56,219 nucleotides of DNA, from assembly GCA_002387735.1 (NCBI GenBank), contig DGKJ01000120.1, positions 1-56,219 of the forward strand, written 5' to 3'. This DNA comes from Bacteriovoracaceae bacterium UBA4573 (GTDB lineage: Bacteria; Bdellovibrionota; UBA1018; UBA923). How positions within the stretch are numbered: position 1 is the stretch's first letter; each line of letters opens with the position of its first letter. Under the pieces are notes generated by a model, which worked only from the letters and a program-made list of their open reading frames with translations, had not been told where the DNA came from and did no database searches. The position numbers and the translations under genes are program-made. Below, in pieces: positions 1 to 56,219 of this stretch.

Positions 1-1
1 T

Positions 2-718
2 AGCCGCTTTGACCCTAAACCGTTCCTCATGATGACGCAGAATCCCGCGTATTATGCAGCCTTAGTCGAAAAGGCCGGTTATGCAAAAGCCAAAGACCTC
101 CTCGCTTGGAAACTGCACCCATCTAAACAGTTTGATACAAGACTCATTGACCGTGCAAAAAAGCTCCAAGTGGCCGAGCAGATTGTTATTCGTCCGATCA
201 ACATGAAAGACTATGAAGCTGAAGTTGAGCGCATTCTTGACGTTTACAACGACGCTTGGGAAAAAAACTGGGGTTTTGTACCCATGACTCCCGACGAATT
301 TCGGCACATGGCAAAAGACATGAAACCGATCGTGATTCCAGAGTTGCTCTTTATTGTGGAAGTTCGCGGAGAAGTCGCGGGTTTCAGTCTTTGGCTGCCA
401 GATTTGAATCAAGTCATGGAAAAAATTCCGAACGGAAAGTTGTTTCCAACGGGCTTGATCAAGTTGCTCTGGCACACAAAAGTTAAACGAACTGTAAATC
501 AGGGGCGCATATTAACGCTCGGAGTAAAAAAGAAGTATCGGGCTCTTGGTCTTGGGTCCTTGATGTTTCTCAAATACTACGAAACGGCGCCAAGCATGGG
601 TTACCCGACGGCCGAGGCTTCGTGGATCTTGGAAGACAATGCGGCAATGAATCAGGGGCTCAAAATGATGAATGCCGATCTATACAAGACCTATCGCATC
701 TACGACAAAACGTTGTAA
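2..718 (+). CDS. GNAT-fold acyltransferase, YghO / bacterial ceramide synthase (bCerS)-like; C-terminal part only, 5' end outside window
   Basis: The frame is open from base 2 (SRFDPKPFLMMTQNPAYY). Family motifs: WGFVPMT..E, GFSLWLPDLN, GKLFPTG, RILTLGVKKKYRALGL, EASWILEDN..M, YRIYDK.L. Confidence 0.75.
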   Translation, partial: SRFDPKPFLMMTQNPAYYAALVEKAGYAKAKDLLAWKLHPSKQFDTRLIDRAKKLQVAEQIVIRPINMKDYEAEVERILDVYNDAWEKNWGFVPMTPDEFRHMAKDMKPIVIPELLFIVEVRGEVAGFSLWLPDLNQVMEKIPNGKLFPTGLIKLLWHTKVKRTVNQGRILTLGVKKKYRALGLGSLMFLKYYETAPSMGYPTAEASWILEDNAAMNQGLKMMNADLYKTYRIYDKTL

Positions 719-744
719 TCTCGTCCTAGAGGGCGAAATTCGCG

Positions 745-1269
745 ATGACTGATCCTATAAAATCAGCGATTCGGGTGCTCGGAATCGACCCCGGCTCACG
801 CTTAATGGGTTTTGGCATGGTTTCGAAAAACGGAACCAAGCTGACCACTTCGGGTTATGGCACGCTCAAGTTCAACACCAAAGTCGAAGCCAACGAACGC
901 CTGATCGAAATTTATGATGGTGTTCGGGCTTTACTTGAAAAGTTCAAACCCGATCACGTGGCGATTGAAAAGGTGTTTTTCGCCAAAAACGTTGTCTCCG
1001 CCTTGAAGCTGGGTCAGGCCCGTGGGGTCGCAGTGCTTGCGGTTGCGCAGGCCGGTATTCCTATTTACGAATACAGTCCCAACGAAATCAAACTCTCCAC
1101 CGTGGGTTTTGGTCATGCCGATAAAATTCAAGTCGCCAAGATGGTACGTTTACTTCTTGGAGTGGAAAATTTTGAAAGTGCTGATAGCTCCGATGCGCTT
1201 GCAATCGCTATTTGCCATTTACAGACGCATCAGTTCCGTAGGAATTTACCCCGGGGTGCAGAGTTATGA
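745..1269 (+). CDS. ruvC: Holliday junction resolvase RuvC
   Basis: VLGIDPG, AIEKVFF, LKLGQARG, EYSPNEIK, DSSDALAIAICH motifs; first gene of a ruvCAB run. Confidence 0.97.
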   Translation: MTDPIKSAIRVLGIDPGSRLMGFGMVSKNGTKLTTSGYGTLKFNTKVEANERLIEIYDGVRALLEKFKPDHVAIEKVFFAKNVVSALKLGQARGVAVLAVAQAGIPIYEYSPNEIKLSTVGFGHADKIQVAKMVRLLLGVENFESADSSDALAIAICHLQTHQFRRNLPRGAEL

Positions 1270-1970
1270 TTGGTTATCTACGCGGGCAAATTCTTTCTAA
1301 AGACGGGTCTGATTTGGTAATCGACGTGCAAGGTGTTGGTTATGCGTTGAGCGTTCCTCAGCGAATGAGCGTAAAGGTTAACTCGACGTCGGAATTTTTC
1401 GTTCACACTCATGTGAGAGAAAACGCAATTGATCTTTTTGGATTCGCCACCGGGTGGGAACGCCAAGTTTTTCTGCTATTAATCAGCGTTTCGGGCATTG
1501 GCCCGCGGACTGCACTGGGCTTATTAAGTCAGCTCGAGCCGGTGCAACTTTTAACGGCTCTCGTACGTGAAGATCGGGCAACACTCTCGAGTGTGTCAGG
1601 TATTGGCAAGAAAACCGCCGAACGCTTAATTGTGGAAATTGCAGATAAGGGGCGCAAGCTTTTGACGGAACGTCCTGGTGGCGTCTCGAATCAAACAACA
1701 GTTGCAGCCGAGACTTTGCCGTCTAGTGCGAAACCTGTTCGAACCAAGGTGCCGGCTCAGGGGGCTTCGCGCAATTCGGATCGCGAGATTGAGATCACAG
1801 ACATTTGGAATGACGCACTCGTTGCGCTCGTGAACTTTGGTTACCGCGAAGGAGACGCTTTGGCGGTGATTCGCGAAGCCTCAGCGGAGCGAGAGGCGGA
1901 AGGTCTAGAAGTGCAACTCGAGCCGTTGCTTAAACGCTGTTTGCAGATTGTCTCGAAAGGGCGGGCCTAA
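1266..1970 (+). CDS. ruvA: Holliday junction branch migration protein RuvA
   Basis: MIGYLRG, DVQGVGY, LFGF, VSGIGPRTA, VSGIGKKTAERL, C-terminal ALVNFGY domain; ATGA overlap with ruvC. Confidence 0.97.
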   Translation: MIGYLRGQILSKDGSDLVIDVQGVGYALSVPQRMSVKVNSTSEFFVHTHVRENAIDLFGFATGWERQVFLLLISVSGIGPRTALGLLSQLEPVQLLTALVREDRATLSSVSGIGKKTAERLIVEIADKGRKLLTERPGGVSNQTTVAAETLPSSAKPVRTKVPAQGASRNSDREIEITDIWNDALVALVNFGYREGDALAVIREASAEREAEGLEVQLEPLLKRCLQIVSKGRA

Positions 1971-2993
1971 ATGGAACTTGATGTACACGACAAATCCCAG
2001 GCCGATGACGAAGCGACGGTCGACGTAGCTCTGCGACCGCAAGATTTCAGTGAATACATCGGCCAAGCAAAAGTGACAGCGAATTTGTTAATGTACATCG
2101 AAGCTGCACGAAAGCGCGGTGATTCGCTCGACCATTGTTTGTTTTCGGGCCCTCCGGGTCTCGGTAAAACGACTCTTGCGCACATTGTCGCCAAACACAT
2201 GGGGTCACAGCTCCACACGGTTGCAGCCCCTGCAATTGACAAAAAAGGTGACCTAGCAGCCATTCTTTCGAGCCTCAATAAACACGACGTACTTTTTATC
2301 GACGAAATTCATCGATTGCCGCGTGTAATCGAAGAAGTGCTCTACAGTGCGATGGAGGACTTTAAACTCGACGTCATTATTGGTCAGGGACCGTCGGCCC
2401 GTACGCTGCGACTAGATTTGCCTCGTTTTACTTTAGTGGGCGCTACGACCCGTGCGGGTTTGCTGACGAATCCTTTGAGGGACCGATTTGGCGTTTCATT
2501 TAGGCTCGATTTCTATTCGCCAAAAGAGCTGCAATCAATTGTTGAGCGGTCTTCGCGCATTCTAACGGTACCGATCGACGCCGAAGGTGCGCAAGAGATA
2601 GCAAAACGAAGTCGCGGTACCCCGCGTATAGCCAATCGTCTATTAAGACGTGTGCGGGATTTCGCCCAGGTGCGGGGTGATGGTACGGTTGATCGTGCGG
2701 TGGCTTGCAAGGGACTCGAGCTCCTAGAGGTCGACCACCAGGGGCTCGATTCAATGGATCGAAGACTTCTTTCTCTGATTGTTGAAAAATTCGATGGCGG
2801 ACCCGTTGGAATTGAAACCTTGTCGGCCGCCATTGGTGAAGAGCGCGGAACCATCGAAGAAATTTATGAGCCGTTTTTGCTCCAAGAGGGGTTTCTCCAG
2901 CGCACACCGCGTGGGCGACTCGCCACTCGAAAGGCGTTTGAACTGCTGGGTTTGACCTATTCCGCGAATGACCCCACGCCGACCTTGTTCTGA
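1971..2993 (+). CDS. ruvB: Holliday junction branch migration helicase RuvB
   Basis: LRPQ.F.EYIGQ, Walker [10 protein letters not shown], Walker [41 protein letters not shown]. Confidence 0.98.
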
Positions 2994-3028
2994 GGTTCAA
3001 GATTGAAGCTTCTGTTGCAAAAAGCACA

Positions 3029-3053
3029 CACCGCTTAACAATTTTGTGCGGTG
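3029..3053. promoter_or_regulatory. Inverted repeat CACCGC-N13-GCGGTG: possible enhancer-binding-protein site, or ruvB terminator hairpin
   Basis: Perfect 6-bp inverted arms at 3029-3034 and 3048-3053, ~105-130 bp upstream of the sigma-54 motif. No good U-tract follows. Confidence 0.3.
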
Positions 3054-3105
3054 AATGACACGAAAACTCAGTTAAAATGACGCGGATTGTCTTTTTGAAT
3101 TTGCA

Positions 3106-3118
3106 TAAGTATATGATT
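3106..3118 (-). promoter_or_regulatory. IHF-like binding site
   Basis: The minus strand reads AATCATATACTTA against the consensus WATCAANNNNTTR (one mismatch). It lies between the inverted repeat and the -24/-12 element. Confidence 0.35.
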
Positions 3119-3156
3119 TTGTTAAGGGTTAATCTGTTATAAATACTCCACTATTG

Positions 3157-3172
3157 TGGCATAAGTGTTGCG
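3157..3172 (+). promoter_or_regulatory. Sigma-54 (RpoN) -24/-12 promoter upstream of lpxC
   Basis: TGGCATAAGTGTTGCG has GG-N10-GC spacing with TGGCA and TTGC boxes. Predicted start site ~3183. Confidence 0.55.
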
Positions 3173-3184
3173 ATATAGGTGATC

Positions 3185-4120
3185 ATGGGCGTGTGGAACA
3201 CACAAACAACATTACGAAGACGAGTGACACTCAAAGGCGTAGGGCTTCATTCTGGCGCTATGACGAAATGCGTTATTCATCCGGCTCCTGCTAATTCAGG
3301 AATCGTTTTTGTTCGTTCTGACCTCAAAAACGCCCCGGTAGTTCAGGCCGATATTTCAAAAGTAATTCGAACTGACATGTCCACAACGCTTGGCGTTAAT
3401 GGAGTGATGATTGCTACCGTCGAGCATTTGATGGCAGCTTTCTACGGAATGGGAATCACCAACGCGTTGGTCGAAATCGATGGTCCCGAAGTTCCGATCA
3501 TGGATGGCAGTTCTCGTGAATTCGCCGACGCATTCGAAGATGCCGGCATTCGCTCATTGGGAGTTGCCCAAAAAGTACTGCGGCTGCGCCGAAACATTAG
3601 TGTGCAAGCAGGAGACAAGTACATCGACGCTAAGCCTTCGAACGGTTTGGTGATTCGCGGTAAAATTTCGTTCAAACACGGCGTTATTGGCGAACAAGTC
3701 TATTCATTTAAATCAGGTAAGAGTTTTCGCGAAGAAATAGCCGCGGCTCGTACTTTTGGTTTTTTGCGGGAAGTAGAGTACTTGCATAAAAAGGGCCTCG
3801 CCAAGGGTGGCTCCTTGGAAAACGCTGTAGTGCTCGACGATACCCGCGTACTTAATCCAGAGGGCCTACGATTTAATGACGAATTCGTTCGTCATAAAGT
3901 ACTAGATGCGTTGGGTGACTTTGCGCTATTGGGTTTGAGTTTGCAGGCCGATGTCGAAGTGCACAAGTCGGGACACGAACTGCATACCGGCTTTATACGA
4001 AAGGTTCTCGAGGACGTTTCGAATTACGAAATCGTTGAAGCTCAGGCGCAACCTTCGCGTCACGAACATGCGGAATTGATCGAAGAGGAAATCTCACCTC
4101 TTGTTGCCGCCGCCGTTTGA
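3185..4120 (+). CDS. lpxC: UDP-3-O-acyl-N-acetylglucosamine deacetylase LpxC (start 3179 GTG, 3185 ATG or 3191 GTG uncertain)
   Basis: QTTL, GVGLHSG, TVEHLMAA, EVPIMDGS, ARTFGF, zinc motif HKVLDALGD, SGHELH. Confidence 0.97.
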   Translation: MGVWNTQTTLRRRVTLKGVGLHSGAMTKCVIHPAPANSGIVFVRSDLKNAPVVQADISKVIRTDMSTTLGVNGVMIATVEHLMAAFYGMGITNALVEIDGPEVPIMDGSSREFADAFEDAGIRSLGVAQKVLRLRRNISVQAGDKYIDAKPSNGLVIRGKISFKHGVIGEQVYSFKSGKSFREEIAAARTFGFLREVEYLHKKGLAKGGSLENAVVLDDTRVLNPEGLRFNDEFVRHKVLDALGDFALLGLSLQADVEVHKSGHELHTGFIRKVLEDVSNYEIVEAQAQPSRHEHAELIEEEISPLVAAAV

Positions 4121-4138
4121 TCACGGTAAGGTTGCCCG

Positions 4139-4936
4139 GTGGAATCCACTGCAATCACCCAGAAAACACCCGTTCTTTCGTCGAACATATCCGTTTTTAA
4201 TTTACCGGAATCTGTAAGGCAGATCGCACAGCTTGCTCGCGGAACTGGCGTACACTATGTATGTGTTTCGAATGTTCATACCGTGATCATGGGCGAACGT
4301 GATCCGGTTTTTCGCAAAGTTACAAATTCGGCCACCCTCGCCACTGCGGATGGAATGCCACTGCTTTGGGCTTCAAGAGTTCTCGGTAAAAGTCCCATTC
4401 ATGGCAGGGCCAGTGGTCCCGACATCATGAAACTATTTTTTTCCGACCCTGAATTCGCCGATCTTAGACATTTTCTTTTTGGTTCAACCGAAAGGGTTTT
4501 GAGCGGCCTCCAACGAAATCTCCAAACCACAAAAAATGGTCATAATATAGTCGGAACTTATTCTCCGCCCATGCGGCCGGTGCCAGACGCAGAGCTAGCG
4601 ATTTCTCCCGAAGAAAAACTGGAATGTGAACGCATTAATCAAAGTGGGGCGAACATCGTTTGGGTTAGTTTGGGTGCGCCAAAACAAGAAATTTGGATGT
4701 ATCGCATGCGCCCTCATCTTAAGGCCCAAGTATTGATTGGCGTGGGTGCGGCGTTTGATTTCTTGTCGGGCAACGTGAAGCGAGCACCAGAGTGGATGCA
4801 AAAATCAGGTTTGGAATGGCTTTATCGTTGGACGCAACAGCCGGGACGGCTATTTTGGCGTTACGCTAGTACTAATCCTGAGTTTTTGGTCCGCGTAGCG
4901 GTCCAGGCACTGCGGAGAGGTGACGGGAACGGCTGA
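4139..4936 (+). CDS. WecB/TagA/CpsF family glycosyltransferase (GT26)
   Basis: NVHTV, ADGMPL, GPD, FLFGS, VSLGAPKQE, GVGAAFDF, RAPEWMQKSGLEWLYR. Confidence 0.93.
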   Translation: MESTAITQKTPVLSSNISVFNLPESVRQIAQLARGTGVHYVCVSNVHTVIMGERDPVFRKVTNSATLATADGMPLLWASRVLGKSPIHGRASGPDIMKLFFSDPEFADLRHFLFGSTERVLSGLQRNLQTTKNGHNIVGTYSPPMRPVPDAELAISPEEKLECERINQSGANIVWVSLGAPKQEIWMYRMRPHLKAQVLIGVGAAFDFLSGNVKRAPEWMQKSGLEWLYRWTQQPGRLFWRYASTNPEFLVRVAVQALRRGDGNG

Positions 4937-4937
4937 C

Positions 4938-6125
4938 GTGAATAAAGTTATTCAATGGTTGTATTTTGCTATCTTGCCGATTGTTTTTTTTGTTCCACCA
5001 ATTCCCATTGGCACTCGAAAATTATTTCTATTTGATCTGATCTGCATTCTTTTAGTTGGGATTCTCGCTGTAAGGAATTGGCGATTTCTTTTAAAACAAC
5101 CTCAGAAAATTTTAGTTCTTGCTTTGATTGGAACTACGCTTTTGGCGTGGTGGCACGGGAGCTATCGACCGGTCGAGCTTGCTAACTTTGAACTAAACAC
5201 TGTGGTGACCCTTACCGAACGGCCTATTTTTCAGCCACTGCGGGAACTAGTCATTGGCTTTAGGTTTGTTGTTTGGGCTATGCTTGCCGGACTCACAATT
5301 CATTTTCTAGAATCGCTTAGTGAGGGTTCCTTAAAAACTTTTCGGACTCGCCTTTTAAAAATTGCAATAGGATGTTTTTCATTAGCGCTTTTAGTAGCCT
5401 TACTTGGAAAAGTAATTCCAGGGTTCCGCACCGCACTGGGGTATTTTTATCAGTACAACACGGTGGTCATAGAATGGCGCTACCGTTCGTTTGGTGTTTT
5501 TCCATCGCCCGTAGAAGCGGGGGCAGTTTACGGATTACTTGGGATTTCCTTTTTCTTTGCGTCGAGTCTGAGTTTTCCAATTCGGTGTATTCTTACGGGT
5601 GCGGCAGCGGTTGGAATTTTTTTAACCGGTTCACTCACGCCTTTTTTAGCGTTTTCCACTACTCTCGGACTTTTAGTGGCGAGTCGTTTGCAAAAAACGA
5701 AAGGCTTTTTACCGGTTCTGGTTTTGGTGGCTAGTCTTTTATCAGCCGCGGCGTTTTTCGTGATTTCCCACGAGGGAATTGTGAAGTTTGCGAATTTCTT
5801 ACATCGCTTAAAAGTGTGGCAGTCCTATTACGGAATATTAACTTCGTCGCCACAGTTTGCGCTCTTGGGCGTTGGCTTTTGGCCAGTTCATGCCGACAAT
5901 TCAGTTATTTGGTTTTGGAGCCGGTACGGCCTGTTCGGCATCGGACTTTTTTGCTGGTTCTTTGGGAAGCGCTATTTCTCGATGATTAGGTCGCCCAGCC
6001 GGGGGGTTCGGTATCTCGCAGTGTTCGGCACGATTGCCGCGCTCACCACCGATTTTTGGGTGTTTCGTCCGGTCATCGCAATATGTATTGCCCTTTGTCT
6101 TCCGCTTTTTGCGAGGCGATCATGA
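4938..6125 (+). CDS. Polytopic membrane protein, O-antigen ligase/polymerase (Wzy_C)-like
   Basis: About 10 hydrophobic segments; R.FGVF.SP motif, R..VW, LGVG and DNS...YGLFG loop pattern. GTG 4938 follows the upstream stop directly (ORF track starts at 4920). Confidence 0.65.
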   Translation: MNKVIQWLYFAILPIVFFVPPIPIGTRKLFLFDLICILLVGILAVRNWRFLLKQPQKILVLALIGTTLLAWWHGSYRPVELANFELNTVVTLTERPIFQPLRELVIGFRFVVWAMLAGLTIHFLESLSEGSLKTFRTRLLKIAIGCFSLALLVALLGKVIPGFRTALGYFYQYNTVVIEWRYRSFGVFPSPVEAGAVYGLLGISFFFASSLSFPIRCILTGAAAVGIFLTGSLTPFLAFSTTLGLLVASRLQKTKGFLPVLVLVASLLSAAAFFVISHEGIVKFANFLHRLKVWQSYYGILTSSPQFALLGVGFWPVHADNSVIWFWSRYGLFGIGLFCWFFGKRYFSMIRSPSRGVRYLAVFGTIAALTTDFWVFRPVIAICIALCLPLFARRS

Positions 6126-7285
6126 AGGCTCTGGTGGTGCACGTACCCTATCAGGTGCGGGGTGGTGAGGATGTCGCCGTCGAGAGTCAGAAAAAGGCAC
6201 TCGAAGCCCTGGGGTACGAAGTGTCGCTGTGGCCTAATGACCGAACCCCCCCAAAATTAGATCCGATTCGAATTTTGGCTTCTCTGAATGGTTCAGATCA
6301 ATGGAAGGAACTTGAAAATGAGTTCGCGCGAGAGCGCCCGAAATTTGCGATACTCAACAATATTTATCCGATTTACGGACCACGCTTGCTTCGATTTCTG
6401 AACCAAAAAAAAATACCGCTTTTTTTTGCGATACATAACCATCGTTTGTATTGCACCAATGGGTTGGCAATGCGCGACGGCTCGGTATGCAAACTATGTA
6501 AAAATAGTTCACCGTTTCGCAGTGTAGCTTTTAATTGTAACCAGAATTACATGCGGTCAATATATTATGCGACCGCACTTTCGCAAATTAGGCGAGATCG
6601 GTTATTGGGTTCGTTACAGGCGTTCGTCGCACCTTCTCCCTACATTGGTGAAGAGATAAAATCATTGGGCATTCCGATGGAAAAAATTCATTGGATTGTG
6701 AATCCGGTATTGGATGTTTCGGGAGGTCTCGATGGTTCGACTTCCGGTGCCCCAGGGTTTGATGTTTTTTTTGGAAGCCGTCTTTCTCCTGAAAAAGGTA
6801 TTAAGACTTTTTTGACTGCTATCGAAAATCTTCCGCAGCTGAAGTTCGCGATGGCAGGTGACGGCGAATTAAAAGGTGCGGTACTTGATGCCGCTCAACG
6901 TCTGCCCAATCTCACCTACCTAGGCGTCTTGTCGCGGTCAGATGTGTTGGCCCGAGTCAAAAAATGCAAAATAACGGTACTGCCAAGTCAATGTAATGAA
7001 GCTTTGCCAACGTCGGTAATCGAGGCTTTTGTTTGTGGAAAACGTTGTGTCATTCCCGACATGGAATCGACGCGTTGGTTGGCAGATAAACCCTTTCCGG
7101 GGGTGTTGGCCAACACCTTCGACGCGGTCCAGTTGGCGTCGGCGATTCTTAAAGCCGCGGAAATGTCGCCTATTCCAACCGAACAAATCAACGAAATGAA
7201 GGCGTTTTTTGGGTTTGATCGGTACCGAATAAACCTAGGGAACCTTATCGAAAAGACTCTTGCGAAGCCTTCAGGCCTTCGTTAG
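6122..7285 (+). CDS. Glycosyltransferase family 4 (GT-B) with Cys-rich insert
   Basis: [21 protein letters not shown]7E (EALPTSVIE). ATG 6122 overlaps the previous TGA (ATGA). Confidence 0.88.
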
Positions 7286-7295
7286 CTTGGGCCCT

Positions 7296-8321
7296 ATGGC
7301 AAAAATGGATCAGAAAATAGCGCTTATTACGGGAATTACGGGACAAGACGGTTCTTACCTCGCCGAGCTCTTGCTTGAAAAAGGTTACACTGTCCATGGC
7401 ATTATTCGCCGATCGAGTTCGTTTAATACCGATCGAATCGATCATCTCTACAGGGACCCACATTTGTCGGGTGTGCGTTTGTTTTTGCACTACGGCGATC
7501 TTTCAGATTCCACCGGTATCAACCGCATTCTTCGAAAAATTAAACCCGATGAAATTTACCACCTCGGAGCTCAGTCCCATGTACGGGTAAGTTTTGACAC
7601 CCCCGAGTACACGGCCGACGTCACGGGCGTTGGAACGATTCGTTTGCTCGACGCGATTTTGGATACCGGAATCAACACCAAGTTCTACAACGCTGGTTCA
7701 AGCGAAATGTACGGTAAGGTGCAGGAAATTCCCCAAAAAGAAGACACGCCTTTTTACCCGCGTAGCCCCTATGGATGCGCAAAGGTTTTTTCGTACTGGT
7801 CTACCGTAAATTACCGAGAGGCCTACAATCTTTTCGCCTGCAACGGCATATTGTTTAATCACGAATCACCTCGTCGTGGTGAAACCTTCGTAACTCGCAA
7901 AATCACCCGCGCATTGGCCCAAATTTTAGCTAAGAAACAGGACAAGCTTTATCTTGGAAATCTCGATGCGAAACGTGACTGGGGGTTCGCAAAAGACTAT
8001 GTCGAAGCGATTTGGCTTATGATGCAGCAAGATAAAGCTGACGACTATGTGATCGCGACAGGCGAGACGCATTCGGTGCGTGAGTTTCTTGACGAAGCGT
8101 TTGGCTATGTAGGGTTAGATTGGAAAAAATACGTGGAAATCGACCAACGTTATTTTCGCCCCACCGAAGTCGACCTTCTCGTTGGTGATCCGGCAAAGGC
8201 CAAAAAACACCTTGGCTGGAAACCGACTCTTTCATTCAGAGAATTGGCGCGTCTTATGGTCAGAGAAGATTTAAAAAATGCAGGCATTGACCCCGAGCAA
8301 CACATCACCAATCGCGGGTAA
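7296..8321 (+). CDS. gmd: GDP-mannose 4,6-dehydratase
   Basis: [63 protein letters not shown]. Start 7296 or 7305. Confidence 0.97.
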
Positions 8322-8332
8322 ACAATATTTTC

Positions 8333-9268
8333 ATGCGATCGGAATTAGAGAATAAACGCATAGTAGTGACAGGTGGATCCGGTTTTCTTGGTCGCCATAT
8401 AGTGAGCGAACTCGAAAATCAGGGAGCCGAAAGCGTTTTTGTACCTAGATCGAAGGAATACGACCTTCGCGACATGTCACAATGCATGAGAGTGTGCGAG
8501 CGCGCGGATATCGTTATTCATCTAGCGGCCCACGTAGGTGGCATTGGACTCAATCAGCAAAAACCTGGCGAATTATTTTATGACAACGCAATCATGGGCA
8601 TTCAGCTTATAGAAGCTGCGCGGCGCCAAAAAGTCGCGAAGCTCGTAGTCGCAGGTACTATTTGTGCCTATCCGAAATTTACTCCGGTGCCGTTTAAGGA
8701 AGAGAATCTTTGGGAAGGTTATCCAGAAGAAACAAATGCGCCCTATGGTGTCGCCAAAAAAGCTCTACTTGTTCAGCTTCAATCCTATCGCGCCCAATAC
8801 GGACTCAACGGAATTTTTTTGTTACCCGTGAATCTCTACGGTCCACACGATAACTTTGATCTAAACAGCTCTCACGTAATTCCGGCACTTATTCGAAAAA
8901 TACTTGAAGCCAAGCAAAGTGGACTAAAAGAAGTAGTTTTATGGGGCGATGGTTCACCGTCGCGCGAGTTTTTGTTTGTTGAGGACTGTGCCAAAGGAAT
9001 TGTTGCCGCTACGTTACGGTACGACGGAGCGGAACCAGTGAATCTTGGCAATGGACGAGAAATTCGGATTCGAGATCTCGCAGAACTTGTTTGCAAGGAA
9101 TTGCAATATTCTGGAGCCATTCGGTGGGATTCGTCTAAGCCAAACGGCCAACCGCGCCGTTGTCTGGACACTCGGAAGGCAGAAGAGTTTTTCGGGTTTC
9201 GAGCCGAAACCCCCTTCGATGTTGGACTGCGTCGAACAATCGACTGGTACAAAAGTACGTTAGTCTGA
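8333..9268 (+). CDS. fcl: GDP-L-fucose synthase (Fcl/WcaG)
   Basis: [68 protein letters not shown]; directly after gmd. Confidence 0.95.
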
Positions 9269-9343
9269 AAAAACAAACAGTCTGGGTCTATCATTAATTC
9301 CTTCGCGAGTTCAAAGTCGGCTGAATAATCACCGAAGTGTCTT

Positions 9344-9359
9344 TGGCACACGCATTGCT
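9344..9359 (+). promoter_or_regulatory. Sigma-54 -24/-12 promoter
   Basis: TGGCACACGCATTGCT is a near-consensus match (TGGCAC..TTGCW, GG-N10-GC), 28 bp before ATG 9387. Confidence 0.7.
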
Positions 9360-9386
9360 AAATGAGCCTCAAAAAAGGGGTTTAAT

Positions 9387-9704
9387 ATGCGTATTTTTGA
9401 CGAAGAAGAAATGGAAAACGAACGAAGGCAATTAGAGAGTCTGCGCAATGAAGTCAACACGGCTTCCGAACCGAGTTCTTTACTTCAAACGCTGAAGATC
9501 ATGAACTTCGCCACTCTATCCTTTGTGAGAAAATACAGTGGAGTCTTTTTGGTGCGACGCTACGATGGTTCTGTCGGGGGGCGAGCATTTCATCGTGATT
9601 ATCTGGACGAAATTCGGGCCATGGGGCTTGCTGTGGATCTGGTGTTACGAGGGACCAATTTATACAGCGCCGATACCACGCACCACACCTGCGATCGTTT
9701 TTAA
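9387..9704 (+). CDS. Hypothetical protein, 105 aa, no family recognised
   Basis: ATG preceded by AAGGGG RBS and a sigma-54 motif. It fills the gap after fcl, and its 3' 45 nt overlap the convergent sugar transferase. Confidence 0.6.
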   Translation: MRIFDEEEMENERRQLESLRNEVNTASEPSSLLQTLKIMNFATLSFVRKYSGVFLVRRYDGSVGGRAFHRDYLDEIRAMGLAVDLVLRGTNLYSADTTHHTCDRF

Positions 9705-11084
9705 TAGGATCGCAATATCAAGCAACATGGATCGATGCTCGATGTAGAACAAATCATATTCGACGTTTTCATGAATGGGCTCTCCGCGAACACATGAAAT
9801 TTGCCAAACGCCAGTAATGCCCGGCTTAACTGACAATCGCTCTCGTTGCAGTTCATCATATTTTTCAACGATAAACGGCATCTCGGGGCGGGGTCCTACT
9901 AAACTCATGTCTCCTCGAAAAACGTTAAATAGTTGCGGTAGCTCGTCAAGACTTGTACGTCGCAACCAGCGGCCCACTCGCGTAATTCTGGGGTCGTCGG
10001 TCGATTGCGGTGTGAGTGCGTATTTAGGAGCGTCTACTCGCATGGTGCGAAACTTGTAAAAACTAAACTCTTTGCCTCTTAACCCTACTCTTTTTTGTTT
10101 AAAGATGACGGGCCCGCGAGAATCTATTTTTATGAGGATCGAAAACACCATCAACAAAGGGCTAAGTGCTACAATTAAAAGAGAAGAAATAAAAAAGTCG
10201 AGCACTCGTTTGGCCACTAGATACCCGAGAGTGTCTTTTCTTGATTTGTTGCGCAGCAGGGGAATGCCACCTATTTCAGTAGCCGAGATTTTTTGAACAA
10301 ATTGCTGATAGGCGTTGGGTACGATGCTGAACGAAACTCCGAGCGCGCGACATTTATTAATGATCTCGAGGTTTCTCTCGTAGGTCGCATTCGGCATAGC
10401 GATGAACACCTCTCGAACTTGATTTTCCTTCACCACTCGTTCGAGGTCATCTAACCCACCAAAAACGAGCAGCCCGTGGCGGGGTCCGCCATCTTTGAAG
10501 GTAACAATTTGGCCAAATCGTTGTGAGTCGTCGTCCATGAACCCAATCGGTAAATAACCGAGTCCAGGAGACGAAGACAGGCGTTTCACCAAATGTTTGC
10601 CGACGTACCCCGCGCCGTAAACCAACACGTTTTCCCGAGAAAAGCCGTTTTCATGGAACCAAATATGAAGGCGGTAAAATAGAATGCGCTCGAGATAGAC
10701 CAAAAGGCCCGCCGTAACTATACTCACGGTGATCATGATCCGGGAGAGCGATACGGATCGAATGTAAAAGGCTAGTCCGAAAAACAAGAAGCTTGCCCAG
10801 ATCGTAGCCATGAAGATCTTTTTCAACTCTTCTACGTTTAAAAGGCTAATTTCGCGCTCATAAAGATTCAGAATGCGAAAGATCAAGAAATAACAACCCA
10901 CCGCCATAGCGACGATCAGCCAATACTCACTCGGAGTCTGTGGGGCGGGGGCACCTGAGCCAATGTAGACGTAATAACCAAACCAAAACGAAACGGCGAC
11001 GGCCGATAGATCGGCGACCGTCTGGGCAAGTGTAATCAAAAAGGCGTAATAGGGCCGCAATCGCGGTGGAATTCGGTTAACCAA
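9660..11084 (-). CDS. Undecaprenyl-phosphate sugar phosphotransferase (WcaJ/WbaP-like priming glycosyltransferase)
   Basis: N-terminal TM helices, NAD-like middle domain (VYGAG..G, GFMDDD), C-terminal KRVLD, GPVIFKQ.RVG, KFRTM, RRTSLDELPQLFNV..GDMSLVGPRPE, KPGITG.WQ. Confidence 0.95.
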   Translation of the reverse strand: MVNRIPPRLRPYYAFLITLAQTVADLSAVAVSFWFGYYVYIGSGAPAPQTPSEYWLIVAMAVGCYFLIFRILNLYEREISLLNVEELKKIFMATIWASFLFFGLAFYIRSVSLSRIMITVSIVTAGLLVYLERILFYRLHIWFHENGFSRENVLVYGAGYVGKHLVKRLSSSPGLGYLPIGFMDDDSQRFGQIVTFKDGGPRHGLLVFGGLDDLERVVKENQVREVFIAMPNATYERNLEIINKCRALGVSFSIVPNAYQQFVQKISATEIGGIPLLRNKSRKDTLGYLVAKRVLDFFISSLLIVALSPLLMVFSILIKIDSRGPVIFKQKRVGLRGKEFSFYKFRTMRVDAPKYALTPQSTDDPRITRVGRWLRRTSLDELPQLFNVFRGDMSLVGPRPEMPFIVEKYDELQRERLSVKPGITGVWQISCVRGEPIHENVEYDLFYIEHRSMLLDIAILLKTIAGVVRGIGAV

Positions 11085-11124
11085 TGCCCTTGACGTTATG
11101 CCTTAAAACACGCAATTTCAATCA

Positions 11125-11742
11125 ATGAGCTACGTTCAAAAATATCTTGAGGAAGTTACGGAAATAGCCCGTCGCGTTGACCGCGGGCAGGTCGAAAAAA
11201 TGATCGAAGTTTTGACCCAGTTGCAGCGCACTGGCGGCCGGTTGTTTTTTTTGGGGGTTGGCGGAAGTGCAGCGAATTGTTCGCATGCTGTGAACGATTT
11301 TCGGAAGCTGGCAGGTATCGAAACTTATTCACCGGTGGATAACGTCGCTGAACTCACGGCGCGCACCAACGACGAAGGTTGGGATACCGTTTTCGCCGAA
11401 TGGCTGAAGGTTAGTCGTTTGAGTTCGAAAGACGCAGTTTTTGTATTCAGTGTTGGGGGCGGAAATCGCGAAAAGAATGTAAGCGTGAATTTGGTAAAAG
11501 CACTTGAGTTGGCCAAAGAAACAGGCACGAAAATTTTAGGCGTCGTTGGCCGCGACGGGGGCTTTACCGCTAAAGTTGCGGATGCTTGCGTGATTATTCC
11601 GACCCTGAGTACTGACACGATTACTCCACACGCCGAAGCCTGGCAGGGTGTGATTTGGCATATGTTGGTCTCAGACCCCCGGGTGCTTAAAAAACAGAAT
11701 AAGTGGGAGTCTCTTTCGCCAAAAGAATCGGCGACGGTTTAA
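11125..11742 (+). CDS. gmhA: SIS-domain phosphoheptose isomerase, GmhA-like
   Basis: GVGGSAANCSH, LTARTNDEG..TVF, FSVGGG, GRDGG, HAEAWQ...H. Confidence 0.82.
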   Translation: MSYVQKYLEEVTEIARRVDRGQVEKMIEVLTQLQRTGGRLFFLGVGGSAANCSHAVNDFRKLAGIETYSPVDNVAELTARTNDEGWDTVFAEWLKVSRLSSKDAVFVFSVGGGNREKNVSVNLVKALELAKETGTKILGVVGRDGGFTAKVADACVIIPTLSTDTITPHAEAWQGVIWHMLVSDPRVLKKQNKWESLSPKESATV

Positions 11743-12644
11743 TCTGAGCGTACCGAGTCGAGGCGTCCTCGAGCGACGTTTATTATTCCGGCTAAGCAGC
11801 CCTTGAGGGCGCTTCGCCGTAAATTTCGAGAATCGTCCAGCAATTGACCAAAACAGTACCATGAGAAGGCGCTAATGGATTTGGGTGTGAGTCCGACATT
11901 TTTGCGTAATAGGTAGTAAAAATTCTGAATTTGCTGTTTTCGAAACTTGAAACCGGGGTCACGCCCCGGCGAACCTATATCATGTTTGTAGCGCGCTTTG
12001 GGCTCGAAGAAATTTTTGTATTTTCGCGAGATTCGAAATGAAACATCAATGTCGTCGCCGTATCCGTACCCGATTAAACGTTCATCAAAGCGGTATTTTT
12101 GAATAATTTCGTTTCGGTAAAGGGTGGCTCCGCCGGCCACAAACTCGACTTCCGTAAAGTGTTCCAAACCATATGGAAATGTCGGCAAGCCATGGGGCAT
12201 GAACTTACCATTGCCGTAATGTTGTTGGAGGAAAAACTGTGCAAATATATCGGATTTTCGAGTTTCTCCGACTGGAGTACCCATGCCTGCGGCTAACTTG
12301 AACTCTGGATCATTTTGAAAGGGTGCGAGAAGCTTTTCAAAAAAGTCTGGAAACAATTCGAGGTCGTCGTCTAAAAAACCAGAAAATTCGCAGTCGCGCA
12401 CGTGATTCAGGCCAAAGTTTCTCGCGAGTATCAGCGATTTGATTTCTTGGTGGAGGTAAGTTTTGATAACACCATTAAGCGCAAATTCTTCGAAAAGCGT
12501 TTTGCTATGGGTATCATCGCTTTGATCCACCAAAATGATTTGAGTGGGACGCAGTGTTTGTTTAGCTATCGACTCGAGGCACTTTCTTAGGTGTCCGGGC
12601 CGGTTTAACGTAGGAATAATGACTGCGAACGTTGGCGAGGTCAT
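11739..12644 (-). CDS. Glycosyltransferase family 2
   Basis: VIIPTLNR, ILVDQS, ARNFG, FLDDD, GDDID. Likely start is ATG 12644 (MTSPTFAV), not the ORF-track start 12683. Confidence 0.9.
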   Translation of the reverse strand: MTSPTFAVIIPTLNRPGHLRKCLESIAKQTLRPTQIILVDQSDDTHSKTLFEEFALNGVIKTYLHQEIKSLILARNFGLNHVRDCEFSGFLDDDLELFPDFFEKLLAPFQNDPEFKLAAGMGTPVGETRKSDIFAQFFLQQHYGNGKFMPHGLPTFPYGLEHFTEVEFVAGGATLYRNEIIQKYRFDERLIGYGYGDDIDVSFRISRKYKNFFEPKARYKHDIGSPGRDPGFKFRKQQIQNFYYLLRKNVGLTPKSISAFSWYCFGQLLDDSRNLRRSALKGCLAGIINVARGRLDSVRSD

Positions 12645-12673
12645 CGTTTGACAGGCATACCGTGGAGGAAGAG

Positions 12674-13378
12674 ATGCTGACAATCAGAAAGTCCGGGGAA
12701 CGGGGTGGGGCAAATCATGGTTGGCTTGATACAAAACACACCTTTTCATTCGACTCCTATTACGATCCTAAACACATGGGTTTTGGTCCGCTGCGTGTAA
12801 TTAACGAAGACCGTATCGTTGGCGGTGAGGGGTTCCCAATGCACGGTCACGAAAATATGGAAATTATCACCTATGTGATTTCTGGAGCCCTAGAGCACAG
12901 GGACTCGATGGGTAACTCCACAGTTATTAAACCCGGGGAGGTACAACGTATGAGTGCCGGCACCGGAATTCGCCATTCAGAATTTAATCATTTTAAAGAT
13001 AAGGAAACTCATTTGCTTCAGATTTGGATTCGTCCGAATCGAGCGGGGTATGAGCCGAGTTACGATCAAAAATTTTTTGGGGATCGATTTAACGACCAAA
13101 ACTTTGTGATGGTGGCGAGTGGGCGTTCCGATAAGGCAGACCAAATAATTTCAATTCACCAAGACGCAGATCTATATGTAGGTAAATCCAATCAAGCATT
13201 TTCATTGGATTATTCTATTAAATCTGGACGCAAAGTTTGGGTTCAAATCGTTTCTGGCGGTCTGACTGTGCTGGGCCAGAAGCTGTCAGCCGGTGATGGT
13301 TGTGCGATCGAGGACGAGTCTGAAATCAAGCTATCAACCAGCGATCGCTCCGAATTTTTGTTTTTTGATCTTTTCTAA
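12674..13378 (+). CDS. Pirin family protein (YhhW-like cupin)
   Basis: HGWLDTKHTFSF, LRVINED, GFPMHGH.NMEIITYV, HRDSMGN, MSAGTGIRHSE, LLQIWI. GGAGG RBS before ATG 12674. Confidence 0.95.
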   Translation: MLTIRKSGERGGANHGWLDTKHTFSFDSYYDPKHMGFGPLRVINEDRIVGGEGFPMHGHENMEIITYVISGALEHRDSMGNSTVIKPGEVQRMSAGTGIRHSEFNHFKDKETHLLQIWIRPNRAGYEPSYDQKFFGDRFNDQNFVMVASGRSDKADQIISIHQDADLYVGKSNQAFSLDYSIKSGRKVWVQIVSGGLTVLGQKLSAGDGCAIEDESEIKLSTSDRSEFLFFDLF

Positions 13379-13629
13379 AAAGCTTCGAATTAATACTTAG
13401 GTCCGCAAGATTTGGGGCTTAAAGAAGAACTTAAGTTAGACGTCGCATCGAAAACAGCGTGGACCAATATTGGTATTGAAAACGAGATCTATATTAGGAA
13501 TACGAAGTCCTTTGTGAAATTTAATTCGAAACTTTTCACCTTTTTGACTGAGCTTACGCCCAATTTTTGGAAAACAAGATTAAAAGAGGCAAAACACTCT
13601 ACAAAACATCCTTTTTCAGTAAAAAATTA

Positions 13630-14628
13630 TCAAATGTTGTAGATATGATTTTTGAAGAGCTTCAAATTTTCGGGGTTTGAAAACCAAGTAACCGTTTGTT
13701 CGAGTCCCCGTCGAAACCCAGTTGTTCCAGCTAATTTTGGCTCCCACCCTAAAGTAGCTTTTGCCAATGTATTGTCGCACCTCAAACGAAAAACCTCACT
13801 TTTTTCGGGACGAGTTCGATCTTTCTTTTGACTTATATCTGCGGTTTTACCCATTATTTCAGAGATTATTTTGACAGTGTCTTCGATGGAAACTTCAAAG
13901 TTGCTACCGATGTTAATGATGCGTCCTATGGCAGCATCGGAATGAATTGCTGCGATAAAGCCGCGTACTGTATCCTCAACAAACGTGAAGTCGCGAGTCG
14001 GAGTTAATGAGCCGATTTCAAGATCACGTTTTCCGCTGGCAAGTTGGGTGATAATGGTTGGAATTACCGCCCTCGCAGATTGTCTTGGGCCGTAAGTGTT
14101 AAAAGGGCGAAGCACCGCAACTTCGGTACCGAACGATTGGTAATACGAGAGTGCGATTTGATCGGCGCCAATTTTACTTGCGGAATAAGGCGACTGCCCT
14201 TGTAGGGGATGATCCTCGGTCATAGGCACGAACTTGGCAGTGCCGTATACCTCGCTCGTAGAAGTGTGAATCACTTTGATTCCATGGTCCCGGGCTGCTT
14301 GTACGATATTTAAGGTTCCGAGAACATTTGTTTCAACGTAGGTTGTTGGGGAATGGTAGGAATATGGAATTCCTATCAATGCCGCGAGGTGTAACACGAT
14401 GTCTCGCCCCTGAGAGGCGCGCTGGACACCGTTCGGATCTCGAATATCGCCTGAAAATACATCGATTTGGTCAAGAATTTTACGATCCAGCGTGTCGAGC
14501 CATCCCCAGGAGTTAAACGAGTTATAAAGCACGAATGCTCGAACGTCGTAACCCTCTTTAACTAGGGCTTCTGTTAGATGGGACCCAATAAAGCCGTCCG
14601 CTCCTGTAACGAGTATTTTTTTTTTCAC
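13630..14628 (-). CDS. legB: NAD-dependent 4,6-dehydratase, LegB-type
   Basis: VTGADGFIGSHL..VRAFVLYNSFNSWGWLD, HLAALIGIPYSY, STSEVYG, SPYSASK, RPFNTYGPRQS.RA.IPTII. AGGAG RBS fits GTG 14628 (track start 14631). Confidence 0.85.
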   Translation of the reverse strand: MKKKILVTGADGFIGSHLTEALVKEGYDVRAFVLYNSFNSWGWLDTLDRKILDQIDVFSGDIRDPNGVQRASQGRDIVLHLAALIGIPYSYHSPTTYVETNVLGTLNIVQAARDHGIKVIHTSTSEVYGTAKFVPMTEDHPLQGQSPYSASKIGADQIALSYYQSFGTEVAVLRPFNTYGPRQSARAVIPTIITQLASGKRDLEIGSLTPTRDFTFVEDTVRGFIAAIHSDAAIGRIINIGSNFEVSIEDTVKIISEIMGKTADISQKKDRTRPEKSEVFRLRCDNTLAKATLGWEPKLAGTTGFRRGLEQTVTWFSNPENLKLFKNHIYNI

Positions 14629-14810
14629 CAATGCTCCTACCGAAAAAGATGTACCATGGGGCCTAACGAGGCGTCTTGTCTCATGTGAACATTGATATTG
14701 AAAACAATTTTCTATCGTTGAACTTCGAAAGCAGGGGCTATATAAATACGCTTTGATGGAAGTATCGAGCTCAATTTAGACCCCATACGCATATTCGAGG
14801 ATATTTTCTT

Positions 14811-15926
14811 ATGAATAAGGTTTTTTGGTGCACAAGTTGTCTTAATATGTCGACGAGACCGCGGATTACATTTGACGAAAAAGGCAGGTGTAATGCGTGT
14901 CAGTGGTCGGAAAAAAAGAAAAGCTTCGATTGGTCGATGAGACAAGCCACCTTAGAAAAGCTTTTGGACAAGTATCGAAGAGATGATGGAGAGTTCGATG
15001 TTTTGGTGCCTGTAAGTGGTGGCAAAGACGGTTCATATGTCGCTCACAATTTAAAGACAAAATATGGAATGAACCCGCTTGCTTTAACCATTACTCCCCC
15101 GCTCTCTCTAGAAGTCGGAGATCAAAATCTTAAAAACTTCATACAGTCCGGCTATAATCACATTCAAATTAACCTTCATCCAGAGGTCACTCGATTAATC
15201 AGCCGTCACGGTTTCATAGAGTTTGGTTTTCCGTATTATGGTTGGGCAATTGGAGTTCAATCTGCTCCTGTAATGTTTGCGCATAAAATAGGAATTGGTC
15301 TAATTTTTTACGGAGAAGATGGTGAAGTAGAGTACGGCGGATCCACTCAGACCGCAGAAACACCGACTTATGACGTTAGTTATATGAAGAAAGTCTACCT
15401 TGAGGGAGGCCACGAAAAGGTTCTGGAGCTACTACCTAAAAGTCTTCAGAATCAGTTAACTTTTTGGCATTTTCCAACAGACGAAGATTTGCGGAGAAAT
15501 GAAGTAAAAATTGCGCATTGGTCATATTTTGAAAACTGGGACCCTTATCGCAACTACCTTGTGGCGAAAGAGTTTTGTGGACTTAAGGAAAGTGAAATGA
15601 CCAACACTGGGACTTTTACGAACTTTTCCCAAACCGACCAGGCGTTGTACTCGCTACACGCTTACCTCATGTATTTAAAATTCGGCTTTGGTCGGGCTAC
15701 GCAAGATGCGGGCATCGAAATTCGTAGAGGCGCAATGCGTCGTGATCAAGGAGTAAACCTTGTTCGAATTTACGACAACGCATTTCCGGAAGAACATATT
15801 GATGCGTATCTCGATTATTATAAAATGAGCAGGGAGGAATTTGATAGCGTCTTAGATCGTTGGGCAAATAAAGAACTCTTCGAAAAAAAGAATGGGCGTT
15901 GGATGCCGAACTTTCGGATCAGCTAG
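14811..15926 (+). CDS. N-acetyl sugar amidotransferase (WbuX/WbpG/PseA family)
   Basis: N-terminal CxxC...CxxC (CTSC, CNAC), PP-loop SGGKDG, YGEDGE.EYGG, YLKFGFGRA..DA..EIR.G. Confidence 0.9.
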   Translation: MNKVFWCTSCLNMSTRPRITFDEKGRCNACQWSEKKKSFDWSMRQATLEKLLDKYRRDDGEFDVLVPVSGGKDGSYVAHNLKTKYGMNPLALTITPPLSLEVGDQNLKNFIQSGYNHIQINLHPEVTRLISRHGFIEFGFPYYGWAIGVQSAPVMFAHKIGIGLIFYGEDGEVEYGGSTQTAETPTYDVSYMKKVYLEGGHEKVLELLPKSLQNQLTFWHFPTDEDLRRNEVKIAHWSYFENWDPYRNYLVAKEFCGLKESEMTNTGTFTNFSQTDQALYSLHAYLMYLKFGFGRATQDAGIEIRRGAMRRDQGVNLVRIYDNAFPEEHIDAYLDYYKMSREEFDSVLDRWANKELFEKKNGRWMPNFRIS

Positions 15927-15930
15927 GAAT

Positions 15931-16539
15931 ATGATTCATATTTTGGACTATGGAATGGGAAATATCGCTTCGCTGAAAAACGCGTTGGAGTTTCTTGGAG
16001 CTGACGTTCGCATAACGTCCAAATGGACCGAGTTGAAAAAGAGTGAAAAACTTATAATTCCAGGCGTGGGTTCATTTACCACTGCAATGGACCGCCTCGG
16101 TCAGCTCGATCTAATCGGAGCGATTAAAGAACTACCCGAAAGAAAAGCCCCTGTTCTCGGTATTTGTCTTGGCATGCAAATTTTGGCTGATCGAGGATAT
16201 GAAGGCGGAAATACACCTGGTTTAGGATTGGTACCGGGGGAGGTCGTACCCTTCGTTCCCGAGAGTTCGGAATTAATTCCGAATGTGGGATTTAACGAAG
16301 TTGAAATACTGCCTACCGCTGGGGATTTATTTAAAGAAATAGCGAGCGGTTCCTATTTTTATTTCACGCATAGTTATTTTTTTCGCACTGATTCTCAAGG
16401 GTCTGTTACTGGTTTGGCTCAAAACGGGACCAAATTTACAGCGAGTGTCCAGTGTGAATATGCATTCGGCGTTCAGTTTCATCCAGAAATTAGTCAAAAA
16501 AAAGGTTTGCAGCTTCTCAGGAATTTTATTGAGCTATGA
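15931..16539 (+). CDS. HisH-like glutamine amidotransferase subunit (WbuY-like)
   Basis: ILDYGMGN..S, PGVGSF, GICLGMQ, YF.HSY, GVQFHPE; sits between the amidotransferase and HisF-like genes. Confidence 0.9.
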   Translation: MIHILDYGMGNIASLKNALEFLGADVRITSKWTELKKSEKLIIPGVGSFTTAMDRLGQLDLIGAIKELPERKAPVLGICLGMQILADRGYEGGNTPGLGLVPGEVVPFVPESSELIPNVGFNEVEILPTAGDLFKEIASGSYFYFTHSYFFRTDSQGSVTGLAQNGTKFTASVQCEYAFGVQFHPEISQKKGLQLLRNFIEL

Positions 16540-17318
16540 GAAAAAAAAGACTGATTTTCGCCTTACTACACCAGGACGGATATTTTGTTTTAAGTCGAAA
16601 CTTTCGACTGCAAAAGGTAGGCGACGTAAACTGGTTGATTGATAACTACAATCTGGCAGAGGTTGTGAAATCGATCGATGAATTAGCTATTATTTCGGTT
16701 TCGAGAAACAGAATTATTCACGAGACCTATTTGAGAGATTGCGAAATTATCAGCAAAGTTTGTTTTACTCCCAAAATTTTTGGGGGAGGTATCGCTTCTG
16801 TAGAAGATGCAAAAAGATTATTTGATTCAGGCGCGGACAAAATTATTGTGAACTCTTTGTGTTTTTCAAACTCGGCTTTGGTGTCAGATCTAGTGAGGCT
16901 TTTCGGAAGCCAGGCGGTTGTTGGTTGCTTAGACGTTTTAAAAGACAAAGTAAGCGGCGAATACAAGGTTTTTGTTAAGAATGGATCGGAAGTGTCAACA
17001 CTCAATCTGCGAGAATGCGTCGCTAAGCTGGATGAATTGGGAGTTGGAGAAATTATGATTCAGTCAATATCCCAGGACGGAACCGGCTTTGGGCTTGATT
17101 TGGCGGTGGTTGACGCTGTGGTTGCCGAAAAAAACACAGGCTCTCGACCTATCGTACTCGCCGGTGGAGCAGGGTATCACGCCCACTTAGCAGAAGCGCT
17201 AGCCCATCCAAATGTAAACGCAGTACTAACTGCAAATATCTTAAATTTTATTGGCGACTCACTATCTACAACTCGCAGGGACCTAATTGACTCCGGGATT
17301 GGCCTAGCCAAGTTCTGA
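16536..17318 (+). CDS. HisF-like TIM-barrel subunit (WbuZ/AglZ-like)
   Basis: SRNFRLQKVG, DEL, FGGGI.S.EDA..LF.SGADKI..NS, GEI..QSI.QDGTG.G.D; ATGA overlap with the HisH-like gene. Confidence 0.85.
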   Translation: MRKKRLIFALLHQDGYFVLSRNFRLQKVGDVNWLIDNYNLAEVVKSIDELAIISVSRNRIIHETYLRDCEIISKVCFTPKIFGGGIASVEDAKRLFDSGADKIIVNSLCFSNSALVSDLVRLFGSQAVVGCLDVLKDKVSGEYKVFVKNGSEVSTLNLRECVAKLDELGVGEIMIQSISQDGTGFGLDLAVVDAVVAEKNTGSRPIVLAGGAGYHAHLAEALAHPNVNAVLTANILNFIGDSLSTTRRDLIDSGIGLAKF

Positions 17319-17400
17319 TTTTTGTGACTTTAGAAGTGCGATCTGTTAACTATCCAGTATTGAATTTGATCTTTTAAACAGCAAACGGAGCTAAAGAAAA

Positions 17401-18969
17401 ATGAATTCGATAGAGATGAAGCGAAGTGAATCCAACGTCATGATGCAGTCTAAAAAATTAGCTGACGATTTCGCTTTTAGAGCAGCTCGCTATAATAACC
17501 GGGCCTCCACATTATTTCCTTTTTCACTTAGAGAAGAGAACGACCTTCAAGTGTCTTTTTTTGATTACTGGAGATTGAAGAACCGTCTAAACGGCGTGAT
17601 GTTGAATCTCCGAATTTACGATAATCATGGACAATTGTTGAAGCGGCACACGAAGCGAGTAGATGCGCAGCATAACAATATATCTGTTCGATCGATACTT
17701 GGGGCAGAGAGAGCGGCATCTATCGATGGAATGGTCGAAGTGGAGTTTCTAAGTTTTGAAAATATGCTCTACCCATATCCGGCTGTAGTTGCATTCTATT
17801 TCGGAAAAGATGGTGGCCGAGGTACGGGATTTAGTGCGGTACATTCTGCGGGTCGAGTGCTTAACCCCAATGAGGCCTTCGTTAAACGCAAGTCGATCGG
17901 TACGAATTGGAGTTGCCGCTTCAATGATTCTAATCATCAGCCTTTTTTTCATTTGTACACTGGCCCCGGAGGGCTCGATGAGCCATTGACTACCGAAGTT
18001 AGTATTTGGTCTCCGAAGAACGAAAAACTTTTGGAAAAAAAGTATGTTACAAAAATACAGTATCCATTTTCGTCTCAGATTTGTTTTTTGGATGAAATCT
18101 TTGGAGCCGACCTCCATGGTGTTCCTGAAAATTCATATGCGAGAGTAAAGTTTTATTCTACAAACACCTACCCTCTTATGATCGTCGGAAACTATCGAAA
18201 GAGTGATGGACTTTATGAGGTTTCTCATTCGTTTGTTCAAAACGAAGTAGAAGATTATCTTGAATCCCCGCCAAACGAAGGTTCAGAGATCGTGCCAACA
18301 TTTATTTCACTTCTCCAGCCAGAAGAGTTGGAGTTAGAGTTAATGGTTTTTCCTACGGACATTGAACACTCCACTCAAGCTCGAATTCGTGCGATGTCAG
18401 AGTGGAATGGGGTCCTTAAAAGCACTAACGAAGAAATTAGAATTGAAAGTGGCGCCAACTCCGGTAAGGCGTTTGTTCGAAAGTTAGAACCAAACCAAAG
18501 GATGGTTCTAATCGAGGCGTTGTCAGGCCCGAAGATTCCTGCCCGAATCAATACCAGCTTTCGTTACCGAGTGCGTGGGTCTAAATCGGGTTATTCGACG
18601 GATATTGCAAGTGGAGCCAAGGCATGGATCTATCCATCGAAAACAAATTACTGGGGCCATGGAATTATTTCGGAAGATGTTGAAACGGTACTTCTTGTTA
18701 GAAACGCTTCTCATAATAAATCCATTTCGGCACCCGTCAAAGGCACTCTTAGAATAAGTATGGATAATTCCGAGAGTGGACCCATAGATGTGACGATAAA
18801 TGCAGAAAGTGGACAGGCATTATATCTTTCAAAGCTTTGGCCAGAGATGGCCAAAGATAGTAAATTAAGAACGCTTTCGTGGTGGTTCGTAGCAGAAAAA
18901 TCTTTTTTAGATATTTGTTGGGTTTCATTTTCAAAAGACGGAAGAATTGCTGGAGAGCACTCATTTTGA
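17401..18969 (+). CDS. Hypothetical protein, 522 aa, about four predicted beta-rich repeat domains; paralog of 26738-27631 and 27628-28500
   Basis: Long ORF inside an operon. Shares segments with the two minus-strand hypotheticals (see findings). No signal peptide or TM segment evident. Confidence 0.8.
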   Translation: MNSIEMKRSESNVMMQSKKLADDFAFRAARYNNRASTLFPFSLREENDLQVSFFDYWRLKNRLNGVMLNLRIYDNHGQLLKRHTKRVDAQHNNISVRSILGAERAASIDGMVEVEFLSFENMLYPYPAVVAFYFGKDGGRGTGFSAVHSAGRVLNPNEAFVKRKSIGTNWSCRFNDSNHQPFFHLYTGPGGLDEPLTTEVSIWSPKNEKLLEKKYVTKIQYPFSSQICFLDEIFGADLHGVPENSYARVKFYSTNTYPLMIVGNYRKSDGLYEVSHSFVQNEVEDYLESPPNEGSEIVPTFISLLQPEELELELMVFPTDIEHSTQARIRAMSEWNGVLKSTNEEIRIESGANSGKAFVRKLEPNQRMVLIEALSGPKIPARINTSFRYRVRGSKSGYSTDIASGAKAWIYPSKTNYWGHGIISEDVETVLLVRNASHNKSISAPVKGTLRISMDNSESGPIDVTINAESGQALYLSKLWPEMAKDSKLRTLSWWFVAEKSFLDICWVSFSKDGRIAGEHSF

Positions 18970-18987
18970 ATCGGGAGGAGTTTTCCG

Positions 18988-21144
18988 ATGAAGGATAAAC
19001 TTAAAGTATACTTGGGGGATTTAACTCATGACACAGTGGTTTTGGTGTCAGATACAATTCCTATCAATATTGGATTTGTAGCAACTTATTTAAAAAAGTC
19101 TCTTGGTGACGACGTAGAAATCACTTTGTTTAAATATCCAAATGAAATGGTTCAGGCATTGCGCGAAAATCCGGCCGACGTTGTAGCGCTCAGCAACTAT
19201 TCATGGAACAGTCATTTGTCTGAAAGGATGTCGGCTTTTGCGCACGAACAAAATCCGGCATCGATAACAGTTCAGGGCGGTACCAATCTCCCACACAGAT
19301 CAGAATTGCAAAAAGAGTTTCTTCTGACGAGGCCGGCCACCGATTTTTTTATAGAGCTGGAAGGAGAAGTAGCCCTTACCAATTTAGTAAGTAAGATCTT
19401 AGATTTTAGAAAAACCTTCGACGGAATGGGGAATAGGCTATTTCGTGATGCCCTCTTTTCAAAGGCGATTGATGGGTGCCTTTTTATACAACCCGAAACT
19501 CGCTCATCGGAGCAGCCCGTCTTTATAAAGGGTGAAAAACCAGCGCGACTTACCTGCCTTGATGAAATTCCATCCCCGTATTTAACAGGTATTTTAGATA
19601 AATTTTTCGATGGTAAACTGACGCCTTTCATTGAAACCAACCGAGGTTGTCCATTTACCTGTTCTTTTTGTCATACCGGTAGTTCCTATTTTAATAAAAT
19701 AAATCATTTTTCGGCAGAGCGAGTTCGCGAAGAACTCGCATACATTGCGCCGAGAGTGTCAAAGCTTGGAATCAGAAACTTACATGTTGCGGATACAAAT
19801 TTCGGAATGTACGCGAGAGATAAAGAAATTTGTGAAATGCTGCTTGAGTCGCAGAAACGTTATCTGTGGCCCACTCACATAATGGCGACAACAGGAAAAA
19901 ATAAAAAAGAACAGGTAATTGATATCACCCAAATGATGGGCACTTCTTTTTCTGTGAATATGTCAGTCCAGTCTATGGATGCCGAAGTTTTAAGAAACAT
20001 TAATCGTTCTAATATTAAATTAGAACACTATACCGAGATCACTCGCGTATTAAATGAACGCGGACGCGCGACCAAGGGCGAAGTGATTATTGGTTTGCCA
20101 GGGGAAAGTAAACAAACTTTCGTCGATGGACTGCGCAAAATTCTGGAAGCCGGTGTTAGCCAGGTTTCAATGTATTCTTTAATGCTTTTGCACGGGACCT
20201 CTTTTCAGGAACCCGAATACAGGGCGAAATACAAAATCGTTGGTAAATATCGAATTGTACCTTTGAATTTTGGAGAATACGCTGGAAAAAAGGTGTTTGA
20301 TACTGAGGAAGTCGGAGTTGAAACGCGTGATATGCCATTTGACGACTACCTTTGGATTCGTGGTTTGTGTCTACTCGTCGAAACGTTGCATAACAGCAGG
20401 CCTTATCATGAGTTTTTTAAGTACGCGGATTCGATAGGAATAAGTACTTTTGATTTCATATTGATGGTTTACAACCGTTTGGCTGAGGCACCACCAGCCA
20501 TAAAAGAGTTGATGAAGGAATTTATTGCCGAAACCCGAACTGAACTTTGGGATTCAGAAGAAGAACTGATTTCTTTTTACAGAAATGAAGCTAACTACCA
20601 AAAATTACTCGCAGGCGAATTAGGTGGGAATTTAATATTCAAGTATAAATCGTTAAGCTTGGTTAAGTGTAAAGGCGATTGGATAAAATTTCTTTCTAGT
20701 CTTTGTCTAGAATGGGGCCTTGCATCGGCACCGAATAAAGCAGTGGTAGATAAAGAAGTTGCTGCAATCTCGCAGTTTGTGGATAAACGACTTGATGGAC
20801 TTCTTCAGCCCGAAGCAAATACCTCAAATATTGAGATGGTGACCCATTATGATCTACTGGCCTGGAGAGCAAGCTCGGGCAAATCACTTTCTACTTTTTA
20901 TCGCGACGAGCCCTTTTCTTTCGAGTTTAAGTATTCGGAGGAACAGCTTGAGGCAAGAACAGATCAATTTAAAAGATATGGCACGTCAGTTAGTGCACTA
21001 AGTAAAATAGTTACTCGAGTAAGTAATGTGGAAAGTTTATTTAGAAAAGTTGCTTATGGTGCCGGTACAGATCTTTCTAAGCCAGATAGCACAGACTCAA
21101 AAATAGAGCAGGACTTATTTGTGCGATATTCAACTTCTGGGTAA
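18988..21144 (+). CDS. B12-binding-domain radical SAM protein (class B methylase-like), 718 aa
   Basis: N-terminal cobalamin-binding pattern (P..IGF.A.YL, DVVALSNYSWN, GG), ETNRGCPFTCSFC (CxxxCxxC), DTNFG, SVQS, IIGLPGES. Confidence 0.9.
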   Translation: MKDKLKVYLGDLTHDTVVLVSDTIPINIGFVATYLKKSLGDDVEITLFKYPNEMVQALRENPADVVALSNYSWNSHLSERMSAFAHEQNPASITVQGGTNLPHRSELQKEFLLTRPATDFFIELEGEVALTNLVSKILDFRKTFDGMGNRLFRDALFSKAIDGCLFIQPETRSSEQPVFIKGEKPARLTCLDEIPSPYLTGILDKFFDGKLTPFIETNRGCPFTCSFCHTGSSYFNKINHFSAERVREELAYIAPRVSKLGIRNLHVADTNFGMYARDKEICEMLLESQKRYLWPTHIMATTGKNKKEQVIDITQMMGTSFSVNMSVQSMDAEVLRNINRSNIKLEHYTEITRVLNERGRATKGEVIIGLPGESKQTFVDGLRKILEAGVSQVSMYSLMLLHGTSFQEPEYRAKYKIVGKYRIVPLNFGEYAGKKVFDTEEVGVETRDMPFDDYLWIRGLCLLVETLHNSRPYHEFFKYADSIGISTFDFILMVYNRLAEAPPAIKELMKEFIAETRTELWDSEEELISFYRNEANYQKLLAGELGGNLIFKYKSLSLVKCKGDWIKFLSSLCLEWGLASAPNKAVVDKEVAAISQFVDKRLDGLLQPEANTSNIEMVTHYDLLAWRASSGKSLSTFYRDEPFSFEFKYSEEQLEARTDQFKRYGTSVSALSKIVTRVSNVESLFRKVAYGAGTDLSKPDSTDSKIEQDLFVRYSTSG

Positions 21145-21162
21145 TTGATTGGTGTTCGTTTA

Positions 21163-22209
21163 ATGGACATGGAATTGCAGAGCGTTATGCGACGCAGGCT
21201 TCTGCTGGAAACTTTCCAGCGAGTCTCGTGGAAAAAAATTTTATTCAGGGGCCCAGTTTATCTTTTGTTTTTCCCTTACGCTTATTTTCTTTTGCAAAAT
21301 AATACGCTTCGAGTTTTTAAAAAAAAGAAACTTTCCATTCCATGTAGAGTTTGTGGGTCTTCTAACTCTACCCACGCTGGTTTTCGCAGAGCAGAGCCCC
21401 CTTATGCCTTCGACGAGCGAAAAGACAGTATAAACCTTTATGAAAAAAAAGGTTTTTTTGGCGACATTATTAGAAAATTTGAACCGTTTTTTCTAAAACT
21501 TGAGTGGAGGCGATGCAACGATTGCGGGAGCCTGTTCCAAAATTATCCACATACTGAGTCGAATCTTGATCGCTACTATTCGAGCTTAATTTCCGCAATG
21601 GAAATGACCGCATCGGCGCGCCGAATCAAAGAGTTGCCGGCAGTTTATTTTGTTGAACGTACGCAGCTGAAAAATGGCAAAGTGTTAGATGTGGGCGCCG
21701 CCTCGGGAGTGACATGCAATTATTTCAAAACTCATGGCCTAGAATCTTGGGGAATTGAGCCTTCACATGAAAGAGTGGCAGCATCTCGGGAACTCTTCGG
21801 TTTGGGTGATCGAATGGTTCAGGGTGTTTATAATCGGACGTCTTTTGCCCCTAGTTCTTTTGACGGTATAGTCACACATCACGTTATCGAACATGTGTTA
21901 AAGCCTTCCGAATTTATTGATGCGCTTGCGCTTCATTTAAAAAAAGGCGGATGGCTATTGCTTCAGTGCCCCTCTCTTGATTGCAATGTTTCAGCGACTC
22001 ATGGAATGCACATTGCAGCGTTTACGCTCGATGTAATGCAAAAATTAATTGAAAAAAAAGGTTTTAGGGTGGTCGAGTCATTTGTTGTACCTAAAAAGGT
22101 TTCTGAAATTCCAGAATCCTGGCGTATTAGTAATTCCCCGGAATTAAGCGAATACACTCGTTTTGGATCAATGTTGGGCGGTATGAGCATTCTCGCGCGA
22201 AAGGTGTGA
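21163..22209 (+). CDS. Class I SAM-dependent methyltransferase with N-terminal zinc ribbon
   Basis: CRVC...CNDC, VLDVGAASG, GIEPS, FDGIVTHHVIEHV..P, LKKGG; hydrophobic N-terminal stretch. ATG 21163 preferred over TTG 21145. Confidence 0.85.
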   Translation: MDMELQSVMRRRLLLETFQRVSWKKILFRGPVYLLFFPYAYFLLQNNTLRVFKKKKLSIPCRVCGSSNSTHAGFRRAEPPYAFDERKDSINLYEKKGFFGDIIRKFEPFFLKLEWRRCNDCGSLFQNYPHTESNLDRYYSSLISAMEMTASARRIKELPAVYFVERTQLKNGKVLDVGAASGVTCNYFKTHGLESWGIEPSHERVAASRELFGLGDRMVQGVYNRTSFAPSSFDGIVTHHVIEHVLKPSEFIDALALHLKKGGWLLLQCPSLDCNVSATHGMHIAAFTLDVMQKLIEKKGFRVVESFVVPKKVSEIPESWRISNSPELSEYTRFGSMLGGMSILARKV

Positions 22210-22212
22210 AAC

Positions 22213-23109
22213 ATGTTAGAGAATAAGTTTCCCGGTAAGGACCTCACGGAAGAAGATTTAAAATCAAAAGTTCCTCTTTGTGCAAAAAAATCCAGGGACC
22301 ATAGAACCATCGTGAAAGCGGCTGGTGTAGAATTCGGTGGAAAGCTAATTCCGATTTTCGCCGGGCCTAATGCTGTCGAGAATGAAAGCATGATTATGCG
22401 AACAGCAGAAGCAGTAAAAATGGCTGGTGCGCATTTCTTGAGGGCGGGCGCCTTTAAACCTTTGAGTTTTCCCTATCGAAGTGAAAAATATTTCGAACTG
22501 CGCGAAGAGGGGTTGAAACTTTTACTTAAGGCGAAGGCAGCTTTTCAAATTCCGATTATCACAGAAATTATGCACGAAACAAAGGTGGATATAGTGGCTG
22601 AAGTTGCCGATATTCTTCAGGTTGGTGCACGAAACATGCAAAACTACCCACTGCTCGAAGCAGTAGCCAGGACCTCAAAACCGATTATGCTTAAGAGACA
22701 CTACGGTGCTTCGCTTCGCGATTGGTTGGGAGCTGCCGAGTATATATTGCATGCGGGTAATCCGAATGTAATTTTATGTGAACGTGGGGTAGTGGTTCCT
22801 CACACACATCGCGCGACTTCGAGATTTCTTTTAGACCTTCAGGTTATACCGGCAGCGCAGGAGGTAACCCACCTCCCAGTAGTGACAGACCCTTCACACG
22901 CTACGTTTTGGAAGCCATGGGTTAAGCCAATGGCATTGTCGTCTATTGCAGCAGGCGCAGATGGCGTAATGATAGAAGTTCACCCGGATCCAGAAAATGC
23001 AGCAGTAGACCCATTACAGCCGATAGATTTTAGGGACTTCAAAGGTCTTATGAAGGACATGGAGCGCGTAGCTAACGCAATTGATCGAACGGTCGGTGTG
23101 TCTGCGTGA
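22213..23109 (+). CDS. Class I-beta DAH7P/KDO8P synthase family protein with altered active site
   Basis: AGP.AVE, RAGAFKP, ITE, DILQVGARNMQNYPLL, P.MLKR, ILCERG, DPSH, GVMIEVHPDP. Cys->Asn (codon 53) and KPR->KPL (codon 84) relative to DAH7P synthases. Confidence 0.88.
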   Translation: MLENKFPGKDLTEEDLKSKVPLCAKKSRDHRTIVKAAGVEFGGKLIPIFAGPNAVENESMIMRTAEAVKMAGAHFLRAGAFKPLSFPYRSEKYFELREEGLKLLLKAKAAFQIPIITEIMHETKVDIVAEVADILQVGARNMQNYPLLEAVARTSKPIMLKRHYGASLRDWLGAAEYILHAGNPNVILCERGVVVPHTHRATSRFLLDLQVIPAAQEVTHLPVVTDPSHATFWKPWVKPMALSSIAAGADGVMIEVHPDPENAAVDPLQPIDFRDFKGLMKDMERVANAIDRTVGVSA

Positions 23110-24470
23110 ATAAAAAGCTAGTTTCGATAATTGTGCGTACGAAGAACGAGGAGCGCTGGATTTCTGCAGCCTTGCAAGCAGTGTTTTCTCAGACTTATCC
23201 GAATTTTGAAGTAATCCTAGTAGACAATTTAAGTAATGATCGAACGCTAGAGAAAGCTAAAAAATTCGATGTTAGGGTCGTTTCCATAGAAGATTTTCTG
23301 CCGGGTAAAGCAATTAATCTCGGAATACGACAGTCAAAAGGTGAGTATGTGGTGTGCTTGTCGGGTCATTGTATTCCAGTTGACGATAAGTGGCTTGAAA
23401 CTCTAGTAAACACTCTAGAAGAGGATGCGAATTTTGCGGGCGTTTATGGGCGTCAACAACCGCTATCCTATAGTTCAGACCTTGATAAAAGAGATTTGAT
23501 AATTACGTTTGGACTGGACCGTCGAATTCAACATAAAGATCCTTTCTTTCACAATGCCAACAGCATTCTTCGAAGAAGCATTTGGGACCAAATTCCATTT
23601 GATGAGGCGGCTACGAACATCGAAGATCGAATATGGGCAAGCGCTGTTTTGAAAAAGGGTCTTAAAATTGTTTATGACCCGGATGCGAGTGTTTACCACT
23701 ATCATGGAATCCATCACGGTAGAGATCTGGGACGAGCAAAAAAAATCGTCAAAATACTCGAGACCTTGGAGTCTAAGACGCTTCGAAACCCAGGTAAGTC
23801 CGAAGTAAGAAAAGTCGCAGCGGTGATTCCTGTGCGGGGTTCAGATCTTGAGGTTTTTGCAGGACGCCCGTTGCTCGAATATTCAATCAGAAGCTCATGT
23901 GCGAGCAAACTCGTTGATCAAACGGTGGTAGTGTCGGAAGACGCGAAAGCTCTCGAATTGGCACGTCAGCTTGGTGCGGATATATGTTTAGAACGACCGG
24001 CGGAACTTTCATTTGACTACAGGGATATAACGGACACGTTGGTATTTGCAGATGCGGCTTTAGCAGCGAAGGGCCTCGCGCCAGACGTGGTCGTCTATCT
24101 TTCGGTGAATAGCCCGTTTAGAAGAAAACAGCTGATAGACTCAATGCTTCAAAAAATGTTTGAAAATAATTACGACAGCATCCATGCAGCATTTCCAGAG
24201 AATCGAACATGCTGGATCGAACAAAATGGGGAACTCGTGCTCGTTGGCGAGGAGTTTGTTCCAGCAAAGTACAGGGACCCTCTTTATATCAGCCTTTCAG
24301 GGCTTGCCACATGCGTTCACTCAGATGTTCTAAGAAGTGGGACAAGACTGGGTAAAAATGTTGGGCTTTTTCAAGTTGATGACTCGATTTCGCTAATGGA
24401 TATAAAAAAAATACCAAACAAAGAAATTGCGGGAAATTTAATGAGCGCCTGGGACAAGGAGTTCGGCTAG
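23106..24470 (+). CDS. Fusion: N-terminal GT2 (rhamnosyltransferase-like) plus C-terminal degenerate acylneuraminate cytidylyltransferase-like domain
   Basis: SIIVRTKNE, VDNLS.D.T, GKAINLG, GRQ.P, EDRIWA, VYHYHG; then IPVRG..FAGRPLLEYSI, VVVSED, RPAELSFD. GTGA overlap with the upstream synthase. Confidence 0.85.
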   Translation: MNKKLVSIIVRTKNEERWISAALQAVFSQTYPNFEVILVDNLSNDRTLEKAKKFDVRVVSIEDFLPGKAINLGIRQSKGEYVVCLSGHCIPVDDKWLETLVNTLEEDANFAGVYGRQQPLSYSSDLDKRDLIITFGLDRRIQHKDPFFHNANSILRRSIWDQIPFDEAATNIEDRIWASAVLKKGLKIVYDPDASVYHYHGIHHGRDLGRAKKIVKILETLESKTLRNPGKSEVRKVAAVIPVRGSDLEVFAGRPLLEYSIRSSCASKLVDQTVVVSEDAKALELARQLGADICLERPAELSFDYRDITDTLVFADAALAAKGLAPDVVVYLSVNSPFRRKQLIDSMLQKMFENNYDSIHAAFPENRTCWIEQNGELVLVGEEFVPAKYRDPLYISLSGLATCVHSDVLRSGTRLGKNVGLFQVDDSISLMDIKKIPNKEIAGNLMSAWDKEFG

Positions 24471-24478
24471 TGCCAAAT

Positions 24479-25435
24479 TCAAACGGCGGAAATCCATGTT
24501 TTCGTAGAAGACGCCACTTCGCACGCCTCTATGGCCGCTAAAGTCTGCATGGCTTCGTTTAGAGTGCAACAAATAGAAGTCTCGCCCGCTAACAAATGCT
24601 TGTGCATAAGAGAGTATGTAAAGTCCGAATTGACGCCGTGTTTCTCGATAATTTGTTCGTCTTGAGTAAATCTTTGTATTTCCAGTTGGCCAGTAATTAG
24701 GTCCGCAATCCACGTTCCCTTGTTTGAGTTTACGATCATGAATCTTTTAGCGGAACGATTGAGATAATTCATATGAACCACGACATTTGAGCACCGTTTG
24801 GTTTTTAGGAGGATGGAATACGCGTCGTCGCTATCGATCGTTACGTCGCTAATTTTACCTCCGAGTGCTGTTAAATTTGTCCATTCTCCAAAAATCCACT
24901 GGATATAATCAATCTCGTGACTCAGATCCCGGAGTACGCCGCCACCCAATTTTTTTTTTGCCGAATATGAATCTGTACCATTCGCTCTTTTGGGTCGCCA
25001 CGATGGAAGGTACTGCCCGACATAAACATTTACCGTAACAATAGTGTCATTGCCTAAAAGCTCTTTGAGTCGTTGGAGGACTGGAAGAAATCGTAAATTG
25101 TATCCAACACCACATAGCGAAAACGGGCTACTTATGGGGGCCTCTGGGCGTTTGTCGAAAACTGGCTTTTCGATCAGAAGGGCACCGGTGTAACCAACCG
25201 CTACGAGATTTCGATACGCATCGAAGTGGTCAGATGTATTGTTTGCGATGACTACATAATCAAAATGATCCCGACTAAATGCCTGCACTATAGAGTCATA
25301 GGTGCGGAATTTTCCCGCATCCTGTTTGGTTACGAGCGAAACAGATTTACAATGAGACTCTAGAATTCGAGCGTGTCGACTTCCGATCGAGCCGTAACCT
25401 ATTACCAAGGCGTTACGAGAGTTTGTGGGCTGCAT
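24479..25435 (-). CDS. Gfo/Idh/MocA family oxidoreductase (PtmF/ElaA-like)
   Basis: VIGYGSIGSRH, IANNTSDH, LIEKP, VGYNLRF, GQYLPSWRP, GGGVLRDLSHEIDY. Confidence 0.88.
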   Translation of the reverse strand: MQPTNSRNALVIGYGSIGSRHARILESHCKSVSLVTKQDAGKFRTYDSIVQAFSRDHFDYVVIANNTSDHFDAYRNLVAVGYTGALLIEKPVFDKRPEAPISSPFSLCGVGYNLRFLPVLQRLKELLGNDTIVTVNVYVGQYLPSWRPKRANGTDSYSAKKKLGGGVLRDLSHEIDYIQWIFGEWTNLTALGGKISDVTIDSDDAYSILLKTKRCSNVVVHMNYLNRSAKRFMIVNSNKGTWIADLITGQLEIQRFTQDEQIIEKHGVNSDFTYSLMHKHLLAGETSICCTLNEAMQTLAAIEACEVASSTKTWISAV

Positions 25436-25556
25436 GCGGACAGTCTATTGATTGCCAGTTTCGATTTCAATGGTCATATCCGAAATCCGAAGATTAACAT
25501 GAGTGCGAATTAGATAATTTATATTGGAACGAGAATGAGCTAAAGATGAGGCCATA

Positions 25557-26741
25557 GTGTCGAAAGAACAAATCATTCAATCAATAATTGACGGTATCAA
25601 AGAAGTTCTGCCAGGTTCAGGCAGTCCGAACGCGTCCTTCGAACTTCATGAGCCACGTTTTACCGGCAATGAGTTGAACTACTTGAAGCAATGCGTCGAG
25701 ACGGGTTGGGTATCTTCCCTCGGTGAATTTGTAACGAAGTTTGAAAAAGACTTGTCGAATTTTACAGGCGCTTCCCACGCGATTGCAACGTCCAATGGAA
25801 CTGCTGCACTACACACTTGTCTAATGCTCGTGGATGTAAAGCCGGGAGATGAAGTGTTGGTTCCAGCGCTTACCTTTGTAGCTACTGGAAATGTGGTAGC
25901 TTATTGTGCCGCTACACCAAACTTTTATGACTCTGAGCCCCACACCCTTGGAGTGAACGTTCAAAAATTGCGCGAGTACCTCGCCAGTAACTGTCGGGTA
26001 GTGGGTAGCGATTGTGTAAATAAGGCTACGGGCCGAAGAATTAGAGCCTTAATCGCAATGCATACATTTGGGCACCCGTGCGATTTGGCTCCACTCAAAG
26101 ATTTGTGCTTAGATTTTAAAATTCGACTTATCGAAGACGCCGCGGAATCGCTCGGATCATACTACAAAGGTGTACACACTGGCTTATTTGGTGAAGTGGC
26201 CGCTTTGAGCTTTAATGGCAATAAAATTGTAACTACTGGCGGAGGCGGCGCAATTCTCACGTCGGATCCCGAAATTGCTAGACGGGCCCGGCATCTTACT
26301 ACAACCGCCAAGGTGTCCCATCAGTGGGGCTTTTTTCATGATCAAGTGGGTTATAACTATCGCATGCCCAATATCAACGCAGCACTCGGCTGCGCTCAGA
26401 TGGAATCAATCGGGCAATTAATTGAAAATAAAAGACGCCTTGCCGCGCGTTACCAGAACGTATTTAATAACATTCCCGGTGTTCGGATTTTTAAAGAGGC
26501 GAACTACGCTCGTAGCAACTACTGGCTTAACGTGTTACTTTTGGAAAAAGCCGATGTAGGGGCTCGAGATCGGGTACTGGCCGCAGCGAACGCTGTTGGA
26601 ATTAAAGCCAGACCGGCCTGGACACTCCTTTACAAGTTACCGATGTTTCAGACCTGTCCACGCACCGACATGGCTGGATCGGAATTAATTGAAAATAGCC
26701 TTATCAATCTTCCCAGTAGTCCACACCTAGGAAAACATTAA
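25557..26741 (+). CDS. legC: PLP-dependent sugar aminotransferase, LegC-type
   Basis: LHEPRF.GNE..Y...C..TGWVSS.G, NGTAALH, PALTFVAT, IEDAAESLGS, SFNGNKIVTTGGGG, HDQVGYNYRMPNINAALG. Confidence 0.88.
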   Translation: MSKEQIIQSIIDGIKEVLPGSGSPNASFELHEPRFTGNELNYLKQCVETGWVSSLGEFVTKFEKDLSNFTGASHAIATSNGTAALHTCLMLVDVKPGDEVLVPALTFVATGNVVAYCAATPNFYDSEPHTLGVNVQKLREYLASNCRVVGSDCVNKATGRRIRALIAMHTFGHPCDLAPLKDLCLDFKIRLIEDAAESLGSYYKGVHTGLFGEVAALSFNGNKIVTTGGGGAILTSDPEIARRARHLTTTAKVSHQWGFFHDQVGYNYRMPNINAALGCAQMESIGQLIENKRRLAARYQNVFNNIPGVRIFKEANYARSNYWLNVLLLEKADVGARDRVLAAANAVGIKARPAWTLLYKLPMFQTCPRTDMAGSELIENSLINLPSSPHLGKH

Positions 26742-27631
26742 CAGTGCATTAAAGTAATAGCACCGTTTGAAAAGTGCATTAAAAGCATTACACGCGTCCA
26801 TTGGGTCGGAAGGCCGTGTAGATCGAACGAGCCGTTGGGACCCAATGCGGCTAACTGGGATTCTGAAGCCACATATCTAAAAACACCTCTCGGAGCTACT
26901 TCAGATGTGTGAGTGAATAATTCTTGGCCCGATTGATTTCTCAGGCGCAGACTAATTGCCTGCGACGAAGCACAGCGGTTTGTCGTAATTATTTCAACTC
27001 TTTGGCACCCAAGGTTTGAGCCAAATGGAATTTCGGGAAACCAAGAATAATTGCCCTTTTTTCCATAGAAAAGGTCGTACTTATCCGAGACTCCTTTTTG
27101 AAAAACCGCGTAGCGATCAATCCCGTGCACGAAAGCAGCAAAAGATTTTCCTTTGGTGAAACAATAATAACTACGATCAGCAAAATAAGCGTGTCCCTTG
27201 GTACATTCGGGCAAATCTAAAACCGCCTTAGGTACTGAAATGTGCCAAAGCAATGTTCCAACAGAAGAAGGAGATGAAAAAATGCTCTTTTCAGTGGCCA
27301 CAGAAATCTGCTTTGTTTCAAGGACACCCAATTCAAACTCCCTTTTTCCTATTTCTACGCCGTTACTATCAAACCACCATAGATTGACTTTAGTTCGGGT
27401 GTCGAGGTGCGGATAGTAAACTGAGTGGTGGTTGTAGATATAAAAAGTAGTATCAATCTCTCCGTCCGAGATCCATGGGTAGAGATCGTTGATTGCCCCA
27501 TATTTTCTCAGGCTAGGATTTTTTTCTTTTAGACTATGCGGAAGTCTATTCCTTATATGATTTTTGGCCCTTCGCAGGTGATGTAGTAGGGACTTTTTTA
27601 AGGATTCGTTTTGAGATGAGGTATTATTCAT
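26738..27631 (-). CDS. Hypothetical protein, 297 aa, two predicted beta-rich repeat domains
   Basis: Clean ORF with ATGA coupling to the upstream paralog; segments similar to the 522-aa protein. Confidence 0.8.
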   Translation of the reverse strand: MNNTSSQNESLKKSLLHHLRRAKNHIRNRLPHSLKEKNPSLRKYGAINDLYPWISDGEIDTTFYIYNHHSVYYPHLDTRTKVNLWWFDSNGVEIGKREFELGVLETKQISVATEKSIFSSPSSVGTLLWHISVPKAVLDLPECTKGHAYFADRSYYCFTKGKSFAAFVHGIDRYAVFQKGVSDKYDLFYGKKGNYSWFPEIPFGSNLGCQRVEIITTNRCASSQAISLRLRNQSGQELFTHTSEVAPRGVFRYVASESQLAALGPNGSFDLHGLPTQWTRVMLLMHFSNGAITLMHC

Positions 27632-28500
27632 TGCGTTAACCGGTTTTCTTTGTGAGATAGAAAATGATTTATCGCCCGCTCGCGAATTTCGTAAAAGTAT
27701 TTATTAGGCATTTGCAAATAAGCCTGTGGCGGGTGTGTGTGTTCGATCGAGACCCCTCCTCGCCTATTATTTACGTTTAAAAATAATGGGATTAGGATTC
27801 CCTCGTTCGAATAGCCAACCAAAGTAAATTGGCTCGGAGTTTCGCTGACTGAAGCGCTCGGAACAAGTTCTGAAAGCTTTAGTGCACACCCAGTAAAGCC
27901 GGGCACAGTTTTTCGGAGGCTTGAAACTTTTTTTCCATTAGCGTGGTGAAGGTCCACTGTGCAGGTAATCGGGTGAGAGGTCTCAGAATTTGTAGTGAAG
28001 TTTAAAAGAAGGAGATATGTTTCGATTTCCGTACTGAGCAAAACCTGACTGCTATGTACGATAAAATTAGCTCTTTTAGTGGCATTAAATGTGTAGGGTG
28101 CCTCGTAGACCACGCTACCAAAGGCTTTAAATCGATCGCGGTATTGCACTATCGACCGGAACATCAAAAACATTTCATGGTTAATATTGGTTAGGTCCAT
28201 TTCTGGAACTCTGTGTACTACGACAAGGTATGGCGACTTGAAGCCATATTTTTCAGTAAGTGAAGATACAGGAAAAAACTCTCTAGTATTGGGCGCCAAC
28301 TTGCCAACTTGGTACCTATCAACAAAATTTCCGGAAGGGTCGTAAACCGAAAACCAAACCTGGTGCGACTGCATAGAGTTCGAAATTCCCTTTGGGTTGA
28401 AAGAGCTCAAACCAACATATGCTTCTAAATCCAGGTCCGGAAAAACCATCATTGGCGTATATATCAATCGAAATGGATCTGCTTTCATGAGGGTGAACAT
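27628..28500 (-). CDS. Hypothetical protein, ~290 aa, two predicted beta-rich repeat domains
   Basis: Clean ORF (ATG 28500, or TTG 28506). The C-terminal half aligns by eye with the last domain of the 522-aa protein. Confidence 0.8.
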   Translation of the reverse strand: MFTLMKADPFRLIYTPMMVFPDLDLEAYVGLSSFNPKGISNSMQSHQVWFSVYDPSGNFVDRYQVGKLAPNTREFFPVSSLTEKYGFKSPYLVVVHRVPEMDLTNINHEMFLMFRSIVQYRDRFKAFGSVVYEAPYTFNATKRANFIVHSSQVLLSTEIETYLLLLNFTTNSETSHPITCTVDLHHANGKKVSSLRKTVPGFTGCALKLSELVPSASVSETPSQFTLVGYSNEGILIPLFLNVNNRRGGVSIEHTHPPQAYLQMPNKYFYEIRERAINHFLSHKENRLTQ

Positions 28501-28596
28501 ACTCAAGTATTCGCCAGTTTAACAAGAAAATTGCAGCCTATTTTTAAGGCGGGAATAGGCCGATTTTTGTTCAAAAGACAGTGGCCAGTAAGATGT

Positions 28597-29562
28597 TCAA
28601 TTGTCCACAAGACTGGTCCGAAGTCGACGAATATATCCATTTATTTCGAGCTCTTTAAATTTGAATATCTCGTCCTCAATGTGGCATTGCCAACCCGGTA
28701 GGTCTCGCCTCAATTTCCGGTTCGAAAGAGCCATGTTCGAGGACCTTTTGGCCTTTAACTTCAGACTCTCAACCTTAGTGGGAATAATGAGCGAGTAATC
28801 AAAATCAAATGCCGCGCATATTTGCTGGGCAAACTCGTACTTGGATATCGAGCGATCACTCGCAACATGGTAAGTTCCACGAAGTCCGTGTTCGATCATT
28901 TCGTGTAATGTGGAAGATAGCGTATTGGTTAGGATGGGCGTGAACCAAACATCTTCTACTGCTGGAACAGTCTTGCCGTCGCGCAGCAGAAAATATATCC
29001 ACTCTGCGAGGCTACTCTTGATTTGGTAGTTCCAGCCAAAAAAGTTAGTACGAATAATTAGGTGATTCGAGCATTTCTTTCGAATGATGTCTTCGGCGAG
29101 TAATTTTGTTTCGGCATAATAATTAAGAGGTGTAACTGCCGATTCTTCGTCATGAAGAACGTTTTTCTCAGAAAAAAATGCGTCAGTTGACAAATGCACA
29201 AACAAACTTCGGTTGGCGCCACAATACTCAGAGAGTGAATCCGGAACCGAAACATTCAATTGATAGGCAAGTTCGCGATTGGTTTCGCATTCGTCCACGT
29301 TTACAGCAGCAGCAGTGTGAATTATGACTTCCGGGCGGACTCGTTCAAGAAGTTCAAAGAGTGCGGCTTTCTCTCGCAGGTCAAGCATATAGTTGGTTGT
29401 TCCTGATAACGAAATTGGATGGGTAAGATAGGTGCCGACAAGTCCGTACCGATCTCGAAGTTCCATGAGTAGGGTGGCTCCGAGTAGGCCGCTAGAACCT
29501 GTAATTAGGACTACCTTCTTAGACAGCTTTGGCGATTGGTCGCTAGGTTTTGAGTGTGTCAC
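28597..29562 (-). CDS. RmlD-like extended SDR (NDP-4-keto-6-deoxyhexose reductase)
   Basis: ITGSSGLLG, IIHTAA.VNVD.CE, HLSTD, YYAETK (YxxxK), IIRTN, FTPI, GTYH. Confidence 0.88.
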   Translation of the reverse strand: MTHSKPSDQSPKLSKKVVLITGSSGLLGATLLMELRDRYGLVGTYLTHPISLSGTTNYMLDLREKAALFELLERVRPEVIIHTAAAVNVDECETNRELAYQLNVSVPDSLSEYCGANRSLFVHLSTDAFFSEKNVLHDEESAVTPLNYYAETKLLAEDIIRKKCSNHLIIRTNFFGWNYQIKSSLAEWIYFLLRDGKTVPAVEDVWFTPILTNTLSSTLHEMIEHGLRGTYHVASDRSISKYEFAQQICAAFDFDYSLIIPTKVESLKLKAKRSSNMALSNRKLRRDLPGWQCHIEDEIFKFKELEINGYIRRLRTSLVDN

Positions 29563-29609
29563 TCCATTGACATTAATTCAAAAAAAGAGCAAAGCTTATA
29601 GAAAAATGA

Positions 29610-30614
<1,005 letters not shown>

Positions 30615-30630
30615 GAGCGGGGCCGAAGCA

Positions 30631-31443
30631 ATGTCTGTTAACTTTCGGTTGAACGACAAAGTTGTTGTAGTAACTGGAGCGGGCGGAGTTATTGGATGCC
30701 GTGCCTCCGAGGTGTTATTAGAGGCCGGCGCGAAAGTCGCTCTACTTGATATTGATATTCAAAATTTAGAAACCCTTGGAAAAAAACTTTCAAAAATTAA
30801 GCCTTCAAATTTGATGATTGTTGAATGCGACGTTTCCTCAGCAGATTCCGTAAAAAAGTCGGTGGATACGGTTGTGCAGAAGTGGGACAGTGTTGATGTT
30901 TTATTTAATAACGCAGCTTCAAAATCTGACAATATTGAGTCGTTTTTTGCTCCATTTGAAGACTATTCGATCGAATGTTGGCGTAGCATTATGTCCGTAA
31001 ACATAGATGGAATGATGCTTATGGCCCAGGCGGTCGGTAAACAAATGCTTAAACAGGGGCGCGGTGGATCAATGATTCAAACTGCCTCAATATATGGGTT
31101 AGTCGCACCCGATCAACGCATATATGAAGGTTCCCGATACCTAGAAACGTCCATAAACACACCCGCAGTTTATTCTGTTTCTAAGGGGGCGGTGGTTGCC
31201 TTAACAAAATACCTTGCTGCGTATTGGGGAACCAAGGGTATTCGAGTGAATACATTAACGCCCGGTGGAGTAGAAAGCGGGCAAAACGATGTTTTTAAGA
31301 GAAAATATTCCGAACGCGTGCCCCTAGGTCGAATGGCGAGAGTAGACGATTTAATGGGCGCAATTTTGTATTTGGCTTCTGATGCCTCAAGTTATGTGAC
31401 CGGGCAAAATCTCGTTGTAGATGGCGGGTGGACAACGTGGTGA
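30631..31443 (+). CDS. Classical SDR oxidoreductase (PtmA/ElaC-like)
   Basis: VVTGAGG.IG, NNAA, ASIYG..APD.RIY, YSVSK (YxxxK), LTPGG, P.GRM, VTGQN.VVDGG. Confidence 0.88.
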   Translation: MSVNFRLNDKVVVVTGAGGVIGCRASEVLLEAGAKVALLDIDIQNLETLGKKLSKIKPSNLMIVECDVSSADSVKKSVDTVVQKWDSVDVLFNNAASKSDNIESFFAPFEDYSIECWRSIMSVNIDGMMLMAQAVGKQMLKQGRGGSMIQTASIYGLVAPDQRIYEGSRYLETSINTPAVYSVSKGAVVALTKYLAAYWGTKGIRVNTLTPGGVESGQNDVFKRKYSERVPLGRMARVDDLMGAILYLASDASSYVTGQNLVVDGGWTTW

Positions 31444-32498
31444 ATGATAGCATTTCTAAAGAGATATTAATTCCTCCAACGGCTACAATAGAGGATGCTT
31501 TGCGTAGGTTAGTAGTCACCGTGCAGCAGGTTCTTTTTGTGGTCGATGAAGAAAGTCGAGTCACGGGTTGCATAACTGACGGCGATATCCGACGTGCATT
31601 GCTTCGTGGTGAGACAATTCATTCGAAAGTCGACAAGGTCGCTAGAACTACTTTCATTTTTGCGGGCCCAGAAACTCACCAAAAAAAAATATTTGAAATG
31701 ATGAAAAAAAACGGCGTGCGTCAAGTGCCAGTTCTAGATAAAGGTCGCCGATTATTAAAAGTTTACACAATAGACAGTTTTTTAAAGGAGAATTATGTTT
31801 TTAATTCTCCAGTAGTCATTATGGCAGGTGGTAGAGGCTCTCGATTAATGCCCTATACGGAAACCATTCCAAAGCCCATGCTTAACGTAGGCGGTCAGCC
31901 AGTGATCGAACGACTTATAATGTCGCTTCGAGAAAAAGGGGTAGACCATTTTTTTGTGTCCGTTAATTATTTGGCAGAAAAAATTATCGATTTTTTGGGC
32001 GATGGTTCGAAATATAACTGTAAATTCGAGTATATCTTAGAAGACACCCCCTTAGGGACTGCAGGTAGTTTAAGCATGCTTAAAGGGCGTATCGACGAGC
32101 CCTTTTTGGTAGTGAATGGAGACATACTTGTAAATATTGACCTAAATCTTTTGGCCGAGTTTCACCGAGTGCATAAATCGGTTGTGACGGCCTGTGCCAA
32201 ATATTTCACCTTGAAAGTGCCCTATGGGGTTTTCGAAATGAAAGGGCACGACGTTGCTGGAATTTCAGAAAAGCCAGAAATTCCATTTTTGGTTAATTCT
32301 GGAATTTATTTTTTTTCACCAAAAATTTTCAGTTATTTAGAAAATAAAAAAATGCCGTTGGACATGCCCGCGTTAATTTCAGATCTCATTTCTCGAGGGG
32401 AGTCAGTAAAGTGTTTTCAATCTCCGGAGCCTTGGATCGACATTGGTTCTATCGCAGATTTTGAAAACGCCCAAAAAAATTGGGATCGTATCTCTTAA
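31440..32498 (+). CDS. CBS-domain nucleotidyltransferase (PtmE/LegX-like)
   Basis: N-terminal CBS pair (ITDGDIRR), IMAGGRGSRL.P.T...PKPML, E..PLGTAGSL, NGDI, WIDIG; GTGA overlap with the SDR gene. Confidence 0.9.
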   Translation: MNDSISKEILIPPTATIEDALRRLVVTVQQVLFVVDEESRVTGCITDGDIRRALLRGETIHSKVDKVARTTFIFAGPETHQKKIFEMMKKNGVRQVPVLDKGRRLLKVYTIDSFLKENYVFNSPVVIMAGGRGSRLMPYTETIPKPMLNVGGQPVIERLIMSLREKGVDHFFVSVNYLAEKIIDFLGDGSKYNCKFEYILEDTPLGTAGSLSMLKGRIDEPFLVVNGDILVNIDLNLLAEFHRVHKSVVTACAKYFTLKVPYGVFEMKGHDVAGISEKPEIPFLVNSGIYFFSPKIFSYLENKKMPLDMPALISDLISRGESVKCFQSPEPWIDIGSIADFENAQKNWDRIS

Positions 32499-33592
32499 TG
32501 GAAGTTAAAGTGCATAGCCGTACATTGATCATCGCAGAGGCCGGCGTAAACCATAATGGTTCGATCGATGCAGCTTTCGAAATGGTCGATGTAGCTGCGA
32601 ACGCCGGTGTAGACTTTATTAAGTTTCAAACCTTTTCGGCTGAAAAAATTGTTACTAACACCGCAAAAAAGGCGCGCTATCAAATTGAAACAACTGATTC
32701 GTCCGAGACCCAGTTCCAAATGTTAAAGAAATTGGAACTCAGCGATGAAAATCACTTGAAGCTAATGGTTCACTGCAAAAAAATGGGAGTTCAATTTCTC
32801 TCGACCCCCTTTGACCTGGATAGCCTGAGTTTTTTGGTAAACACTTGCGGCGTATCTCAGTTAAAAATTTCGTCGGGAGATATTACGAATGGGCCGTTGC
32901 TTCTCGCGGCCGCTCAAAGCGGCCTGCCTGTTATTTTGTCCACCGGAATGAGTGATATGGACGAAATTGAGAGAGCTCTACAAGTATTAGCCTATGGCTA
33001 TTTACATAAAAATGAGCCGAAAAATTCTGCGGAAATCCAAGAAATTTTTCGTGGTCGAGACGTCAATCGAGTTTTGTCATCAAAAATTACTCTTTTACAA
33101 TGCACCAGCGAATATCCCGCGCCGTTCAATGAACTTAATCTAAAGGCTATGGCATCTATGCGAAATCGATTTCAAATTGATGTCGGTTTGTCGGATCACA
33201 GTGTTGGAGTTGCAGTTCCCCTGGCCGCAGTTGCGTTGGGAGCAAAGATTATTGAAAAACATTTTACTTTGTCGAAAGATCAGAAAGGCCCCGATCATCA
33301 GGCGTCTTTAGATCCGCTCGAACTTAAAACAATGGTTCGCTCTATTCGAGAAGTTGAAATGGCACTAGGTAGTGCTTTAAAAGAGCCTACTCCTTCTGAG
33401 ATAAAAAATAGGGTTTTTTTTAGAAAAAGTTTAGTCTCAGCGACGGACCTTACGAAGGGATCTGAGTGGAACTCACGTAATCTAATCGCAAAAAGGCCGG
33501 GAAGCGGTATTTCGCCGATGAAATACTGGGATTATTTGAATGTAAAAGCCGACAGAGACTATAGTGCTGATGAGGTAATTGATGGTGGTTAA
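32498..33592 (+). CDS. neuB: Nonulosonic acid synthase (NeuB/LegI family)
   Basis: IIAEAGVNHNG, KFQTF, STPFD, KISSG, ILSTGM, CTSEYP, GLSDHS, IEKHFT, PDHQASL, C-terminal SAF domain (RKSL, KRPGSGISP). Confidence 0.95.
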   Translation: MEVKVHSRTLIIAEAGVNHNGSIDAAFEMVDVAANAGVDFIKFQTFSAEKIVTNTAKKARYQIETTDSSETQFQMLKKLELSDENHLKLMVHCKKMGVQFLSTPFDLDSLSFLVNTCGVSQLKISSGDITNGPLLLAAAQSGLPVILSTGMSDMDEIERALQVLAYGYLHKNEPKNSAEIQEIFRGRDVNRVLSSKITLLQCTSEYPAPFNELNLKAMASMRNRFQIDVGLSDHSVGVAVPLAAVALGAKIIEKHFTLSKDQKGPDHQASLDPLELKTMVRSIREVEMALGSALKEPTPSEIKNRVFFRKSLVSATDLTKGSEWNSRNLIAKRPGSGISPMKYWDYLNVKADRDYSADEVIDGG

Positions 33593-34226
33593 ACCCCTAA
33601 TAGTAGTCGGAGCAGGTGGTCACGCTAAAGTGTTAATAAGTACGCTTGGTCTCTTAGATATGAAAATCGAGGGAATTTGCGAAAATAATGCAGAACTAGT
33701 CGGAAAAAATTTTGCTGGGTATCAGTTAATGAGCGAGAACGAAGTATTCAGTCGATATTCTCCTGCCTCTGTATACCTTGTGAACGCAGTTGGTAGTGTT
33801 GGAGTGACAAAAAATCGCAGTGATGTTTTTGAACGATTTAAGGCGCATGGTTACCTATTTCAAACCATTGTTCATCCTAAAGCGGTATTAGCGTCCACAG
33901 TATGCCTAGGCGAAGGGGCCCAAATAATGGCTGGAGCCATTCTACAAGACGAAGTGGCGATCGGTGTAAATTCGATTGTCAATACCGGTGCGATTGTAGA
34001 CCACGATTGCGAGATTGGAAATCATTGTCACATAGCCCCCGGTGCCACGTTGTCTGGTGGTGTTAGGGTTAGTAATTCCTCACATATCGGCACAGGAGCT
34101 GTAGTAATGCAAAAAATTAGAATTGCTGAAGGTGTAGTTATTGGAGCGGGTGCGGTAGTAAATAGAGACACGGACCCACGCAGCTGTTATGTGGGCGTTC
34201 CGGCAAAGTACCTAAAGTCTGTCTAA
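33582..34226 (+). CDS. Hexapeptide-repeat sugar acetyltransferase (NeuD/PglD/LegH-like)
   Basis: VGAGGHAKV, IVHP.A, NTGAIVDHDC.IG..CHIAPG, GAGAVV, GVPA. Confidence 0.92.
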   Translation: MVVKPLIVVGAGGHAKVLISTLGLLDMKIEGICENNAELVGKNFAGYQLMSENEVFSRYSPASVYLVNAVGSVGVTKNRSDVFERFKAHGYLFQTIVHPKAVLASTVCLGEGAQIMAGAILQDEVAIGVNSIVNTGAIVDHDCEIGNHCHIAPGATLSGGVRVSNSSHIGTGAVVMQKIRIAEGVVIGAGAVVNRDTDPRSCYVGVPAKYLKSV

Positions 34227-34939
34227 GCCAATCTGTTTTTCATGAGGGATTCTACAATTATAAAATCTCTTTCTTCATCAATGTCGAAAGCTTTGTCCGC
34301 GTCCATTTCAAAGCCAACACATCTGCCGTCCCAAATATATCCAGGTTTTCTTCTCAGAAATGCGGCATTATAAAAATAAATTGAGGCGTTCATGTCCCAT
34401 ACTTTTGGGGCGGATTGTCTTGTGACCAAAGACTGCCCGCTATTCATGGGCTTACTTAAGTGAAAGTACCCTTGGTTGTCCGATTCCACTTGGTTGAAGT
34501 AAGGGTTTTTTCTCGCCTCTACTACTGAGAAACAAACGTCACATTTCGAGCTCAAAAATTTGCTAAGACCGCTGTCTAAATCAGAAAAGTCACGAATTGG
34601 CGAGGTAACGTCTAAGTCTAGTACAATATCGAAACGCTCCGAGAAATGCTTTTCTGAAAATTCGAGCGCGTGACATAGGACAGGTAACTTACCGGCGGAG
34701 TCTGTGGAAAGCTCAGGAGGTCTCAGAAACGGAGCTTCTACACCGAACTTTTGAGCAGCAGCACCGATCTCGGCAGAGTCGGTTGATACAATAATATTTT
34801 TGTCAGAGTATCGCCAATCTTTAGCGGTTCGAATGGTATGTGCGATTAAAGGCAAACCAAGAAGTGACCTAAGATTTTTCCCAGGTACGCCTTTTGAACC
34901 CCCTCGAGCACAAATGGTCACAAGTATTTTTTTTTGCAT
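34223..34939 (-). CDS. neuA: Acylneuraminate cytidylyltransferase (NeuA/LegF/PtmB-like)
   Basis: ICARGGSKGVPGKN, VSTDS.EI, RPPELSTD, LDVTSP.R, NASIY, DID...DF. Confidence 0.92.
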   Translation of the reverse strand: MQKKILVTICARGGSKGVPGKNLRSLLGLPLIAHTIRTAKDWRYSDKNIIVSTDSAEIGAAAQKFGVEAPFLRPPELSTDSAGKLPVLCHALEFSEKHFSERFDIVLDLDVTSPIRDFSDLDSGLSKFLSSKCDVCFSVVEARKNPYFNQVESDNQGYFHLSKPMNSGQSLVTRQSAPKVWDMNASIYFYNAAFLRRKPGYIWDGRCVGFEMDADKAFDIDEERDFIIVESLMKNRLA

Positions 34940-35009
34940 TTGATACAGTAACTATAGTAATCGGAGTGAGTACTCAACTATTTTAATATTCAACATATCG
35001 CGGGTTTCG

Positions 35010-36842
35010 GTGCGAGAGATTCAGGGGCTGGAGTCAGTGACCAAAGAGCAAAAGTTTACGTTTTTTAAAAAGGCCCACTTCGAATTTCTAATACGCGGGC
35101 AAAAGAAAAGGGTTCTGGGGCTTTTTTTTGTAAGCGTGATTTTTGCCCTATCAGAAAGTTCGATAGTTGCTTCGGTTTATCCTTTAATTGGCTCTTTAGT
35201 ACAAACTCCAAGCGAGTCATTTCTATCAATTGATGCGCTAAATAAACTAGGGTTGCATACCTTTCTTGACCGAGCACAAGGTTCTATAATTGTTATTTGC
35301 GGTTTTATAGTTTTTGCGCAACTTTTAAAGTTCATATTTGGAGTTCTGCAGGAGGCCATTAATGCGAGAATAACTGCGGATATAATGTCCAATACTAAAA
35401 ACCTCGTATTCGAGAAACTTAGTGATTTGGAATATTCGGAACTGATAAGCAGTAAATCGGGGGAACTCTCCTATGTGGGCACTGTAGCTCCATCGAAGGC
35501 TGCCATCGCTGTATCAAACTACCTGCAGCTTGGCGTGGAATCTCTGAAGGCTGCCTTTATTCTCGCCACAATATTGGTGATCGATTTTAAAGTGACTCTC
35601 GCAATGGGAGCGCTTGGATTCTGTTTTGCAGTTTTGAATCAATATGTGACCAAAAAGGTTTCTTATATTACCGGTGCCGAGCGGCGAATTCACTCAGGAA
35701 ACTCTTTGGTTTATTTTCAGGAGTTTCTAAATGGAATCAAACAAATTTCTGTTTTCGGTGTGCAGAAATTTTGGGGAAGTTTATTTAATTCCTCCAATGA
35801 AAAGTTCGGTAACTATTACGTAAAAGATCAAAAGTGGCTTGCAATATCCAATCGGGCTTTCGAGTGTGTAAGTATTTCAGTTTGTTGCATTGCTTTAGGA
35901 GTTTTGGCCTATTTTGAACCAGCATTAATACAGCAGAAACTACCGCTAGTTTCGGTGTTTCTTTTTGCGATAATTCGATTTGTACCATCTGTAGCTTCAA
36001 TGGGGCGATTGAAAATGCAGATCGCCGGAGCGCGTTCAGACGTAGAGCGTCTGTATGATTTTTGTACCAAAGACGTAGCATCTATAAAAGACGGTACAAA
36101 AGACAACGTTAAATTCGAAAGAGGCATACGTTTTGAAAATCTAAAATTTCAGTATGAAAATGGAACTACTGTTTTTTCAAAATTAAATCTTGAAATAAAA
36201 AAAAATCAAACAATTGCTTTTGTCGGTCCTTCCGGAGCTGGCAAAACGACAATAGTAAATATGCTCGTCAAATTGATAAGACCCAGCAGTGGAAGAATAT
36301 TGATTGATGACGTCGACCTATCTAGTATTAAAATGAATTCCTGGCGAAAGCATATTGGGTTGGTGAGTCAGGATTCCTTTAGTTCCCATGGTACCATTTT
36401 AGAAAATATCGTCTTCGGTAGATCGGAATATTCTGTGGCAGAAATCGAAGCCGCCGCTCGCATGGCCAATGCCCACGAGTTCATTGAGCAACTGCCAGAA
36501 AAATATCAAACAATCGTAGGAGAACGCGGGCTCAAGCTATCAGGGGGGCAAGGGCAACGAATAGCAATCGCAAGAGCGTTATTGGCAAATCCCCCGATCA
36601 TCATATTTGATGAAGCGACGAGCGCTCTCGACAATCATTCGGAAAGCCTTATTCATCAAACAATAAAAAATCTTTCGGGAAAAAAAACGATTATCATTAT
36701 CGCACATCGTTTAGCTACAATTGAGCACGCTGACGTTATTCATGTAATTCGCGATCAAGAAATAGTAGAGTCCGGAAATTTTTCTGATTTATTGGTTAAG
36801 AAGGGTGATTTTTTCTCGCTTTATAGCAAACAAGGTCTCTAA
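35010..36842 (+). CDS. ABC half-transporter (TMD + ATPase), MsbA/PglK-like lipid-linked glycan flippase
   Basis: N-terminal TM helices, Walker A GPSGAGKTT, Q-loop, LSGGQ.QR.AIARA, Walker B IIFDEATS, IAHR. Confidence 0.9.
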   Translation: MREIQGLESVTKEQKFTFFKKAHFEFLIRGQKKRVLGLFFVSVIFALSESSIVASVYPLIGSLVQTPSESFLSIDALNKLGLHTFLDRAQGSIIVICGFIVFAQLLKFIFGVLQEAINARITADIMSNTKNLVFEKLSDLEYSELISSKSGELSYVGTVAPSKAAIAVSNYLQLGVESLKAAFILATILVIDFKVTLAMGALGFCFAVLNQYVTKKVSYITGAERRIHSGNSLVYFQEFLNGIKQISVFGVQKFWGSLFNSSNEKFGNYYVKDQKWLAISNRAFECVSISVCCIALGVLAYFEPALIQQKLPLVSVFLFAIIRFVPSVASMGRLKMQIAGARSDVERLYDFCTKDVASIKDGTKDNVKFERGIRFENLKFQYENGTTVFSKLNLEIKKNQTIAFVGPSGAGKTTIVNMLVKLIRPSSGRILIDDVDLSSIKMNSWRKHIGLVSQDSFSSHGTILENIVFGRSEYSVAEIEAAARMANAHEFIEQLPEKYQTIVGERGLKLSGGQGQRIAIARALLANPPIIIFDEATSALDNHSESLIHQTIKNLSGKKTIIIIAHRLATIEHADVIHVIRDQEIVESGNFSDLLVKKGDFFSLYSKQGL

Positions 36843-36844
36843 AG

Positions 36845-38425
36845 CTAGATTATAAATTCTTTTAAAGAGGCAGGTTCATTTACCCCAAAAAATTGTTCTG
36901 AAAAAGCACGCGCTCGAAATCTTTGAGCATTTAATTGTTCGAGCGGAAGATTTTTAATCTCTTCTAAAATGGGAACTATGGAGCGACTTTTATCGTAGAT
37001 CCATCTAAGGTCGGTGAGTCGATATAAAGGATCAAAGCAGATGTCATTCTCGCGCGAAACGTATATTACGGGTAAACCAATAGCGATCGCTTCGATTGCA
37101 GATGCACTAGCCGAATAAATTGCGATATCGGCTCTTTCTAGGTCTTCTCGTAGGCTTTTGCATTCCGAGAGTGCGATATTTTTTGGTAATGCCTTGGTTG
37201 TTACATTTAGATGGCTAATAATGGCGGACCATTTGTGCGCGGGATGCTTTCGAACTATGACTTTCCAGTCGTTGTTGTTTTCTAAATTGGCGATAATGTT
37301 TTTGGCAAAATCGGAAGTTTCAATCAAGTCGAGCAAAATCAGGATTGTGTTTTTAATGGTCTCATTTTTCGATTCAGTTTTGTAACTGCTACTTTGTCGA
37401 AGCGCGAATCCGACGGAAAGTTTCAAGCGGTGTTCCTGGCTAAATTCTCGAATAACACGGACAGCTTCTTGTCCAGCCGTGACTACGCGGTCCGGAATTG
37501 GAGCGTATAGCGATTCATCTGTTCCTAAAAAAAGGTTCATCGAACCTGGCGATACAATCGTATGCTGGTACCCAATGATCTGAGTTTTTGGACTGAATGT
37601 TCGTAGCGCTAAAACACACATTCGTTCCCATGGATTATTTTCCCAAGTGTAAACAAAGTGTGAAAGTTTTAGAGTTTTACTTATATTCTTGATCGCATAA
37701 TAGTGGCAAAGGGAGTGAATAGAGGTAGAACTTAAGAGGTCGAAAAAATATTGATATCTAAAAACGGACGTGACGTCTTTCTCGGCGAAGCGTATAGGAC
37801 CTTTTGGTGATGTAAATAGTCCCAAAATTATTCGGCCCCAAACACGAATAAGGTCGTAGGGTTCGAGAAAAAAATGTAGCGGTAAAATCCGATCTGAAGC
37901 ACGACAATGTGCGAGGGCTTTATTAAAATCGCAAAGAGGGTCGACTATCGTTAGAACTTTATGATTACCTGGGGGATTTGAAGCAAGTTCAGCCAAATTT
38001 CCAAAGTAAGGATCTTTGGAGTCACCAGAATCTTTAGGGTTTTGCAGAAGAAAACTTTTGATCAGATAAAAGGGAGTCTCGCGATCAGAACACAGACTCT
38101 GAAAGAGTTCAGCCAAGGCTCGTCGCGAAATAAAAGCATTTTTAGCAATTCTAAGGCTGACTCGTATAGAATGGCTCACAGCTTTTGAAAAAATTTGCAG
38201 TTTGGTTAAAAATGCAAGTTCTGCCGGATTTGAATCGTGCCAGATCGAGTAGCAGTGTTTTACGGAGAGGGAGGATGTTTTATTTTTTGAAGGTATCCAG
38301 GTAGCCCACCACGCGAGCGAGCAATTCAAGCTATTAAGTCTAGCAATTAGACTGCAATATTCTTGTACAAAAGTCCCGTTGGTATGGTCCGAATCGCTCT
38401 TCAACGTGGATTTCGATGGTTCCAC
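36845..38425 (-). CDS. Uncharacterised surface-carbohydrate protein with GT-B-like C-terminus
   Basis: WENNPWE, IIGYQH, VRKHP, and ADIAIYSAS.SAIEAIAIGLPVI typical of GT-B C-terminal lobes. GTG 38425 preferred (track start 38452). Confidence 0.6.
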   Translation of the reverse strand: MEPSKSTLKSDSDHTNGTFVQEYCSLIARLNSLNCSLAWWATWIPSKNKTSSLSVKHCYSIWHDSNPAELAFLTKLQIFSKAVSHSIRVSLRIAKNAFISRRALAELFQSLCSDRETPFYLIKSFLLQNPKDSGDSKDPYFGNLAELASNPPGNHKVLTIVDPLCDFNKALAHCRASDRILPLHFFLEPYDLIRVWGRIILGLFTSPKGPIRFAEKDVTSVFRYQYFFDLLSSTSIHSLCHYYAIKNISKTLKLSHFVYTWENNPWERMCVLALRTFSPKTQIIGYQHTIVSPGSMNLFLGTDESLYAPIPDRVVTAGQEAVRVIREFSQEHRLKLSVGFALRQSSSYKTESKNETIKNTILILLDLIETSDFAKNIIANLENNNDWKVIVRKHPAHKWSAIISHLNVTTKALPKNIALSECKSLREDLERADIAIYSASASAIEAIAIGLPVIYVSRENDICFDPLYRLTDLRWIYDKSRSIVPILEEIKNLPLEQLNAQRFRARAFSEQFFGVNEPASLKEFII

Positions 38426-39111
38426 TCGGTCAGCACCTTTTCCGCAAGCCAAAAGTCAAATTCATCGTGGATATCTATCGTAGTTCTAAAATCCTCTGTA
38501 GGAATAATTTCCACTACGCTCCCCAATCGTTTGCCTTCTCGAACAAGCCAAGCACGTGTAGCTGAAGCAACGCCTTGGTCCTCGCGGTAGGTAACTTTAT
38601 CTCCTCGTTCTTGTCGTGAGCTATAAACCGCTTCTGTAAGACGAACGTATCCCTCATTGGTTTTTTTCCAAAAGTGTTTGTGAGTTTTGTACCCTGAAAA
38701 GGCTGTGTGAACGGCAGGATTCTTTTTTAAATGATTCACGCATGCCGCAATCATTTCGGGGGTTCGAAATACATCAGTGGGTTGAAGGTAAACTACGATA
38801 TCGAATTTGGCTCCGATCATGTCTTCATAGGTTGTTAACGCGTGCGTGATAACAGGGTCTGGGGTAGCCGAATCAGTCGCGAGTTCTGGAGGTCGTCGAA
38901 AAGGTACTACCGCGCCCGCCTTCATGGATATTTCAGCAATTTCATCATCGTCTGTGGTTACAAGCACTTCGTCGCATACGCCAGATTCCTTAGCGTGATC
39001 AATGCTATGCACAATGAGTGGTTTTCCAGCTAATTTCCTGACATTTTTTCGCGGCAGTCCCTTAGAGCCACCGCGAGCCAGGATTATGGCGATTGTTTTT
39101 AAGTTATCCAT
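38401..39111 (-). CDS. Second acylneuraminate/ulosonate cytidylyltransferase
   Basis: ILARGGSKGLPRKN, VTTDDDEI, RPPELATD, LQPT..FR, DI....DF..AE. Confidence 0.9.
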   Translation of the reverse strand: MDNLKTIAIILARGGSKGLPRKNVRKLAGKPLIVHSIDHAKESGVCDEVLVTTDDDEIAEISMKAGAVVPFRRPPELATDSATPDPVITHALTTYEDMIGAKFDIVVYLQPTDVFRTPEMIAACVNHLKKNPAVHTAFSGYKTHKHFWKKTNEGYVRLTEAVYSSRQERGDKVTYREDQGVASATRAWLVREGKRLGSVVEIIPTEDFRTTIDIHDEFDFWLAEKVLTEWNHRNPR

Positions 39112-39141
39112 GCCTATTCCTACCTTAAAGAGCCTATTCTT

Positions 39142-40152
39142 TTAAATGTTGTAGTATCCTCTGTACCAATGAATGAATCGGCTTATGCCTTCTTCTAATG
39201 GAACTCGGGGCGAGTAACCCAGTTCGAGTTTCGATTCGGAAATATCCGCCTCCGTAACTTCGAGATCCCCGGGTTGGAGTGGTTTTAATAGCTTTATGGC
39301 TTTTTTTCCGACGCGCTCTTCGATCTGCTGTATATATTTCAAAAGCTCGACAGGTTTGTTGCCGCCAATATTATAGATTTTAAAAGCAGCGCTACTAGAA
39401 GCCGGATCGGCTACGGTCCTGTCCCAGTCTGGGTTTGGAGCTGGGGGCGGTGTTTCAATGACCTTTAGTATCGAATCAACTACGTCGTCGATATAAGTGA
39501 AATCTCTACGGTGGCGGCCCTCGTTAAACACTTCGATCGGTTCTCCCGCTAGGATATTTTTAGTAAATGTGAAGAAAGACATGTCTGGTCTACCCCATGG
39601 ACCGTAGACAGTGAAAAATCGAAGACCAGTAGAGGGAATTCCAAAAAGGTGACTATAGTTATGAGCCATTAGCTCATTCGAGCGCTTAGTTGCGGCATAT
39701 AGTGAAATCGGGTGACTCGCATGATCATGAATTGAGAACGGAAGTTTTGAGTTAAGCCCGTAGACCGAACTAGTAGAAGCATATATTAGGTGCTTAACTG
39801 GATGGGTTCGGCAGGCCTCTAAGATATTTAAAAAGCCTACGATATTAGACTGAATATACGAGTGGGGGTGAGAGATCGAATATCTAACCCCGGGTTGCGC
39901 AGCTAAATGGACGACGATATCAGGACGCTCTGTTTTGAAAATATCCAACACGGCGGCTGAATCCGAAATGTCAACGATCAAAACCTGAAGTCGTTTGCGT
40001 TCGCCCAGGCTAGCCAAACGAGCCTTCTTGAGCGTCGGATCGTAATATTGGCTCAGATTGTCGATCCCAACAATGCTTAGATCTTTTTCGAGAAGAGCTT
40101 TGGCAACCGAAAAGCCAACAAATCCTGCGACTCCGGTGACGAGAACTTTCAT
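39142..40152 (-). CDS. NAD-dependent epimerase, UDP-glucuronate 4-epimerase (Cap1J/WbgU-like)
   Basis: VTGVAGFVG, YYDPTLK.AR, HLAAQ.GVRYS, ASTSSVYG, SLYAATK, LRFFTVYGPWGRPDM, RDFTYIDD, G..RF..WY. Confidence 0.92.
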   Translation of the reverse strand: MKVLVTGVAGFVGFSVAKALLEKDLSIVGIDNLSQYYDPTLKKARLASLGERKRLQVLIVDISDSAAVLDIFKTERPDIVVHLAAQPGVRYSISHPHSYIQSNIVGFLNILEACRTHPVKHLIYASTSSVYGLNSKLPFSIHDHASHPISLYAATKRSNELMAHNYSHLFGIPSTGLRFFTVYGPWGRPDMSFFTFTKNILAGEPIEVFNEGRHRRDFTYIDDVVDSILKVIETPPPAPNPDWDRTVADPASSSAAFKIYNIGGNKPVELLKYIQQIEERVGKKAIKLLKPLQPGDLEVTEADISESKLELGYSPRVPLEEGISRFIHWYRGYYNI

Positions 40153-40216
40153 TCGGCATATTTACGCTATTTTGATGGACATTCAAAATTCATTTTTAAT
40201 ATGAATACATATATTT

Positions 40217-42400
40217 ATGAACAAAGACGTTAAATTTGCCCTTATTGGAAATGGCCGCGTTGCTTCTCGTCATATCGAAGCGCTTACTAAGAGAATCAGT
40301 GGTGGGCAATTGGTCGCCGTTTGTGATTCCAACCCCTCCCGCTTGGAAGACAAGCGATCCTTTGGTGATCGTGTCGAAGTCTTCAATTCCAGTGCGGACC
40401 TTTATGGTTGGGGCAAATTCGATGTTGCGGCGATTGCTACTCCCAGTGGTGATCATTACGAGCATGCGAAAGAGGCTATTTTAGCTGGAAAGCATGTCGT
40501 AGTTGAAAAACCCGTCGCGCTACGCATTGAACATGCGAATGAGCTAATTTTACTGGCTGAGAGAAACAACGTAAAAGCGTGGGTTATTCACCAAAACAGG
40601 TACAATCCAGCCATTTTAAAAACGAAAGAAGCGATCGAGCGAGGGCGATTAGGTACAAAGGTGCTTGCAACAGTGCGGGTGAGATGGTGTCGAAACGCCG
40701 AGTATTATACTCAAGATAATTGGCATGGGCGTTGGGCTTCGGATGGCGGAGTTATATCACAACAGGCGATTCACCACTTAGATGCGTTGCGTTGGCTTTT
40801 CGGGGATGTAGAAAGCGTCGAAGCTGTTTGTCGAACTCGGCTAGCTCCAATGGAGTGTGACGATTTAACTATAGCGACGATGAGTTTCAAAAATGGTGCG
40901 TTGGGAATTGTGGAAGCGACGACCGCCACTCGTCCGAGAGATCTAGAAGCGTCTTTGTCGTTGTTGGGCGAACAGGGAACGATAGTGCTAGGTGGAATCG
41001 CCATGAACACCATTCAGACGTGGGAGTTTACTGCCCCTGGTGATGGAGATTCAGATGTCCCCCAACGATATTCTCAGGTAATTCCCAGTGCCTATGGTTT
41101 AGGCCACGATGTTCTTTATCAAAAGGTGGTGGATTCAATTGTTGATGGAGCTCCAATTGAAGTTTCTTTAGACGAGGGAAAGAAAACATTAGAAATTGTG
41201 CACGCACTTTATGCAAGCAACGAACTGGGACGGCGAGTAAAACTAGATGAGGGCCTTAGTTCTGCAAAACTGGGAGTTCGAACTTTAGGGAAAAATGAAC
41301 CTGGAAAAGCCCACAAAGAACTTCAATTAGTTCAGAAAAATATCTCAAATCAACTTCCGGAATTTTCTAAGAATATTGTTAATTTCGCTGGAATTATAGG
41401 GGAATCTCCGTCTCTTTTTGCGAAAAGTCCCTTAATTTGGAATTCGGTATTTGAAAAATTAAGCTTCCAAGCTTCTTACGCTTCGTTTGACGTGCCTAAA
41501 TCGGAAAACTTAGCCGCATTAGTAGACACGCTGCGAAATTCTTCGTTTTATTTGGGTGGGAGTGTCACGATGCCATACAAAATTGGCATAATGAAATATC
41601 TTGATGAAGTCGATCCTACTGCGCGTGCAATTGGTGCTGTTAACACTATTGTACGAACTAAAAACGGAAAATTAGTAGGGTATAATACGGACGGGATAGG
41701 TGGAGTCGAGTCGATTAAAAAGGGAGGCGTAGAGCTCGCAAATGCTAGAACGCTATTAATTGGAGCCGGTGGAGCTGCTCGATCGCTCGCATTCTGTATC
41801 GCGAAAGCCTCTCGTTCGGGAAAACTTTGGATTACCAATCGGACAGAAGAAAAAGCATTAACTTTGGTAAAAGACTTAAAACGAGAATTTAATAATGTGG
41901 ATTTTATCCCATTCGAAGAAATTGCAGAGATATTACCGCAATTGCAATTGCTGGTGAATGCCTCCACCGTGGGTCAAAGTGGCCTTCAAAAAAATGCTAA
42001 AGGCGACTTTGTAAATCTGGGACCTTTCTCCCCTCTTTCTCGTGTGGAACCCCCTAGCTTGATGGTGCAGGGCAGTGTTTCAAATCCTGAGATTGAACGC
42101 GAACTTCTTTCCAGCTCGTTGGATTCGATTATGAAGAATTCAGAAGAATCACTGAAACGGTGTTTATTGCTAAATCGGCAAGCAATTGTATTCGATGCAG
42201 TATATTCACCACTAGAGACTGTATTTTTGGCGCACTCAAGGCAGACAGGTCATAAGACCATTAATGGAAAAATGATGAATATTTTTCAGGCTGCTGACGC
42301 CATGTTTAATAAGGTTTTCCATGAGTACTTGTCTAGTCGAGGGTTGTGGACCGAGACTACCTACAAAAAAATTGTCGATCAGATGCAGCTCGTCTGGTGA
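40217..42400 (+). CDS. Fusion: Gfo/Idh/MocA sugar-nucleotide dehydrogenase (WlbA/WbpB-like) plus shikimate dehydrogenase (AroE)-like domain
   Basis: aa 1-~353: IGNGRVA, TPSGDH, VVEKP, QNRYNP, WHG.W..DGG....QAIH. aa ~390-727: KSP, VTMPYK, IGAVNT, GYNTD, IGAGGAAR, NRT, FDAVY.P, G..M...QA. Confidence 0.88.
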   Translation: MNKDVKFALIGNGRVASRHIEALTKRISGGQLVAVCDSNPSRLEDKRSFGDRVEVFNSSADLYGWGKFDVAAIATPSGDHYEHAKEAILAGKHVVVEKPVALRIEHANELILLAERNNVKAWVIHQNRYNPAILKTKEAIERGRLGTKVLATVRVRWCRNAEYYTQDNWHGRWASDGGVISQQAIHHLDALRWLFGDVESVEAVCRTRLAPMECDDLTIATMSFKNGALGIVEATTATRPRDLEASLSLLGEQGTIVLGGIAMNTIQTWEFTAPGDGDSDVPQRYSQVIPSAYGLGHDVLYQKVVDSIVDGAPIEVSLDEGKKTLEIVHALYASNELGRRVKLDEGLSSAKLGVRTLGKNEPGKAHKELQLVQKNISNQLPEFSKNIVNFAGIIGESPSLFAKSPLIWNSVFEKLSFQASYASFDVPKSENLAALVDTLRNSSFYLGGSVTMPYKIGIMKYLDEVDPTARAIGAVNTIVRTKNGKLVGYNTDGIGGVESIKKGGVELANARTLLIGAGGAARSLAFCIAKASRSGKLWITNRTEEKALTLVKDLKREFNNVDFIPFEEIAEILPQLQLLVNASTVGQSGLQKNAKGDFVNLGPFSPLSRVEPPSLMVQGSVSNPEIERELLSSSLDSIMKNSEESLKRCLLLNRQAIVFDAVYSPLETVFLAHSRQTGHKTINGKMMNIFQAADAMFNKVFHEYLSSRGLWTETTYKKIVDQMQLVW

Positions 42401-42435
42401 TCACCGGTTAACGAAAGAAGTGATTTTTAAAAAAC

Positions 42436-43449
42436 ATGAATAAAAGACGCATTGCTCTTTCGGTAGACCACCAATTGTGCTCGGGAGATAACCAACTCAA
42501 TTCCCCTGTAATTCTCATGACCGGAACAGCCAGGGCTGGAAAAACCACGTTGGGTCGAATTATGGGTTCCTGCAAGAATGTGGAGTTTTTTGACGAACCC
42601 TGGATGTTGATGACGCTCATTATCTCAGCGGGGCTCTCCTTAATCGATCGTAATCTGGCGATCGGAATGTTTAAAACCTATTTTTATGAGCTAATTAACG
42701 ATCGCATTCTAATGCGAGCTGTCAGTTTTCGACCCACTGATTTAAGTTACATTGGGCATCAAAAAGCACCCGAAGAAATTAAAAATCGAATGCTTAAGTT
42801 GCATAGCCGCAATGACGTTCGAAAGTATATTTTGGAAAAAAAAACGGTCATAGTATTAAATCTCACCGACACGACGCCATATTTAAGTCTTTTGAAAGAG
42901 ATCTTTCCAGATAGCCCCATTATTCATGTTTTTAGTCCGGGTTATTGCGTGGCGAAGGAAACCACCCTAAAGGGATGGTACACCGATTCGGAACTAAAGA
43001 GGCCTACCCACGGGCAGCTCTATCGGCCCGTTTCGATATCTAAATCCAACAGAAATAATAAAAGATACTTTCACTTTTGGGTGCGACCGGGCGATGAGCA
43101 AGAATTTCTTAAGCGTTCCGAATTTGCTCGGGGACTTTATTATTGGCGTCGAATAATTGAAATGAGCAAACTGCCAAAAGTGAGTGTCAAAAATGATTCA
43201 AAATTGATCTCGTTTAATTTTTACGATGCACTTAATGATCCAAAACGAATCAGGTCATTGTTAAAAAAGATGAATTTTAAACCGACTCAACGAACTCAAA
43301 CCCTGTTTCATAATCTGACCCCGCCTAATTTAAATATTACTAATTCCGAAATAAAAAGTGTTTCAGCAGGTGATTGGGATTCAATCGAAAATTTGCATCG
43401 GCAGCTCGGCATTTCGGAACTATTATCCGACAGTGTTCTTAGGAGATAA
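42436..43449 (+). CDS. Sulfotransferase-like P-loop protein
   Basis: ILMTGTARAGKTTL resembles the 5'-PSB loop; FDEP motif follows. The 3'-PB Arg is not evident (IIHVFSP). Confidence 0.55.
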   Translation: MNKRRIALSVDHQLCSGDNQLNSPVILMTGTARAGKTTLGRIMGSCKNVEFFDEPWMLMTLIISAGLSLIDRNLAIGMFKTYFYELINDRILMRAVSFRPTDLSYIGHQKAPEEIKNRMLKLHSRNDVRKYILEKKTVIVLNLTDTTPYLSLLKEIFPDSPIIHVFSPGYCVAKETTLKGWYTDSELKRPTHGQLYRPVSISKSNRNNKRYFHFWVRPGDEQEFLKRSEFARGLYYWRRIIEMSKLPKVSVKNDSKLISFNFYDALNDPKRIRSLLKKMNFKPTQRTQTLFHNLTPPNLNITNSEIKSVSAGDWDSIENLHRQLGISELLSDSVLRR

Positions 43450-43454
43450 TTTTA

Positions 43455-44387
43455 ATGAAAGATCAAGATCTAGTAAGAAAGTATTTTAGGGAAAACGCAA
43501 ACACCTGGATTCAGGATGCCTACCTTAATAAGGGACATACTTATTCAATGGGCGAGGCCCGCAATCGGCGCGTGCTTTCAGTTTTATCCGAGCGATTTAG
43601 AAACGAACCGATACAGGTAGTAGATCTGGGTTGTGGAGGTGGAAATCTATGTCGTGAAATCTCGGCGCAAGGATACTATGCAGTAGGAGTAGATCAATCT
43701 CCCACGATGATTGCTGAAGCTCGCAAGTCGCTAGAGACACTAGCTCCAGACCAAAGGAAGCGAATTCGATTCGAAGAAAAAAACATTCTAAATAATTCGC
43801 TCGATGCCGGAAAATTTAACGCATTAACTTCTATGGGAGTTTTAGGGTACTTAGAAAGCGACGAACTGTTTTTTTCCGAAGCGAACCGATTGTTAGCTGA
43901 TGATGGCTTGCTTTTAGTGTCGGCAAGAAACCGGTTATTCAATATGATTAGCATAAGCGACTACACCGTGAAGGAGATTGAATCAGGAGGAGCAAAGGAG
44001 CTCGTCGAAGAGATTAAAGAATACATTCAGCCACTCCCAGATGAAGATGTATCCAAATTTTTAAAAGCAATTTCTCAAATAAGTGCTCAACTTTTAAACG
44101 AACCAATTCAACAATCTGAACGTAAGGACTCGCTTTCGACTTATTCAGTTCCAATTGAAGCGCGTCAACATACACCGCGCCAGTTGAAGCGCGTTGCTGA
44201 AAAATATGGATTCGAGTTTAAGAAATTTTTTGGTGTTCATCCGCATTTAATGATGGCCGGCCTTAACTACAAAATGACTCCTGGCATATATAATCGACTT
44301 TCATCTGCTCTTGAGGAGTTAGCTCATTTGCCGTCGAGTGTTATATGGAGCTCAGTTTTGATAGGTGTTTTTTCGAAAAAAGCGTAG
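43455..44387 (+). CDS. Class I SAM-dependent methyltransferase
   Basis: VVDLGCGGG, GVDQSP.MI, FNALTSMGVLGY, L.DDG.L.VS. Confidence 0.88.
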   Translation: MKDQDLVRKYFRENANTWIQDAYLNKGHTYSMGEARNRRVLSVLSERFRNEPIQVVDLGCGGGNLCREISAQGYYAVGVDQSPTMIAEARKSLETLAPDQRKRIRFEEKNILNNSLDAGKFNALTSMGVLGYLESDELFFSEANRLLADDGLLLVSARNRLFNMISISDYTVKEIESGGAKELVEEIKEYIQPLPDEDVSKFLKAISQISAQLLNEPIQQSERKDSLSTYSVPIEARQHTPRQLKRVAEKYGFEFKKFFGVHPHLMMAGLNYKMTPGIYNRLSSALEELAHLPSSVIWSSVLIGVFSKKA

Positions 44388-44400
44388 AATCAAACAGCTC

Positions 44401-45579
44401 ATGAAAACAAAACGGAAAATCTGCATAGTGACTGGATCGCGCGCTGAATATGAGCTCCTGCGCCCACTAGTTAGAGAGGTACAGTCTGATCCGACGTTGA
44501 TATGCAAATTGGTCGTCACGGGAATGCATTTAAGTCCGGAGTATGGCCTTACTTACAAGCAAATCGAAGCAGATGGTTTCAGAATTGATGCAAAAATTGA
44601 AATGCTACTTTCTAGCAATACCGAAACCAGTATTACTAAATCTGTCGGGTTGGGCGTCTTTGGATTTGCGTCAACTTACGAAAAAATAAAGCCCGATCTA
44701 GTGGTATTATTGGGAGACAGGTTTGAAATTTTGGCTGCAGCACAAGCCGCAATGTTTATGAAGGTGCCCATCGCTCATATTCATGGCGGGGAACTTACTG
44801 AAGGGTTGGTTGATGATTCAATTCGCCATTCGATCACTAAAATGGCGCTTTTGCATTTTTCAGCCACTGAAACCTATCGAAAACGTATTGTGCAATTAGG
44901 AGAGGACCCGAGGAGGGTTTTTAACTTCGGCGCCATTGGAGTAGATAATGCATTAGCGTCGAGTCTTCTTTCTCGGAAGCAATTCGAAAAGAAAATTAAC
45001 TTTAATCTCGGGCAGATAAATTTTTTAGTGACTTACCATCCGGTAACTCTAGAAGAGACAGACAATAAAAAGGGAATTAAAGCCCTTTTAAGTGCGCTCG
45101 ATCATTTTCCTTCCTCGCACATTATTTTTACCCGAGCGAATGCCGATGCAGGCGGTAAGGAAATTAATTTAGCGATCGAAAGTTATTTAAAAAAAATAGG
45201 GCCTCGCGCGATTCTGTTGACGTCTATGGGTCAGGAAAATTACTTTTCCGCTATTAGTTTAGTCGATGCCGTAATTGGTAATTCCTCGAGCGGTATTATC
45301 GAAGTACCTGCCTTTAACAAGCCGACCGTAAATATAGGAGAGCGGCAGCGGGGGCGCGAAATGGGAGCCTCCGTATTAAGCTGTAAAGAACAGACTGCTG
45401 ATATAGTTAAAAGTATTAAAGTCGCCTTAAGTGGGAATTTTAAAAATCGCTTATGCCAAGGGGACTCGCCCTATGGTCATGGCGGAGTAGCCACTAAGAT
45501 TAAAAACGTATTAAAGCGCACGCACCTCAAGGGTGCTCTTATGAAGAAATTTTATGACGTATCTTTCAAATACGAATAG
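44401..45579 (+). CDS. neuC: Hydrolysing NDP-HexNAc 2-epimerase (NeuC/LegG family)
   Basis: VTGSRAEY, TGMHLSPEYG, LGDRFE, HIHGGE, DDSIRHSITK, TYHP, NAD.GG, GNSSSGIIE.P, NIGERQ.GR. Start ATG 44401. Confidence 0.95.
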   Translation: MKTKRKICIVTGSRAEYELLRPLVREVQSDPTLICKLVVTGMHLSPEYGLTYKQIEADGFRIDAKIEMLLSSNTETSITKSVGLGVFGFASTYEKIKPDLVVLLGDRFEILAAAQAAMFMKVPIAHIHGGELTEGLVDDSIRHSITKMALLHFSATETYRKRIVQLGEDPRRVFNFGAIGVDNALASSLLSRKQFEKKINFNLGQINFLVTYHPVTLEETDNKKGIKALLSALDHFPSSHIIFTRANADAGGKEINLAIESYLKKIGPRAILLTSMGQENYFSAISLVDAVIGNSSSGIIEVPAFNKPTVNIGERQRGREMGASVLSCKEQTADIVKSIKVALSGNFKNRLCQGDSPYGHGGVATKIKNVLKRTHLKGALMKKFYDVSFKYE

Positions 45580-46471
45580 GTTAAGAATTGTTGTAATGGG
45601 GTGTGTTGATTTTAGTTACACTCTTTTGGAAACATTGTTAAATCTGAATATCAACGGCGTCTCAATTGTTGGGGTGGTAACAAAAAGCGCATCGTCCTTT
45701 AATTCTGATTTTCGAAACCTTAGTCCGATTGCCGAAAAACATGAAATTCCGGTTTATTTCTGGGATAAGTTTAAACAAGCTGATTTCAATCTTTGGCTTA
45801 AAGAAATGAAGCCGGATCTACTTTATTGTTTTGGATGGTCCAACCTCTTAAACGAAGAAATATTACAGATCCCCCTTCGTGGAACTGTCGGATATCATCC
45901 TGCGAAACTGCCACAGAATCGTGGTAGGCACCCAATCATTTGGTCACTCGTGTTGGGATTAACTAGAACTGCATCGACTTTTTTTATGATGAGTCAAGAC
46001 GCAGACAGCGGACCGATAATTTCGCAAGTGGATGTCGATATAAGCGAAAGTGACGACGCAAGGTTACTTTATGAAAGTTTAAAAAAAGTAGCTTGTATTC
46101 AGGTGGTAGAGATTACGAAGGCGTTTCTTTACGGAAGTATTGAGATGCGCCAGCAGAATTCCCATAGTGCAAATTACTGGAGAAAGCGTACGAAAGAAGA
46201 TGGAAAAATTGATTGGAGAATGAGCGCCGAAAACATTCGCAATTTAGTACGGGCTTTGTCACGCCCCTATGTTGGCGCTCATTGTCAATATGGAACATCC
46301 GAAGTTAAGATTTGGAAAGTGCAATCAGTTGATTGCGATTTGATTAACATTGAGCCTGGAAAAGTGTTAAAAATCGACACGACAGGAATATTAGTTAAAT
46401 GTGGTGTTGGTGCACTAAACATCATTGAACATGAATTTCCGTCGGGACTGGCGGTAGGGGATTATTTATGA
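45554..46471 (+). CDS. Sugar-nucleotide N-formyltransferase (Fmt-like fold)
   Basis: FGWS, GYHPAKLP..RGRHPIIW, AD.GPII, RAL.RPY.GA; located in the glycan operon. Confidence 0.85.
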   Translation: MTYLSNTNRLRIVVMGCVDFSYTLLETLLNLNINGVSIVGVVTKSASSFNSDFRNLSPIAEKHEIPVYFWDKFKQADFNLWLKEMKPDLLYCFGWSNLLNEEILQIPLRGTVGYHPAKLPQNRGRHPIIWSLVLGLTRTASTFFMMSQDADSGPIISQVDVDISESDDARLLYESLKKVACIQVVEITKAFLYGSIEMRQQNSHSANYWRKRTKEDGKIDWRMSAENIRNLVRALSRPYVGAHCQYGTSEVKIWKVQSVDCDLINIEPGKVLKIDTTGILVKCGVGALNIIEHEFPSGLAVGDYL

Positions 46472-47136
46472 AAGATATCGTAGTAATTGCTCCGCACGCC
46501 GACGACGAGACATTGGGCTGTGGAGGAACACTTCTTCGGCATAAGCAACTGGGAGATAGAATTCATTGGGTATTGATTACTTCGATGAATAAAGATTCGG
46601 GCTATAGTTCACAACAAATTAAAACTCGAAACGATCAGATCGCCAGTGTGAAGGCAGAGTATGGATTTAGTACGTTTAACAATTTAGGTTTTTCCCCTTC
46701 AAAACTCGACGCGACGCCGTTATCGGAAGTAATTAATTCCTTACGGTCCGTATTTGAACAAATTCGTCCGCATACAGTTTATACCCCATTCGAGGGGGAT
46801 GCCCATACAGATCATATGGTTACATTTAAAGCCGTGAATGCTTGTGTGAAGTCATTCAGATCCAGCTCAGTCTCGCGGGTCCTGGCATATGAAACAATTT
46901 CCGAAACGGATAGTAATCTCTCGACCATTGGTGGTTCTTTCAGACCTAACGTGTTCTGTGACATAGGGAACCACCTAGATAGAAAAATGCGAATTATGAA
47001 CATCTACGAATCGGAACTTGAGCCCTTTCCATTTCCTCGAAGTCTCGTCGCGATCAAGGCCTTGGCGGAATTAAGGGGGGTATCGGCTCGTGCGAAAGCT
47101 GCAGAAGCTTTTGTTCTTCTTAAAGAGATTTTCTAG
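46468..47136 (+). CDS. PIG-L/LmbE family N-deacetylase
   Basis: IAPHADDETLGCGG, D.H.DH, YET.SET, K...M..Y.SE..PFP.PRS, AEAF. Confidence 0.9.
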   Translation: MKDIVVIAPHADDETLGCGGTLLRHKQLGDRIHWVLITSMNKDSGYSSQQIKTRNDQIASVKAEYGFSTFNNLGFSPSKLDATPLSEVINSLRSVFEQIRPHTVYTPFEGDAHTDHMVTFKAVNACVKSFRSSSVSRVLAYETISETDSNLSTIGGSFRPNVFCDIGNHLDRKMRIMNIYESELEPFPFPRSLVAIKALAELRGVSARAKAAEAFVLLKEIF

Positions 47137-48972
47137 ATGGACCTCACGAAGTTACGTTACGTTTTACTCGCCTCGTTTGATCTGGGTCCGAAAAACAAGC
47201 TTCTGAGGTGCGCTCTCTATATTATTACCCATATTCGAAAAAAAGTTTGGATTTCTCAGTATAAATTAGACGACAATTTTTTTCCATTAGCTGAAAAAGT
47301 GACCCTAGACCCTAGGTACGAATCAGATGCCCTATGGGGCAAGATCCTCGAAAGCATTTTTAGGAAAATCAATTCTCACAAATTTCCCGCGTCTTCATCG
47401 GTTGGTGTTGATTGTCGGTCTTTGCCAAAGTTCGCCGTTCAACGAATAGATCGAGACTATAATCGTTCATTTAGATTTGCTCGCTTTTTTCGAAAAATAT
47501 TGGCTCCTGGTAATGCTTCATACAAAGTAGTGTTGATCGGACCAAGAGAACTCCGTGATGAATTTTCGAAATATGATGTACCGATTGATAATGTTCTTTC
47601 TGGTTTGTTTTACGCAATTCATAGGTTTGAGTCACATTTACATGCGCTGTTTGTTCAACTAAGAACGTCGTTTGTTGTCATTAGAGACTATTTTTCTGAT
47701 AAAAAAGGTTCAACTCCAAAGGGCGGCATCGGTACTGTGTGGATTGGATTAGCTCCTTTTGAAGTTTCCGGGGATCCGTCGAGGTTAGACGCAGTAGCAT
47801 TTATCGAAAGTCCCATCGCAAAAAAAATATCCCCTTTTAATTCTGAGCGCTGGCTAACAATTCATCGCGATTGGGAGCGACAGCCTGAAATGATTGCAGA
47901 AAAAAAAATTGTTCTCTCCGGGGCGGATCTATTTTCTGAGGAGTATTCTTTTTCTGATGTTTGCAATTGTCTTTGCGCGCTATCTCGTCTGGCAATTATG
48001 AGCGGAGTTTCGTTTTTTAAAAATGCATGGTGGGAACTCCCGCTATTGTGTGAGCTTCAATTCGTGCCGAGGGCCAGACACTTCTTTACGGAACAAAAAG
48101 TTGATGACCTCATTATACCAAACGCACTGGCCCAAAATACGCCTGTATGGACTCAAATAAGCCACAAAAAATTTAGAACATGGATGTTATTTTGTGCCCA
48201 TATGGGCGCCCCCGCAGCGTCTGAAGATCATCCTCCATACGATTTGAGTGGCTATGATCCATTCATGCGATACTGCGTCGCGGATCGCTACGTTGTTTGG
48301 GACAAAAAACATAAATCCTATCTAATGTCGTTGGGGTATTCGCAAGATGCGATTGTGGCTTTGGAGTTTCCACTTCTTTTTACCAGATATCCCAACGAGA
48401 TGTTTCAACCAAAGGCAATTCGAGAAGAGGAAAAAGTTTCGGAGTCTAGGCCAATTGAAATACTAGTGTTCGATATCAATCCATATCAGCCACGCTACAC
48501 TTTAGGATATCTGGGTATTGGCCGATTAAATAGTCGTGTCTCGAACGTCATGAAATTTATTGAGGAAATTATTTCGACTGGTGAAAGCCTATTTGGAGAA
48601 TCGGGTTACAAAGTGGTTCTCAAAATTAAGAGACCCTTTAAAAAATCTGCGCACGAACCGGACTACATAGAATTCGTGGAAGATTTAAAAAAACGCCCTC
48701 AAGTGAGGTTTGCAGATCCCTACGGAAATATTTTTGATCTTTTTCAGTCGGCTGATTGTTGTATCAGTTTTCCTTTTGGTTCGCCCGGGGTGGCCGCGAG
48801 CCTGATCGGAGTACCCTGTGTTTACTACGATACCACGGGTCGTCTTAGGGATTCGAGAGGCGCCACAAATGATGTGCCGCTGATTCGTTCCTTAGAGAGT
48901 TTGAGAGCGTGGATGGCTAGACTAAAGCATCGCTCCAACGTGAAAGCACCGAAGACTGAATTGGAGTATTGA
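47137..48972 (+). CDS. Uncharacterised polysaccharide-biosynthesis protein, PFTS-motif-like, GT-B-like C-terminus
   Basis: The C-terminus ADCCISFPFGSPG.AASLIGVP.VYYD resembles the 'PFTS motif' protein family (recognised from memory, not searched); LKIKR and VVWD elements are also present. Confidence 0.55.
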   Translation: MDLTKLRYVLLASFDLGPKNKLLRCALYIITHIRKKVWISQYKLDDNFFPLAEKVTLDPRYESDALWGKILESIFRKINSHKFPASSSVGVDCRSLPKFAVQRIDRDYNRSFRFARFFRKILAPGNASYKVVLIGPRELRDEFSKYDVPIDNVLSGLFYAIHRFESHLHALFVQLRTSFVVIRDYFSDKKGSTPKGGIGTVWIGLAPFEVSGDPSRLDAVAFIESPIAKKISPFNSERWLTIHRDWERQPEMIAEKKIVLSGADLFSEEYSFSDVCNCLCALSRLAIMSGVSFFKNAWWELPLLCELQFVPRARHFFTEQKVDDLIIPNALAQNTPVWTQISHKKFRTWMLFCAHMGAPAASEDHPPYDLSGYDPFMRYCVADRYVVWDKKHKSYLMSLGYSQDAIVALEFPLLFTRYPNEMFQPKAIREEEKVSESRPIEILVFDINPYQPRYTLGYLGIGRLNSRVSNVMKFIEEIISTGESLFGESGYKVVLKIKRPFKKSAHEPDYIEFVEDLKKRPQVRFADPYGNIFDLFQSADCCISFPFGSPGVAASLIGVPCVYYDTTGRLRDSRGATNDVPLIRSLESLRAWMARLKHRSNVKAPKTELEY

Positions 48973-48978
48973 TCATTA

Positions 48979-49779
48979 ATGCCTGAACTCGCAGAAGTTG
49001 CCACCTATGCGCGGGATTTAAATGCCGGGAACCGCGGAAATAAGTTAACCAAAGTGTTGTTTCCAAATCAGCGCGACTGGGGAAACGTCATTGTTCCTAA
49101 AGTGGTACAGAATGAGCTGCGGGGAATGGTTAAAAATAAGATACAATTTTCTTCCTATGGAAAAGCGCTTGTTTTGAATTTAGAAAAAACAAGATCACAC
49201 CAACTAGAGATTCGTCTGGGAATGACCGGGCGATTTCAGGTGGACGCTCCGGCCCAAAATTGGCGGCGACATTGTTTTTTAGTTTTGGAGTTTTCGAATT
49301 GCACCATTTATTACCTCGATCCGAGGAGATTCGGCCGAATGAGGTTGCCAGCTAAACCAGCGGGAAGTGCGATCGGTGGTTACGCCATCGAAACAGGGTT
49401 TTGGCGGTCCGAGTGCCCCGCAACACCTGCGGGTTATCTGCGGCAGCCCAGAGTTTCTTGGTTGCTTGGTACCGGTGCAATTACTGGAGTCGGCAATTAT
49501 ATGGCCAATGAGGCTTTAGGGCGCCTGAATCTTTCGCCGTTTGCACCATGTAAACACCAAAGAGAGGCTGAGAGTCTGCTTGTAGAGTGTGGCCGAGTCG
49601 CCGAACAGAGCTTTTTGAATGGAGGCAATTCGTTTAGTCCAGGAGGGGCCGGTTTCGCGAACTTGGGGGGCGAGCGCGGTAATTTTTCCGAATTTTGTTT
49701 ATTTTATAAGAATCCGAAAGTGCCAAGAATTAGTTTTCGAGGCCGTCCAGTCTATTCCCATTTTAGTGTGAATCTGTAG
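48979..49779 (+). CDS. Fpg/Nei family DNA glycosylase/AP lyase lacking the canonical zinc finger
   Basis: N-terminal PELAEV, GK.L, LGMTG, Y.DPRRFG, H2TH GVGNYMANEAL. No CxxC pairs at the C-terminus. Confidence 0.8.
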   Translation: MPELAEVATYARDLNAGNRGNKLTKVLFPNQRDWGNVIVPKVVQNELRGMVKNKIQFSSYGKALVLNLEKTRSHQLEIRLGMTGRFQVDAPAQNWRRHCFLVLEFSNCTIYYLDPRRFGRMRLPAKPAGSAIGGYAIETGFWRSECPATPAGYLRQPRVSWLLGTGAITGVGNYMANEALGRLNLSPFAPCKHQREAESLLVECGRVAEQSFLNGGNSFSPGGAGFANLGGERGNFSEFCLFYKNPKVPRISFRGRPVYSHFSVNL

Positions 49780-50383
49780 TTTTTTGAGACTTCATAACGA
49801 AAAGTGTAGTCGGAATAAATAATAAGTCATCTCGCTCATGTGCTTCAACGGTTAGGCCTGCATCTCTAGCTAATTGCTCGTATTGATTACGGTACCTCAC
49901 ATTTTTGCCTCTATCTAATTTTGTAAAAAACTTTGAGGCAAACGATTGCTGGGGAGAAAAGATTGGATCGATAGTCATAATCGTTCCCCCAGGATTAAGA
50001 GCATTTCCCGAAAGCGAGAGTATTTTGTGAGCAGTTGCGTCATCTACATGATGAAGCACGCCGTTGAGCATTATCAGATCAAAGCGTGGCAATGTTTCTA
50101 GGTCGCTAGGAGTGAATTCTTTTGCAAAGAATTTGGCGGAAGTGCCAAATTTCTTTTTAGCATAATCTATGTAACGCGCCGAAGGATCAAAACCGAAGTA
50201 GTTCGAGTTAGGAAAGTATTGGCAAACATACCCGGGCCCACACCCAATATCCAAAATATTAGACCCAGGTGAAACTTCACAATAATCCTGAACACATAGT
50301 TTTCGAGCGCGCATTCCTCCCAGAACGTTTTGTATTAATAAATAAGCGAAGGGCTGCTCGAGCACATTGGTAATGATCTTCAT
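49763..50383 (-). CDS. Class I SAM-dependent methyltransferase
   Basis: ILDIGCGPG, YFGFDPS, FDLIMLNGVLHH, LNPGG, LDRG.NVR. Likely start MKIITN at 50383 (track start 50428). Confidence 0.88.
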   Translation of the reverse strand: MKIITNVLEQPFAYLLIQNVLGGMRARKLCVQDYCEVSPGSNILDIGCGPGYVCQYFPNSNYFGFDPSARYIDYAKKKFGTSAKFFAKEFTPSDLETLPRFDLIMLNGVLHHVDDATAHKILSLSGNALNPGGTIMTIDPIFSPQQSFASKFFTKLDRGKNVRYRNQYEQLARDAGLTVEAHERDDLLFIPTTLFVMKSQKTTDSH

Positions 50384-50517
50384 AGGTAAGAGACTCTTAT
50401 GAGTATAAGATCGAGACATGGGTGTCAAATTCGAAGAGTGGCGCCGTGGGTGCGTAGGTCCAGATCAGACCGATGCGATTGACACTCATAATGTGTTCTT
50501 ATATTGATCAAAATACT

Positions 50518-51828
50518 ATGAAAAATAAAGTATCTCCCGGCCTGCTTGCAATTGCATTGGGCATTGTTTTTGCGCGTACTCTTGTTGAGCTTTATTCTTT
50601 CATCGTCACGAGTGACATCTTTATGGATGAACTCAATAGTATCCAGGCAGCCCTACGAATGTTTACGCACGGGCATTATGTTTGGGACGCTTCTAAACTT
50701 CGGGAAAGCTTTTTTGAACCAACCTTGAGCATAGGATTGGCAGCCAGTTGGTTTTCAGGATTAAATTGGGGCATTTTTGGAAATTTAGTTGCAACAAGGC
50801 TTGGTTTTTTTGTTTTTTGTTTTGCCTTATTTTGCCTCACTATGAGGCTGGTACCCACGCAAATTACGGAGCGAAAACTTGGTCCGTTGAGCATGATTCT
50901 TATTTGGGTCTTATTCTTTAGATTTGTTCCCTATAGTCCTGCTGCCGTTTCCCAGAGTCTTGGTGAATTTCCGGGGGCCATGCTCATTCTCCTTGGAGTG
51001 ATTTTTTTGAATAACGGGAATAAAAAATGGCGCGTTTTAGGCCCCATTTTTCTCGGACTTTCCGTTTGGCATGCAAAATTAATTTTTCTTCCTTACGCTC
51101 TACTAGCTTTGTTCTCGTTTCAAAAAGAAAATCCACTTTCATCGCGGACTGCCGCTCGAAACCTTATCAAAGAGTGTGGCTTATTTTTGACGCCGTTACT
51201 TGCTTGGTTGTTGTTGATCGGCCTAGTAAATACTCCTACTCAGGTCGGACAGTGGCTCTTGGGCAAATTTGAGTTTATAAATGTTGTACTATCTGGGTAC
51301 GAATATAGAGCTGTGGCAGTATCAGTAAATATTTTCGATCGTCTCGGTTCCCCGGAATTTGAGTGGTTTCACTATGGGCTTAGGTGGAAACTCGAGATAC
51401 TATTTTTGATTTTTGTTCCTGCATTCCTTTGTGCTGGATTTGTTCTTAAACAGTGGAGAAAAAATCGTAATCTGCCAGTGTATAGATTTGCGTTTCCTGT
51501 TGGATTCGCCCTGCTTCAATGTATCTTCGCAGTTTGGTACTTTGGTTTTCATTTTAAAATGTGGGTAAGGCACATTCAGCCTACGATGCTTATGGGCTTC
51601 TTTTTATTGGTGGCAAGCGCGTATTACTATCTAACGACCAGACGTATCAAGCCTTACAAGGACAGGGTCGCGATGGCGATAGTAATGGCATTGTTCATCA
51701 TACCATTGATCAAACGGGGTACCGATTACTTTAATGCTCCGGTTCAAGTTAATGCAAAGTTGGCGGGCTGTAGAAGCGCGGAGCCTTGGAAGTTCGGCCC
51801 AATGGATCTAGATGTTTGTATGAAGTAG
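50518..51828 (+). CDS. Polytopic membrane protein, GT-C (polyprenyl-phosphate-sugar-dependent) glycosyltransferase-like
   Basis: About 11 hydrophobic helices; acidic DE motif in the first loop after TM1 (IFMDEL), GEFP and KL.FLP elements. Confidence 0.55.
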   Translation: MKNKVSPGLLAIALGIVFARTLVELYSFIVTSDIFMDELNSIQAALRMFTHGHYVWDASKLRESFFEPTLSIGLAASWFSGLNWGIFGNLVATRLGFFVFCFALFCLTMRLVPTQITERKLGPLSMILIWVLFFRFVPYSPAAVSQSLGEFPGAMLILLGVIFLNNGNKKWRVLGPIFLGLSVWHAKLIFLPYALLALFSFQKENPLSSRTAARNLIKECGLFLTPLLAWLLLIGLVNTPTQVGQWLLGKFEFINVVLSGYEYRAVAVSVNIFDRLGSPEFEWFHYGLRWKLEILFLIFVPAFLCAGFVLKQWRKNRNLPVYRFAFPVGFALLQCIFAVWYFGFHFKMWVRHIQPTMLMGFFLLVASAYYYLTTRRIKPYKDRVAMAIVMALFIIPLIKRGTDYFNAPVQVNAKLAGCRSAEPWKFGPMDLDVCMK

Positions 51829-51841
51829 GCTGCGCAAAACT

Positions 51842-52576
51842 TTAACGTTTTCGAGCGGTAAGCATGAGCGTGGTCCCGATGGGCATCCACTTACTGGCCA
51901 ACATGGCGAAGTAGCCATACCAATAAAGTGTTTCATTGATCCAGCCCGGTAAAATAGGAACTTCTGCTTCCTGCAAAGGGGATCCCTGTGAAGTATCAAG
52001 GGACCTCATTTTCCATTTTCTGTATAGTCCCATGGGAAATAGTTCCCAAAACAAATATCGTAAATCAGTAAGTTCGAATTCTAATGAAAGATCTCGAAAA
52101 AGTTTTTTAAGATCTGATCTTTCATATCTTCTATAGTGACCGACGCGCAAATCCCAGCGGGACCAGAGAAGTTTCATCGAGGGGACTGTCATCGCAAGCA
52201 CAGCTCCGGATCGCATTTTACTAGCAACTTGCTTCAAAAAATCAGCGTCATTTTCAATATGTTCCAAGACGTCAAGAGCGATGACCGCATCCATATTCTT
52301 AAAGTTAGGAGCTGTGGTCAAATTGTGATCTTTCCCAAATTCTTTTTCGAGGTAGGGGGTCAAGAGTGAGGACGGTTCGACAAAAAAATAATCGACGTCT
52401 CGAATTTCAGTTTTCACGAAGTCTGCGAAAATTCCCGATCCTGCACCAAGGTCCACCACTGATTTAACATTTTCCTTTACGAGAGCGGGGCGGATCGCAT
52501 TCCAACGCAGGCGATGCCAAAAGAAATTTCTACTGGTATGTCGTTGCTTCAGAAGTTGATTTTCTAAGTTTTCCAT
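51842..52576 (-). CDS. Class I SAM-dependent methyltransferase
   Basis: FFWHRLR, VVDLGAGSG, ALDVLEHIEND, TVPS...LWS..D...GH.RRY. Confidence 0.88.
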   Translation of the reverse strand: MENLENQLLKQRHTSRNFFWHRLRWNAIRPALVKENVKSVVDLGAGSGIFADFVKTEIRDVDYFFVEPSSLLTPYLEKEFGKDHNLTTAPNFKNMDAVIALDVLEHIENDADFLKQVASKMRSGAVLAMTVPSMKLLWSRWDLRVGHYRRYERSDLKKLFRDLSLEFELTDLRYLFWELFPMGLYRKWKMRSLDTSQGSPLQEAEVPILPGWINETLYWYGYFAMLASKWMPIGTTLMLTARKR

Positions 52577-52580
52577 TACT

Positions 52581-53306
52581 TTAATCTTTGTTGGCTAATC
52601 GGTGCTTCTTAAAAGCAAAATGAAGATTTTTGGTAAACTCCAAAATGGCGGACCATTTTATGAAAGATGATCGGCCTTCTTGTGCGTAAAATAAAATAGG
52701 TATTTCAGCTACTTTAAGCTTCAGCTCTTTCGCACGAATCATGATTTCGGCGTCAATAAACCAATCTGCAGATTTTAAATCCAATTGTTCGTAAGCGGAT
52801 CTTTTAATAATTTTTGGCTTTGAGTTTACATCTTTGAAGTGTTTGCCGAATAAAATTCGAAAAATTAGATTATATCCGCGCGAAATTACAGTGCGGTAAA
52901 ATCCATCATAACGAAACACACGAAATGTTTTTACAAGGTCTACGTCGTCCATCAACATGCGCGCAAAGCAGGCAAAAATGGACTCCACTGGAAATTGTCC
53001 ATCACCGTCGATCATGGCGATGTACTGACCCCTCGTAGAGTGGAGACCCTTGCGTAGATCCCACCCCATCATGCCTTGTTTTTCTTCCGAGACGCAGCGA
53101 ATGTGCGGGTATTCATCGGAAAGCTTTTTTACGATTGATGGAGTTTTATCTGTCGAGTTCGGAAGATAGTTAGCGACGAGAACAATCTCCCAGTTGAAAT
53201 TGTACAATGACATGATTGAATGAACGCGTTTCACGAAGGGTAGGATTGATTCCTCAGCGCGATAGCATAAGATCACAAGCGAAAAAAATACATCATCGTT
53301 TTTCAT
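52581..53306 (-). CDS. GT2, polyprenol-phosphate glycosyltransferase (DPM1/GtrB-like, soluble)
   Basis: SLVILCY..E, DKT, GWDLRKG, IDGDGQF, R...S..YN, DVNS.PK, WFIDAE, E.PI.F..R/GRSS. Confidence 0.85.
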   Translation of the reverse strand: MKNDDVFFSLVILCYRAEESILPFVKRVHSIMSLYNFNWEIVLVANYLPNSTDKTPSIVKKLSDEYPHIRCVSEEKQGMMGWDLRKGLHSTRGQYIAMIDGDGQFPVESIFACFARMLMDDVDLVKTFRVFRYDGFYRTVISRGYNLIFRILFGKHFKDVNSKPKIIKRSAYEQLDLKSADWFIDAEIMIRAKELKLKVAEIPILFYAQEGRSSFIKWSAILEFTKNLHFAFKKHRLANKD

Positions 53307-53319
53307 ATGATTGGTGAGA

Positions 53320-53349
53320 AATGTAGTCAGGTGCTTTGGGGTATGTCAA
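53320..53349 (-). promoter_or_regulatory. Possible sigma-70 promoter for the 53306 GT2 operon
   Basis: The minus strand reads TTGACA (53349-53344) -N18- TACATT (53325-53320), ending 14 nt before the ATG. Confidence 0.4.
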
Positions 53350-53376
53350 CTCCCGGGCTGGCCTTGGCGTGTCAAA

Positions 53377-53453
53377 TGGTCGGGCTGACTGGATTTGAAC
53401 CAGCGACCACTTCCACCCCAAGGAAGTGCGCTACCAGGCTGCGCTACAGCCCG
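53377..53453 (-). tRNA. tRNA-Pro(GGG)
   Basis: The reverse complement CGGGCTGTAGCGCAGCCTGGTAGCGCACTTCCTTGGGGTGGAAGTGGTCGCTGGTTCAAATCCAGTCAGCCCGACCA folds as a cloverleaf; anticodon stem CTTCC/GGAAG, loop TTGGGGT, encoded CCA. Confidence 0.97.
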
Positions 53454-53527
53454 ACCTATAGTGAGCAATGGGGTACAGACCATATAGCGTTTACCGGGTT
53501 GGCGTAATTTGTGTCAAGACGTAAGCA

Positions 53528-54460
53528 TTAGGGCGCTTTATTCATTCTCGAAAGCGCTATTTCCATCAGTCTGCGATTTCCGATCTGGGCCGCAAAGAGA
53601 ATAGCGACTAAAAAACATTGAAAACCAGTGATCATGAGTAATGTTGCCAGAATCAAAGACTGAACTCGGCCACCTTCGCCTAAGAAGAAATGGATGTGGA
53701 GGAAGCGCAATCCAAGTGCAAATCCGGGTAAAAACAGGCATGTCCCTGAAATCGCAAAAACTTTGTCGCCTTTGTAAAACAGATAGATGCGAAATATATC
53801 GAAGAACGACCGAGTGATGTACTCTCGCATTGAACGAAATAGTCTGGATTCCCTCAGTTTTTCGTTTACGCGCACATCCACTTGGTCCACTACGAAGTTT
53901 TTATTGCCCATTTGAATGAGTGTTTCGAGGGTGTGGGAAAATCGAGTAATTAAATGAATCGAAGCTGCGCAATCGCGGGTATACGCTCTAAAGCCAGAGG
54001 TGGCGTCGCGAACGTCGGTGCCCGAAAGTACCCGAACGACCCAGCTTCCCAGTCTCTGAAGTCGTTTTTTTAACCAACTAAAATGGGAAATTTCGCCAAT
54101 GGGCCGTATACCTACCACCATGTCGGCGTGCCCTTTAATTATGGGTTCCACCAACTTGGCGATATCTGCGCCGTTGTATTGGTTGTCGGCGTCAGTATTC
54201 ACCACAATGTCGGCGCCTTCGTCCAAAGCTTTCCGCAGGCCGGTCTGAAACGCGGCGGCCAGTCCCCTATTAATGGAGTGCCGTACGATGTGTCTTACCC
54301 CCAATTTTTTCGCGGTCTCCGAGGTGTTATCGGTACTACCATCGTCAATAACTAGGGTTTCGATTTGATCAATCCCGGGAATCGACTTCGGAAGGTCACG
54401 CAAAGTTACGTCCAGCGTTTTGGCTTCATTGAGGCAGGGAATTTGAATAATAAGCTTCAT
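53528..54460 (-). CDS. GT2 glycosyltransferase with C-terminal TM helices (polyprenol-phosphate type)
   Basis: IQIPCLNE, VIDDGSTD.T, NTDADNQY, DATSGFRA, ETLIQ, two C-terminal hydrophobic helices. Start 54460 or 54469. Confidence 0.9.
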   Translation of the reverse strand: MKLIIQIPCLNEAKTLDVTLRDLPKSIPGIDQIETLVIDDGSTDNTSETAKKLGVRHIVRHSINRGLAAAFQTGLRKALDEGADIVVNTDADNQYNGADIAKLVEPIIKGHADMVVGIRPIGEISHFSWLKKRLQRLGSWVVRVLSGTDVRDATSGFRAYTRDCAASIHLITRFSHTLETLIQMGNKNFVVDQVDVRVNEKLRESRLFRSMREYITRSFFDIFRIYLFYKGDKVFAISGTCLFLPGFALGLRFLHIHFFLGEGGRVQSLILATLLMITGFQCFLVAILFAAQIGNRRLMEIALSRMNKAP

Positions 54461-54566
54461 GATTCCCATGGATTCTAACTTAAAAATCTAAGCTTTGACT
54501 AGGGTTTCCTGGCCCGCTGAATTTCCAGTATTGTCTTTGAGTACCGACCGGAGCACACTGGCGGGC

Positions 54567-56219
54567 ATGTGTGGGATCGCTGCTATTATTAGCCCAAATC
54601 CTAAACCACTCTCTTTTGATATCTTGCAGATGGCTAACGCAATTCGTCATCGGGGCCCCGACGGTGAAGGTTTCGCGTTGATTTCGGCGGGCCGGGATCC
54701 GCGTTTTTTTAGCGGTGCCGACACGGTCCATGAGAGCTGGAGTTTCGAAATACCCTATCGTCCAACAGCTGAAATTTCTAAGGCGGGCGATCTTTTATCT
54801 CATGTAGCTTTCGGGCACCGGCGCCTGAGTATTTTGGATCTTTCCCAAACTGGCCATCAGCCTATGTTTCGTCCCGAACCAGGCCTTGTGATTACCTACA
54901 ACGGTGAAATTTACAATTACCTTGAGTTGCGTGCAGAACTCGAAAAGCGTGGACATCGCTTTTCTACCGGCACCGACACCGAAGTGCTTCTCTGTGCCTA
55001 CGAGGAATGGGGGCCTGATTGCCTTCATCGTTTCAACGGAATGTTTGCCTTTGTGCTCTACGACCTTAAACGCAATCAAGTATTTGCCGCACGGGACCGG
55101 TTTGGCGTGAAACCGCTTTATTTCTGGCGCTCACCGGATGGTGTTGTTGCGTTTGCATCCGAAATTAAGCAGTTTACGGTGTTGCCCGGCTGGTCAGCTA
55201 AACTGCAACACCAGAGAGCATACGAGTATTTAAATTTTGGGCTTACGGATCATACCGAAGAAACCCTTTTTTCCGGCGTACGGCAAGTCAGAGGGGGGGA
55301 AATGATCACTCTCTCTATGGCAGACGCTTGTGGTGAAATCCGACCTGTCCGGTGGTACGAGTTGAAGCCTACCGCTGTTAGATTTGATTACGCTGAAGCG
55401 GTAGATTACTTCAGGGAATTATTTTTCGATGCCGTTCGTTTACGCCTTCGCTCCGATGTTCCTGTGGGTACAGCGCTTTCCGGAGGTCTCGATTCATCTT
55501 CGATTGTCTGTGCGGTTCATCATCTTTTAAATCATTCATCGAAAAAAGATTTCCAGAATACCTTTTCGGCGTGTTCTAAAATAAAGCGCTTTGACGAGAG
55601 TCGGTTTATAAATTCGGTGGTTCAGAAAACCAACGTTAAACCGCACTACACTCAACCGTCGCTTAGTGAATTATTTTTAGAGCTTGAAAAAATCATATGG
55701 CATCACGACGAACCGTTTGCATCGACGAGTGTCTTTGCGGAATGGAAAGTCTTTGAACTGGTAGCGCAAACCGACGTGAAAGTAACCTTGGACGGACACG
55801 GCGCTGACGAAATGCTTGCGGGGTATCACGGATACTTTATTCCTTTTTATATGAATCTTTTACTTCGGGGCCAATTTTTCACGTTGGCGCGAGAGCTTCA
55901 AGCAGCGAGGCGTAATCACGGTCGAGCCAACCATCATTTGGCTCAGGCATTGTTTCGGTTATTGGTTCCGGCGCCAGCGCGGAGTTTTGTAAAAAAACTG
56001 GTCAGTCATGGAGTGTCTCACACTGATTGGCTAAACGGCAACGTCTTGAAATCAAATGCAACTAACCCGTTCGAAACCTACGGGGGCATGGCGCGTTCGA
56101 TTCGTGAGTTTTCGTACGACCAAATGCTTCATTCTAGTCTTCCGAAACAATTAAAGTGGGCGGACCGTGATTCTATGGCCCACTCTATTGAAAGTGCGGA
56201 GCCTTTCCTGGATTACCGG
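54567..56219 (+). CDS. asnB: Asparagine-synthase-like (AsnB/WbpS) glutamine amidotransferase; runs off the right end and is absent from the ORF track
   Basis: My translation from ATG 54567: MCGI, HRGPDGEG, FGHRRLSILDLS..GHQPM, YNGEIYNY, TDTEV, FNGMFAF, ARDRFGVKPLY, LSGGLDSS, LDGHGADE.LAGY, DRDSMAHSIE. Confidence 0.93.
   Translation, partial: MCGIAAIISPNPKPLSFDILQMANAIRHRGPDGEGFALISAGRDPRFFSGADTVHESWSFEIPYRPTAEISKAGDLLSHVAFGHRRLSILDLSQTGHQPMFRPEPGLVITYNGEIYNYLELRAELEKRGHRFSTGTDTEVLLCAYEEWGPDCLHRFNGMFAFVLYDLKRNQVFAARDRFGVKPLYFWRSPDGVVAFASEIKQFTVLPGWSAKLQHQRAYEYLNFGLTDHTEETLFSGVRQVRGGEMITLSMADACGEIRPVRWYELKPTAVRFDYAEAVDYFRELFFDAVRLRLRSDVPVGTALSGGLDSSSIVCAVHHLLNHSSKKDFQNTFSACSKIKRFDESRFINSVVQKTNVKPHYTQPSLSELFLELEKIIWHHDEPFASTSVFAEWKVFELVAQTDVKVTLDGHGADEMLAGYHGYFIPFYMNLLLRGQFFTLARELQAARRNHGRANHHLAQALFRLLVPAPARSFVKKLVSHGVSHTDWLNGNVLKSNATNPFETYGGMARSIREFSYDQMLHSSLPKQLKWADRDSMAHSIESAEPFLDYR

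Follow-up and report, generated by a model that had tools for sequence, protein, structure and literature searches.

A precedent for the system considered here is the ElaABC trio, in which ElaA, a member of the Gfo family, oxidizes and ElaC reduces CMP-Leg5,7Ac2, and ElaB is the cytidylyltransferase (PMC13656337). In this study, we analysed a stretch of 56,219 nucleotides of Bacteriovoracaceae bacterium UBA4573 (contig DGKJ01000120.1; hereafter the window), which probably holds a low-GC surface-glycan island (43.0% versus 48.1% for the genome) with two interleaved sugar-acid modules. Module A would be an ordinary, heavily tailored legionaminic-acid-type pathway that depends on NeuB, and module B a horizontally acquired cassette around a DAHP-synthase-like enzyme. 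Judged from its genes, the most likely role of the cassette is to make an acidic surface sugar of a candidate new kind and to activate it with CMP; no literature on this cassette was found.

Results

All genes named in the initial annotation are intact open reading frames at the coordinates assigned to them. The run at 14811-24470, with intergenic gaps of -35 to +82 nt, is consistent with one operon; a promoter and terminator scan gave signals at chance level. As had been noticed before, there are only one strong NeuB (32480-33592) and two stand-alone cytidylyltransferases (34223-34939 and 38401-39111), and no match to the AroB, AroD, AroK, AroA or AroC families was obtained among the open reading frames scanned (those of at least 100 amino acids at 10-45 kb and the main ones of both flanks).

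A core member of the cassette is the KPL-type DAHP-synthase-like gene (22213-23109, forward strand; PF00793, 185 bits), predicted to encode a PEP:aldose condensing enzyme. Its best PDB matches are the type I-beta DAH7PS structures 1VS1/1ZCO (217 bits), with KDO8PS at 77 bits, and it exceeds the TIGR01361 cut-off (285 versus 268 bits). It carries AGPN in place of AGPC and KPLSFPY in place of KPR(T/S)SPY, that is, the metal Cys is replaced by Asn and KPR by KPL. Although both changes are present in this enzyme, which had been described as mutated, they are not private to it but invariant in 15 aligned homologues with 64-76% identity to the window protein. The PEP ligands and the remaining metal ligands (K82, R140, K161, R162, E190, R191, H229, E255 and D266) are likewise invariant in the homologue alignment. 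The KPL clade is monophyletic in the tree (support 100/100) and splits into Cys-keeping and Asn subclades; relatives with an aromatic pathway have an enzyme of the KPR type. AF2 models precisely the clade-specific loops (residues 81-95 and 195-206) unreliably, which leaves the substrate pocket unreadable.

The genome to which the window belongs is 94% complete, and PF00793 is represented in it only by KdsA and the synthase at 22213-23109. No chorismate synthase, DHQ synthase, shikimate kinase or class II DAHPS was detected in this genome, and chorismate synthase is missing from 14 of the 21 genomes of the order, the present one counted. The KPL enzyme occurs in 0 of 40 relatives. Given that the shikimate genes are absent and that these relatives lack the KPL enzyme, the DAHP-synthase-like gene and the AroE-like one can be regarded neither as housekeeping nor as aromatic-pathway genes, in line with the initial annotation. 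The housekeeping aroF and aroE that it had envisaged elsewhere do not exist in the assembly, which holds no other DAHP-synthase-like or AroE-like gene. The cassette copy found here is horizontally acquired.

The conservation of the cassette was surveyed in 34 loci with a synthase at least 50% identical to that of the window, one of which (L046) was later placed outside the clade by the tree. Within 8 kb, an AroE-like gene was found in 28 of these loci, a cytidylyltransferase in 24, a GT2 domain in 23 and the oxidoreductase in 22; the predicted co-occurrence of synthase, AroE-like gene, cytidylyltransferase and GT2 fusion is thus seen in other genomes. None of the oxidoreductase, GT2 or cytidylyltransferase partners accompanies true DAH7PS genes (42-50% identity); in a few of these loci, aroE lies 2-3 kb downstream. 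The roughly 34 KPL cassette loci stem from many phyla, and streamlined marine plankton commonly carry the cassette; compact cassettes occur in Methylomirabilota and Pelagibacteraceae, with minimal forms that have no precursor-supply gene. The Gfo gene is missing from about a third of the loci. Since Thalassobaculum carries an SDR in its place, Azospirillum shows no partners other than GT2 and the cytidylyltransferase, and the Nisaea synthase has none of the cassette partners, the Gfo/AroE pair is not universally obligatory. Nearly all loci adjoin flippases, glycosyltransferases, sulfotransferases and NulO genes, with NeuB within 8 kb in 5 of the 34 and most lacking NeuB, LegB and LegC nearby. 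No hydrolase or phosphatase that could account for a free aldose is conserved with the cassette. The separate, non-aromatic unit put forward in the initial annotation is supported, but the amidotransferase triad, the repeat protein and the B12 radical SAM enzyme, all counted as parts of it, lie beside none of the 34 loci.

All five cassette parts are present in the window, in two blocks (22213-24470 and 38401-42400). The synthase gene overlaps by 4 nt with a core gene (23106-24470, forward) for a GT2 domain (residues 1 to ~225) joined to a CTP_transf_3-like domain of low conservation (~245-454). This fusion of ~454 amino acids is present in 17 loci, with 54-68% identity across phyla in the GT2 half and only 24-36% in the C-terminal half. 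It carries S-G-H, the GH being invariant, presumably at the usual GT2 DXD position, as placed by the general pattern of GT2 motifs. The cassette cytidylyltransferase (38401-39111, reverse; PF02348, 87.5 bits) is of the NeuA/PseF type and scores 87 bits to NeuA structures versus 33 to KdsB. In all 18 loci compared, it is more similar to the cassette cytidylyltransferase than the 34223 paralogue is (median 46% versus 31%), and it is presumed to be the CMP-ulosonate synthetase of the new sugar. Two cytidylyltransferase-type domains for a single sugar count against our preferred explanation.

The remaining core gene (40217-42400, forward) fuses a WlbA-type Gfo/Idh/MocA oxidoreductase (residues 1 to ~345), a half whose core membership was overlooked in the initial annotation, to an AroE-like dehydrogenase (~385-727). 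The N-terminal half matches 3Q2K/3Q2I, which we take to be WlbA, over the full length (E 8e-72, 36% identity). WlbA acts on UDP-GlcNAcA, and with an identity of only 36% the substrate of the cassette oxidoreductase may differ. The C-terminal half matches AroE 1NVT and has kept K, N, D, Y and Q, the catalytic K/N/D being invariant. Full-length Gfo-AroE fusions were found in 17 proteins elsewhere (41-51% identity), and two were seen within compact cassettes.

Between the 38401 cytidylyltransferase and the Gfo-AroE gene lies a UDP-hexuronate 4-epimerase-like SDR (39142-40152, reverse), which had also escaped notice and is probably a cassette gene for precursor supply. Its best PDB match is 5U4Q (404 bits); 6ZL6 (173 bits) and 6KV9 MoeE5 (119 bits) come next and are, as we assume, UDP-GlcA 4-epimerases; the database label of 6ZL6 reads only 'epimerase domain-containing protein'. 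All 9 other cassette genomes have orthologues with 45-55% identity, versus 10 of 40 cassette-less relatives (p = 4.5e-5), a co-occurrence confounded by phylogeny, as the two groups belong to different lineages. All 10 cassette genomes examined carry a UDP-sugar 6-dehydrogenase, but UDP-sugar dehydrogenases are common, with 11 of 14 controls also having one. A 4-epimerase-like SDR near the cassette (within ~13 kb) was found in only ~4 loci. The UDP-glucuronate-4-epimerase-like gene in the second block, together with the WlbA-like oxidoreductase, suggests an aldose derived from hexuronate and hence a nine-carbon dicarboxylic ulosonic acid, a tentative proposal to which we give somewhat less than an even chance.

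Module A comprises LegB (NDP-GlcNAc 4,6-dehydratase; 13630-14631, reverse; TIGR04180, 494 bits versus a cut-off of 475), the LegC aminotransferase (25557-26741, forward; TIGR04181, 511 versus 420) and, outside the range of the initial annotation, the hydrolysing 2-epimerase NeuC/LegG (44365-45579, forward; TIGR03568, 470 versus 236). The legionaminic core (30607-34939) holds a FabG/PtmA-like SDR (30607-31443), a PtmE-like CBS-nucleotidyltransferase (31428-32498), NeuB/LegI (32480-33592; 472 versus 400 bits), NeuD/LegH (33579-34226; 220 versus 161 bits) and a cytidylyltransferase (34223-34939, reverse) with 42-50% identity to those of Leg clusters. A formyltransferase and a deacetylase were also assigned to this module. 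The triad for acetamidino formation (14811-17318, forward) consists of WbuX (14811-15926; TIGR03573, 333 bits versus a cut-off of 203), HisH (15892-16539) and a WbuZ/HisF-like protein (16536-17318), and its homologues occur in a Leg cluster that has no DAHP-synthase-like gene. Homologues (52-58% identity) of the class B B12-binding radical SAM enzyme (18988-21144, forward), which is KedN5-like in its N-terminal half, were found in 3 of 3 inspected Leg clusters, all without the cassette. From these contexts, the radical SAM enzyme is a predicted legionaminic tailoring enzyme and the triad a predicted part of the same module. A short Gfo/Idh/MocA oxidoreductase (24479-25435, reverse), an ElaA-like candidate, gave no match to WlbA but shares 32-39% identity with one adjoining the cytidylyltransferase in Leg clusters L098 and L099. 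Together with the SDR (30607-31443) and cytidylyltransferase (34223-34939) of the legionaminic core, it looks like an ElaABC-type legionaminic trio that had gone unrecognized.

The all-beta repeat protein (17401-18969, forward; 308 representative homologues) is associated with NulO loci and not with the cassette. Its AF2 model (pLDDT 91.7) shows only beta structure, in an array that reads as about four beta-sandwich domains, and the PDB matches are only Ig/macroglobulin-like beta-sandwich arrays with a TM of 0.14 or lower. Both homologues inspected adjoin sulfotransferases and methyltransferases, and one of them a Leg-type cluster. The class I SAM methyltransferase with an N-terminal CxxC...CxxC (21145-22209, forward), listed earlier as a Zn-methyltransferase of the system, is at best an occasional accessory, with weak homologues (24-27%) near 4 of the 34 cassette loci and, in L097, next to the fusion. 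An RmlD-like reductase (28597-29562, reverse) and a PseB-type UDP-GlcNAc 4,6-dehydratase (29619-30614; TIGR03589, 501 bits versus a cut-off of 408) form a predicted third sugar route, to a 6-deoxy-hexosamine. An MsbA/PglK-type ABC exporter (35010-36842) and a TIGR04326-like GT-B protein (36845-38452, reverse), a candidate transferase whose gene overlaps the end of the 38401 cytidylyltransferase gene, showed no conservation with the cassette in other loci.

Discussion

In the pathway that we infer for the cassette, a ring hydroxyl of an acidic nucleotide sugar (a UDP-hexuronate from the SDR at 39142 is the most likely one) would be oxidized by the WlbA-like domain with NAD+ and re-reduced from the other face by the AroE-like domain to give an epimer, the fusion coupling both half-reactions. 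A free aldose would then be released, possibly with the GT2 domain as hydrolase, and condensed with PEP by the KPL synthase to a 3-deoxy-2-ulosonic acid. Such a condensation is suggested by the retained PEP ligands and the lost phosphate-binding Arg, and its independence of a metal by the Asn in place of Cys. If the aldose is a hexuronate, the product would be a nine-carbon dicarboxylic (nonulosaric) acid. As judged from its family, the 38401 enzyme would make the CMP-sugar that is then transferred to the surface glycan. The order given in the initial annotation, condensation followed by redox adjustment, is possible; the WlbA-like oxidoreductase fits redox on a nucleotide-linked acidic sugar, which is equally possible before condensation.

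That order is shared by an alternative with the same cassette and end use, which we regard as rather unlikely. PEP and a small aldose, phosphorylated or not, would yield a Kdo/DAH-like C7-C8 ulosonic acid that is CMP-activated before the Gfo/AroE pair epimerizes one hydroxyl, at C4 by analogy with C3 of quinate, and the GT2 fusion would be the transferase. ElaABC is a precedent for an oxidoreductase, a separate reductase and a cytidylyltransferase acting on a CMP-ulosonate; the AroE domain retains its carboxylate- and hydroxyl-binding residues, a pyranose 3-deoxy-ulosonate would mimic quinate, and minimal cassettes lack the precursor-supply gene. However, the oxidoreductase is nearer to WlbA than to generic family members, the NeuA-like rather than KdsB-like cytidylyltransferase favours a C9 sugar, the UDP-GlcA-4-epimerase-like SDR lies within the block, and a phosphorylated aldose needs a phosphatase, none of which is conserved with the cassette.

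Far less probable is that the cassette makes a substituent of legionaminic acid, such as an acyl or ether-linked keto-acid group, on a surface with Leg-type ulosonates only. In this window, Leg tailoring genes are interspersed with the cassette and probably transcribed together with it, and NeuB is near it in the five loci mentioned, but most cassette loci lack the Leg genes, and the cassette has a NeuA-type cytidylyltransferase other than the Leg one, which implies activation of a free ulosonate. A soluble or lipid-linked small molecule (osmolyte, cofactor or signal) instead of a glycan component is very improbable, although the conservation of the GT2 half is unusually high for a glycan transferase, GT-A enzymes glycosylating small acids exist (for example glucosyl-3-phosphoglycerate synthase) and the cassette is frequent among streamlined plankton; the glycan genes adjoining nearly all loci speak against it, as does CMP activation by PF02348 enzymes, which to our knowledge is known for glycan ulosonic acids only. 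That the DAHP-synthase-like and AroE-like genes are housekeeping aromatic enzymes placed in a glycan locus by chance is hardly tenable and already contradicted by the genome data. They are the only such genes of the assembly, and the synthase exceeds its family cut-off, but the shikimate genes are missing, chorismate synthase also in most relatives, the Arg binding the phosphate of erythrose 4-phosphate and the metal Cys are both substituted, the KPL clade is separate with a glycan context in nearly all loci, and relatives having the pathway rely on the KPR-type enzyme.

Our preferred reading, which we consider probable, is a legionaminic module beside an acquired cassette for a further acidic sugar. 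The replacement of Cys by Asn in the KPL synthase is as in the non-metallo KDO8P synthases, and the coupled oxidation and re-reduction proposed for the fusion would resemble the action of ElaA and ElaC on CMP-legionaminic acid.

Results

The window carries at positions 3179-56219 a single large surface-glycan island (ORF listing with Pfam/NCBIfam scans), which sits after ruvCAB, has lpxC as its first gene and shows a GC content of 43.0% compared with 48.1% for the genome. All genes listed in the initial annotation were recovered intact and in place by the same listing and scans: the WbuX/HisH/WbuZ amidotransferase triad, an unannotated 522-aa protein (17401-18969), a B12-binding radical SAM enzyme (18988-21144), a class I methyltransferase with CxxC...CxxC, a DAHP-synthase-like gene (22213-23109) with the motifs AGPNAVE and KPLSFPYR, a GT2/CTP_transf_3-like fusion, two stand-alone cytidylyltransferases (38401-39111 and 34223-34939), a single NeuB (32480-33592) and a Gfo/Idh/MocA-AroE fusion of 727 aa (40217-42400). 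The cassette has five parts in the window, distributed over two blocks: 22213-24470 with the synthase and the GT2 fusion, and 38401-42400 with a cytidylyltransferase, a short-chain dehydrogenase/reductase (SDR) and the Gfo-AroE fusion. A promoter and terminator scan gave a signal no better than chance.

The DAHP-synthase-like protein, termed KPL synthase for the KPL that replaces KPR, is a type I-beta DAH7P synthase by fold and lacks three defining features of that family. It scores 185.5 bits against PF00793 and 285 bits against TIGR01361 (cut-off 267.75), and its top PDB matches are 1VS1 and 1ZCO (217 bits). The metal-ligand Cys of GPC(S/A)VE is replaced by Asn in AGPNAVE, and this Asn is invariant throughout the window's subclade. 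KPR(T/S)SPY reads KPLSFPYR, with Leu in all 37 clade rows of the tree; the KPR(T/S) motif of type I-beta enzymes binds the phosphate of erythrose 4-phosphate. A shikimate-pathway setting is missing as well, with no match to PF01761, PF01202 or PF01264 in the 94%-complete genome. The protein is not a KdsA (TIGR01362 105.5 bits vs a cut-off of 314), a true KdsA being encoded on another contig (345 bits), and its match to the NeuB family model PF03102 is partial, with 23.6 bits over 97 residues.

Homology searches returned more than 120 homologues of the synthase with 56-79% identity. The 15 sequences that were aligned all share Asn53, Leu84 and the FPYR that follows, together with the remaining PEP/metal ligands K82, R140, K161, R162, E190, R191, H229, E255 and D266. 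In a maximum-likelihood tree of 92 sequences, with the KdsA of the window's genome as a distant reference, the KPL-type sequences form one clade (support 100/100) separate from the KPR-type enzymes. A small subclade from Nitrospiraceae, Acidobacteriota and Planctomycetia keeps the Cys, while the large Asn subclade comprises the window, Pelagibacteraceae, SAR86, SAR324, Prochlorococcus, Azospirillum, Thalassobaculum and others. KDO8P synthases show a parallel division into metallo and non-metallo enzymes. The AF2 prediction for the synthase was set aside as a guide to the substrate pocket, its clade-specific loops having a pLDDT below 60.

A housekeeping role of these genes in aromatic biosynthesis was rejected on account of the missing shikimate genes and of the absence of KPL-type enzymes from relatives. 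The only PF00793 proteins of the genome (94% complete, in 123 contigs) are the KPL synthase and the bona fide KdsA, the Gfo-AroE fusion is its only AroE-like sequence, and class II DAHP synthase, chorismate synthase, dehydroquinate synthase and shikimate kinase were not found in it. Chorismate synthase is absent in 14 of 21 genomes of the order, including that of the window and several that are 96-98% complete, and aromatic amino-acid auxotrophy appears to prevail in this lineage. None of 40 relatives encodes a KPL-type enzyme; their DAHP synthases, where present, are 38-50% identical, and the best ones group with the KPR-type enzymes in the tree. Given this absence from 40 relatives and the missing pathway, the cassette is horizontally acquired and cannot feed the shikimate pathway. 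The initial annotation had called for housekeeping aroF and aroE copies elsewhere in the genome; there are none, since the entire pathway is missing, a situation that argues more strongly for repurposing than the presence of a second copy.

Conservation of the cassette was assessed by retrieving 80 reference-genome loci, searching them with all window proteins and clustering their ORFs. The co-occurrence set consisted of the 34 loci with a synthase at least 50% identical to that of the window, one of which (L046) the tree subsequently placed outside the clade. An AroE-like gene lies within 8 kb of the synthase in 28 loci, a cytidylyltransferase in 24, the GT2 domain in 23 and the oxidoreductase in 22, several of the 34 loci ending early at contig ends. 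The expected recurrence of synthase, AroE-like gene, cytidylyltransferase and GT2 fusion was thus borne out. Around ordinary DAH7P synthases of the KPR type (42-50% identity), the oxidoreductase, GT2 and cytidylyltransferase partners are all missing, and a few of these loci carry an aroE gene 2-3 kb downstream. Compact operons were seen in two MAGs, from Methylomirabilota and from Pelagibacteraceae, one in the order cytidylyltransferase, Gfo/Idh/MocA oxidoreductase, synthase and AroE-like gene, the other with the GT2/cytidylyltransferase fusion in addition.

About one third of the loci are without the oxidoreductase. Seven loci of the Thalassobaculaceae/Azospirillum branch have no Gfo/Idh/MocA gene. 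In Thalassobaculum, an SDR lies directly upstream of the synthase in the place of the oxidoreductase, and a cytidylyltransferase is also present (Pfam scan); in Nisaea, none of the usual cassette partners was found within 10 kb. The cultured strains of this branch offer the easiest way in for experiments. Accessory genes for putative carbamoyltransferases (five loci), methyltransferases and sulfotransferases occur near cassettes, and the cassette sugar is therefore probably decorated. The putative carbamoyltransferase, a protein of about 600 aa, adjoins, or separates, the synthase and AroE-like genes in these five loci. Judged by eye it looks like the NodU/CmcH type, which would suggest O-carbamoylation of the cassette sugar.

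The amidotransferase triad, the 522-aa repeat-domain protein and the B12 radical SAM enzyme, which the initial annotation had counted as parts of the same system, have to be separated from it: WbuX, HisH, WbuZ, the 522-aa protein and the radical SAM enzyme are absent from all 34 cassette loci, and their own homologues occur in other contexts. Homologues of the radical SAM enzyme (52-58% identity) lie inside legionaminic-type clusters in all three inspected loci, none of which has a DAHP-synthase-like gene. These clusters carry LegB, LegC, NeuC, NeuB, NeuD and a PtmE-like transferase, and variably add a short oxidoreductase beside the cytidylyltransferase, a FabG-like SDR, a PIG-L deacetylase, a formyltransferase and HisH/WbuZ/WbuX. 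The window holds every gene of these clusters, including a PtmE-like CBS-NTP transferase, and its legionaminic (Leg) enzymes exceed the respective cut-offs (bits/cut-off: LegB 494/475, LegC 511/420, LegH/NeuD 220/161, LegG/NeuC 470/236, LegI/NeuB 472/400). On the evidence of these counts and of the homologue contexts, the triad, the 522-aa protein and the radical SAM enzyme belong to a tailored, NeuB-dependent legionaminic pathway that is interleaved with the cassette in the window.

The radical SAM family of about 710 aa, with 52-58% identity, extends over Omnitrophota, Elusimicrobiota, Delta- and Betaproteobacteria and SAR202 (comparison loci L098, L099 and L100). Our literature search found no description of a B12 radical SAM enzyme acting on nonulosonic acids; C-methylation of the sugar or of an N-acyl group is a possible role. 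No Pfam model covers the 522-aa protein, which has 308 representative homologues and invariant His, Arg and Trp residues. Its predicted fold is all-beta (pLDDT 91.7), which we read as approximately four putative beta-sandwich domains, and a fold search returned generic beta-sandwich arrays only and no enzyme fold. Both homologues examined (L101 and L102) lie beside sulfotransferases and methyltransferases, one of them also beside a Leg-type cluster. Two unannotated minus-strand genes, 26738-27631 and 27628-28506, gave no Pfam/NCBIfam match. A paralogy with the 522-aa protein was rejected: BLASTP showed none among the three proteins, and hhalign gave no support for the former and a weak result (40% probability) for the latter.

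A short Gfo/Idh/MocA gene (24479-25435), a FabG/PtmA-like SDR (30607-31443) and the cytidylyltransferase at 34223-34939 recur as a trio in the Leg clusters L098, L099 and L101. This candidate trio repeats the layout of ElaA/ElaC/ElaB, a comparison made at the level of gene layout and protein family. In Acinetobacter baumannii KL49, ElaABC is the system that epimerises C8 of CMP-Leg5,7Ac2 (PMC13656337). By analogy, the legionaminic acid of the organism may be an epimer such as 8-epi-Leg.

The cytidylyltransferase at 38401-39111 matches PF02348 with 87.5 bits from the first profile position and aligns with NeuA structures from residue 6; its sequence points to the CMP-ulosonate cytidylyltransferase family, with an N-terminal CTP-binding motif that appears intact from the profile coverage. 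In each of the 18 loci compared, it was closer than 34223 to the cytidylyltransferase of the cassette (median 46% vs 31%), and it is therefore assigned to the cassette, whereas 34223 is the better match to the cytidylyltransferases of Leg clusters. The cassette enzyme resembles NeuA (87 bits) more than KdsB (33 bits), which would favour a nine-carbon substrate. In the GT2 fusion, the cytidylyltransferase-like domain shows little conservation, and its match begins at profile position 18. The GT2 domain shows an unusually high identity of 54-68% across phyla and contains S-G-H, with GH invariant; judging by the motifs usual in GT2 enzymes, we presume that S-G-H stands where the DXD would be expected. 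This domain may be a dedicated transferase, or it may, by analogy, be a nucleotide-sugar hydrolase on a glycosyltransferase fold, as is PseG in the pseudaminic route.

The Gfo-AroE architecture of 727 aa was found in 17 other proteins (41-51% identity). Two of these fusions were inspected, and both lie in compact cassettes, with the synthase adjacent or one gene away and both cytidylyltransferase-type genes nearby. The recurrent fusion of two redox enzymes argues for a successive action of both domains on one substrate. Along its entire length, the oxidoreductase half aligns with 3Q2K and 3Q2I (36% identity by BLASTP, 341 residues, E 8e-72 to ~1e-77), which are labelled in the database only as 'oxidoreductase' and 'dehydrogenase' and which we take to be WlbA UDP-GlcNAcA 3-dehydrogenases; all cassette oxidoreductases are 24-36% identical to 3Q2K. 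Such homology suggests that this half probably binds a nucleotide-linked acidic sugar. An aminotransferase as the partner of WlbA is not conserved with the cassette. In the AroE half, the Lys of the TMPYK motif and the Asp of the NTD motif are invariant among 26 cassette AroE-like proteins, and the Asn, Tyr and Gln that hold the hydroxyls and the carboxylate of shikimate in AroE are also kept. The score against TIGR00507 is 170.6 bits (143.7 in the genome search) and hence below the cut-off of 200.2, and AKSP replaces the carboxylate-binding SxSP. Together, the two halves look like an oxidise-then-reduce epimerase acting on a ring hydroxyl two atoms from the carboxylate-bearing carbon.

Further genes of the island were noted. 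Directly downstream of the fusion, 42436-43449 encodes an unannotated 337-aa protein with GTARAGKTT, a motif resembling the PAPS-binding loop of sulfotransferases; in the Methylomirabilota locus, too, the cassette has sulfotransferase genes as neighbours. The region 28597-30614 holds a PseB-type inverting UDP-GlcNAc 4,6-dehydratase (501 bits, above cut-off) paired with an RmlD-like reductase and not accompanied by PseC, PseH, PseG or PseI, and is probably a third sugar route to a 6-deoxy-hexosamine and not to pseudaminic acid. On the minus strand, 36845-38452 encodes a TIGR04326-like protein with a PseG/GT-B-like C-terminus and overlaps the end of the 38401 cytidylyltransferase gene by 52 nt. 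The protein might serve as the transferase of one of the CMP-sugars and is not conserved with the cassette elsewhere.

Discussion

We rate the cassette as an uncharacterised and widespread form of CMP-ulosonic acid biosynthesis, and no description of it was found in full-text literature searches. In the route that we put forward, the Gfo/AroE pair would epimerise a UDP-hexuronate, the free uronate would be released, the KPL synthase would condense it with PEP to 3-deoxy-non-2-ulosaric acid, and the cytidylyltransferase would form the CMP-sugar. As a whole, this sequence of steps is tentative and its chances fall somewhat short of even. The main alternative retains the order of the initial annotation, with condensation before redox adjustment: a smaller aldose would be condensed first and activated, the CMP-sugar then being epimerised in the manner of ElaABC; we consider this order slightly less likely. 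The hydroxyl addressed by the redox pair would be C3 of a hexuronate in the former case or C4 of a 3-deoxy-ulosonate in the latter. A non-phosphorylated aldose would fit the synthase, because no phosphatase is conserved with the cassette in the ORF clustering of the loci and the phosphate-binding Arg is gone.

Several findings concern the supply of a UDP-hexuronate. The SDR at 39142-40152, between the cytidylyltransferase and the Gfo-AroE fusion, has 5U4Q as its top PDB match (404 bits), followed by 6ZL6 (173 bits) and MoeE5 (119 bits), the latter two being, as we assume, UDP-glucuronate 4-epimerases. Orthologues with 45-55% identity occur in nine of nine other cassette genomes, among them a 1.0-Mb SAR86 and a 1.3-Mb Pelagibacter genome, compared with 10 of 40 cassette-less relatives (Fisher p = 4.5e-5, a phylogenetically confounded comparison). 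A UDP-sugar 6-dehydrogenase is encoded in all 10 cassette genomes, this family being common. A joint reading goes further and appears doubtful when all its parts are taken together: the KPL clade would be a third, independently recruited lineage of ulosonic-acid synthases for glycans and would use free, epimerised hexuronic acid and PEP to make a nine-carbon dicarboxylic 3-deoxy-non-2-ulosaric acid, while the GT2 domain, its DXD apparently lost, would release the aldose as a UDP-uronate hydrolase. The calculated masses are 282.06 Da for the nonulosaric free acid C9H14O10 and ~587.10 Da for the CMP adduct.

CMP-ulosonic acids such as Kdo, sialic, legionaminic and pseudaminic acid have a central role at bacterial surfaces, in immune recognition and in the adsorption of phages. 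To our knowledge, only two synthase lineages, KdsA and NeuB, lead to CMP-activated ulosonic acids, and we know of no 3-deoxy-non-2-ulosaric sugar class in bacteria. The cassette would add a third lineage, recruited from the shikimate pathway, together with an undescribed sugar that, if the proposal is true, would decorate the cell surface in SAR11, SAR86, Prochlorococcus and many uncultured phyla. Carriers of the cassette include some of the most abundant marine bacteria as well as many uncultured phyla, and its product could therefore matter for phage-host specificity, marine dissolved organic matter and glycan analytics. Automatic annotation names such genes 'DAHP synthase' or 'shikimate dehydrogenase', and auxotrophic genomes can thereby be wrongly credited with the start of aromatic synthesis. 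The window adds a cassette from a genome without any shikimate pathway, which makes it a particularly clean natural control; it also adds a split cassette in which the Gfo-AroE fusion occurs together with an Asn-type synthase, and a UDP-glucuronate-4-epimerase-like gene within the cassette block.

Comparison with known systems

The KPL synthase shares the TIM-barrel family with the type I-beta DAH7P synthases in their unregulated core form (A. pernix 1VS1, P. furiosus 1ZCO, T. maritima 1RZM), as well as the Lys of KPx, the Arg of GARN, KR, ERG, the His of DPSH, the Glu of EVH and the Asp. The clade differs from them in KPL(T/S)FPYR instead of KPR(T/S), VxPHTHR instead of IRTFE, each with a 3-residue insertion, in FWxxW instead of GRR and, in the subclade of the window, in the exchange of the metal Cys for Asn; moreover, the KPL genes are always surrounded by glycan genes and never by aro genes. 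The AroE-like domain has the catalytic Lys/Asp and the Asn, Tyr and Gln in common with the AroE 1NVT/YdiB family, but that of the window has AxS in place of SxS, a 48-residue insertion and a genome without shikimate pathway around it. The 5-ketofructose reductase 7COK, a member of the same family, indicates that the family is able to reduce keto-sugars. WlbA/WbpB is homologous to the cassette oxidoreductase over its full length and works with WlbC/WlbB to make a 3-acetamido sugar; this usual aminotransferase/acetyltransferase pair is missing in the cassette, where an AroE-like reductase is fused or adjacent instead.

At the level of pathways, the Kdo route (KdsD, KdsA, KdsC, KdsB) uses the same condensation of PEP with an aldose by the same superfamily, followed by CMP activation, whereas the cassette has no isomerase or phosphatase, a NeuA-like instead of a KdsB-like cytidylyltransferase and an additional redox pair. 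ElaABC, in which a Gfo/Idh/MocA oxidase acts together with a cytidylyltransferase and a separate NAD(P)H reductase on an acidic nucleotide sugar, serves as a model for the Gfo-AroE pair, although the cassette reductase is of the AroE family and not a FabG-like SDR, the two redox parts are fused and the oxidoreductase is WlbA-like. The best functional analogue would be the logic of the nonulosonic acid pathways (NeuC/NeuB/NeuA and the Leg and Pse routes), in which a free, non-phosphorylated aldose is obtained from a nucleotide sugar, condensed with PEP and activated by a NeuA-type enzyme; in contrast to these, the cassette employs a synthase of the DAHPS/KDO8PS family in place of NeuB, has no NeuC/PseG-type hydrolase and involves an AroE-like enzyme.

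Follow-up and report, generated by a model that had tools for sequence, protein, structure and literature searches.

The window analysed here is a 56,219-nucleotide stretch of DNA from Bacteriovoracaceae bacterium UBA4573 (GCA_002387735.1, DGKJ01000120.1). It encodes P0001 on the plus strand and a gene pair, P0003 followed by P0002, on the minus strand, in the following setting, a surface-sugar gene cluster.

14811..17318, plus strand: trio of PseA-like amidotransferase, HisH-like and HisF-like genes (acetamidino-group formation), directly upstream of P0001; Pfam matches for the HisH-like and HisF-like members
17401..18969, plus strand: P0001, a four-domain protein of 522 aa (ORF)
18988..22209, plus strand: B12-binding radical SAM enzyme (718 aa) and Zn-ribbon class I methyltransferase (354 aa), directly downstream of P0001 (Pfam)
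26738..27631, minus strand: P0002, 297 aa, downstream gene of the pair (ORF)
27628..27631, minus strand: ATGA in which the P0003 stop and P0002 start codons overlap (CAATGAATAAT, read directly)
27628..28506, minus strand: P0003, 292 aa from TTG, upstream gene of the pair (ORF)
28536-28560: hairpin between the RmlD-type gene and the P0003/P0002 pair (from the sequence)
28597..29562, minus strand: RmlD-type reductase gene, upstream of the pair on the same strand (Pfam RmlD_sub_bind, E 1e-48)

All three reading frames are found as an earlier note on this DNA described them (522, 297 and 292 aa). The true start of P0003 is probably Met7 at 28488, giving 286 aa, a start favoured because the family alignment and the 286-aa database entry P0022 agree on it. 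The protein is organised as two predicted domains followed by a C-terminal tail. The ATGA overlap indicates that P0003 and P0002 are translationally coupled. The arrangement proposed in the note, one four-domain chain and a coupled two-plus-two gene pair, is supported. The N-termini of the three proteins, judged by eye alone, lack signal peptides, again in agreement with the note.

The description of the three proteins as unannotated also stands. Pfam and NCBIfam scans of P0001, P0002 and P0003 returned only noise, a Pfam scan of all 27 members of the P0002 family did the same, and no PDB sequence matched in profile searches with the three family alignments. P0001 has 18 homologues at 30-40% identity, none of them with a Pfam domain, and P0003 has 28. 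A word-index search returned no homologues of P0002, and exhaustive phmmer searching returned 44 cluster representatives of its family. The family alignments comprise 18 sequences for P0001, 27 for P0002 (A3) and 29 for P0003 (A2). A literature search found no paper on a fused or split four-domain cassette.

AF2 models of P0001 (pLDDT 84.3, pTM 0.88) and P0002 (pLDDT 93, pTM 0.86), compared by their secondary-structure strings, show four and two eight-stranded sandwiches, respectively. DSSP counts exactly eight strands in each of the six modelled domains, so the repeated beta-rich domain that had been noticed by eye is a sandwich of ~120-125 aa. The high pTM of P0001 argues for a compact four-domain assembly. 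The domains and their signature residues are placed as follows.

17488..17880, plus strand: P0001 domain 1, residues ~30-160, 8 strands (E34-43 to E144-148); ends S-A-V-H148-S-A-G-R, with the H148 codon at 17842-17844 (codon checked)
17881..18270, plus strand: P0001 domain 2, residues ~161-290, 8 strands (E163-169 to E271-276); N169-W170 on strand 1; ends V-S-H276-S-F, with the H276 codon at 18226-18228
18286..18630, plus strand: P0001 domain 3, residues ~296-410, 8 strands (E300-305 to E400-405), a sandwich seen in the AF2 model only; ends S-T-D-I-A-S-G, lacking the terminal His
18631..18966, plus strand: P0001 domain 4, residues ~411-522 (hhalign matches and strand map); W418 on strand 1, T429 and N435 on strand 2; C-terminal G-E-H520-S-F, with the H520 codon at 18958-18960
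P0002 residues 4-29: basic amphipathic N-terminal helix, followed by two 8-strand sandwiches whose strand-2 ends carry N67 and N218 (AF2 model)
27125-27127 and 26744-26746, minus strand: codons of P0002 H169 and H296
27739-27741, minus strand: codon of P0003 H256, within E-H-T-H-P-P-Q (ORF translation)

The earlier estimate that about six of eight domains end in a His proves exact. The six residues are H148, H276 and H520 in P0001, H169 and H296 in P0002, and H256 in P0003; P0001 domain 3 and P0003 domain 1 lack it. This terminal His is invariant across the family alignments of 18, 27 and 29 sequences, and in all five modelled cases the last strand ends on this residue. It is embedded in E-H-T-H-P-P-Q in the close P0003 subfamily and in a C-terminal M-H-C in the close P0002 subfamily. 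Divergent members drop the second His of H-T-H (LEHSQPP, VEHSLPP) and the Cys of M-H-C (C-termini LHS, FHG and LHA). Polar conservation extends beyond the domain ends: strand 2 carries a conserved Asp/Glu-Thr at positions N-7 and N-6, strands and loops show strong polar invariance (strand-2 Thr/Asn, Arg153, Arg280 and the His), and the P0001 family has many invariant polar residues across all four domains.

Profile comparisons connect these domains to one another. The note had matched the first domains of P0001 and P0002, a likeness that stands by hhalign, both domain against domain (E 8e-6) and in a collinear alignment of the P0001 N-terminal half with the whole of P0002 (214 columns, E 1.4e-6, probability 90%), but not by BLASTP, which gave no match. 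The other likeness seen by eye, between the last domain of P0001 and the C-terminal half of P0003, is recovered by both methods (hhalign E 1.3e-3 to 3e-4, BLASTP E 0.01). The C-terminal half of P0001 matches P0002 domain 1 at E 3.6e-6 and its domain 4 alone does so at E 6.5e-6 (hhalign), while P0003 domain 2 matches the same P0002 domain at E 5e-5 by profile comparison. P0002 is itself an internal duplication (domain 1 versus domain 2, hhalign E 3.3e-6), and the P0003-family HMM cross-matches members of the P0001 family. Two matches are marginal: that of P0003 domain 1 to P0002 domain 1 (E 1.3e-3), and that of P0001 domain 2 on its own (E 3.7e-3), which lies within the 214-column collinear match. 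P0001 domain 3 has no significant hhalign match to any other domain and is collinear with P0003 domain 1 in a weak BLASTP match only. Self-comparison of the P0001 family yields an internal repeat at E 0.21 only, and the repeat emerges only when the P0002 family serves as a hub.

The paralogy claimed in the note is upheld by controls, since the significant profile matches exceed both kinds of null. Real scores of 50.5, 46.6, 34.8 and 40.7 compare with maxima of 28.9, 21.8, 27.3 and 23.2 among 25 block-shuffles, and reversed profiles score ~14, below all real scores. These results strongly support a model in which P0001, P0002 and P0003 are distant, ancient paralogues built from one ~120-aa eight-stranded beta-sandwich domain. 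As read from the profile matches, P0001 corresponds to a fusion of a P0002-like N-terminal half with a P0003-like C-terminal half, a correspondence that is likewise strongly supported. That the three are unrelated beta-sandwiches gathered in one locus, alike by convergence or chance, is very improbable: two of the three pairs are not significant by BLASTP and P0001 domain 3 lacks a sequence match, but this reading is largely refuted because the 214-column match exceeds the shuffled controls, by far, and the reversed ones, and against it stand also the identical eight-strand count in all modelled domains, the invariant His and Asn at equivalent positions and the parallel fused and split architectures.

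Nonulosonic acids of the legionaminic and pseudaminic families decorate flagella, capsules and lipopolysaccharides, and to our knowledge many steps in their tailoring have no assigned protein. Genes of the P0001 family are found inside legionaminic-acid-type operons. The survey of neighbourhoods, in which NeuB occurs in 22 of 38 long P0001-family loci and acetamidino trio clusters in 20-21 of them, agrees with the sugar-tailoring setting that the note had inferred. In 10 of 77 metagenomic loci, P0001-family genes stand right next to a homologue of the B12-binding radical SAM enzyme. These neighbours vary, and therefore no single partner enzyme is implied. One locus, L003, was considered as a repeat of the order P0001, radical SAM enzyme, methyltransferase and was rejected: its 711-aa neighbour, a membrane protein carrying a spermidine-synthase-like domain, is unrelated, and its methyltransferase match is not significant.

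The split arrangement recurs as well. A genome scan with the P0003-family profile found a P0003-family gene followed by a P0002-family gene in seven independent loci, in addition to the window and locus L101, and the pair spans Chloroflexota, Nitrospirota, Omnitrophota and others. In every other locus with downstream DNA the two genes are adjacent or overlapping in this order; the pair is obligate. A radical SAM/SPASM gene lies directly upstream of the pair in five of the six loci with upstream DNA, and a methyltransferase gene lies downstream in at least five loci. Fused ABC exporters are encoded nearby in 10 of 38 P0001-family loci, in four of seven pair loci and in L101, and both P0001-family and pair loci contain GT-B-like unknowns. 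The neighbourhood of one distant pair, L102, is not a glycan locus.

Fold searches with the P0001 and P0002 models place the domain in a broad class. Generic non-catalytic Ig-like arrays dominate the best 50 PDB matches per model (Foldseek). The best of them, with E 1e-5 to 1e-3, are tandem Ig-like/macroglobulin (E-set) arrays: the MG domains of C3/C5, the Ig-like domains of PrgB, GH2 accessory domains and the C-terminal barrels of transglutaminase 2. These are likewise tandem beta-sandwich domains, but TM-scores of only 0.1-0.18 and rmsd values above 16 Å indicate that only this generic domain class is common to the two sets. Moreover, the E-set arrays are extracellular or accessory parts of enzymes and have no conserved motifs in common with P0001, P0002 or P0003. 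Neither list contains an enzyme fold, and cupredoxin/multicopper-oxidase, PHM/DBH, superoxide reductase, arrestin and LPMO-like folds are absent from both.

A more specific comparison is offered by the ASRAH superfamily (De Souza, Iyer and Aravind 2009, PMC2739507), which includes the sensory rhodopsin transducer ASRT of Anabaena (PDB 2II7) and Thermotoga TM1070 (PDB 1NC7) and is represented in Pfam by PF07100, with actinobacterial dyads in PF18986 (DUF5719). ASRAH domains are cytoplasmic or secreted sandwiches that form tetramers, dyads or tetrads. Each half has four strands, of which 1, 3 and 4 make up one sheet and strand 2 joins the other; small molecules, probably sugars, are the predicted ligands of a cleft that strand 2 lines (PMC2739507). 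The six modelled domains of P0001 and P0002 resemble them as eight-stranded beta-sandwiches of ~115-125 aa, some with a Trp on strand 1 and an Asn closing strand 2. The Trp is W53 in P0002 domain 1, W170 and W418 in P0001 domains 2 and 4, and a consensus residue in P0002 domain 2; its position is taken by Phe39 in P0001 domain 1, and the P0003 domains have no clear Trp. The Asn lies exactly at the strand-2 end; as N67 and N218 it does not vary, and as N435 its conservation is at least 90%. The dyad/tetrad habit is shared too, with four domains in P0001 and two each in the always co-encoded P0002 and P0003, and cytoplasmic ASRAH members are encoded in sugar-metabolism operons.

Sequence profiles point in the same direction. 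The match of a merged domain profile to a profile of ASRT has a score of 25.2 (E 3.8e-4), a value reached by none of 60 shuffles (maximum 19.8), and the hhalign matches to ASRT are weak overall, with E 3.8e-4 to 7e-4, scores of ~25 and a probability of only 27-36%. The ASRT alignment was built from PDB sequences and plasmid records; an ASRT orthologue is present in one of 201 genomes of the window's phylum. The strand register is the same in the alignments of three domain profiles to ASRT, and N218 falls on the signature Asn of ASRT; a weak match in so consistent a register supports the link. No family member matches PF07100 or PF18986 by hmmscan, and the top 50 Foldseek PDB matches for each model include neither 1NC7 nor 2II7, in searches where multi-domain queries favour multi-domain targets. 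No later literature was found on ASRAH domains in this context.

The differences are considerable. The tight turn after the Asn is free of gaps in ASRAH domains, whereas some of the present domains have an insertion at this point, which in P0002 domain 1 comprises 7-9 residues with a short helix. The ligand residues of ASRT, S-H-E-s-h-C with its His and Cys, are replaced by Asp/Glu-Thr, and the invariant His that ends the last strand is an addition to the ASRAH pattern. The present proteins form one cytoplasmic four-domain chain or a heterodimeric two-plus-two pair drawn from two families, unlike ASRAH assemblies, and their context of nonulosonic-acid loci and radical SAM/methyltransferase genes differs as well. 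The likenesses are suggestive of a very divergent ASRAH branch, the most likely family assignment, and the odds for and against this membership are about even. The claim of a new family holds as far as curated libraries go, which give no match, but is probably too strong because the strand number, the Trp/Asn signatures and the dyad/tetrad habit match ASRAH.

What these proteins do is most likely, as a prediction, to bind a sugar ligand, a role favoured over that of an enzyme. Their working unit, by strongly supported reasoning, has four domains, supplied either by the P0001 chain or by a P0003 and P0002 heterodimer. The full reading, that a divergent ASRAH four-domain unit serves as a non-catalytic ligand-binding module for tailoring enzymes, is predicted and could equally well prove right or wrong. 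In this unit, pockets made of the strand-2 Asp/Glu-Thr...Asn residues, the invariant terminal His and a conserved Arg would accommodate an intermediate of the ulosonic-acid type, either as such or nucleotide-activated. The unit would then present this ligand to the tailoring enzymes encoded next to it, or regulate them, through protein-protein contact. Its partners may be a radical SAM enzyme and a methyltransferase, or a sulfotransferase, carbamoyltransferase or transferase.

The foremost competitor is a His-dependent enzyme, possibly a metalloenzyme, in which the terminal His together with Arg, Asn and Asp would form catalytic or metal sites at domain interfaces and the unit would tailor an ulosonic acid by epimerisation, dehydration or oxidation. 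The note's suggestion points to cupin epimerases and isomerases of the RmlC/FdtA type, small beta-rich proteins from sugar-tailoring loci that have a double-stranded beta-helix (jelly-roll) fold with a catalytic His/Tyr or a metal site. The Foldseek matches of the two models include no cupin or jelly-roll enzyme, and there is no Pfam cupin match. The epimerase or oxidase suggested in the note thus gains nothing from the fold searches, which returned only non-catalytic Ig-like arrays. Six invariant His at equivalent positions, the E-H-T-H-P-P-Q and M-H-C motifs of the close subfamilies, many invariant polar residues that would fit such a site and the mid-operon position of the genes among biosynthetic enzymes all speak for catalysis. 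However, divergent members keep neither the second His of H-T-H nor the Cys of M-H-C, one His per domain makes a poor metal site unless domains converge, and two of eight domains have no terminal His at all. An enzyme of this kind is unlikely but is kept in play by the invariant His, Arg and Asn.

A generic Ig-like scaffold or adaptor would need no small-molecule pocket: a cytoplasmic array would organise glycan assembly or export with the ABC exporter and transferases, and the His would be purely structural at the domain ends. The uniformly non-catalytic tandem arrays returned by Foldseek, the nearby exporters and GT-B-like unknowns, and the basic N-terminal helix of P0002 fit such a role, but a pure scaffold would seldom show polar invariance as strong as that of the strand-2 Thr/Asn, Arg153, Arg280 and the His, none of the neighbours is universal and one pair lies outside any glycan locus. 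A scaffold of this kind is improbable.

A bolder prospect, which is doubtful and offered as speculation, is that radical SAM systems that modify sugars might depend on the unit, as one chain or as the P0003-P0002 heterodimer, as an obligatory subunit that had gone unrecognised. Such a subunit would hold an ulosonic-acid or nucleotide-sugar substrate in a composite His/Arg site at an interface, possibly with a bound metal, and pass it on to the radical SAM enzyme and the methyltransferase, or alternatively catalyse a step itself. It would be the carbohydrate counterpart of the peptide-recognition elements of RiPP radical SAM enzymes.

Three linked, unannotated families that recur in nonulosonic-acid loci of many uncultured phyla are now defined, and their six invariant His, strand-2 Thr and Asn, Arg153 and Arg280 are residues open to test. 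If the unit is a partner of radical SAM sugar-modifying enzymes, it would represent an accessory subunit of a new type. Should the ASRAH link hold, these proteins would be the first members of that poorly understood superfamily tied to a defined pathway, and the fused chain and the split pair would provide a natural system for studying domain assembly.

Three ORFs of the window, one entire contig of a 2.8 Mb, 94% complete source genome, encode P0001 and the P0003-P0002 pair, each family with one copy in that genome.

17401-18969, + strand: P0001, ORF of 522 aa (four domains)
27628-28506, − strand: P0003, ORF, pair member (two domains)
26738-27631, − strand: P0002, ORF, pair member (two domains)

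The pair genes overlap by ATGA, and the family alignment together with a 286-aa database entry points to Met7, position 28488, as the probable first residue of P0003. A palindromic hairpin at 28536-28560, with a 10-bp stem and then a T-rich tract, lies between an RmlD-type gene and the P0003 start; with this element in place, the pair may have its own transcript or be subject to attenuation. A large surface-sugar locus spans 13.6-49 kb, with NeuB, two CMP-ulosonate synthetases, DegT, PseB-, PtmE- and GFO/MocA-type genes, an acetamidino trio (PseA/HisH/HisF-like), a B12-radical SAM enzyme, methyltransferases and a fused ABC exporter. A 535-aa protein without a Pfam domain (36845-38452, − strand) falls in the remote-homology group of clusters c32, c51 and c58, with weak Glyphos_transf and GT4 matches. 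The group is found repeatedly in P0001-family loci and pair loci alike, and the protein is a candidate ulosonic-acid transferase.

The similarity that the earlier note saw by eye among the three proteins is real. BLASTP is marginal for P0001 against P0003 (E 0.01) and not significant for P0001/P0002 or P0002/P0003. The question is settled by profile-profile comparison.

Profile-profile comparison of families and domains
P0001 N-half vs whole P0002 family: 214 columns, E 1.4e-6, probability 90%; both domains, collinear
P0001 last domain vs P0002 first domain: 99 columns, E 1.8e-5 to 3.6e-6; GEHG on FVHG
P0003 second domain vs P0002 first domain: 67 columns, E 5e-5
P0001 C-half vs P0003: 67 columns, E 3e-4
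P0002 domain 1 vs P0002 domain 2: 113 columns, E 3.3e-6

Real scores of 50.5, 46.6, 34.8 and 40.7 stand against maxima of 28.9, 21.8, 27.3 and 23.2 in 25 block-shuffles, and reversed profiles, at about 14, score below all four. The three proteins are paralogues, and a likeness by chance is essentially excluded. The sequence link is secure for 5/8 domains and marginal for P0001 domain 2 and P0003 domain 1, each taken alone; P0001 domain 3 is linked by structure and collinearity only.

AF2 models of P0001 (pLDDT 84.3, pTM 0.88) and P0002 (pLDDT 93.0, pTM 0.86) are all-beta and establish the predicted fold class, with exactly eight strands in each of the six modelled domains. The pTM of the 522-aa model is high, which speaks for four domains packed into one compact body and against a beads-on-a-string arrangement. 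P0002 has an additional basic N-terminal helix, and P0001 a shorter conserved helix in the equivalent place. The Foldseek PDB matches listed for both models are generic tandem Ig-like/macroglobulin arrays only (PrgB, complement C3/C5, GH2 accessory domains, transglutaminase barrels), with TM-scores of only 0.1-0.18.

A terminal His is present in 6/8 domains and absent from 2/8, exactly as first counted. It is invariant as H148, H276 and H520 in the P0001 family, H169 and H296 in the P0002 family and H256 in the P0003 family, and is the final residue of the final strand in all five modelled cases. Divergent members retain it (NAVHA, ANHSY, GEHGF, LEHSQPP, VEHSLPP); the later His in H-T-H and the final Cys in M-H-C are lost. 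A His-dependent enzyme, the main rival to the role proposed below, is unlikely: the Foldseek PDB matches listed for the P0001 and P0002 models include no enzyme fold. The ORFs, the similarity above controls and the His count confirm the earlier observation. Of its interpretation, paralogy, repeated domain, His signature and sugar-locus setting stood; the enzyme idea found no fold support, and a branch of a known superfamily is more likely than the new family it proposed.

That superfamily is probably ASRAH, comprising ASRT (PDB 2II7) and TM1070 (PDB 1NC7). The ASRAH domain is an eight-stranded sandwich, occurring as a homotetramer, dyad or tetrad, with a conserved Trp on strand 1 and a near-invariant Asn closing strand 2, which lines the ligand cleft; its sugar binding is a prediction, without demonstration (PMC2739507). 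The present domains share the strand count and the dyad/tetrad habit (P0002 and P0003 as dyads, P0001 as tetrad). Three of them have an Asn at the strand-2 end (N67 and N218 invariant, N435 at least 90% conserved), and four have the Trp. Merged into one profile, the five securely linked domains matched an eight-sequence PF07100 alignment (two PDB entries, one genome, five plasmid records) with score 25.2 and E 3.8e-4 over 60 columns, against a maximum of 19.8 in 60 block-shuffles and 10.7 for the reversed profile. Aligned to ASRT one by one, three domain profiles fall in a common strand register, with N218 on the ASRT signature Asn. Membership is rated probable, no higher, because Pfam scans of the three proteins and of the P0002-family members gave no ASRAH match, hhalign probabilities for the ASRT match are low, 1NC7 and 2II7 are absent from the 50 best Foldseek PDB matches of either model, and one domain, unlike ASRAH, has an insertion after the strand-2 Asn. 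ASRT orthologues proper are rare in the window's phylum (1/201 genomes), and common on Sinorhizobium megaplasmids; some Klebsiella plasmids carry one as well, and the Deinococcus deserti gene lies right beside that of D-arabinono-1,4-lactone oxidase.

Curated resources hold no description of the three families. Pfam and NCBIfam scans of the proteins returned noise only, and profile searches of all PDB sequences no match. Database homologues of P0001 (18, at 30-40% identity) and P0003 (28) are all 'hypothetical protein', none with a Pfam domain. P0002 appeared an orphan in a word-index search, which found no homologue; exhaustive phmmer gave 44 cluster representatives, and synteny led independently to a homologue encoded 3' of a P0003 homologue (E 3e-35).

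The pair is coupled and associated with its loci: a P0002-type gene lies directly 3' of the P0003-type gene in every locus with downstream DNA (seven independent loci, the window and a divergent pair in locus L101), from MAGs of Dehalococcoidia, Nitrospirota, Omnitrophota and others. In 5/6 loci with upstream DNA a radical SAM/SPASM gene immediately precedes the pair, and at least five loci have a gene for a class I or FkbM methyltransferase close behind it. Fused ABC exporters and a GT-B-like family of no assigned function recur nearby. The most distant pair subfamily (L102, 5024-6671, G023:C4; 275 aa + 275 aa, overlapping genes) adjoins PEPCK, adenosine deaminase and a transglutaminase-like gene, not glycan genes, so the module is not confined to sugar-tailoring loci.

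Among the 38 of 77 metagenomic P0001-family loci that reach at least 12 kb, NeuB and a GFO/MocA gene each occur in 22, a NeuC-type epimerase in 21, the PseA/HisH/HisF trio in 20-21, PtmE in 19 and a CMP-transferase in 16. Immediate neighbours vary: B12-radical SAM is one in 10 loci, the window among them, and the others are sulfotransferase, GT2, a gene resembling polysialyltransferase, a 393-aa protein without assignment, and SDR. Several marine loci (L048, L060, L079) run NeuC, clusters c33 and c30, carbamoyltransferase, B12-radical SAM, P0001-family gene, 393-aa protein.

18988-22209, + strand: B12-radical SAM enzyme and methyltransferase genes of the window
44365-45579: second NeuC-type gene
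45554-47136: c33 and c30 homologues, adjoining the second NeuC-type gene

Another marine layout (L020, L023, L043, L076) places a 104-aa winged-helix (MarR-like) regulator and a CDP-alcohol phosphatidyltransferase before the P0001-family gene, and SDR, an ATP-grasp enzyme and legionaminic-acid genes after it; in L076, around 10001-11480, the gene is broken into two neighbouring ORFs, of which one has 170 aa, probably by frameshift or assembly error. In six loci (L006, L061, L064, L070, L082, L083) it ends a short operon behind a weak alpha-2,8-polysialyltransferase-like gene, a layout that hints at a tie to a transfer or polymerisation step. The four-domain family and the pair are rare and patchy (2/201 and 3/201 genomes of the phylum); neither was found in the source organism's family or order within those 201, and the fused and paired forms occur together in this window only.

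We give about an even chance to a non-catalytic four-domain unit that would bind a ulosonic-acid-type metabolite and act through contact with the tailoring enzymes encoded alongside; the binding, its ligand and the partner enzymes are what we infer. A plain scaffold, next after the His-dependent enzyme, is a shade less likely than that enzyme. The three families are probably a divergent branch of a known, poorly understood superfamily.

Follow-up and report, generated by a model that had tools for sequence, protein, structure and literature searches.

What does an enzyme make that belongs by sequence to the DAH7P synthases (DAH7PS), lacks both their metal-binding Cys and the Arg that holds the phosphate of E4P, and is encoded within a glycan island? 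This question is raised by a gene in the window, which is the whole stretch of 56,219 nucleotides analysed here.

Residues and family of the synthase

The gene and the two codons concerned are the following.

22213-23109, + strand: KPL-type DAH7PS-like PEP aldolase, proposed ulosonate synthase, 298 aa (protein P0001)
22369-22371, + strand: codon AAT, Asn53 in AGPNAVE, aligned on the metal-binding Cys (Cys31 of Pyrococcus furiosus DAH7PS)
22462-22464, + strand: codon TTG, Leu84 in FKPLSFPY, aligned on the E4P-phosphate Arg of KPR(T/S) (Arg62 of P. furiosus)

Translation of the open reading frame and alignment to the DAH7PS structures 1VS1 and 1ZCO find AGPNAVE and FKPLSFPY at these codons, as the preliminary description had claimed, and its further statements on the protein hold as well. 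Indeed, the other three metal ligands are present in the same alignment (His229 in DPSH, Glu255 in IEVH and Asp266 in AAVDP), there is no regulatory domain, with about 45 residues before the barrel, and neither the KPR nor the KANR motif occurs, the KPR(T/S) position being occupied by KPLS and KANRS being absent.

The Pfam model DAHP_synth_1 (PF00793) matches P0001 with 185.5 bits (E = 1.2e-54). The score with NCBIfam TIGR01361 (DAHP_synth_Bsub) is 285, above the cut-off of 267.75, and that with PRK08673 is 330, just below the cut-off of 335. In the PDB, the top hits are entries of DAH7PS (1VS1, 1ZCO and 1RZM, ~1e-57 to 1e-63) while KDO8PS entries are found at ~1e-20, and the KDO8PS model TIGR01362 gives 105.5, far under its cut-off of 314. 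The NeuB model PF03102 reaches 23.6 bits over residues 92-188 only, not over the full length. The AlphaFold2 model of P0001 has a pLDDT of 81.7, with values below 50 in the clade-specific loops, and a target-normalised TM-score of 0.88 to 1VS1 (Foldseek). By sequence and predicted fold, the assignment to type I-beta DAH7PS is solid; that a DAH7PS sequence model still accepts P0001 counts against the new function proposed below.

In DAH7PS, PEP is bound by an Arg, a Lys, a Gly-x-Arg, a Lys and an Arg, and E4P by an Arg, a Thr and an Asp, of which KPR(T/S) supplies the Arg and the Thr (PMC6362186). According to the alignment, all PEP ligands are retained in P0001 (Arg77, Lys82, Gly138-Ala139-Arg140, Lys161 and Arg191), and among the E4P ligands named in that paper the single loss is the Arg; the Ser/Thr following Leu84 is retained. 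P0001 lacks three features that define this enzyme, namely its Cys ligand, its KPR motif and its shikimate context, and EC 2.5.1.54 should not be assigned to it.

The two substitutions are not sequencing errors, because the same gene is found in six independent assemblies. The exact protein occurs on 18 contigs, and the six that were fetched, which come from independent samples (two SRA runs, three JGI metagenomes and one NCBI MAG), are all identical to the window over the entire 897 nt of the synthase gene. Moreover, GPN..E and KPL[TS]FP are both present in each of the 121 closest homologues (56-100% identity), whose sources include SAR11 (Pelagibacteraceae), SAR86, SAR324, Prochlorococcus, Rhodospirillales, Thalassobaculales, Methylomirabilota and others; error is ruled out on both grounds. 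In the canonical type I-beta set, Cys occupies the first site in 47 of 47 sequences and Arg the second in 45 of 47, whereas none of 90 KPL-clade sequences has Arg at the KPR position. Across 86 N-type sequences (the group defined below that includes the window gene), little or no variation is seen at N53, L84, F86, R89, H197, H199, F232 and W233. The PEP ligands and the three remaining metal ligands are invariant in the clade, whose members are 60-79% identical across phyla and share an N-terminal segment of 20 residues, NKxPGKDxxxxD, which is added relative to characterised DAH7PS.

The KPL/HTH clade and its aldose site

One genome per species was scanned and the proteins were extracted, and a maximum-likelihood tree was computed from 81 sequences with the host genome's own KdsA as root. 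In this tree all KPL sequences form a single clade (SH-aLRT 100), which branches from within type I-beta DAH7PS. The N-type group (29 rows, support 99) holds the window gene together with members from SAR11, SAR86, SAR324, a Prochlorococcus SAG, Azospirillum, Nisaea, Thalassobaculum, Magnetovibrio and Thiotrichaceae, and is characterised by the motifs GPN[MTAL][VA]E, FKPL[TS]FPYR, ERGxxxxHTHRxxSR and DPSHATFWxPWV. Its sister, the C-type group (four rows, support 96; Planctomycetia, Vicinamibacterales, Acidobacteriota and Nitrospiraceae), has the same gene cassette as the N-type and shares FKPL[TS]FPYR and PHTH with it, yet keeps GPC[AT]VE, and it reads DPSHSTF[RK]R. All outgroups in the tree carry Cys.

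FKPL[TS]FPYR, the PHTH insertion and the DPSH[AS]TF loop are found in P0001 and in every clade member examined. In P. furiosus numbering, the changes common to the N-type and C-type groups are R62L, S64F, G70E, T142S, R169H, F171H, G204F and G/S239P, and both groups also have an insertion that bears an invariant Arg (Arg89). On the AlphaFold2 model, in which the loops concerned are of low confidence (pLDDT < 50), the clade changes map to the loops after beta2, beta6, beta7 and beta8, which would form the catalytic face of the barrel. Arg89 is invariant and Arg169, His197 and His199 are conserved in both sub-clades, and all four are sited in these predicted active-site loops.

Since the C-type sister group has KPL and yet keeps the Cys, and since the outgroups all carry Cys, the most parsimonious order from the sequences is that the Arg-to-Leu change and the loop remodelling came first and the Cys-to-Asn change later, and once. 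It follows from this inferred order that the two substitutions would be separate events, the Arg-to-Leu change defining the family and going with a new substrate, and the Cys-to-Asn change being a separate later switch.

Compared with the unregulated type I-beta DAH7PS of Aeropyrum pernix (1VS1) and P. furiosus (1ZCO) and with that of T. maritima (1RZM), P0001 has the same (beta/alpha)8 fold at 41-44% identity and the TM-score given above, the same PEP ligands and His/Glu/Asp set, and likewise no large regulatory domain. The clade of the window gene differs from these enzymes by the exchange of Cys for Asn and of KPR(T/S)SPY for KPL(T/S)FPYR, by insertions of three residues each behind beta2 and beta6, of which the second produces PHTH, by DPSHATFWxPW in place of DPSHxxGxR, and by the additional N-terminal NKxPGKD segment. 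Furthermore, the gene lies in a glycan cassette and not in an aro context, in a host without shikimate pathway.

More DAH7PS-like variants were seen among the 50%-identity cluster representatives (P0126, P0127, P0136 and P0137), with KPC/KPL-TFP motifs, the HTH insertion and other loop-7 sequences; the radiation is broader than the N-type and C-type sub-clades, with few additional members. Two N-type contigs carry the labels 'uncultured archaeon' (L018) and 'Bifidobacterium' (L023). L023 is nearly identical to the Ilumatobacteraceae contig L024, and L018 and L023 are probably mis-binned MAG contigs.

The glycan cassette, the island and the host genome

Four partners recur beside the homologues elsewhere: a cytidylyltransferase, a GT2 fusion protein, a WlbA-like Gfo oxidoreductase and an AroE-like dehydrogenase. 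Three or more of them occur within 8 kb of the synthase in 25 of 33 KPL loci, compared to 0 of 49 canonical type I-beta loci, where AroE is the sole partner seen, in 7 of 49. The window has all four, in two blocks at 22-25 kb and 38-42 kb, and a further oxidoreductase which is not a cassette orthologue.

23106-24470, + strand: GT2 glycosyltransferase fused to a cytidylyltransferase-like domain, putative transferase and cassette member; its start overlaps the synthase stop (GTGA)
38401-39111, - strand: intact CTP_transf_3 cytidylyltransferase with the loop ARGGSKGLPRKN, proposed CMP-ulosonate synthetase; cassette orthologue, 44-64% identity in other loci
40217-42400, + strand: fusion of a WlbA-like Gfo/Idh/MocA oxidoreductase (residues 1-345) and an AroE-like dehydrogenase (residues ~385-727), 727 aa
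24479-25435, - strand: second, more divergent Gfo/Idh/MocA oxidoreductase, not a cassette orthologue

The stand-alone cytidylyltransferase has its best match in PseF (117 bits), KdsB being next, and is thus of the type by which 2-keto-3-deoxy sugar acids are activated. In the C-terminal cytidylyltransferase-like domain of the GT2 fusion, the corresponding stretch reads IPVRGSDLEVFAGRP while the two intact enzymes of the window have ARGGSKG(L/V)P(R/G)KN; its CTP loop looks degenerate at the sequence level, and the domain may bind the CMP-sugar for the GT2 domain. To our knowledge, CMP-sugar donors are not known for GT2 enzymes, which counts against the pathway proposed below.

For the Gfo half of the fusion at 40217-42400 the nearest match is WlbA (3q2k, 4e-71), which acts as 3-dehydrogenase on a uronic-acid sugar. 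The half related to shikimate dehydrogenase (SDH) keeps, in 26 copies of the cassette, its catalytic Lys/Asp pair, its NADP loop and the substrate-holding Asn and Gln, and has A-R-S at the position of SxS. A precedent for an SDH-family enzyme with a keto-sugar substrate is found among the PDB matches, namely the 5-ketofructose reductase 7cok. The same in-frame fusion is present in a Vicinamibacterales locus (L035), most other cassettes having two adjacent genes, and such a fusion fits two consecutive steps.

When the neighbouring ORFs of the 33 loci were clustered, no phosphatase, kinase, sugar isomerase or aminotransferase was conserved near the synthase, nor was any further neighbour beyond the four partners. 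In three SAR11 loci (L012, L015 and L019) the cassette cytidylyltransferase is fused to a methyltransferase. Large TPR proteins with a glycosyltransferase-like C-terminus are encoded near the cassette in six loci of SAR11 and Rhodospirillales (L001, L022, L025, L026, L028 and L030); these may be protein glycosyltransferases that use the cassette product.

The window as a whole is a glycan island of about 45 kb following ruvCAB and lpxC, with a GC content of 41-44% against 50% at the ruv end. Besides the cassette it contains two methyltransferase genes upstream of the synthase and its own nonulosonate pathway of six genes.

18988-21144, + strand: B12-binding radical SAM methyltransferase, KedN5-like (200 bits), upstream of the synthase
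21145-22209, + strand: class I methyltransferase, immediately before the synthase gene, 3 nt separating the two
at 25557: LegC-family aminotransferase (511 bits)
at 29619: PseB-type inverting dehydratase (501 bits)
32480-33592: NeuB, NeuB_NnaB-type synthase (472 bits)
at 33579: acetyltransferase
at 34223: cytidylyltransferase adjoining NeuB
at 44365: NeuC-like epimerase

The two methyltransferases are window-specific accessories outside the conserved cassette; methylation may be a tailoring step that they carry out on the sugar, and it may be a recurring theme. The nonulosonate pathway mixes signatures, being PseB-type, LegC-family and NeuB_NnaB-type in its different genes. At 14811-17318, HisH-like and HisF-like genes come after one for a WbuX-family N-acetyl-sugar amidotransferase (333 bits), and these three together are the usual trio for acetamidino sugars. 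Seven sizeable ORFs of the island have no Pfam match (17401-18969, 26738-27631, 27628-28506, 36845-38452, 42436-43449, 47137-48972 and 50473-51828). The one at 36845-38452 matches weakly TIGR04326, a surface carbohydrate biosynthesis protein, and PseG, and it could be a transferase for a CMP-sugar.

The host genome (G000; 2.8 Mb, 94% complete) contains two PF00793 genes, the synthase gene and a Cys-type KdsA (CGPCVIE, KANRS and DATHSVQ) which adjoins pyrG on another contig. No type II DAH7PS, chorismate synthase or DHQ synthase is present in this 94% complete genome, and its sole shikimate-DH domain is that of the cassette fusion at 40217-42400. Among 30 relatives of the host, 18 have no DAH7PS-like match, and the lineage is probably auxotrophic for aromatic compounds. 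All eight other carrier genomes have a separate ordinary DAH7PS and a KdsA besides the clade gene. A role as the housekeeping DAH7PS of the organism is ruled out, the host being without aroB and aroC and the eight other carriers having a separate DAH7PS. Likewise, a KdsA paralogue is ruled out by the scores and motifs, the true KdsA being on the other contig. No homologue above 55% identity was found in any of the 30 relatives; therefore the synthase gene arrived with the island. The distribution of the clade is horizontal.

Proposed function and its alternatives

The fold, the residue states, the clade structure, the cassette linkage, the absence of the shikimate pathway from the host and the horizontal distribution are established observations. 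Beyond these, we consider it probable that P0001, a member of an uncharacterised branch of type I-beta DAH7PS, uses PEP to synthesise a 3-deoxy-ulosonic acid, as yet unidentified, that becomes CMP-activated; the activity, metal independence, order of steps, aldose and product are inferred. The preliminary description had inferred, from the sequence of the window alone, a metal-independent synthase with a non-phosphorylated or differently substituted aldose as substrate, hence a new ulosonate synthase. All computational tests, namely clade constraint, PEP site, cassette and a host without shikimate pathway, agree with a new ulosonate synthase by which E4P is not used in the canonical manner and which is probably metal-independent.

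In the proposed pathway, a 3-deoxy-2-ulosonic acid would be formed when the synthase condenses PEP and an aldose that is not E4P. The WlbA-like Gfo and the AroE-like dehydrogenase would then probably oxidise one ring hydroxyl and re-reduce it, resulting in epimerisation at that position. This role is suggested because the pyranose of a 3-deoxy-ulosonate resembles quinate, of which it is an oxa-analogue: a carboxylate and a hydroxyl are on one carbon, followed by CH2 and then CHOH. The pair may act on the ulosonate or, equally, on the precursor aldose before condensation. The stand-alone cytidylyltransferase would next make the CMP-sugar, and the GT2 fusion protein would transfer it to a surface glycan.

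As for the metal, in KDO8PS the Cys-to-Asn change is required for the switch from a metal-dependent to a metal-independent enzyme, the Asn side chain replacing Cys and metal (PMC3052366). By analogy, the N-type enzyme, with Asn in place of the metal Cys, is probably metal-independent; His, Glu and Asp are retained, so that metal binding is not formally excluded. P0001 shares with the metal-independent KdsA (E. coli 1D9E, N. meningitidis) the superfamily, the Asn for Cys with retained His/Glu/Asp, a parallel evolutionary switch, and, by inference, the product class, a 3-deoxy-ulosonic acid for a CMP-activated glycan sugar. It differs from KdsA by an identity of only ~25%, the lack of KANRS, the TIGR01362 score below cut-off, a host that has its own Cys-type KdsA, and a cassette without KdsC/KdsD-type partners in which two oxidoreductases are found instead. 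The proposed pathway is also similar to that of NeuB/PseI/LegI with NeuA/PseF/LegF, in which PEP is joined to an unphosphorylated aldose and the product is CMP-activated and transferred, and the partner cytidylyltransferase is PseF-like. However, P0001 belongs to another enzyme family than NeuB, and a true NeuB with its own adjacent cytidylyltransferase is encoded separately in the window. Thus, by descent P0001 is a type I-beta DAH7PS, and we propose, its activity being inferred, that it functions in the manner of KdsA and NeuB, making an ulosonate from PEP for the supply of a CMP-sugar.

The nature of the aldose is where the alternatives diverge. Because the Arg is lost, Leu, Phe, Phe and Trp are gained and no phosphatase accompanies the gene, the sequence evidence argues for a neutral or deoxy aldose tail, without substrate data. 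A phosphorylated or carboxylated aldose is not excluded, as Arg89, Arg169, His197 and His199 could form a relocated anion site. An aldose that is still anionic (A5P, R5P, a hexose 6-phosphate or a uronate) and whose charge is held by these four residues is an unlikely but real possibility: both sub-clades keep them, their positions are in the active-site loops, Leu84 is still followed by Ser/Thr, and the Gfo partner resembles WlbA, which is active on a uronic-acid sugar. The altered positions have nevertheless turned hydrophobic, and the 33 loci show no conserved phosphatase within or beside the cassette.

It is improbable, in our view, that P0001 is a genuine DAH7P synthase condensing PEP with E4P, the product of which would be diverted to a DAH-type glycan sugar or a specialised metabolite. 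Although its closest characterised relatives are DAH7PS, TIGR01361 scores above cut-off and an AroE-like gene is in the neighbourhood, the E4P-phosphate Arg is lost and the adjoining loop remodelled in all members, the host has neither DHQ synthase nor chorismate synthase, and the cassette comes with a cytidylyltransferase and a glycosyltransferase that are found in 0 of 49 canonical loci. We give next to no credence to a catalytically dead pseudo-enzyme or scaffold that the glycan locus would have kept for a binding or regulatory role. It is true that a metal ligand and a substrate ligand have each been lost, but all PEP ligands and the three other metal ligands are invariant, members remain 60-79% identical across phyla, and metal-free KDO8PS demonstrates that an Asn form can be active; this candidate was rejected on the conservation of the PEP ligands. 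Lack of conservation, which formed part of the pseudo-enzyme outcome that the preliminary description had listed as refuting it, is not observed either, both residues being invariant in the 121 homologues and the PEP ligands being kept.

Returning to the ulosonate synthase that we favour, a broader proposal can be made, for which we regard the chances as evenly balanced: in addition to KdsA and NeuB, the KPL/HTH clade would represent a third class of synthase for glycan ulosonic acids. This class would be derived from DAH7PS and would provide a chemically undescribed CMP-activated keto-acid sugar to the surfaces of SAR11, SAR86 and Prochlorococcus, which are among the most abundant bacteria of the ocean, and its Cys-to-Asn change would have arisen independently of that in KDO8PS. 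No description of the clade or of its cassette was found in the searchable literature (full-text), and we know of no glycan with a matching sugar from any carrier.

Annotation pipelines name such genes '3-deoxy-7-phosphoheptulonate synthase' and 'shikimate dehydrogenase', and metabolic reconstructions of uncultured and marine bacteria would credit them with shikimate steps; the host has only these two such genes and no pathway for them. Some carriers are available in culture, namely Nisaea denitrificans DSM 18348, Thalassobaculum fulvum KCTC 42651, Azospirillum sp. ST 5-10 and Pelagibacter HTCC9565, so the question is directly testable. If the proposal is true, the clade would offer a second natural and independent switch from Cys plus metal to Asn, with Cys-type sisters for comparison, useful for the long-running question of the metal's role in the superfamily. 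It would also imply that there is an acidic surface sugar not yet described and that sugars of this class have a third enzymatic route, which occurs in the variable glycan islands that influence how phages and grazers recognise SAR11, SAR86 and Prochlorococcus.

Follow-up and report, generated by a model that had tools for sequence, protein, structure and literature searches.

A natural fusion of WlbA-like and AroE-like dehydrogenases belongs to a conserved gene module, probably for the synthesis of an unusual acidic surface sugar

In Bacteriovoracaceae bacterium UBA4573 we found a 727-residue protein that joins a WlbA-like dehydrogenase of the Gfo/Idh/MocA family to a second dehydrogenase with the shikimate dehydrogenase (AroE) fold. 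It is encoded on contig DGKJ01000120.1 (assembly GCA_002387735.1), whose whole 56,219 nucleotides were analysed and are called the window below. As far as sequence can tell, the protein is a genuine fusion and not an artefact, and it represents a rare, minority form of a gene pair that is widespread in unfused form. The pair belongs to a module in which some of the enzymes are copies of those for aromatic amino acids, and whose probable product is an unusual acidic surface sugar.

The fusion gene (40217-42400, plus strand) begins at the first ATG downstream of a stop. Pfam places the N- and C-terminal GFO_IDH_MocA domains at residues 6-125 and 137-343, Shikimate_dh_N at 402-478 and Shikimate_DH at 506-584, each above its cut-off; translation, Pfam and NCBIfam agree with the single open reading frame reported by the first-pass annotation. 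The exact protein was found on 18 contigs, and the 2184-nt gene has identical copies in NCBI assembly GCA_002430665.1 and in the Logan assemblies of SRR2119805 and SRR5325078. A search for the same architecture, proposed earlier as a check, returned about 20 fused homologues (41-51% identity), in which the junction region between the domains is conserved straight through. Because three independent assemblies agree letter for letter and some 20 homologous fusions exist, we consider the fusion real; as far as sequence evidence goes, the identical DNA and the conservation across the junction rule out an assembly artefact or a lost stop. A scan of positions 39900-42700 for promoters and terminators gave sites no more frequent than by chance. 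The first-pass annotation knew of no described fusion of this kind, and our full-text search of the literature likewise returned no paper describing the fusion or the module.

The Gfo/Idh/MocA domain (residues 1-345, 40217-41251, plus strand) scores well above the cut-offs of PF01408 (88.1 bits; cut-off 24), PF02894 (97; 22.9) and PF22725 (90.7; 27). It has the GxGxxA start of a Rossmann fold, the motifs HQNRYN, WHGRW and QQAIHHLD, and an EKP motif (E97, K98, P99) that is invariant among 18 fused homologues and contains the catalytic lysine, Lys98. Asp37, at the end of strand 2, is read as pointing to a preference for NAD. The best solved relatives, aligning over the whole domain at about 45% identity, are PDB 3q2k (E 8e-72) and 3q2i (E 1e-67), which carry generic titles and which we take to be WlbA of Bordetella pertussis and Chromobacterium violaceum; the WbpB structure 3o9z matched at only E 7e-14. 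In an unrooted tree the fused clade adjoins the WlbA clade and is not nested in it. WlbA is a 3-dehydrogenase of UDP-GlcNAcA, a sugar acid and thus a carboxylated pyranose, and it shares with the fusion the Gfo/Idh/MocA fold, the EKP lysine, the Asp after strand 2 and the S..LG end of the domain. The motifs differ, however: HQNRYN, WHG(T/R)W and QQAIHH in the fusion clade correspond to KQNRRN, WRGxW and NQASHY in WlbA. The surroundings differ as well, for the fusion clade lacks WlbB/WlbC partners, is fused to or adjoins an AroE-like reductase and has a PEP aldolase and CMP-transferases as linked genes, where WlbA has aminotransferases. As had been noticed from the window alone, the usual WbpB partners are not adjacent: neither a WlbC/WbpE aminotransferase nor a WlbB/WbpD acetyltransferase adjoins the fusion gene, and the DegT (25557-26741) and acetyltransferase (33579-34226) genes of the window sit in a separate cluster of legionaminic-acid type. 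A WbpB/WlbA or WbpB/WbpE/WbpD cassette is ruled out by this genomic context. It is also unlikely that the domain serves as the PtmF/LgaF-type oxidoreductase of the legionaminic-acid-type cluster, which has its own 318-residue Gfo/Idh/MocA gene (24479-25435); nor is NeuB associated with the gene pair.

The two domains are joined by a shorter linker than the roughly 35 residues first proposed. Residues 346-363 (41252-41305, plus strand) contain the conserved S349..L352 G353 that closes the Gfo domain and, after it, the true linker, approximately residues 354-363, which AlphaFold2 models with low confidence (pLDDT <50 at 354-360) and which varies in length and sequence among fused homologues. The remainder, about residues 364-389 (41306-41383, plus strand), belongs to the AroE-like module as an N-terminal extension, with a helix at 364-373 and an invariant Asn378, and it is also found in stand-alone AroE-like relatives.

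The AroE-fold domain (residues 390-727, 41384-42397, plus strand) was characterised by Pfam, NCBIfam and PDB alignments, a residue table and a tree. It retains the catalytic K455 (in TMPYK) and D492 (in NTD), both seen in the first pass and invariant in 52/52 clade members, together with N476, S404, Y663 and Q691, and a motif of NADP type, (N/S)-R-(T/S), that includes R542. It deviates from canonical AroE at A402, W408, S449 and N688. The AKSP that replaces SxSP, also noted earlier, is indeed present at 402-405. We compared the 52 members of the AroE-like clade, which is monophyletic in the tree (support 100/99), with eight canonical sequences, using E. coli numbering. Ser14 and Ser16 (the SxS motif) and Asn59 are substrate-pocket residues of AroE. 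Serine 14 is replaced by Ala and a His by Trp in all 52 members, N59 by Ser or Ala in most, and a Leu by Asn, whereas in the canonical set position 14 is S/T and position 59 is N; S16, the Ser and Tyr on the carboxylate side and the NADP-binding Arg are retained by the clade. The domain scores 170.6 bits against TIGR00507 (aroE; cut-off 200.2), and among the 25 matches listed all NCBIfam shikimate dehydrogenase models fall below their own cut-offs.

Within the NADP-binding half lies an insertion (residues 587-655, 41975-42181, plus strand), at which PDB alignments split in two and which is absent from solved shikimate dehydrogenases. It explains the long stretch remarked on earlier between NASTVG (581-586) and FDAVY (659-663), about 50 residues more than in the solved enzymes. 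The insertion occurs in the fused proteins and in "long" unfused relatives and is missing from "short" ones; with high confidence, AlphaFold2 folds it into a small hairpin and a long helix (623-651). The shikimate dehydrogenase family (AroE, YdiB and others; closest solved structure 1nvt, from M. jannaschii) shares with the fusion its two-domain fold, the catalytic Lys and Asp, the Asn of GAVN, the second Ser of SxS, the pocket Tyr and Gln and the NRT-type NADP motif, and differs from it in lacking the N-terminal extension and the insertion of the long forms. A member of this family, 5-ketofructose reductase of Gluconobacter (PDB 7cok), matched at E 6.5e-20 and provides a precedent for a shikimate dehydrogenase fold that reduces a keto-sugar and not dehydroshikimate, although it is a distant relative, is unlinked to glycan synthesis and acts on a substrate without a carboxylate.

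The genome, which is 94% complete, yielded no aroC, aroA, aroB or aroQ in HMM searches and no AroD or AroK by tblastn. The AroE domain of the fusion is its sole AroE-family gene, and its sole DAHP-synthase-like gene also lies in the window. Because the shikimate pathway is missing from this genome, neither enzyme can serve aromatic amino acid synthesis here. An AroE-family gene is missing from 38 of 40 relatives and the fusion from all of them, and other carriers of the module possess a separate canonical aroE. The first-pass annotation had stated that its reading would fall if the domain were the genome's only, canonical shikimate dehydrogenase; it is the only one, but it is not canonical, given the scores below cut-off, the fixed pocket substitutions and the missing rest of the pathway. 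On sequence evidence, a housekeeping shikimate dehydrogenase is ruled out by the same scores and pocket changes, by the missing aro genes and by the canonical aroE found elsewhere.

In more than 30 genomes or loci the two halves of the fusion are separate neighbouring genes, ordered either Gfo, AroE-like or Gfo, DAHP-synthase-like, AroE-like. The carriers include SAR11 and Prochlorococcus single-cell genomes, Marinomonas ostreistagni, Roseibium, Denitromonas, Sulfurovum, Uhrbacteria and Deltaproteobacteria, as well as Patescibacteria, Acidobacteriota and a likely predatory Bdellovibrionota. At the locus of Marinomonas ostreistagni USM7 (L052), for example, the Gfo gene (9983-11059), the aldolase gene (11098-12024) and the AroE-like gene (12021-12908) are separate. 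We counted co-occurrence within 10 kb at 47 loci with an AroE-like gene and at 38 loci with the Gfo gene only. A DAHP-synthase-like gene is present at 46/47 of the former and 3/38 of the latter (Fisher p 3e-19), and a CMP-transferase at 43/47 versus 5/38 (p 6e-14). DegT aminotransferases are depleted near the pair (6/47 versus 18/38), and NeuB is not associated with it (7/47 versus 3/38). These loci show a conserved five-function core, made up of a PEP aldolase of DAHP-synthase-like type, the two dehydrogenases (WlbA-like and AroE-like), a CMP-transferase of KdsB/NeuA/PseF type, and a GT2 glycosyltransferase fused to a second cytidylyltransferase (GT2::CTP2).

All five functions are encoded in the window. 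The aldolase (298 residues, 22213-23109, plus strand; PF00793) lies 17 kb upstream of the fusion and scores 285 bits against TIGR01361 (cut-off 267.75) and only 105 bits against KDO8P synthase, which rules out a KdsA paralogue of a Kdo-like pathway; canonical kdsA/kdsB-like genes are apparently present on another contig of the genome (C71). Aligned to 1vs1 and 1zco, it has KPLSFPY for KPRTSPY, Asn53 for the metal Cys, and a PHTH insert. Within its clade the motif is KPL(T/S), that is, Arg is replaced by Leu, in 39/39 members, the Cys is replaced by Asn in 22/39, and the adjacent loops are remodelled; in DAHP synthase, the Arg of KPR(T/S) holds the phosphate of erythrose 4-phosphate and the Cys is a metal ligand. 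The closest relatives of the aldolase are proteobacterial (63-74% identity), while the copies at other fused loci are 52-56% identical to it. GT2::CTP2 (454 residues, 23106-24470, plus strand; Pfam, NCBIfam) is 51% identical to its homologue at a related locus (L003) and is kept in the core module. The reading preferred below does not account for GT2::CTP2 and its second cytidylyltransferase, and we count this against it, as we do the split of the module in the window, where the aldolase and GT2::CTP2 are 17 kb from the fusion, and the proteobacterial affinity of the aldolase.

Close to the fusion lies the CMP-transferase, CTP1 (236 residues, 38401-39111, minus strand; PF02348), which belongs to the KdsB/NeuA/PseF family, scores 116.7 bits with PseF, below the cut-off, and is 44-59% identical to module copies elsewhere. 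Divergent from the fusion is a gene for an SDR epimerase/dehydratase (336 residues, 39142-40152, minus strand; Pfam Epimerase and GDP_Man_Dehyd), whose NCBIfam matches are all below cut-off and whose homologue often neighbours the module (cluster 6). A further frequent neighbour (cluster 5) is an MsbA/PglK-like ABC exporter (610 residues, 35010-36842, plus strand; Pfam), the homologue of which at the Marinomonas locus (L052) was assigned by NCBIfam. The 535-residue protein encoded at 36845-38452 (minus strand) has weak similarity to TIGR04326 and PseG and may be a CMP-sugar-dependent glycosyltransferase, a weak assignment.

We give roughly even chances to the following reading, which is built on these sequences and their neighbourhoods: the module would make a CMP-activated 3-deoxy-2-ulosonic acid, and the fusion would invert one of its ring hydroxyls by NAD+ oxidation and NADPH reduction. 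The aldolase would condense PEP with an aldose bound unlike erythrose 4-phosphate to give the 3-deoxy-2-ulosonic acid, which the CMP-transferase would activate for transfer to a surface glycan. The WlbA-like domain would use NAD+ to oxidise one ring hydroxyl, either in the sugar acid itself or in its CMP ester. The AroE-like domain would next use NADPH to reduce the keto group so formed, approaching it from the opposite face; the net outcome would be an irreversible epimerisation, and the fusion may pass the labile keto intermediate directly from one active site to the other. By geometric analogy, the inverted carbon is most likely C4, since it is two atoms away from the carbon that carries the carboxylate, like C3 in dehydroquinate and in UDP-GlcNAcA. 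The first-pass annotation had offered either an oxidising and reducing pair acting as an epimerase or an AroE paralogue acting on a cyclitol or ulosonate for the glycan. The second idea is borne out in that the domain is a paralogue in the service of a glycan, with an ulosonate as its probable substrate. As for the first, we infer that an epimerase is the most economical mechanism for the pair; it fits because the halves are conserved side by side elsewhere, their cofactors as predicted from motifs differ (NAD for the Gfo domain and NADP for the AroE-like domain) and aminotransferases are depleted near them. Given the TIGR01361 score above cut-off, the product of the aldolase might simply be DAHP; a phosphatase would then be needed, and none was seen in the core module.

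Parts of this scheme have parallels in known systems. In Bacillus subtilis, IolG and IolW convert myo- to scyllo-inositol via scyllo-inosose; as in the proposed fusion, two dehydrogenases act on the same ring carbon, one oxidising with NAD+ and the other reducing with NADPH, with net epimerisation, but both have the Gfo/Idh/MocA fold, are unfused and act catabolically on a neutral cyclitol. The pathways with KdsA/KdsB (Kdo), NeuB/NeuA, PseI/PseF and LegI/LegF follow the same logic of a PEP-condensing synthase and a CTP_transf_3 CMP-transferase in a glycan locus. The module differs from them in that its synthase belongs with the type I-beta DAHP synthases and not with KdsA or NeuB, its aldose pocket being remodelled, and in its tailoring by the WlbA-like and AroE-like pair. 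Our literature search found no described pathway of this composition.

A further point against the preferred reading is that the pair could catalyse separate steps instead of working on a single carbon, and a common pathway without an epimerase couple is a possible, though doubtful, explanation. One domain might prepare the aldose for the PEP aldolase and the other tailor the ulosonic acid; alternatively, a primary alcohol might be oxidised by one, leading to an -aric acid, and a stereocentre set by the other. The association within the module demands only a shared pathway and not consecutive steps, and the remodelled aldose pocket implies an unusual aldose that needs a maker. Yet fusion and strict adjacency mostly mark consecutive steps, the enzymes to which the two domains are similar work on secondary alcohols in six-membered rings that bear a carboxylate, and the AroE-like pocket has kept its carboxylate-binding residues. 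It is rather unlikely, on present evidence, that the module is the missing route to a heptulosonic or heptulosaric acid such as Dha, which is part of the LPS core of the bacterium Acinetobacter haemolyticus NCTC 10305, or to an undescribed ulosonic acid common in marine bacteria (SAR11, Prochlorococcus); here the aldolase would take a non-phosphorylated or carboxylated tetrose and the pair would set a non-arabino stereocentre, oxidising with NAD+ and then reducing with NADPH. Glycan synthesis would in that case have taken over two enzymes of the shikimate pathway wholesale.

The near relationship of the Gfo domain to the WlbA structures, in identity, E value and position in the unrooted tree, would suit an ordinary WlbA-type UDP-GlcNAcA 3-dehydrogenase for a 2,3-diamino uronic acid, with the AroE-like domain as an accessory, for example in cofactor turnover. 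We think this improbable: WlbB/WlbC-type partners are not adjacent, DegT genes are depleted, the clade motifs depart from those of WlbA (QQAIHH for NQASHY, WHG for WRG), and the genome already has WlbA-like and WbpB-like genes on contig C63, flanked, to judge from gene sizes only, by an aminotransferase and an acetyltransferase. Moreover, the nucleotide sites of the two domains are separate, so the AroE-like domain cannot recycle a cofactor held tightly in the Gfo domain. A carbocyclic route, in which the Gfo domain with tight NAD+ performs dehydroquinate-synthase-like chemistry on the aldolase product (oxidation, phosphate elimination and reduction to a dehydroquinate-like ring) and its AroE-like partner converts that ring, by reduction, into a quinate-like cyclitol acid for the glycan, appears similarly improbable. 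It agrees with the joint presence of DAHP-synthase-like and AroE-like genes where aroB and aroQ are missing, and with the small residue at the N59 position of the AroE-like clade, a feature shared by the quinate-accepting YdiB. However, the Arg that grips the phosphate of erythrose 4-phosphate is gone from the aldolase, so its product may lack a phosphate for elimination; CMP-transferases of KdsB/NeuA type accompany the pair almost without exception (43/47), and the CMP ester of a carbocycle would be unusable as a glycosyl donor. We know of no Gfo/Idh/MocA enzyme for dehydroquinate-synthase-like chemistry. That the gene is an artefact of a lost stop, or is the shikimate dehydrogenase of the cell, is scarcely credible; its status as the only AroE-family gene of the genome speaks for the latter, but the 18 contigs, the identical DNA of the three assemblies and the conserved junction, the sub-cut-off scores, the fixed pocket changes and the lack of aroA, aroB, aroC, aroQ, aroD and aroK all stand against them.

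Should the preferred reading be true, thousands of genes would be misnamed by annotation pipelines, which currently call the aldolase subfamily "3-deoxy-7-phosphoheptulonate synthase" and the reductase "shikimate dehydrogenase". Metabolic reconstructions would consequently assign to organisms pieces of aromatic amino acid synthesis that are not in use there, as in this genome, where the aldolase and AroE-like genes are the only "shikimate" genes. The cultured carriers Marinomonas ostreistagni USM7, Denitromonas iodatirespirans IR-12 and Roseibium sp. make the module testable. An undescribed acidic surface sugar in these widespread carriers, abundant marine groups among them, would bear on recognition by phages and grazers and on the chemistry of marine polysaccharides. 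If true, the folds of shikimate dehydrogenase and DAHP synthase would have moved together into sugar-acid chemistry, and the fusion would be a redox epimerase driven by the imbalance between NAD+ and NADPH.

The fusion gene (window 40217-42400, forward strand) is a single open frame of 727 codons that encodes, as the first-pass annotation had it, a WlbA-like domain followed by an AroE fold. By Pfam, residues 6-343 carry the N- and C-terminal domains of GFO_IDH_MocA, and residues 402-584 carry Shikimate_dh_N with Shikimate_DH. The motifs noted before were all found: AKSP (402-405), TMPYK with K455, NTD with D492, and NASTVG and FDAVY with the long segment that separates them. An identical protein of 727 residues occurs on 18 contigs, and the 2184-nt gene has 0 differences between the window and either NCBI assembly GCA_002430665.1 or the Logan assemblies of SRR2119805 and SRR5325078. 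A search for the same architecture gave 18 fused homologues (711-739 aa, 41-51% identity), alignable through the domain junction, whose flanks keep S349, L352, G353, and N378 invariant. Because of this identity across assemblies and conservation through the junction, the fusion is a real gene, and a lost stop is very unlikely. Further fused copies were found in Anaerolineales, Planctomycetales, Victivallales, and Acidobacteriota by scanning one genome per species. Full-text literature searches returned no description of the fusion, or of the gene module described below, in line with the first-pass annotation, which knew of no such fusion.

An AlphaFold2 model built from the 18-sequence alignment (mean pLDDT 82.7, pTM 0.57) predicts two well-formed domains whose relative orientation is uncertain. 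A linker of about 35 residues had been proposed; there is one, but it is only about 10 residues long. Disorder is limited to residues 354-360, and residues 364-389 (helix 364-373) are an N-terminal extension common to stand-alone AroE-like relatives. For the extra ~50 residues in the nucleotide-binding half, the model gives a small hairpin and a 29-residue helix (623-651), both at high confidence. This insertion also occurs in "long" unfused relatives and is missing from "short" ones, so it is a subfamily trait and not a consequence of fusion.

The closest solved relatives of the Gfo domain are 3q2k (E 8e-72) and 3q2i (E 1e-67), at about 45% identity, which we take to be WlbA (UDP-GlcNAcA 3-dehydrogenase) from Bordetella pertussis and Chromobacterium violaceum; a far more remote relative is WbpB (3o9z). 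The Lys of EKP is invariant, as is D37, the Asp that closes the second strand, which we read as a preference for NAD. Several conserved WlbA motifs differ from those of the fusion's Gfo clade. In a maximum-likelihood tree the fused Gfo domains form one clade (support 96/92), suggesting that the fusion arose once, and the unrooted topology places this clade next to WlbA. On C63, another contig of the genome, a WlbA-like gene stands alone, with 47% identity to the N-terminal domain of the fusion and a 382-aa gene beside it (C63:21318-23521); the same contig has a WbpB-like gene with neighboring ORFs of 190 and 375 aa (C63:35374-38058). Judging by gene sizes, the flanking genes would be an aminotransferase and an acetyltransferase, and both loci are probably ordinary diacetamido-uronic acid cassettes.

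Fused and unfused members of the AroE-like clade, 52 in all, were set against eight canonical and two paralogous shikimate dehydrogenases. This clade comes out as monophyletic (support 100/99), and all or nearly all its members retain R542, an NADP-type Arg, along with K455, D492, N476, S404, Y663, and Q691; the domain is probably a catalytically competent dehydrogenase, predicted to use NADPH. The first Ser of SxS is replaced by Ala, and the His four residues after it by Trp, in 52/52 members, and other fixed changes are Asn59 (E. coli AroE numbering) to Ser or Ala and a conserved Leu to Asn. The pocket still looks suited to a carboxylated six-membered ring, but not to shikimate itself. The family includes a 5-ketofructose reductase (7cok), so the fold can act on keto-sugars. 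Among 1.84 billion representative proteins, 214 matched at E <= 1e-30; the best 150 are mostly stand-alone proteins, 340-380 aa long, whose matches span the insertion, and few are fusions.

It had been asked whether this domain is the genome's only, canonical shikimate dehydrogenase. It is the sole AroE-family gene, and lies in the window together with the sole DAHPS-like gene, but it is not canonical: the top NCBIfam model for the C-terminal half, aroE TIGR00507, scores 170.6 bits, short of its 200.2 cut-off, and all shikimate dehydrogenase models among the matches listed fall under cut-off. Family searches of the genome (2.8 Mb, 94% complete) found no match for aroC, aroB, or aroQ and only a MurA-like match for aroA, and tblastn found none for AroD, AroK, or AroA; applied to 14 control genomes, the same family searches gave matches in most or all. 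Where carriers of the module do have the shikimate pathway, they encode a separate canonical aroE (197-260 bits, against 96-150 bits for the module copy). The two "shikimate" enzymes have therefore been recruited to another job. Among 40 relatives of the same family and order, 38 lack an AroE-family gene and none has the fusion. With aroA, B, C, and Q missing from the genome itself, aromatic amino acid auxotrophy may be a lineage trait. The pair was probably acquired here together with the glycan island. Among named MurA homologues, the nearest come from MAGs of Bdellovibrionota and Bacteriovoracia (59-61% identity), a slight hint that would fit a predatory, auxotrophic lineage.

PF00793, CTP_transf_3, GT2, and SDR genes are steady neighbors of relatives of the fusion. 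We then clustered the ORFs of 85 loci: in more than 30 genomes the Gfo and AroE-like halves are separate genes, ordered either Gfo - AroE-like - PF00793 - CTP - CTP (Uhrbacteria, Deltaproteobacteria, Sulfurovum) or CTP - GT2::CTP - Gfo - PF00793 - AroE-like (SAR11 and Prochlorococcus single-cell genomes, Marinomonas ostreistagni, Roseibium, Denitromonas), where CTP denotes a cytidylyltransferase. By tblastn, the PF00793 gene is present at 46/47 loci with the AroE-like gene versus 3/38 with a Gfo homologue only (Fisher test, p 3e-19), the sole exception being a 3.5-kb contig that ends within the AroE-like gene. CMP-transferases follow the same pattern (43/47 versus 5/38, p 6e-14), DegT aminotransferases are depleted (6/47 versus 18/38, p 6e-4), and NeuB has no significant association (7/47 versus 3/38). 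The analysis shows a conserved module of glycan loci, independent of aromatic biosynthesis, that combines a PEP aldolase with two dehydrogenases and CMP-transferases of the KdsB/NeuA/PseF type. The window holds all partners in a split arrangement: the PF00793 gene (22213-23109) and GT2::CTP (23106-24470) lie 17 kb upstream of the fusion, and a CMP-transferase (38401-39111) and an SDR (39142-40152) just upstream on the opposite strand. The window aldolase is nearest to proteobacterial module copies (63-74% identity), whereas the fusion is nearest to copies from Anaerolineales, Planctomycetales, and Acidobacteriota, whose aldolases are 52-56% identical to the window's, and the module here may be a mosaic from two sources.

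The aldolase encoded by the PF00793 gene scores 285 bits with TIGR01361 (cut-off 267.75) and falls far short of KDO8P synthase, placing it in the DAHP synthase lineage in an altered form. Where the solved structures 1vs1 and 1zco have KPRTSPY, a metal-binding Cys, and PSHPAGR, it has KPLSFPY, Asn, and PSHATFW, as well as a three-residue PHT insertion. All 39 clade members have Leu84 in place of the KPRT Arg, together with Phe86 and the PHTH block; the metal-Cys position is Cys in 17 and Asn in 22. If the KPRT Arg and Thr hold the phosphate of erythrose 4-phosphate, as they do in this family, the aldose would be bound in another way here and may not be erythrose 4-phosphate.

Several other genes lie in the window. 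Directly upstream of the PF00793 gene, on its strand, three tightly packed genes (17401-22209) encode a 522-aa ORF without a family assignment, a B12-binding radical SAM protein of 718 aa, and a methyltransferase; methylation of the module's product is a role they might have. A 337-aa ORF 36 bp downstream of the fusion (42436-43449) has a P-loop-like GTARAGKTT motif but matches nothing in Pfam or NCBIfam, and none of the related loci showed a homologue; it might be a kinase or sulfotransferase. At 44365-47136, a formyltransferase gene and then one for a PIG-L-type deacetylase come after the gene of a NeuC-type hydrolysing UDP-GlcNAc 2-epimerase, which scores 469.7 bits and passes its cut-off, an order suggesting that the N-acetyl of a sugar is removed and N-formyl put in place. 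A 371-aa ORF of no family, a HisH-like glutamine amidotransferase, and a HisF-like cyclase (14811-17318) look like a WbuX/WbuY/WbuZ-type set for acetamidino groups on amino sugars. Within the glycan island, two adjoining minus-strand ORFs of 297 and 292 aa (26738-28506) match nothing in Pfam, and the related loci showed no homologue of either. A legionaminic-acid-type nonulosonic acid cluster (24479-34939) comprises genes for a Gfo/Idh/MocA protein (24479-25435), DegT (25557-26741), a PseB/LegB-like dehydratase (29619-30614), an SDR (30607-31443), a CBS-nucleotidyltransferase protein (31428-32498), NeuB (32480-33592), a hexapeptide acetyltransferase (33579-34226), and a second CMP-transferase (34223-34939). 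As it stands beside the module, the island seems to encode two different ulosonic acids.

We consider it likely that the fusion protein works in an ulosonic acid pathway with the PEP aldolase and CMP-transferase. The aldolase would form a 3-deoxy-2-ulosonic acid, the CMP-transferase would activate it, and the two dehydrogenases would tailor its ring. The pair is adjacent or fused, with predicted NAD and NADP preferences and no aminotransferase, so its most economical role would be to oxidise and then reduce one hydroxyl, an epimerisation drawn forward by cellular NAD+/NADPH ratios. IolG and IolW convert myo-inositol to scyllo-inositol in this manner. By analogy the epimerised carbon is probably C4, two atoms from the carbon bearing carboxylate and hydroxyl, a relation shared by C3 of dehydroquinate in AroE and C3 of UDP-GlcNAcA in WlbA. 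For this full scheme, epimerase couple included, we see the chances as even. A possible but clearly less favored variant keeps the pathway and has the two domains act at non-consecutive steps. That the product is Dha or an undescribed heptulosonic acid is doubtful; Dha is present in the LPS core of Acinetobacter haemolyticus, and according to reviews its biosynthesis and activated form are unknown.

Explanations outside this pathway are weaker still. Ordinary WlbA function with an accessory domain would suit the nearest solved structures, and is improbable beside the divergent motifs and the scarcity of DegT. Marginally less probable is a dehydroquinate-synthase-like route to a quinate-like carbocycle, which would fit the co-occurrence of DAHPS-like and AroE-like genes in a genome with no aroB or aroQ match. 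An artefact or a housekeeping enzyme is scarcely credible for a gene conserved through its junction, even one that is the genome's only AroE-family member.

The frame of the proposed ulosonic acid pathway, a PEP-condensing synthase with a CMP-transferase, is known; what is new is the shikimate-pathway origin of its synthase and of one tailoring enzyme. The names given to the module proteins in databases are all either generic or, as we argue, misleading. The aldolase subfamily, labelled "3-deoxy-7-phosphoheptulonate synthase" by annotation pipelines, is strongly conserved across phyla (67-79% identity) and very abundant in metagenomes; thousands of near relatives in this identity range annotated as DAHP synthases may be misnamed.
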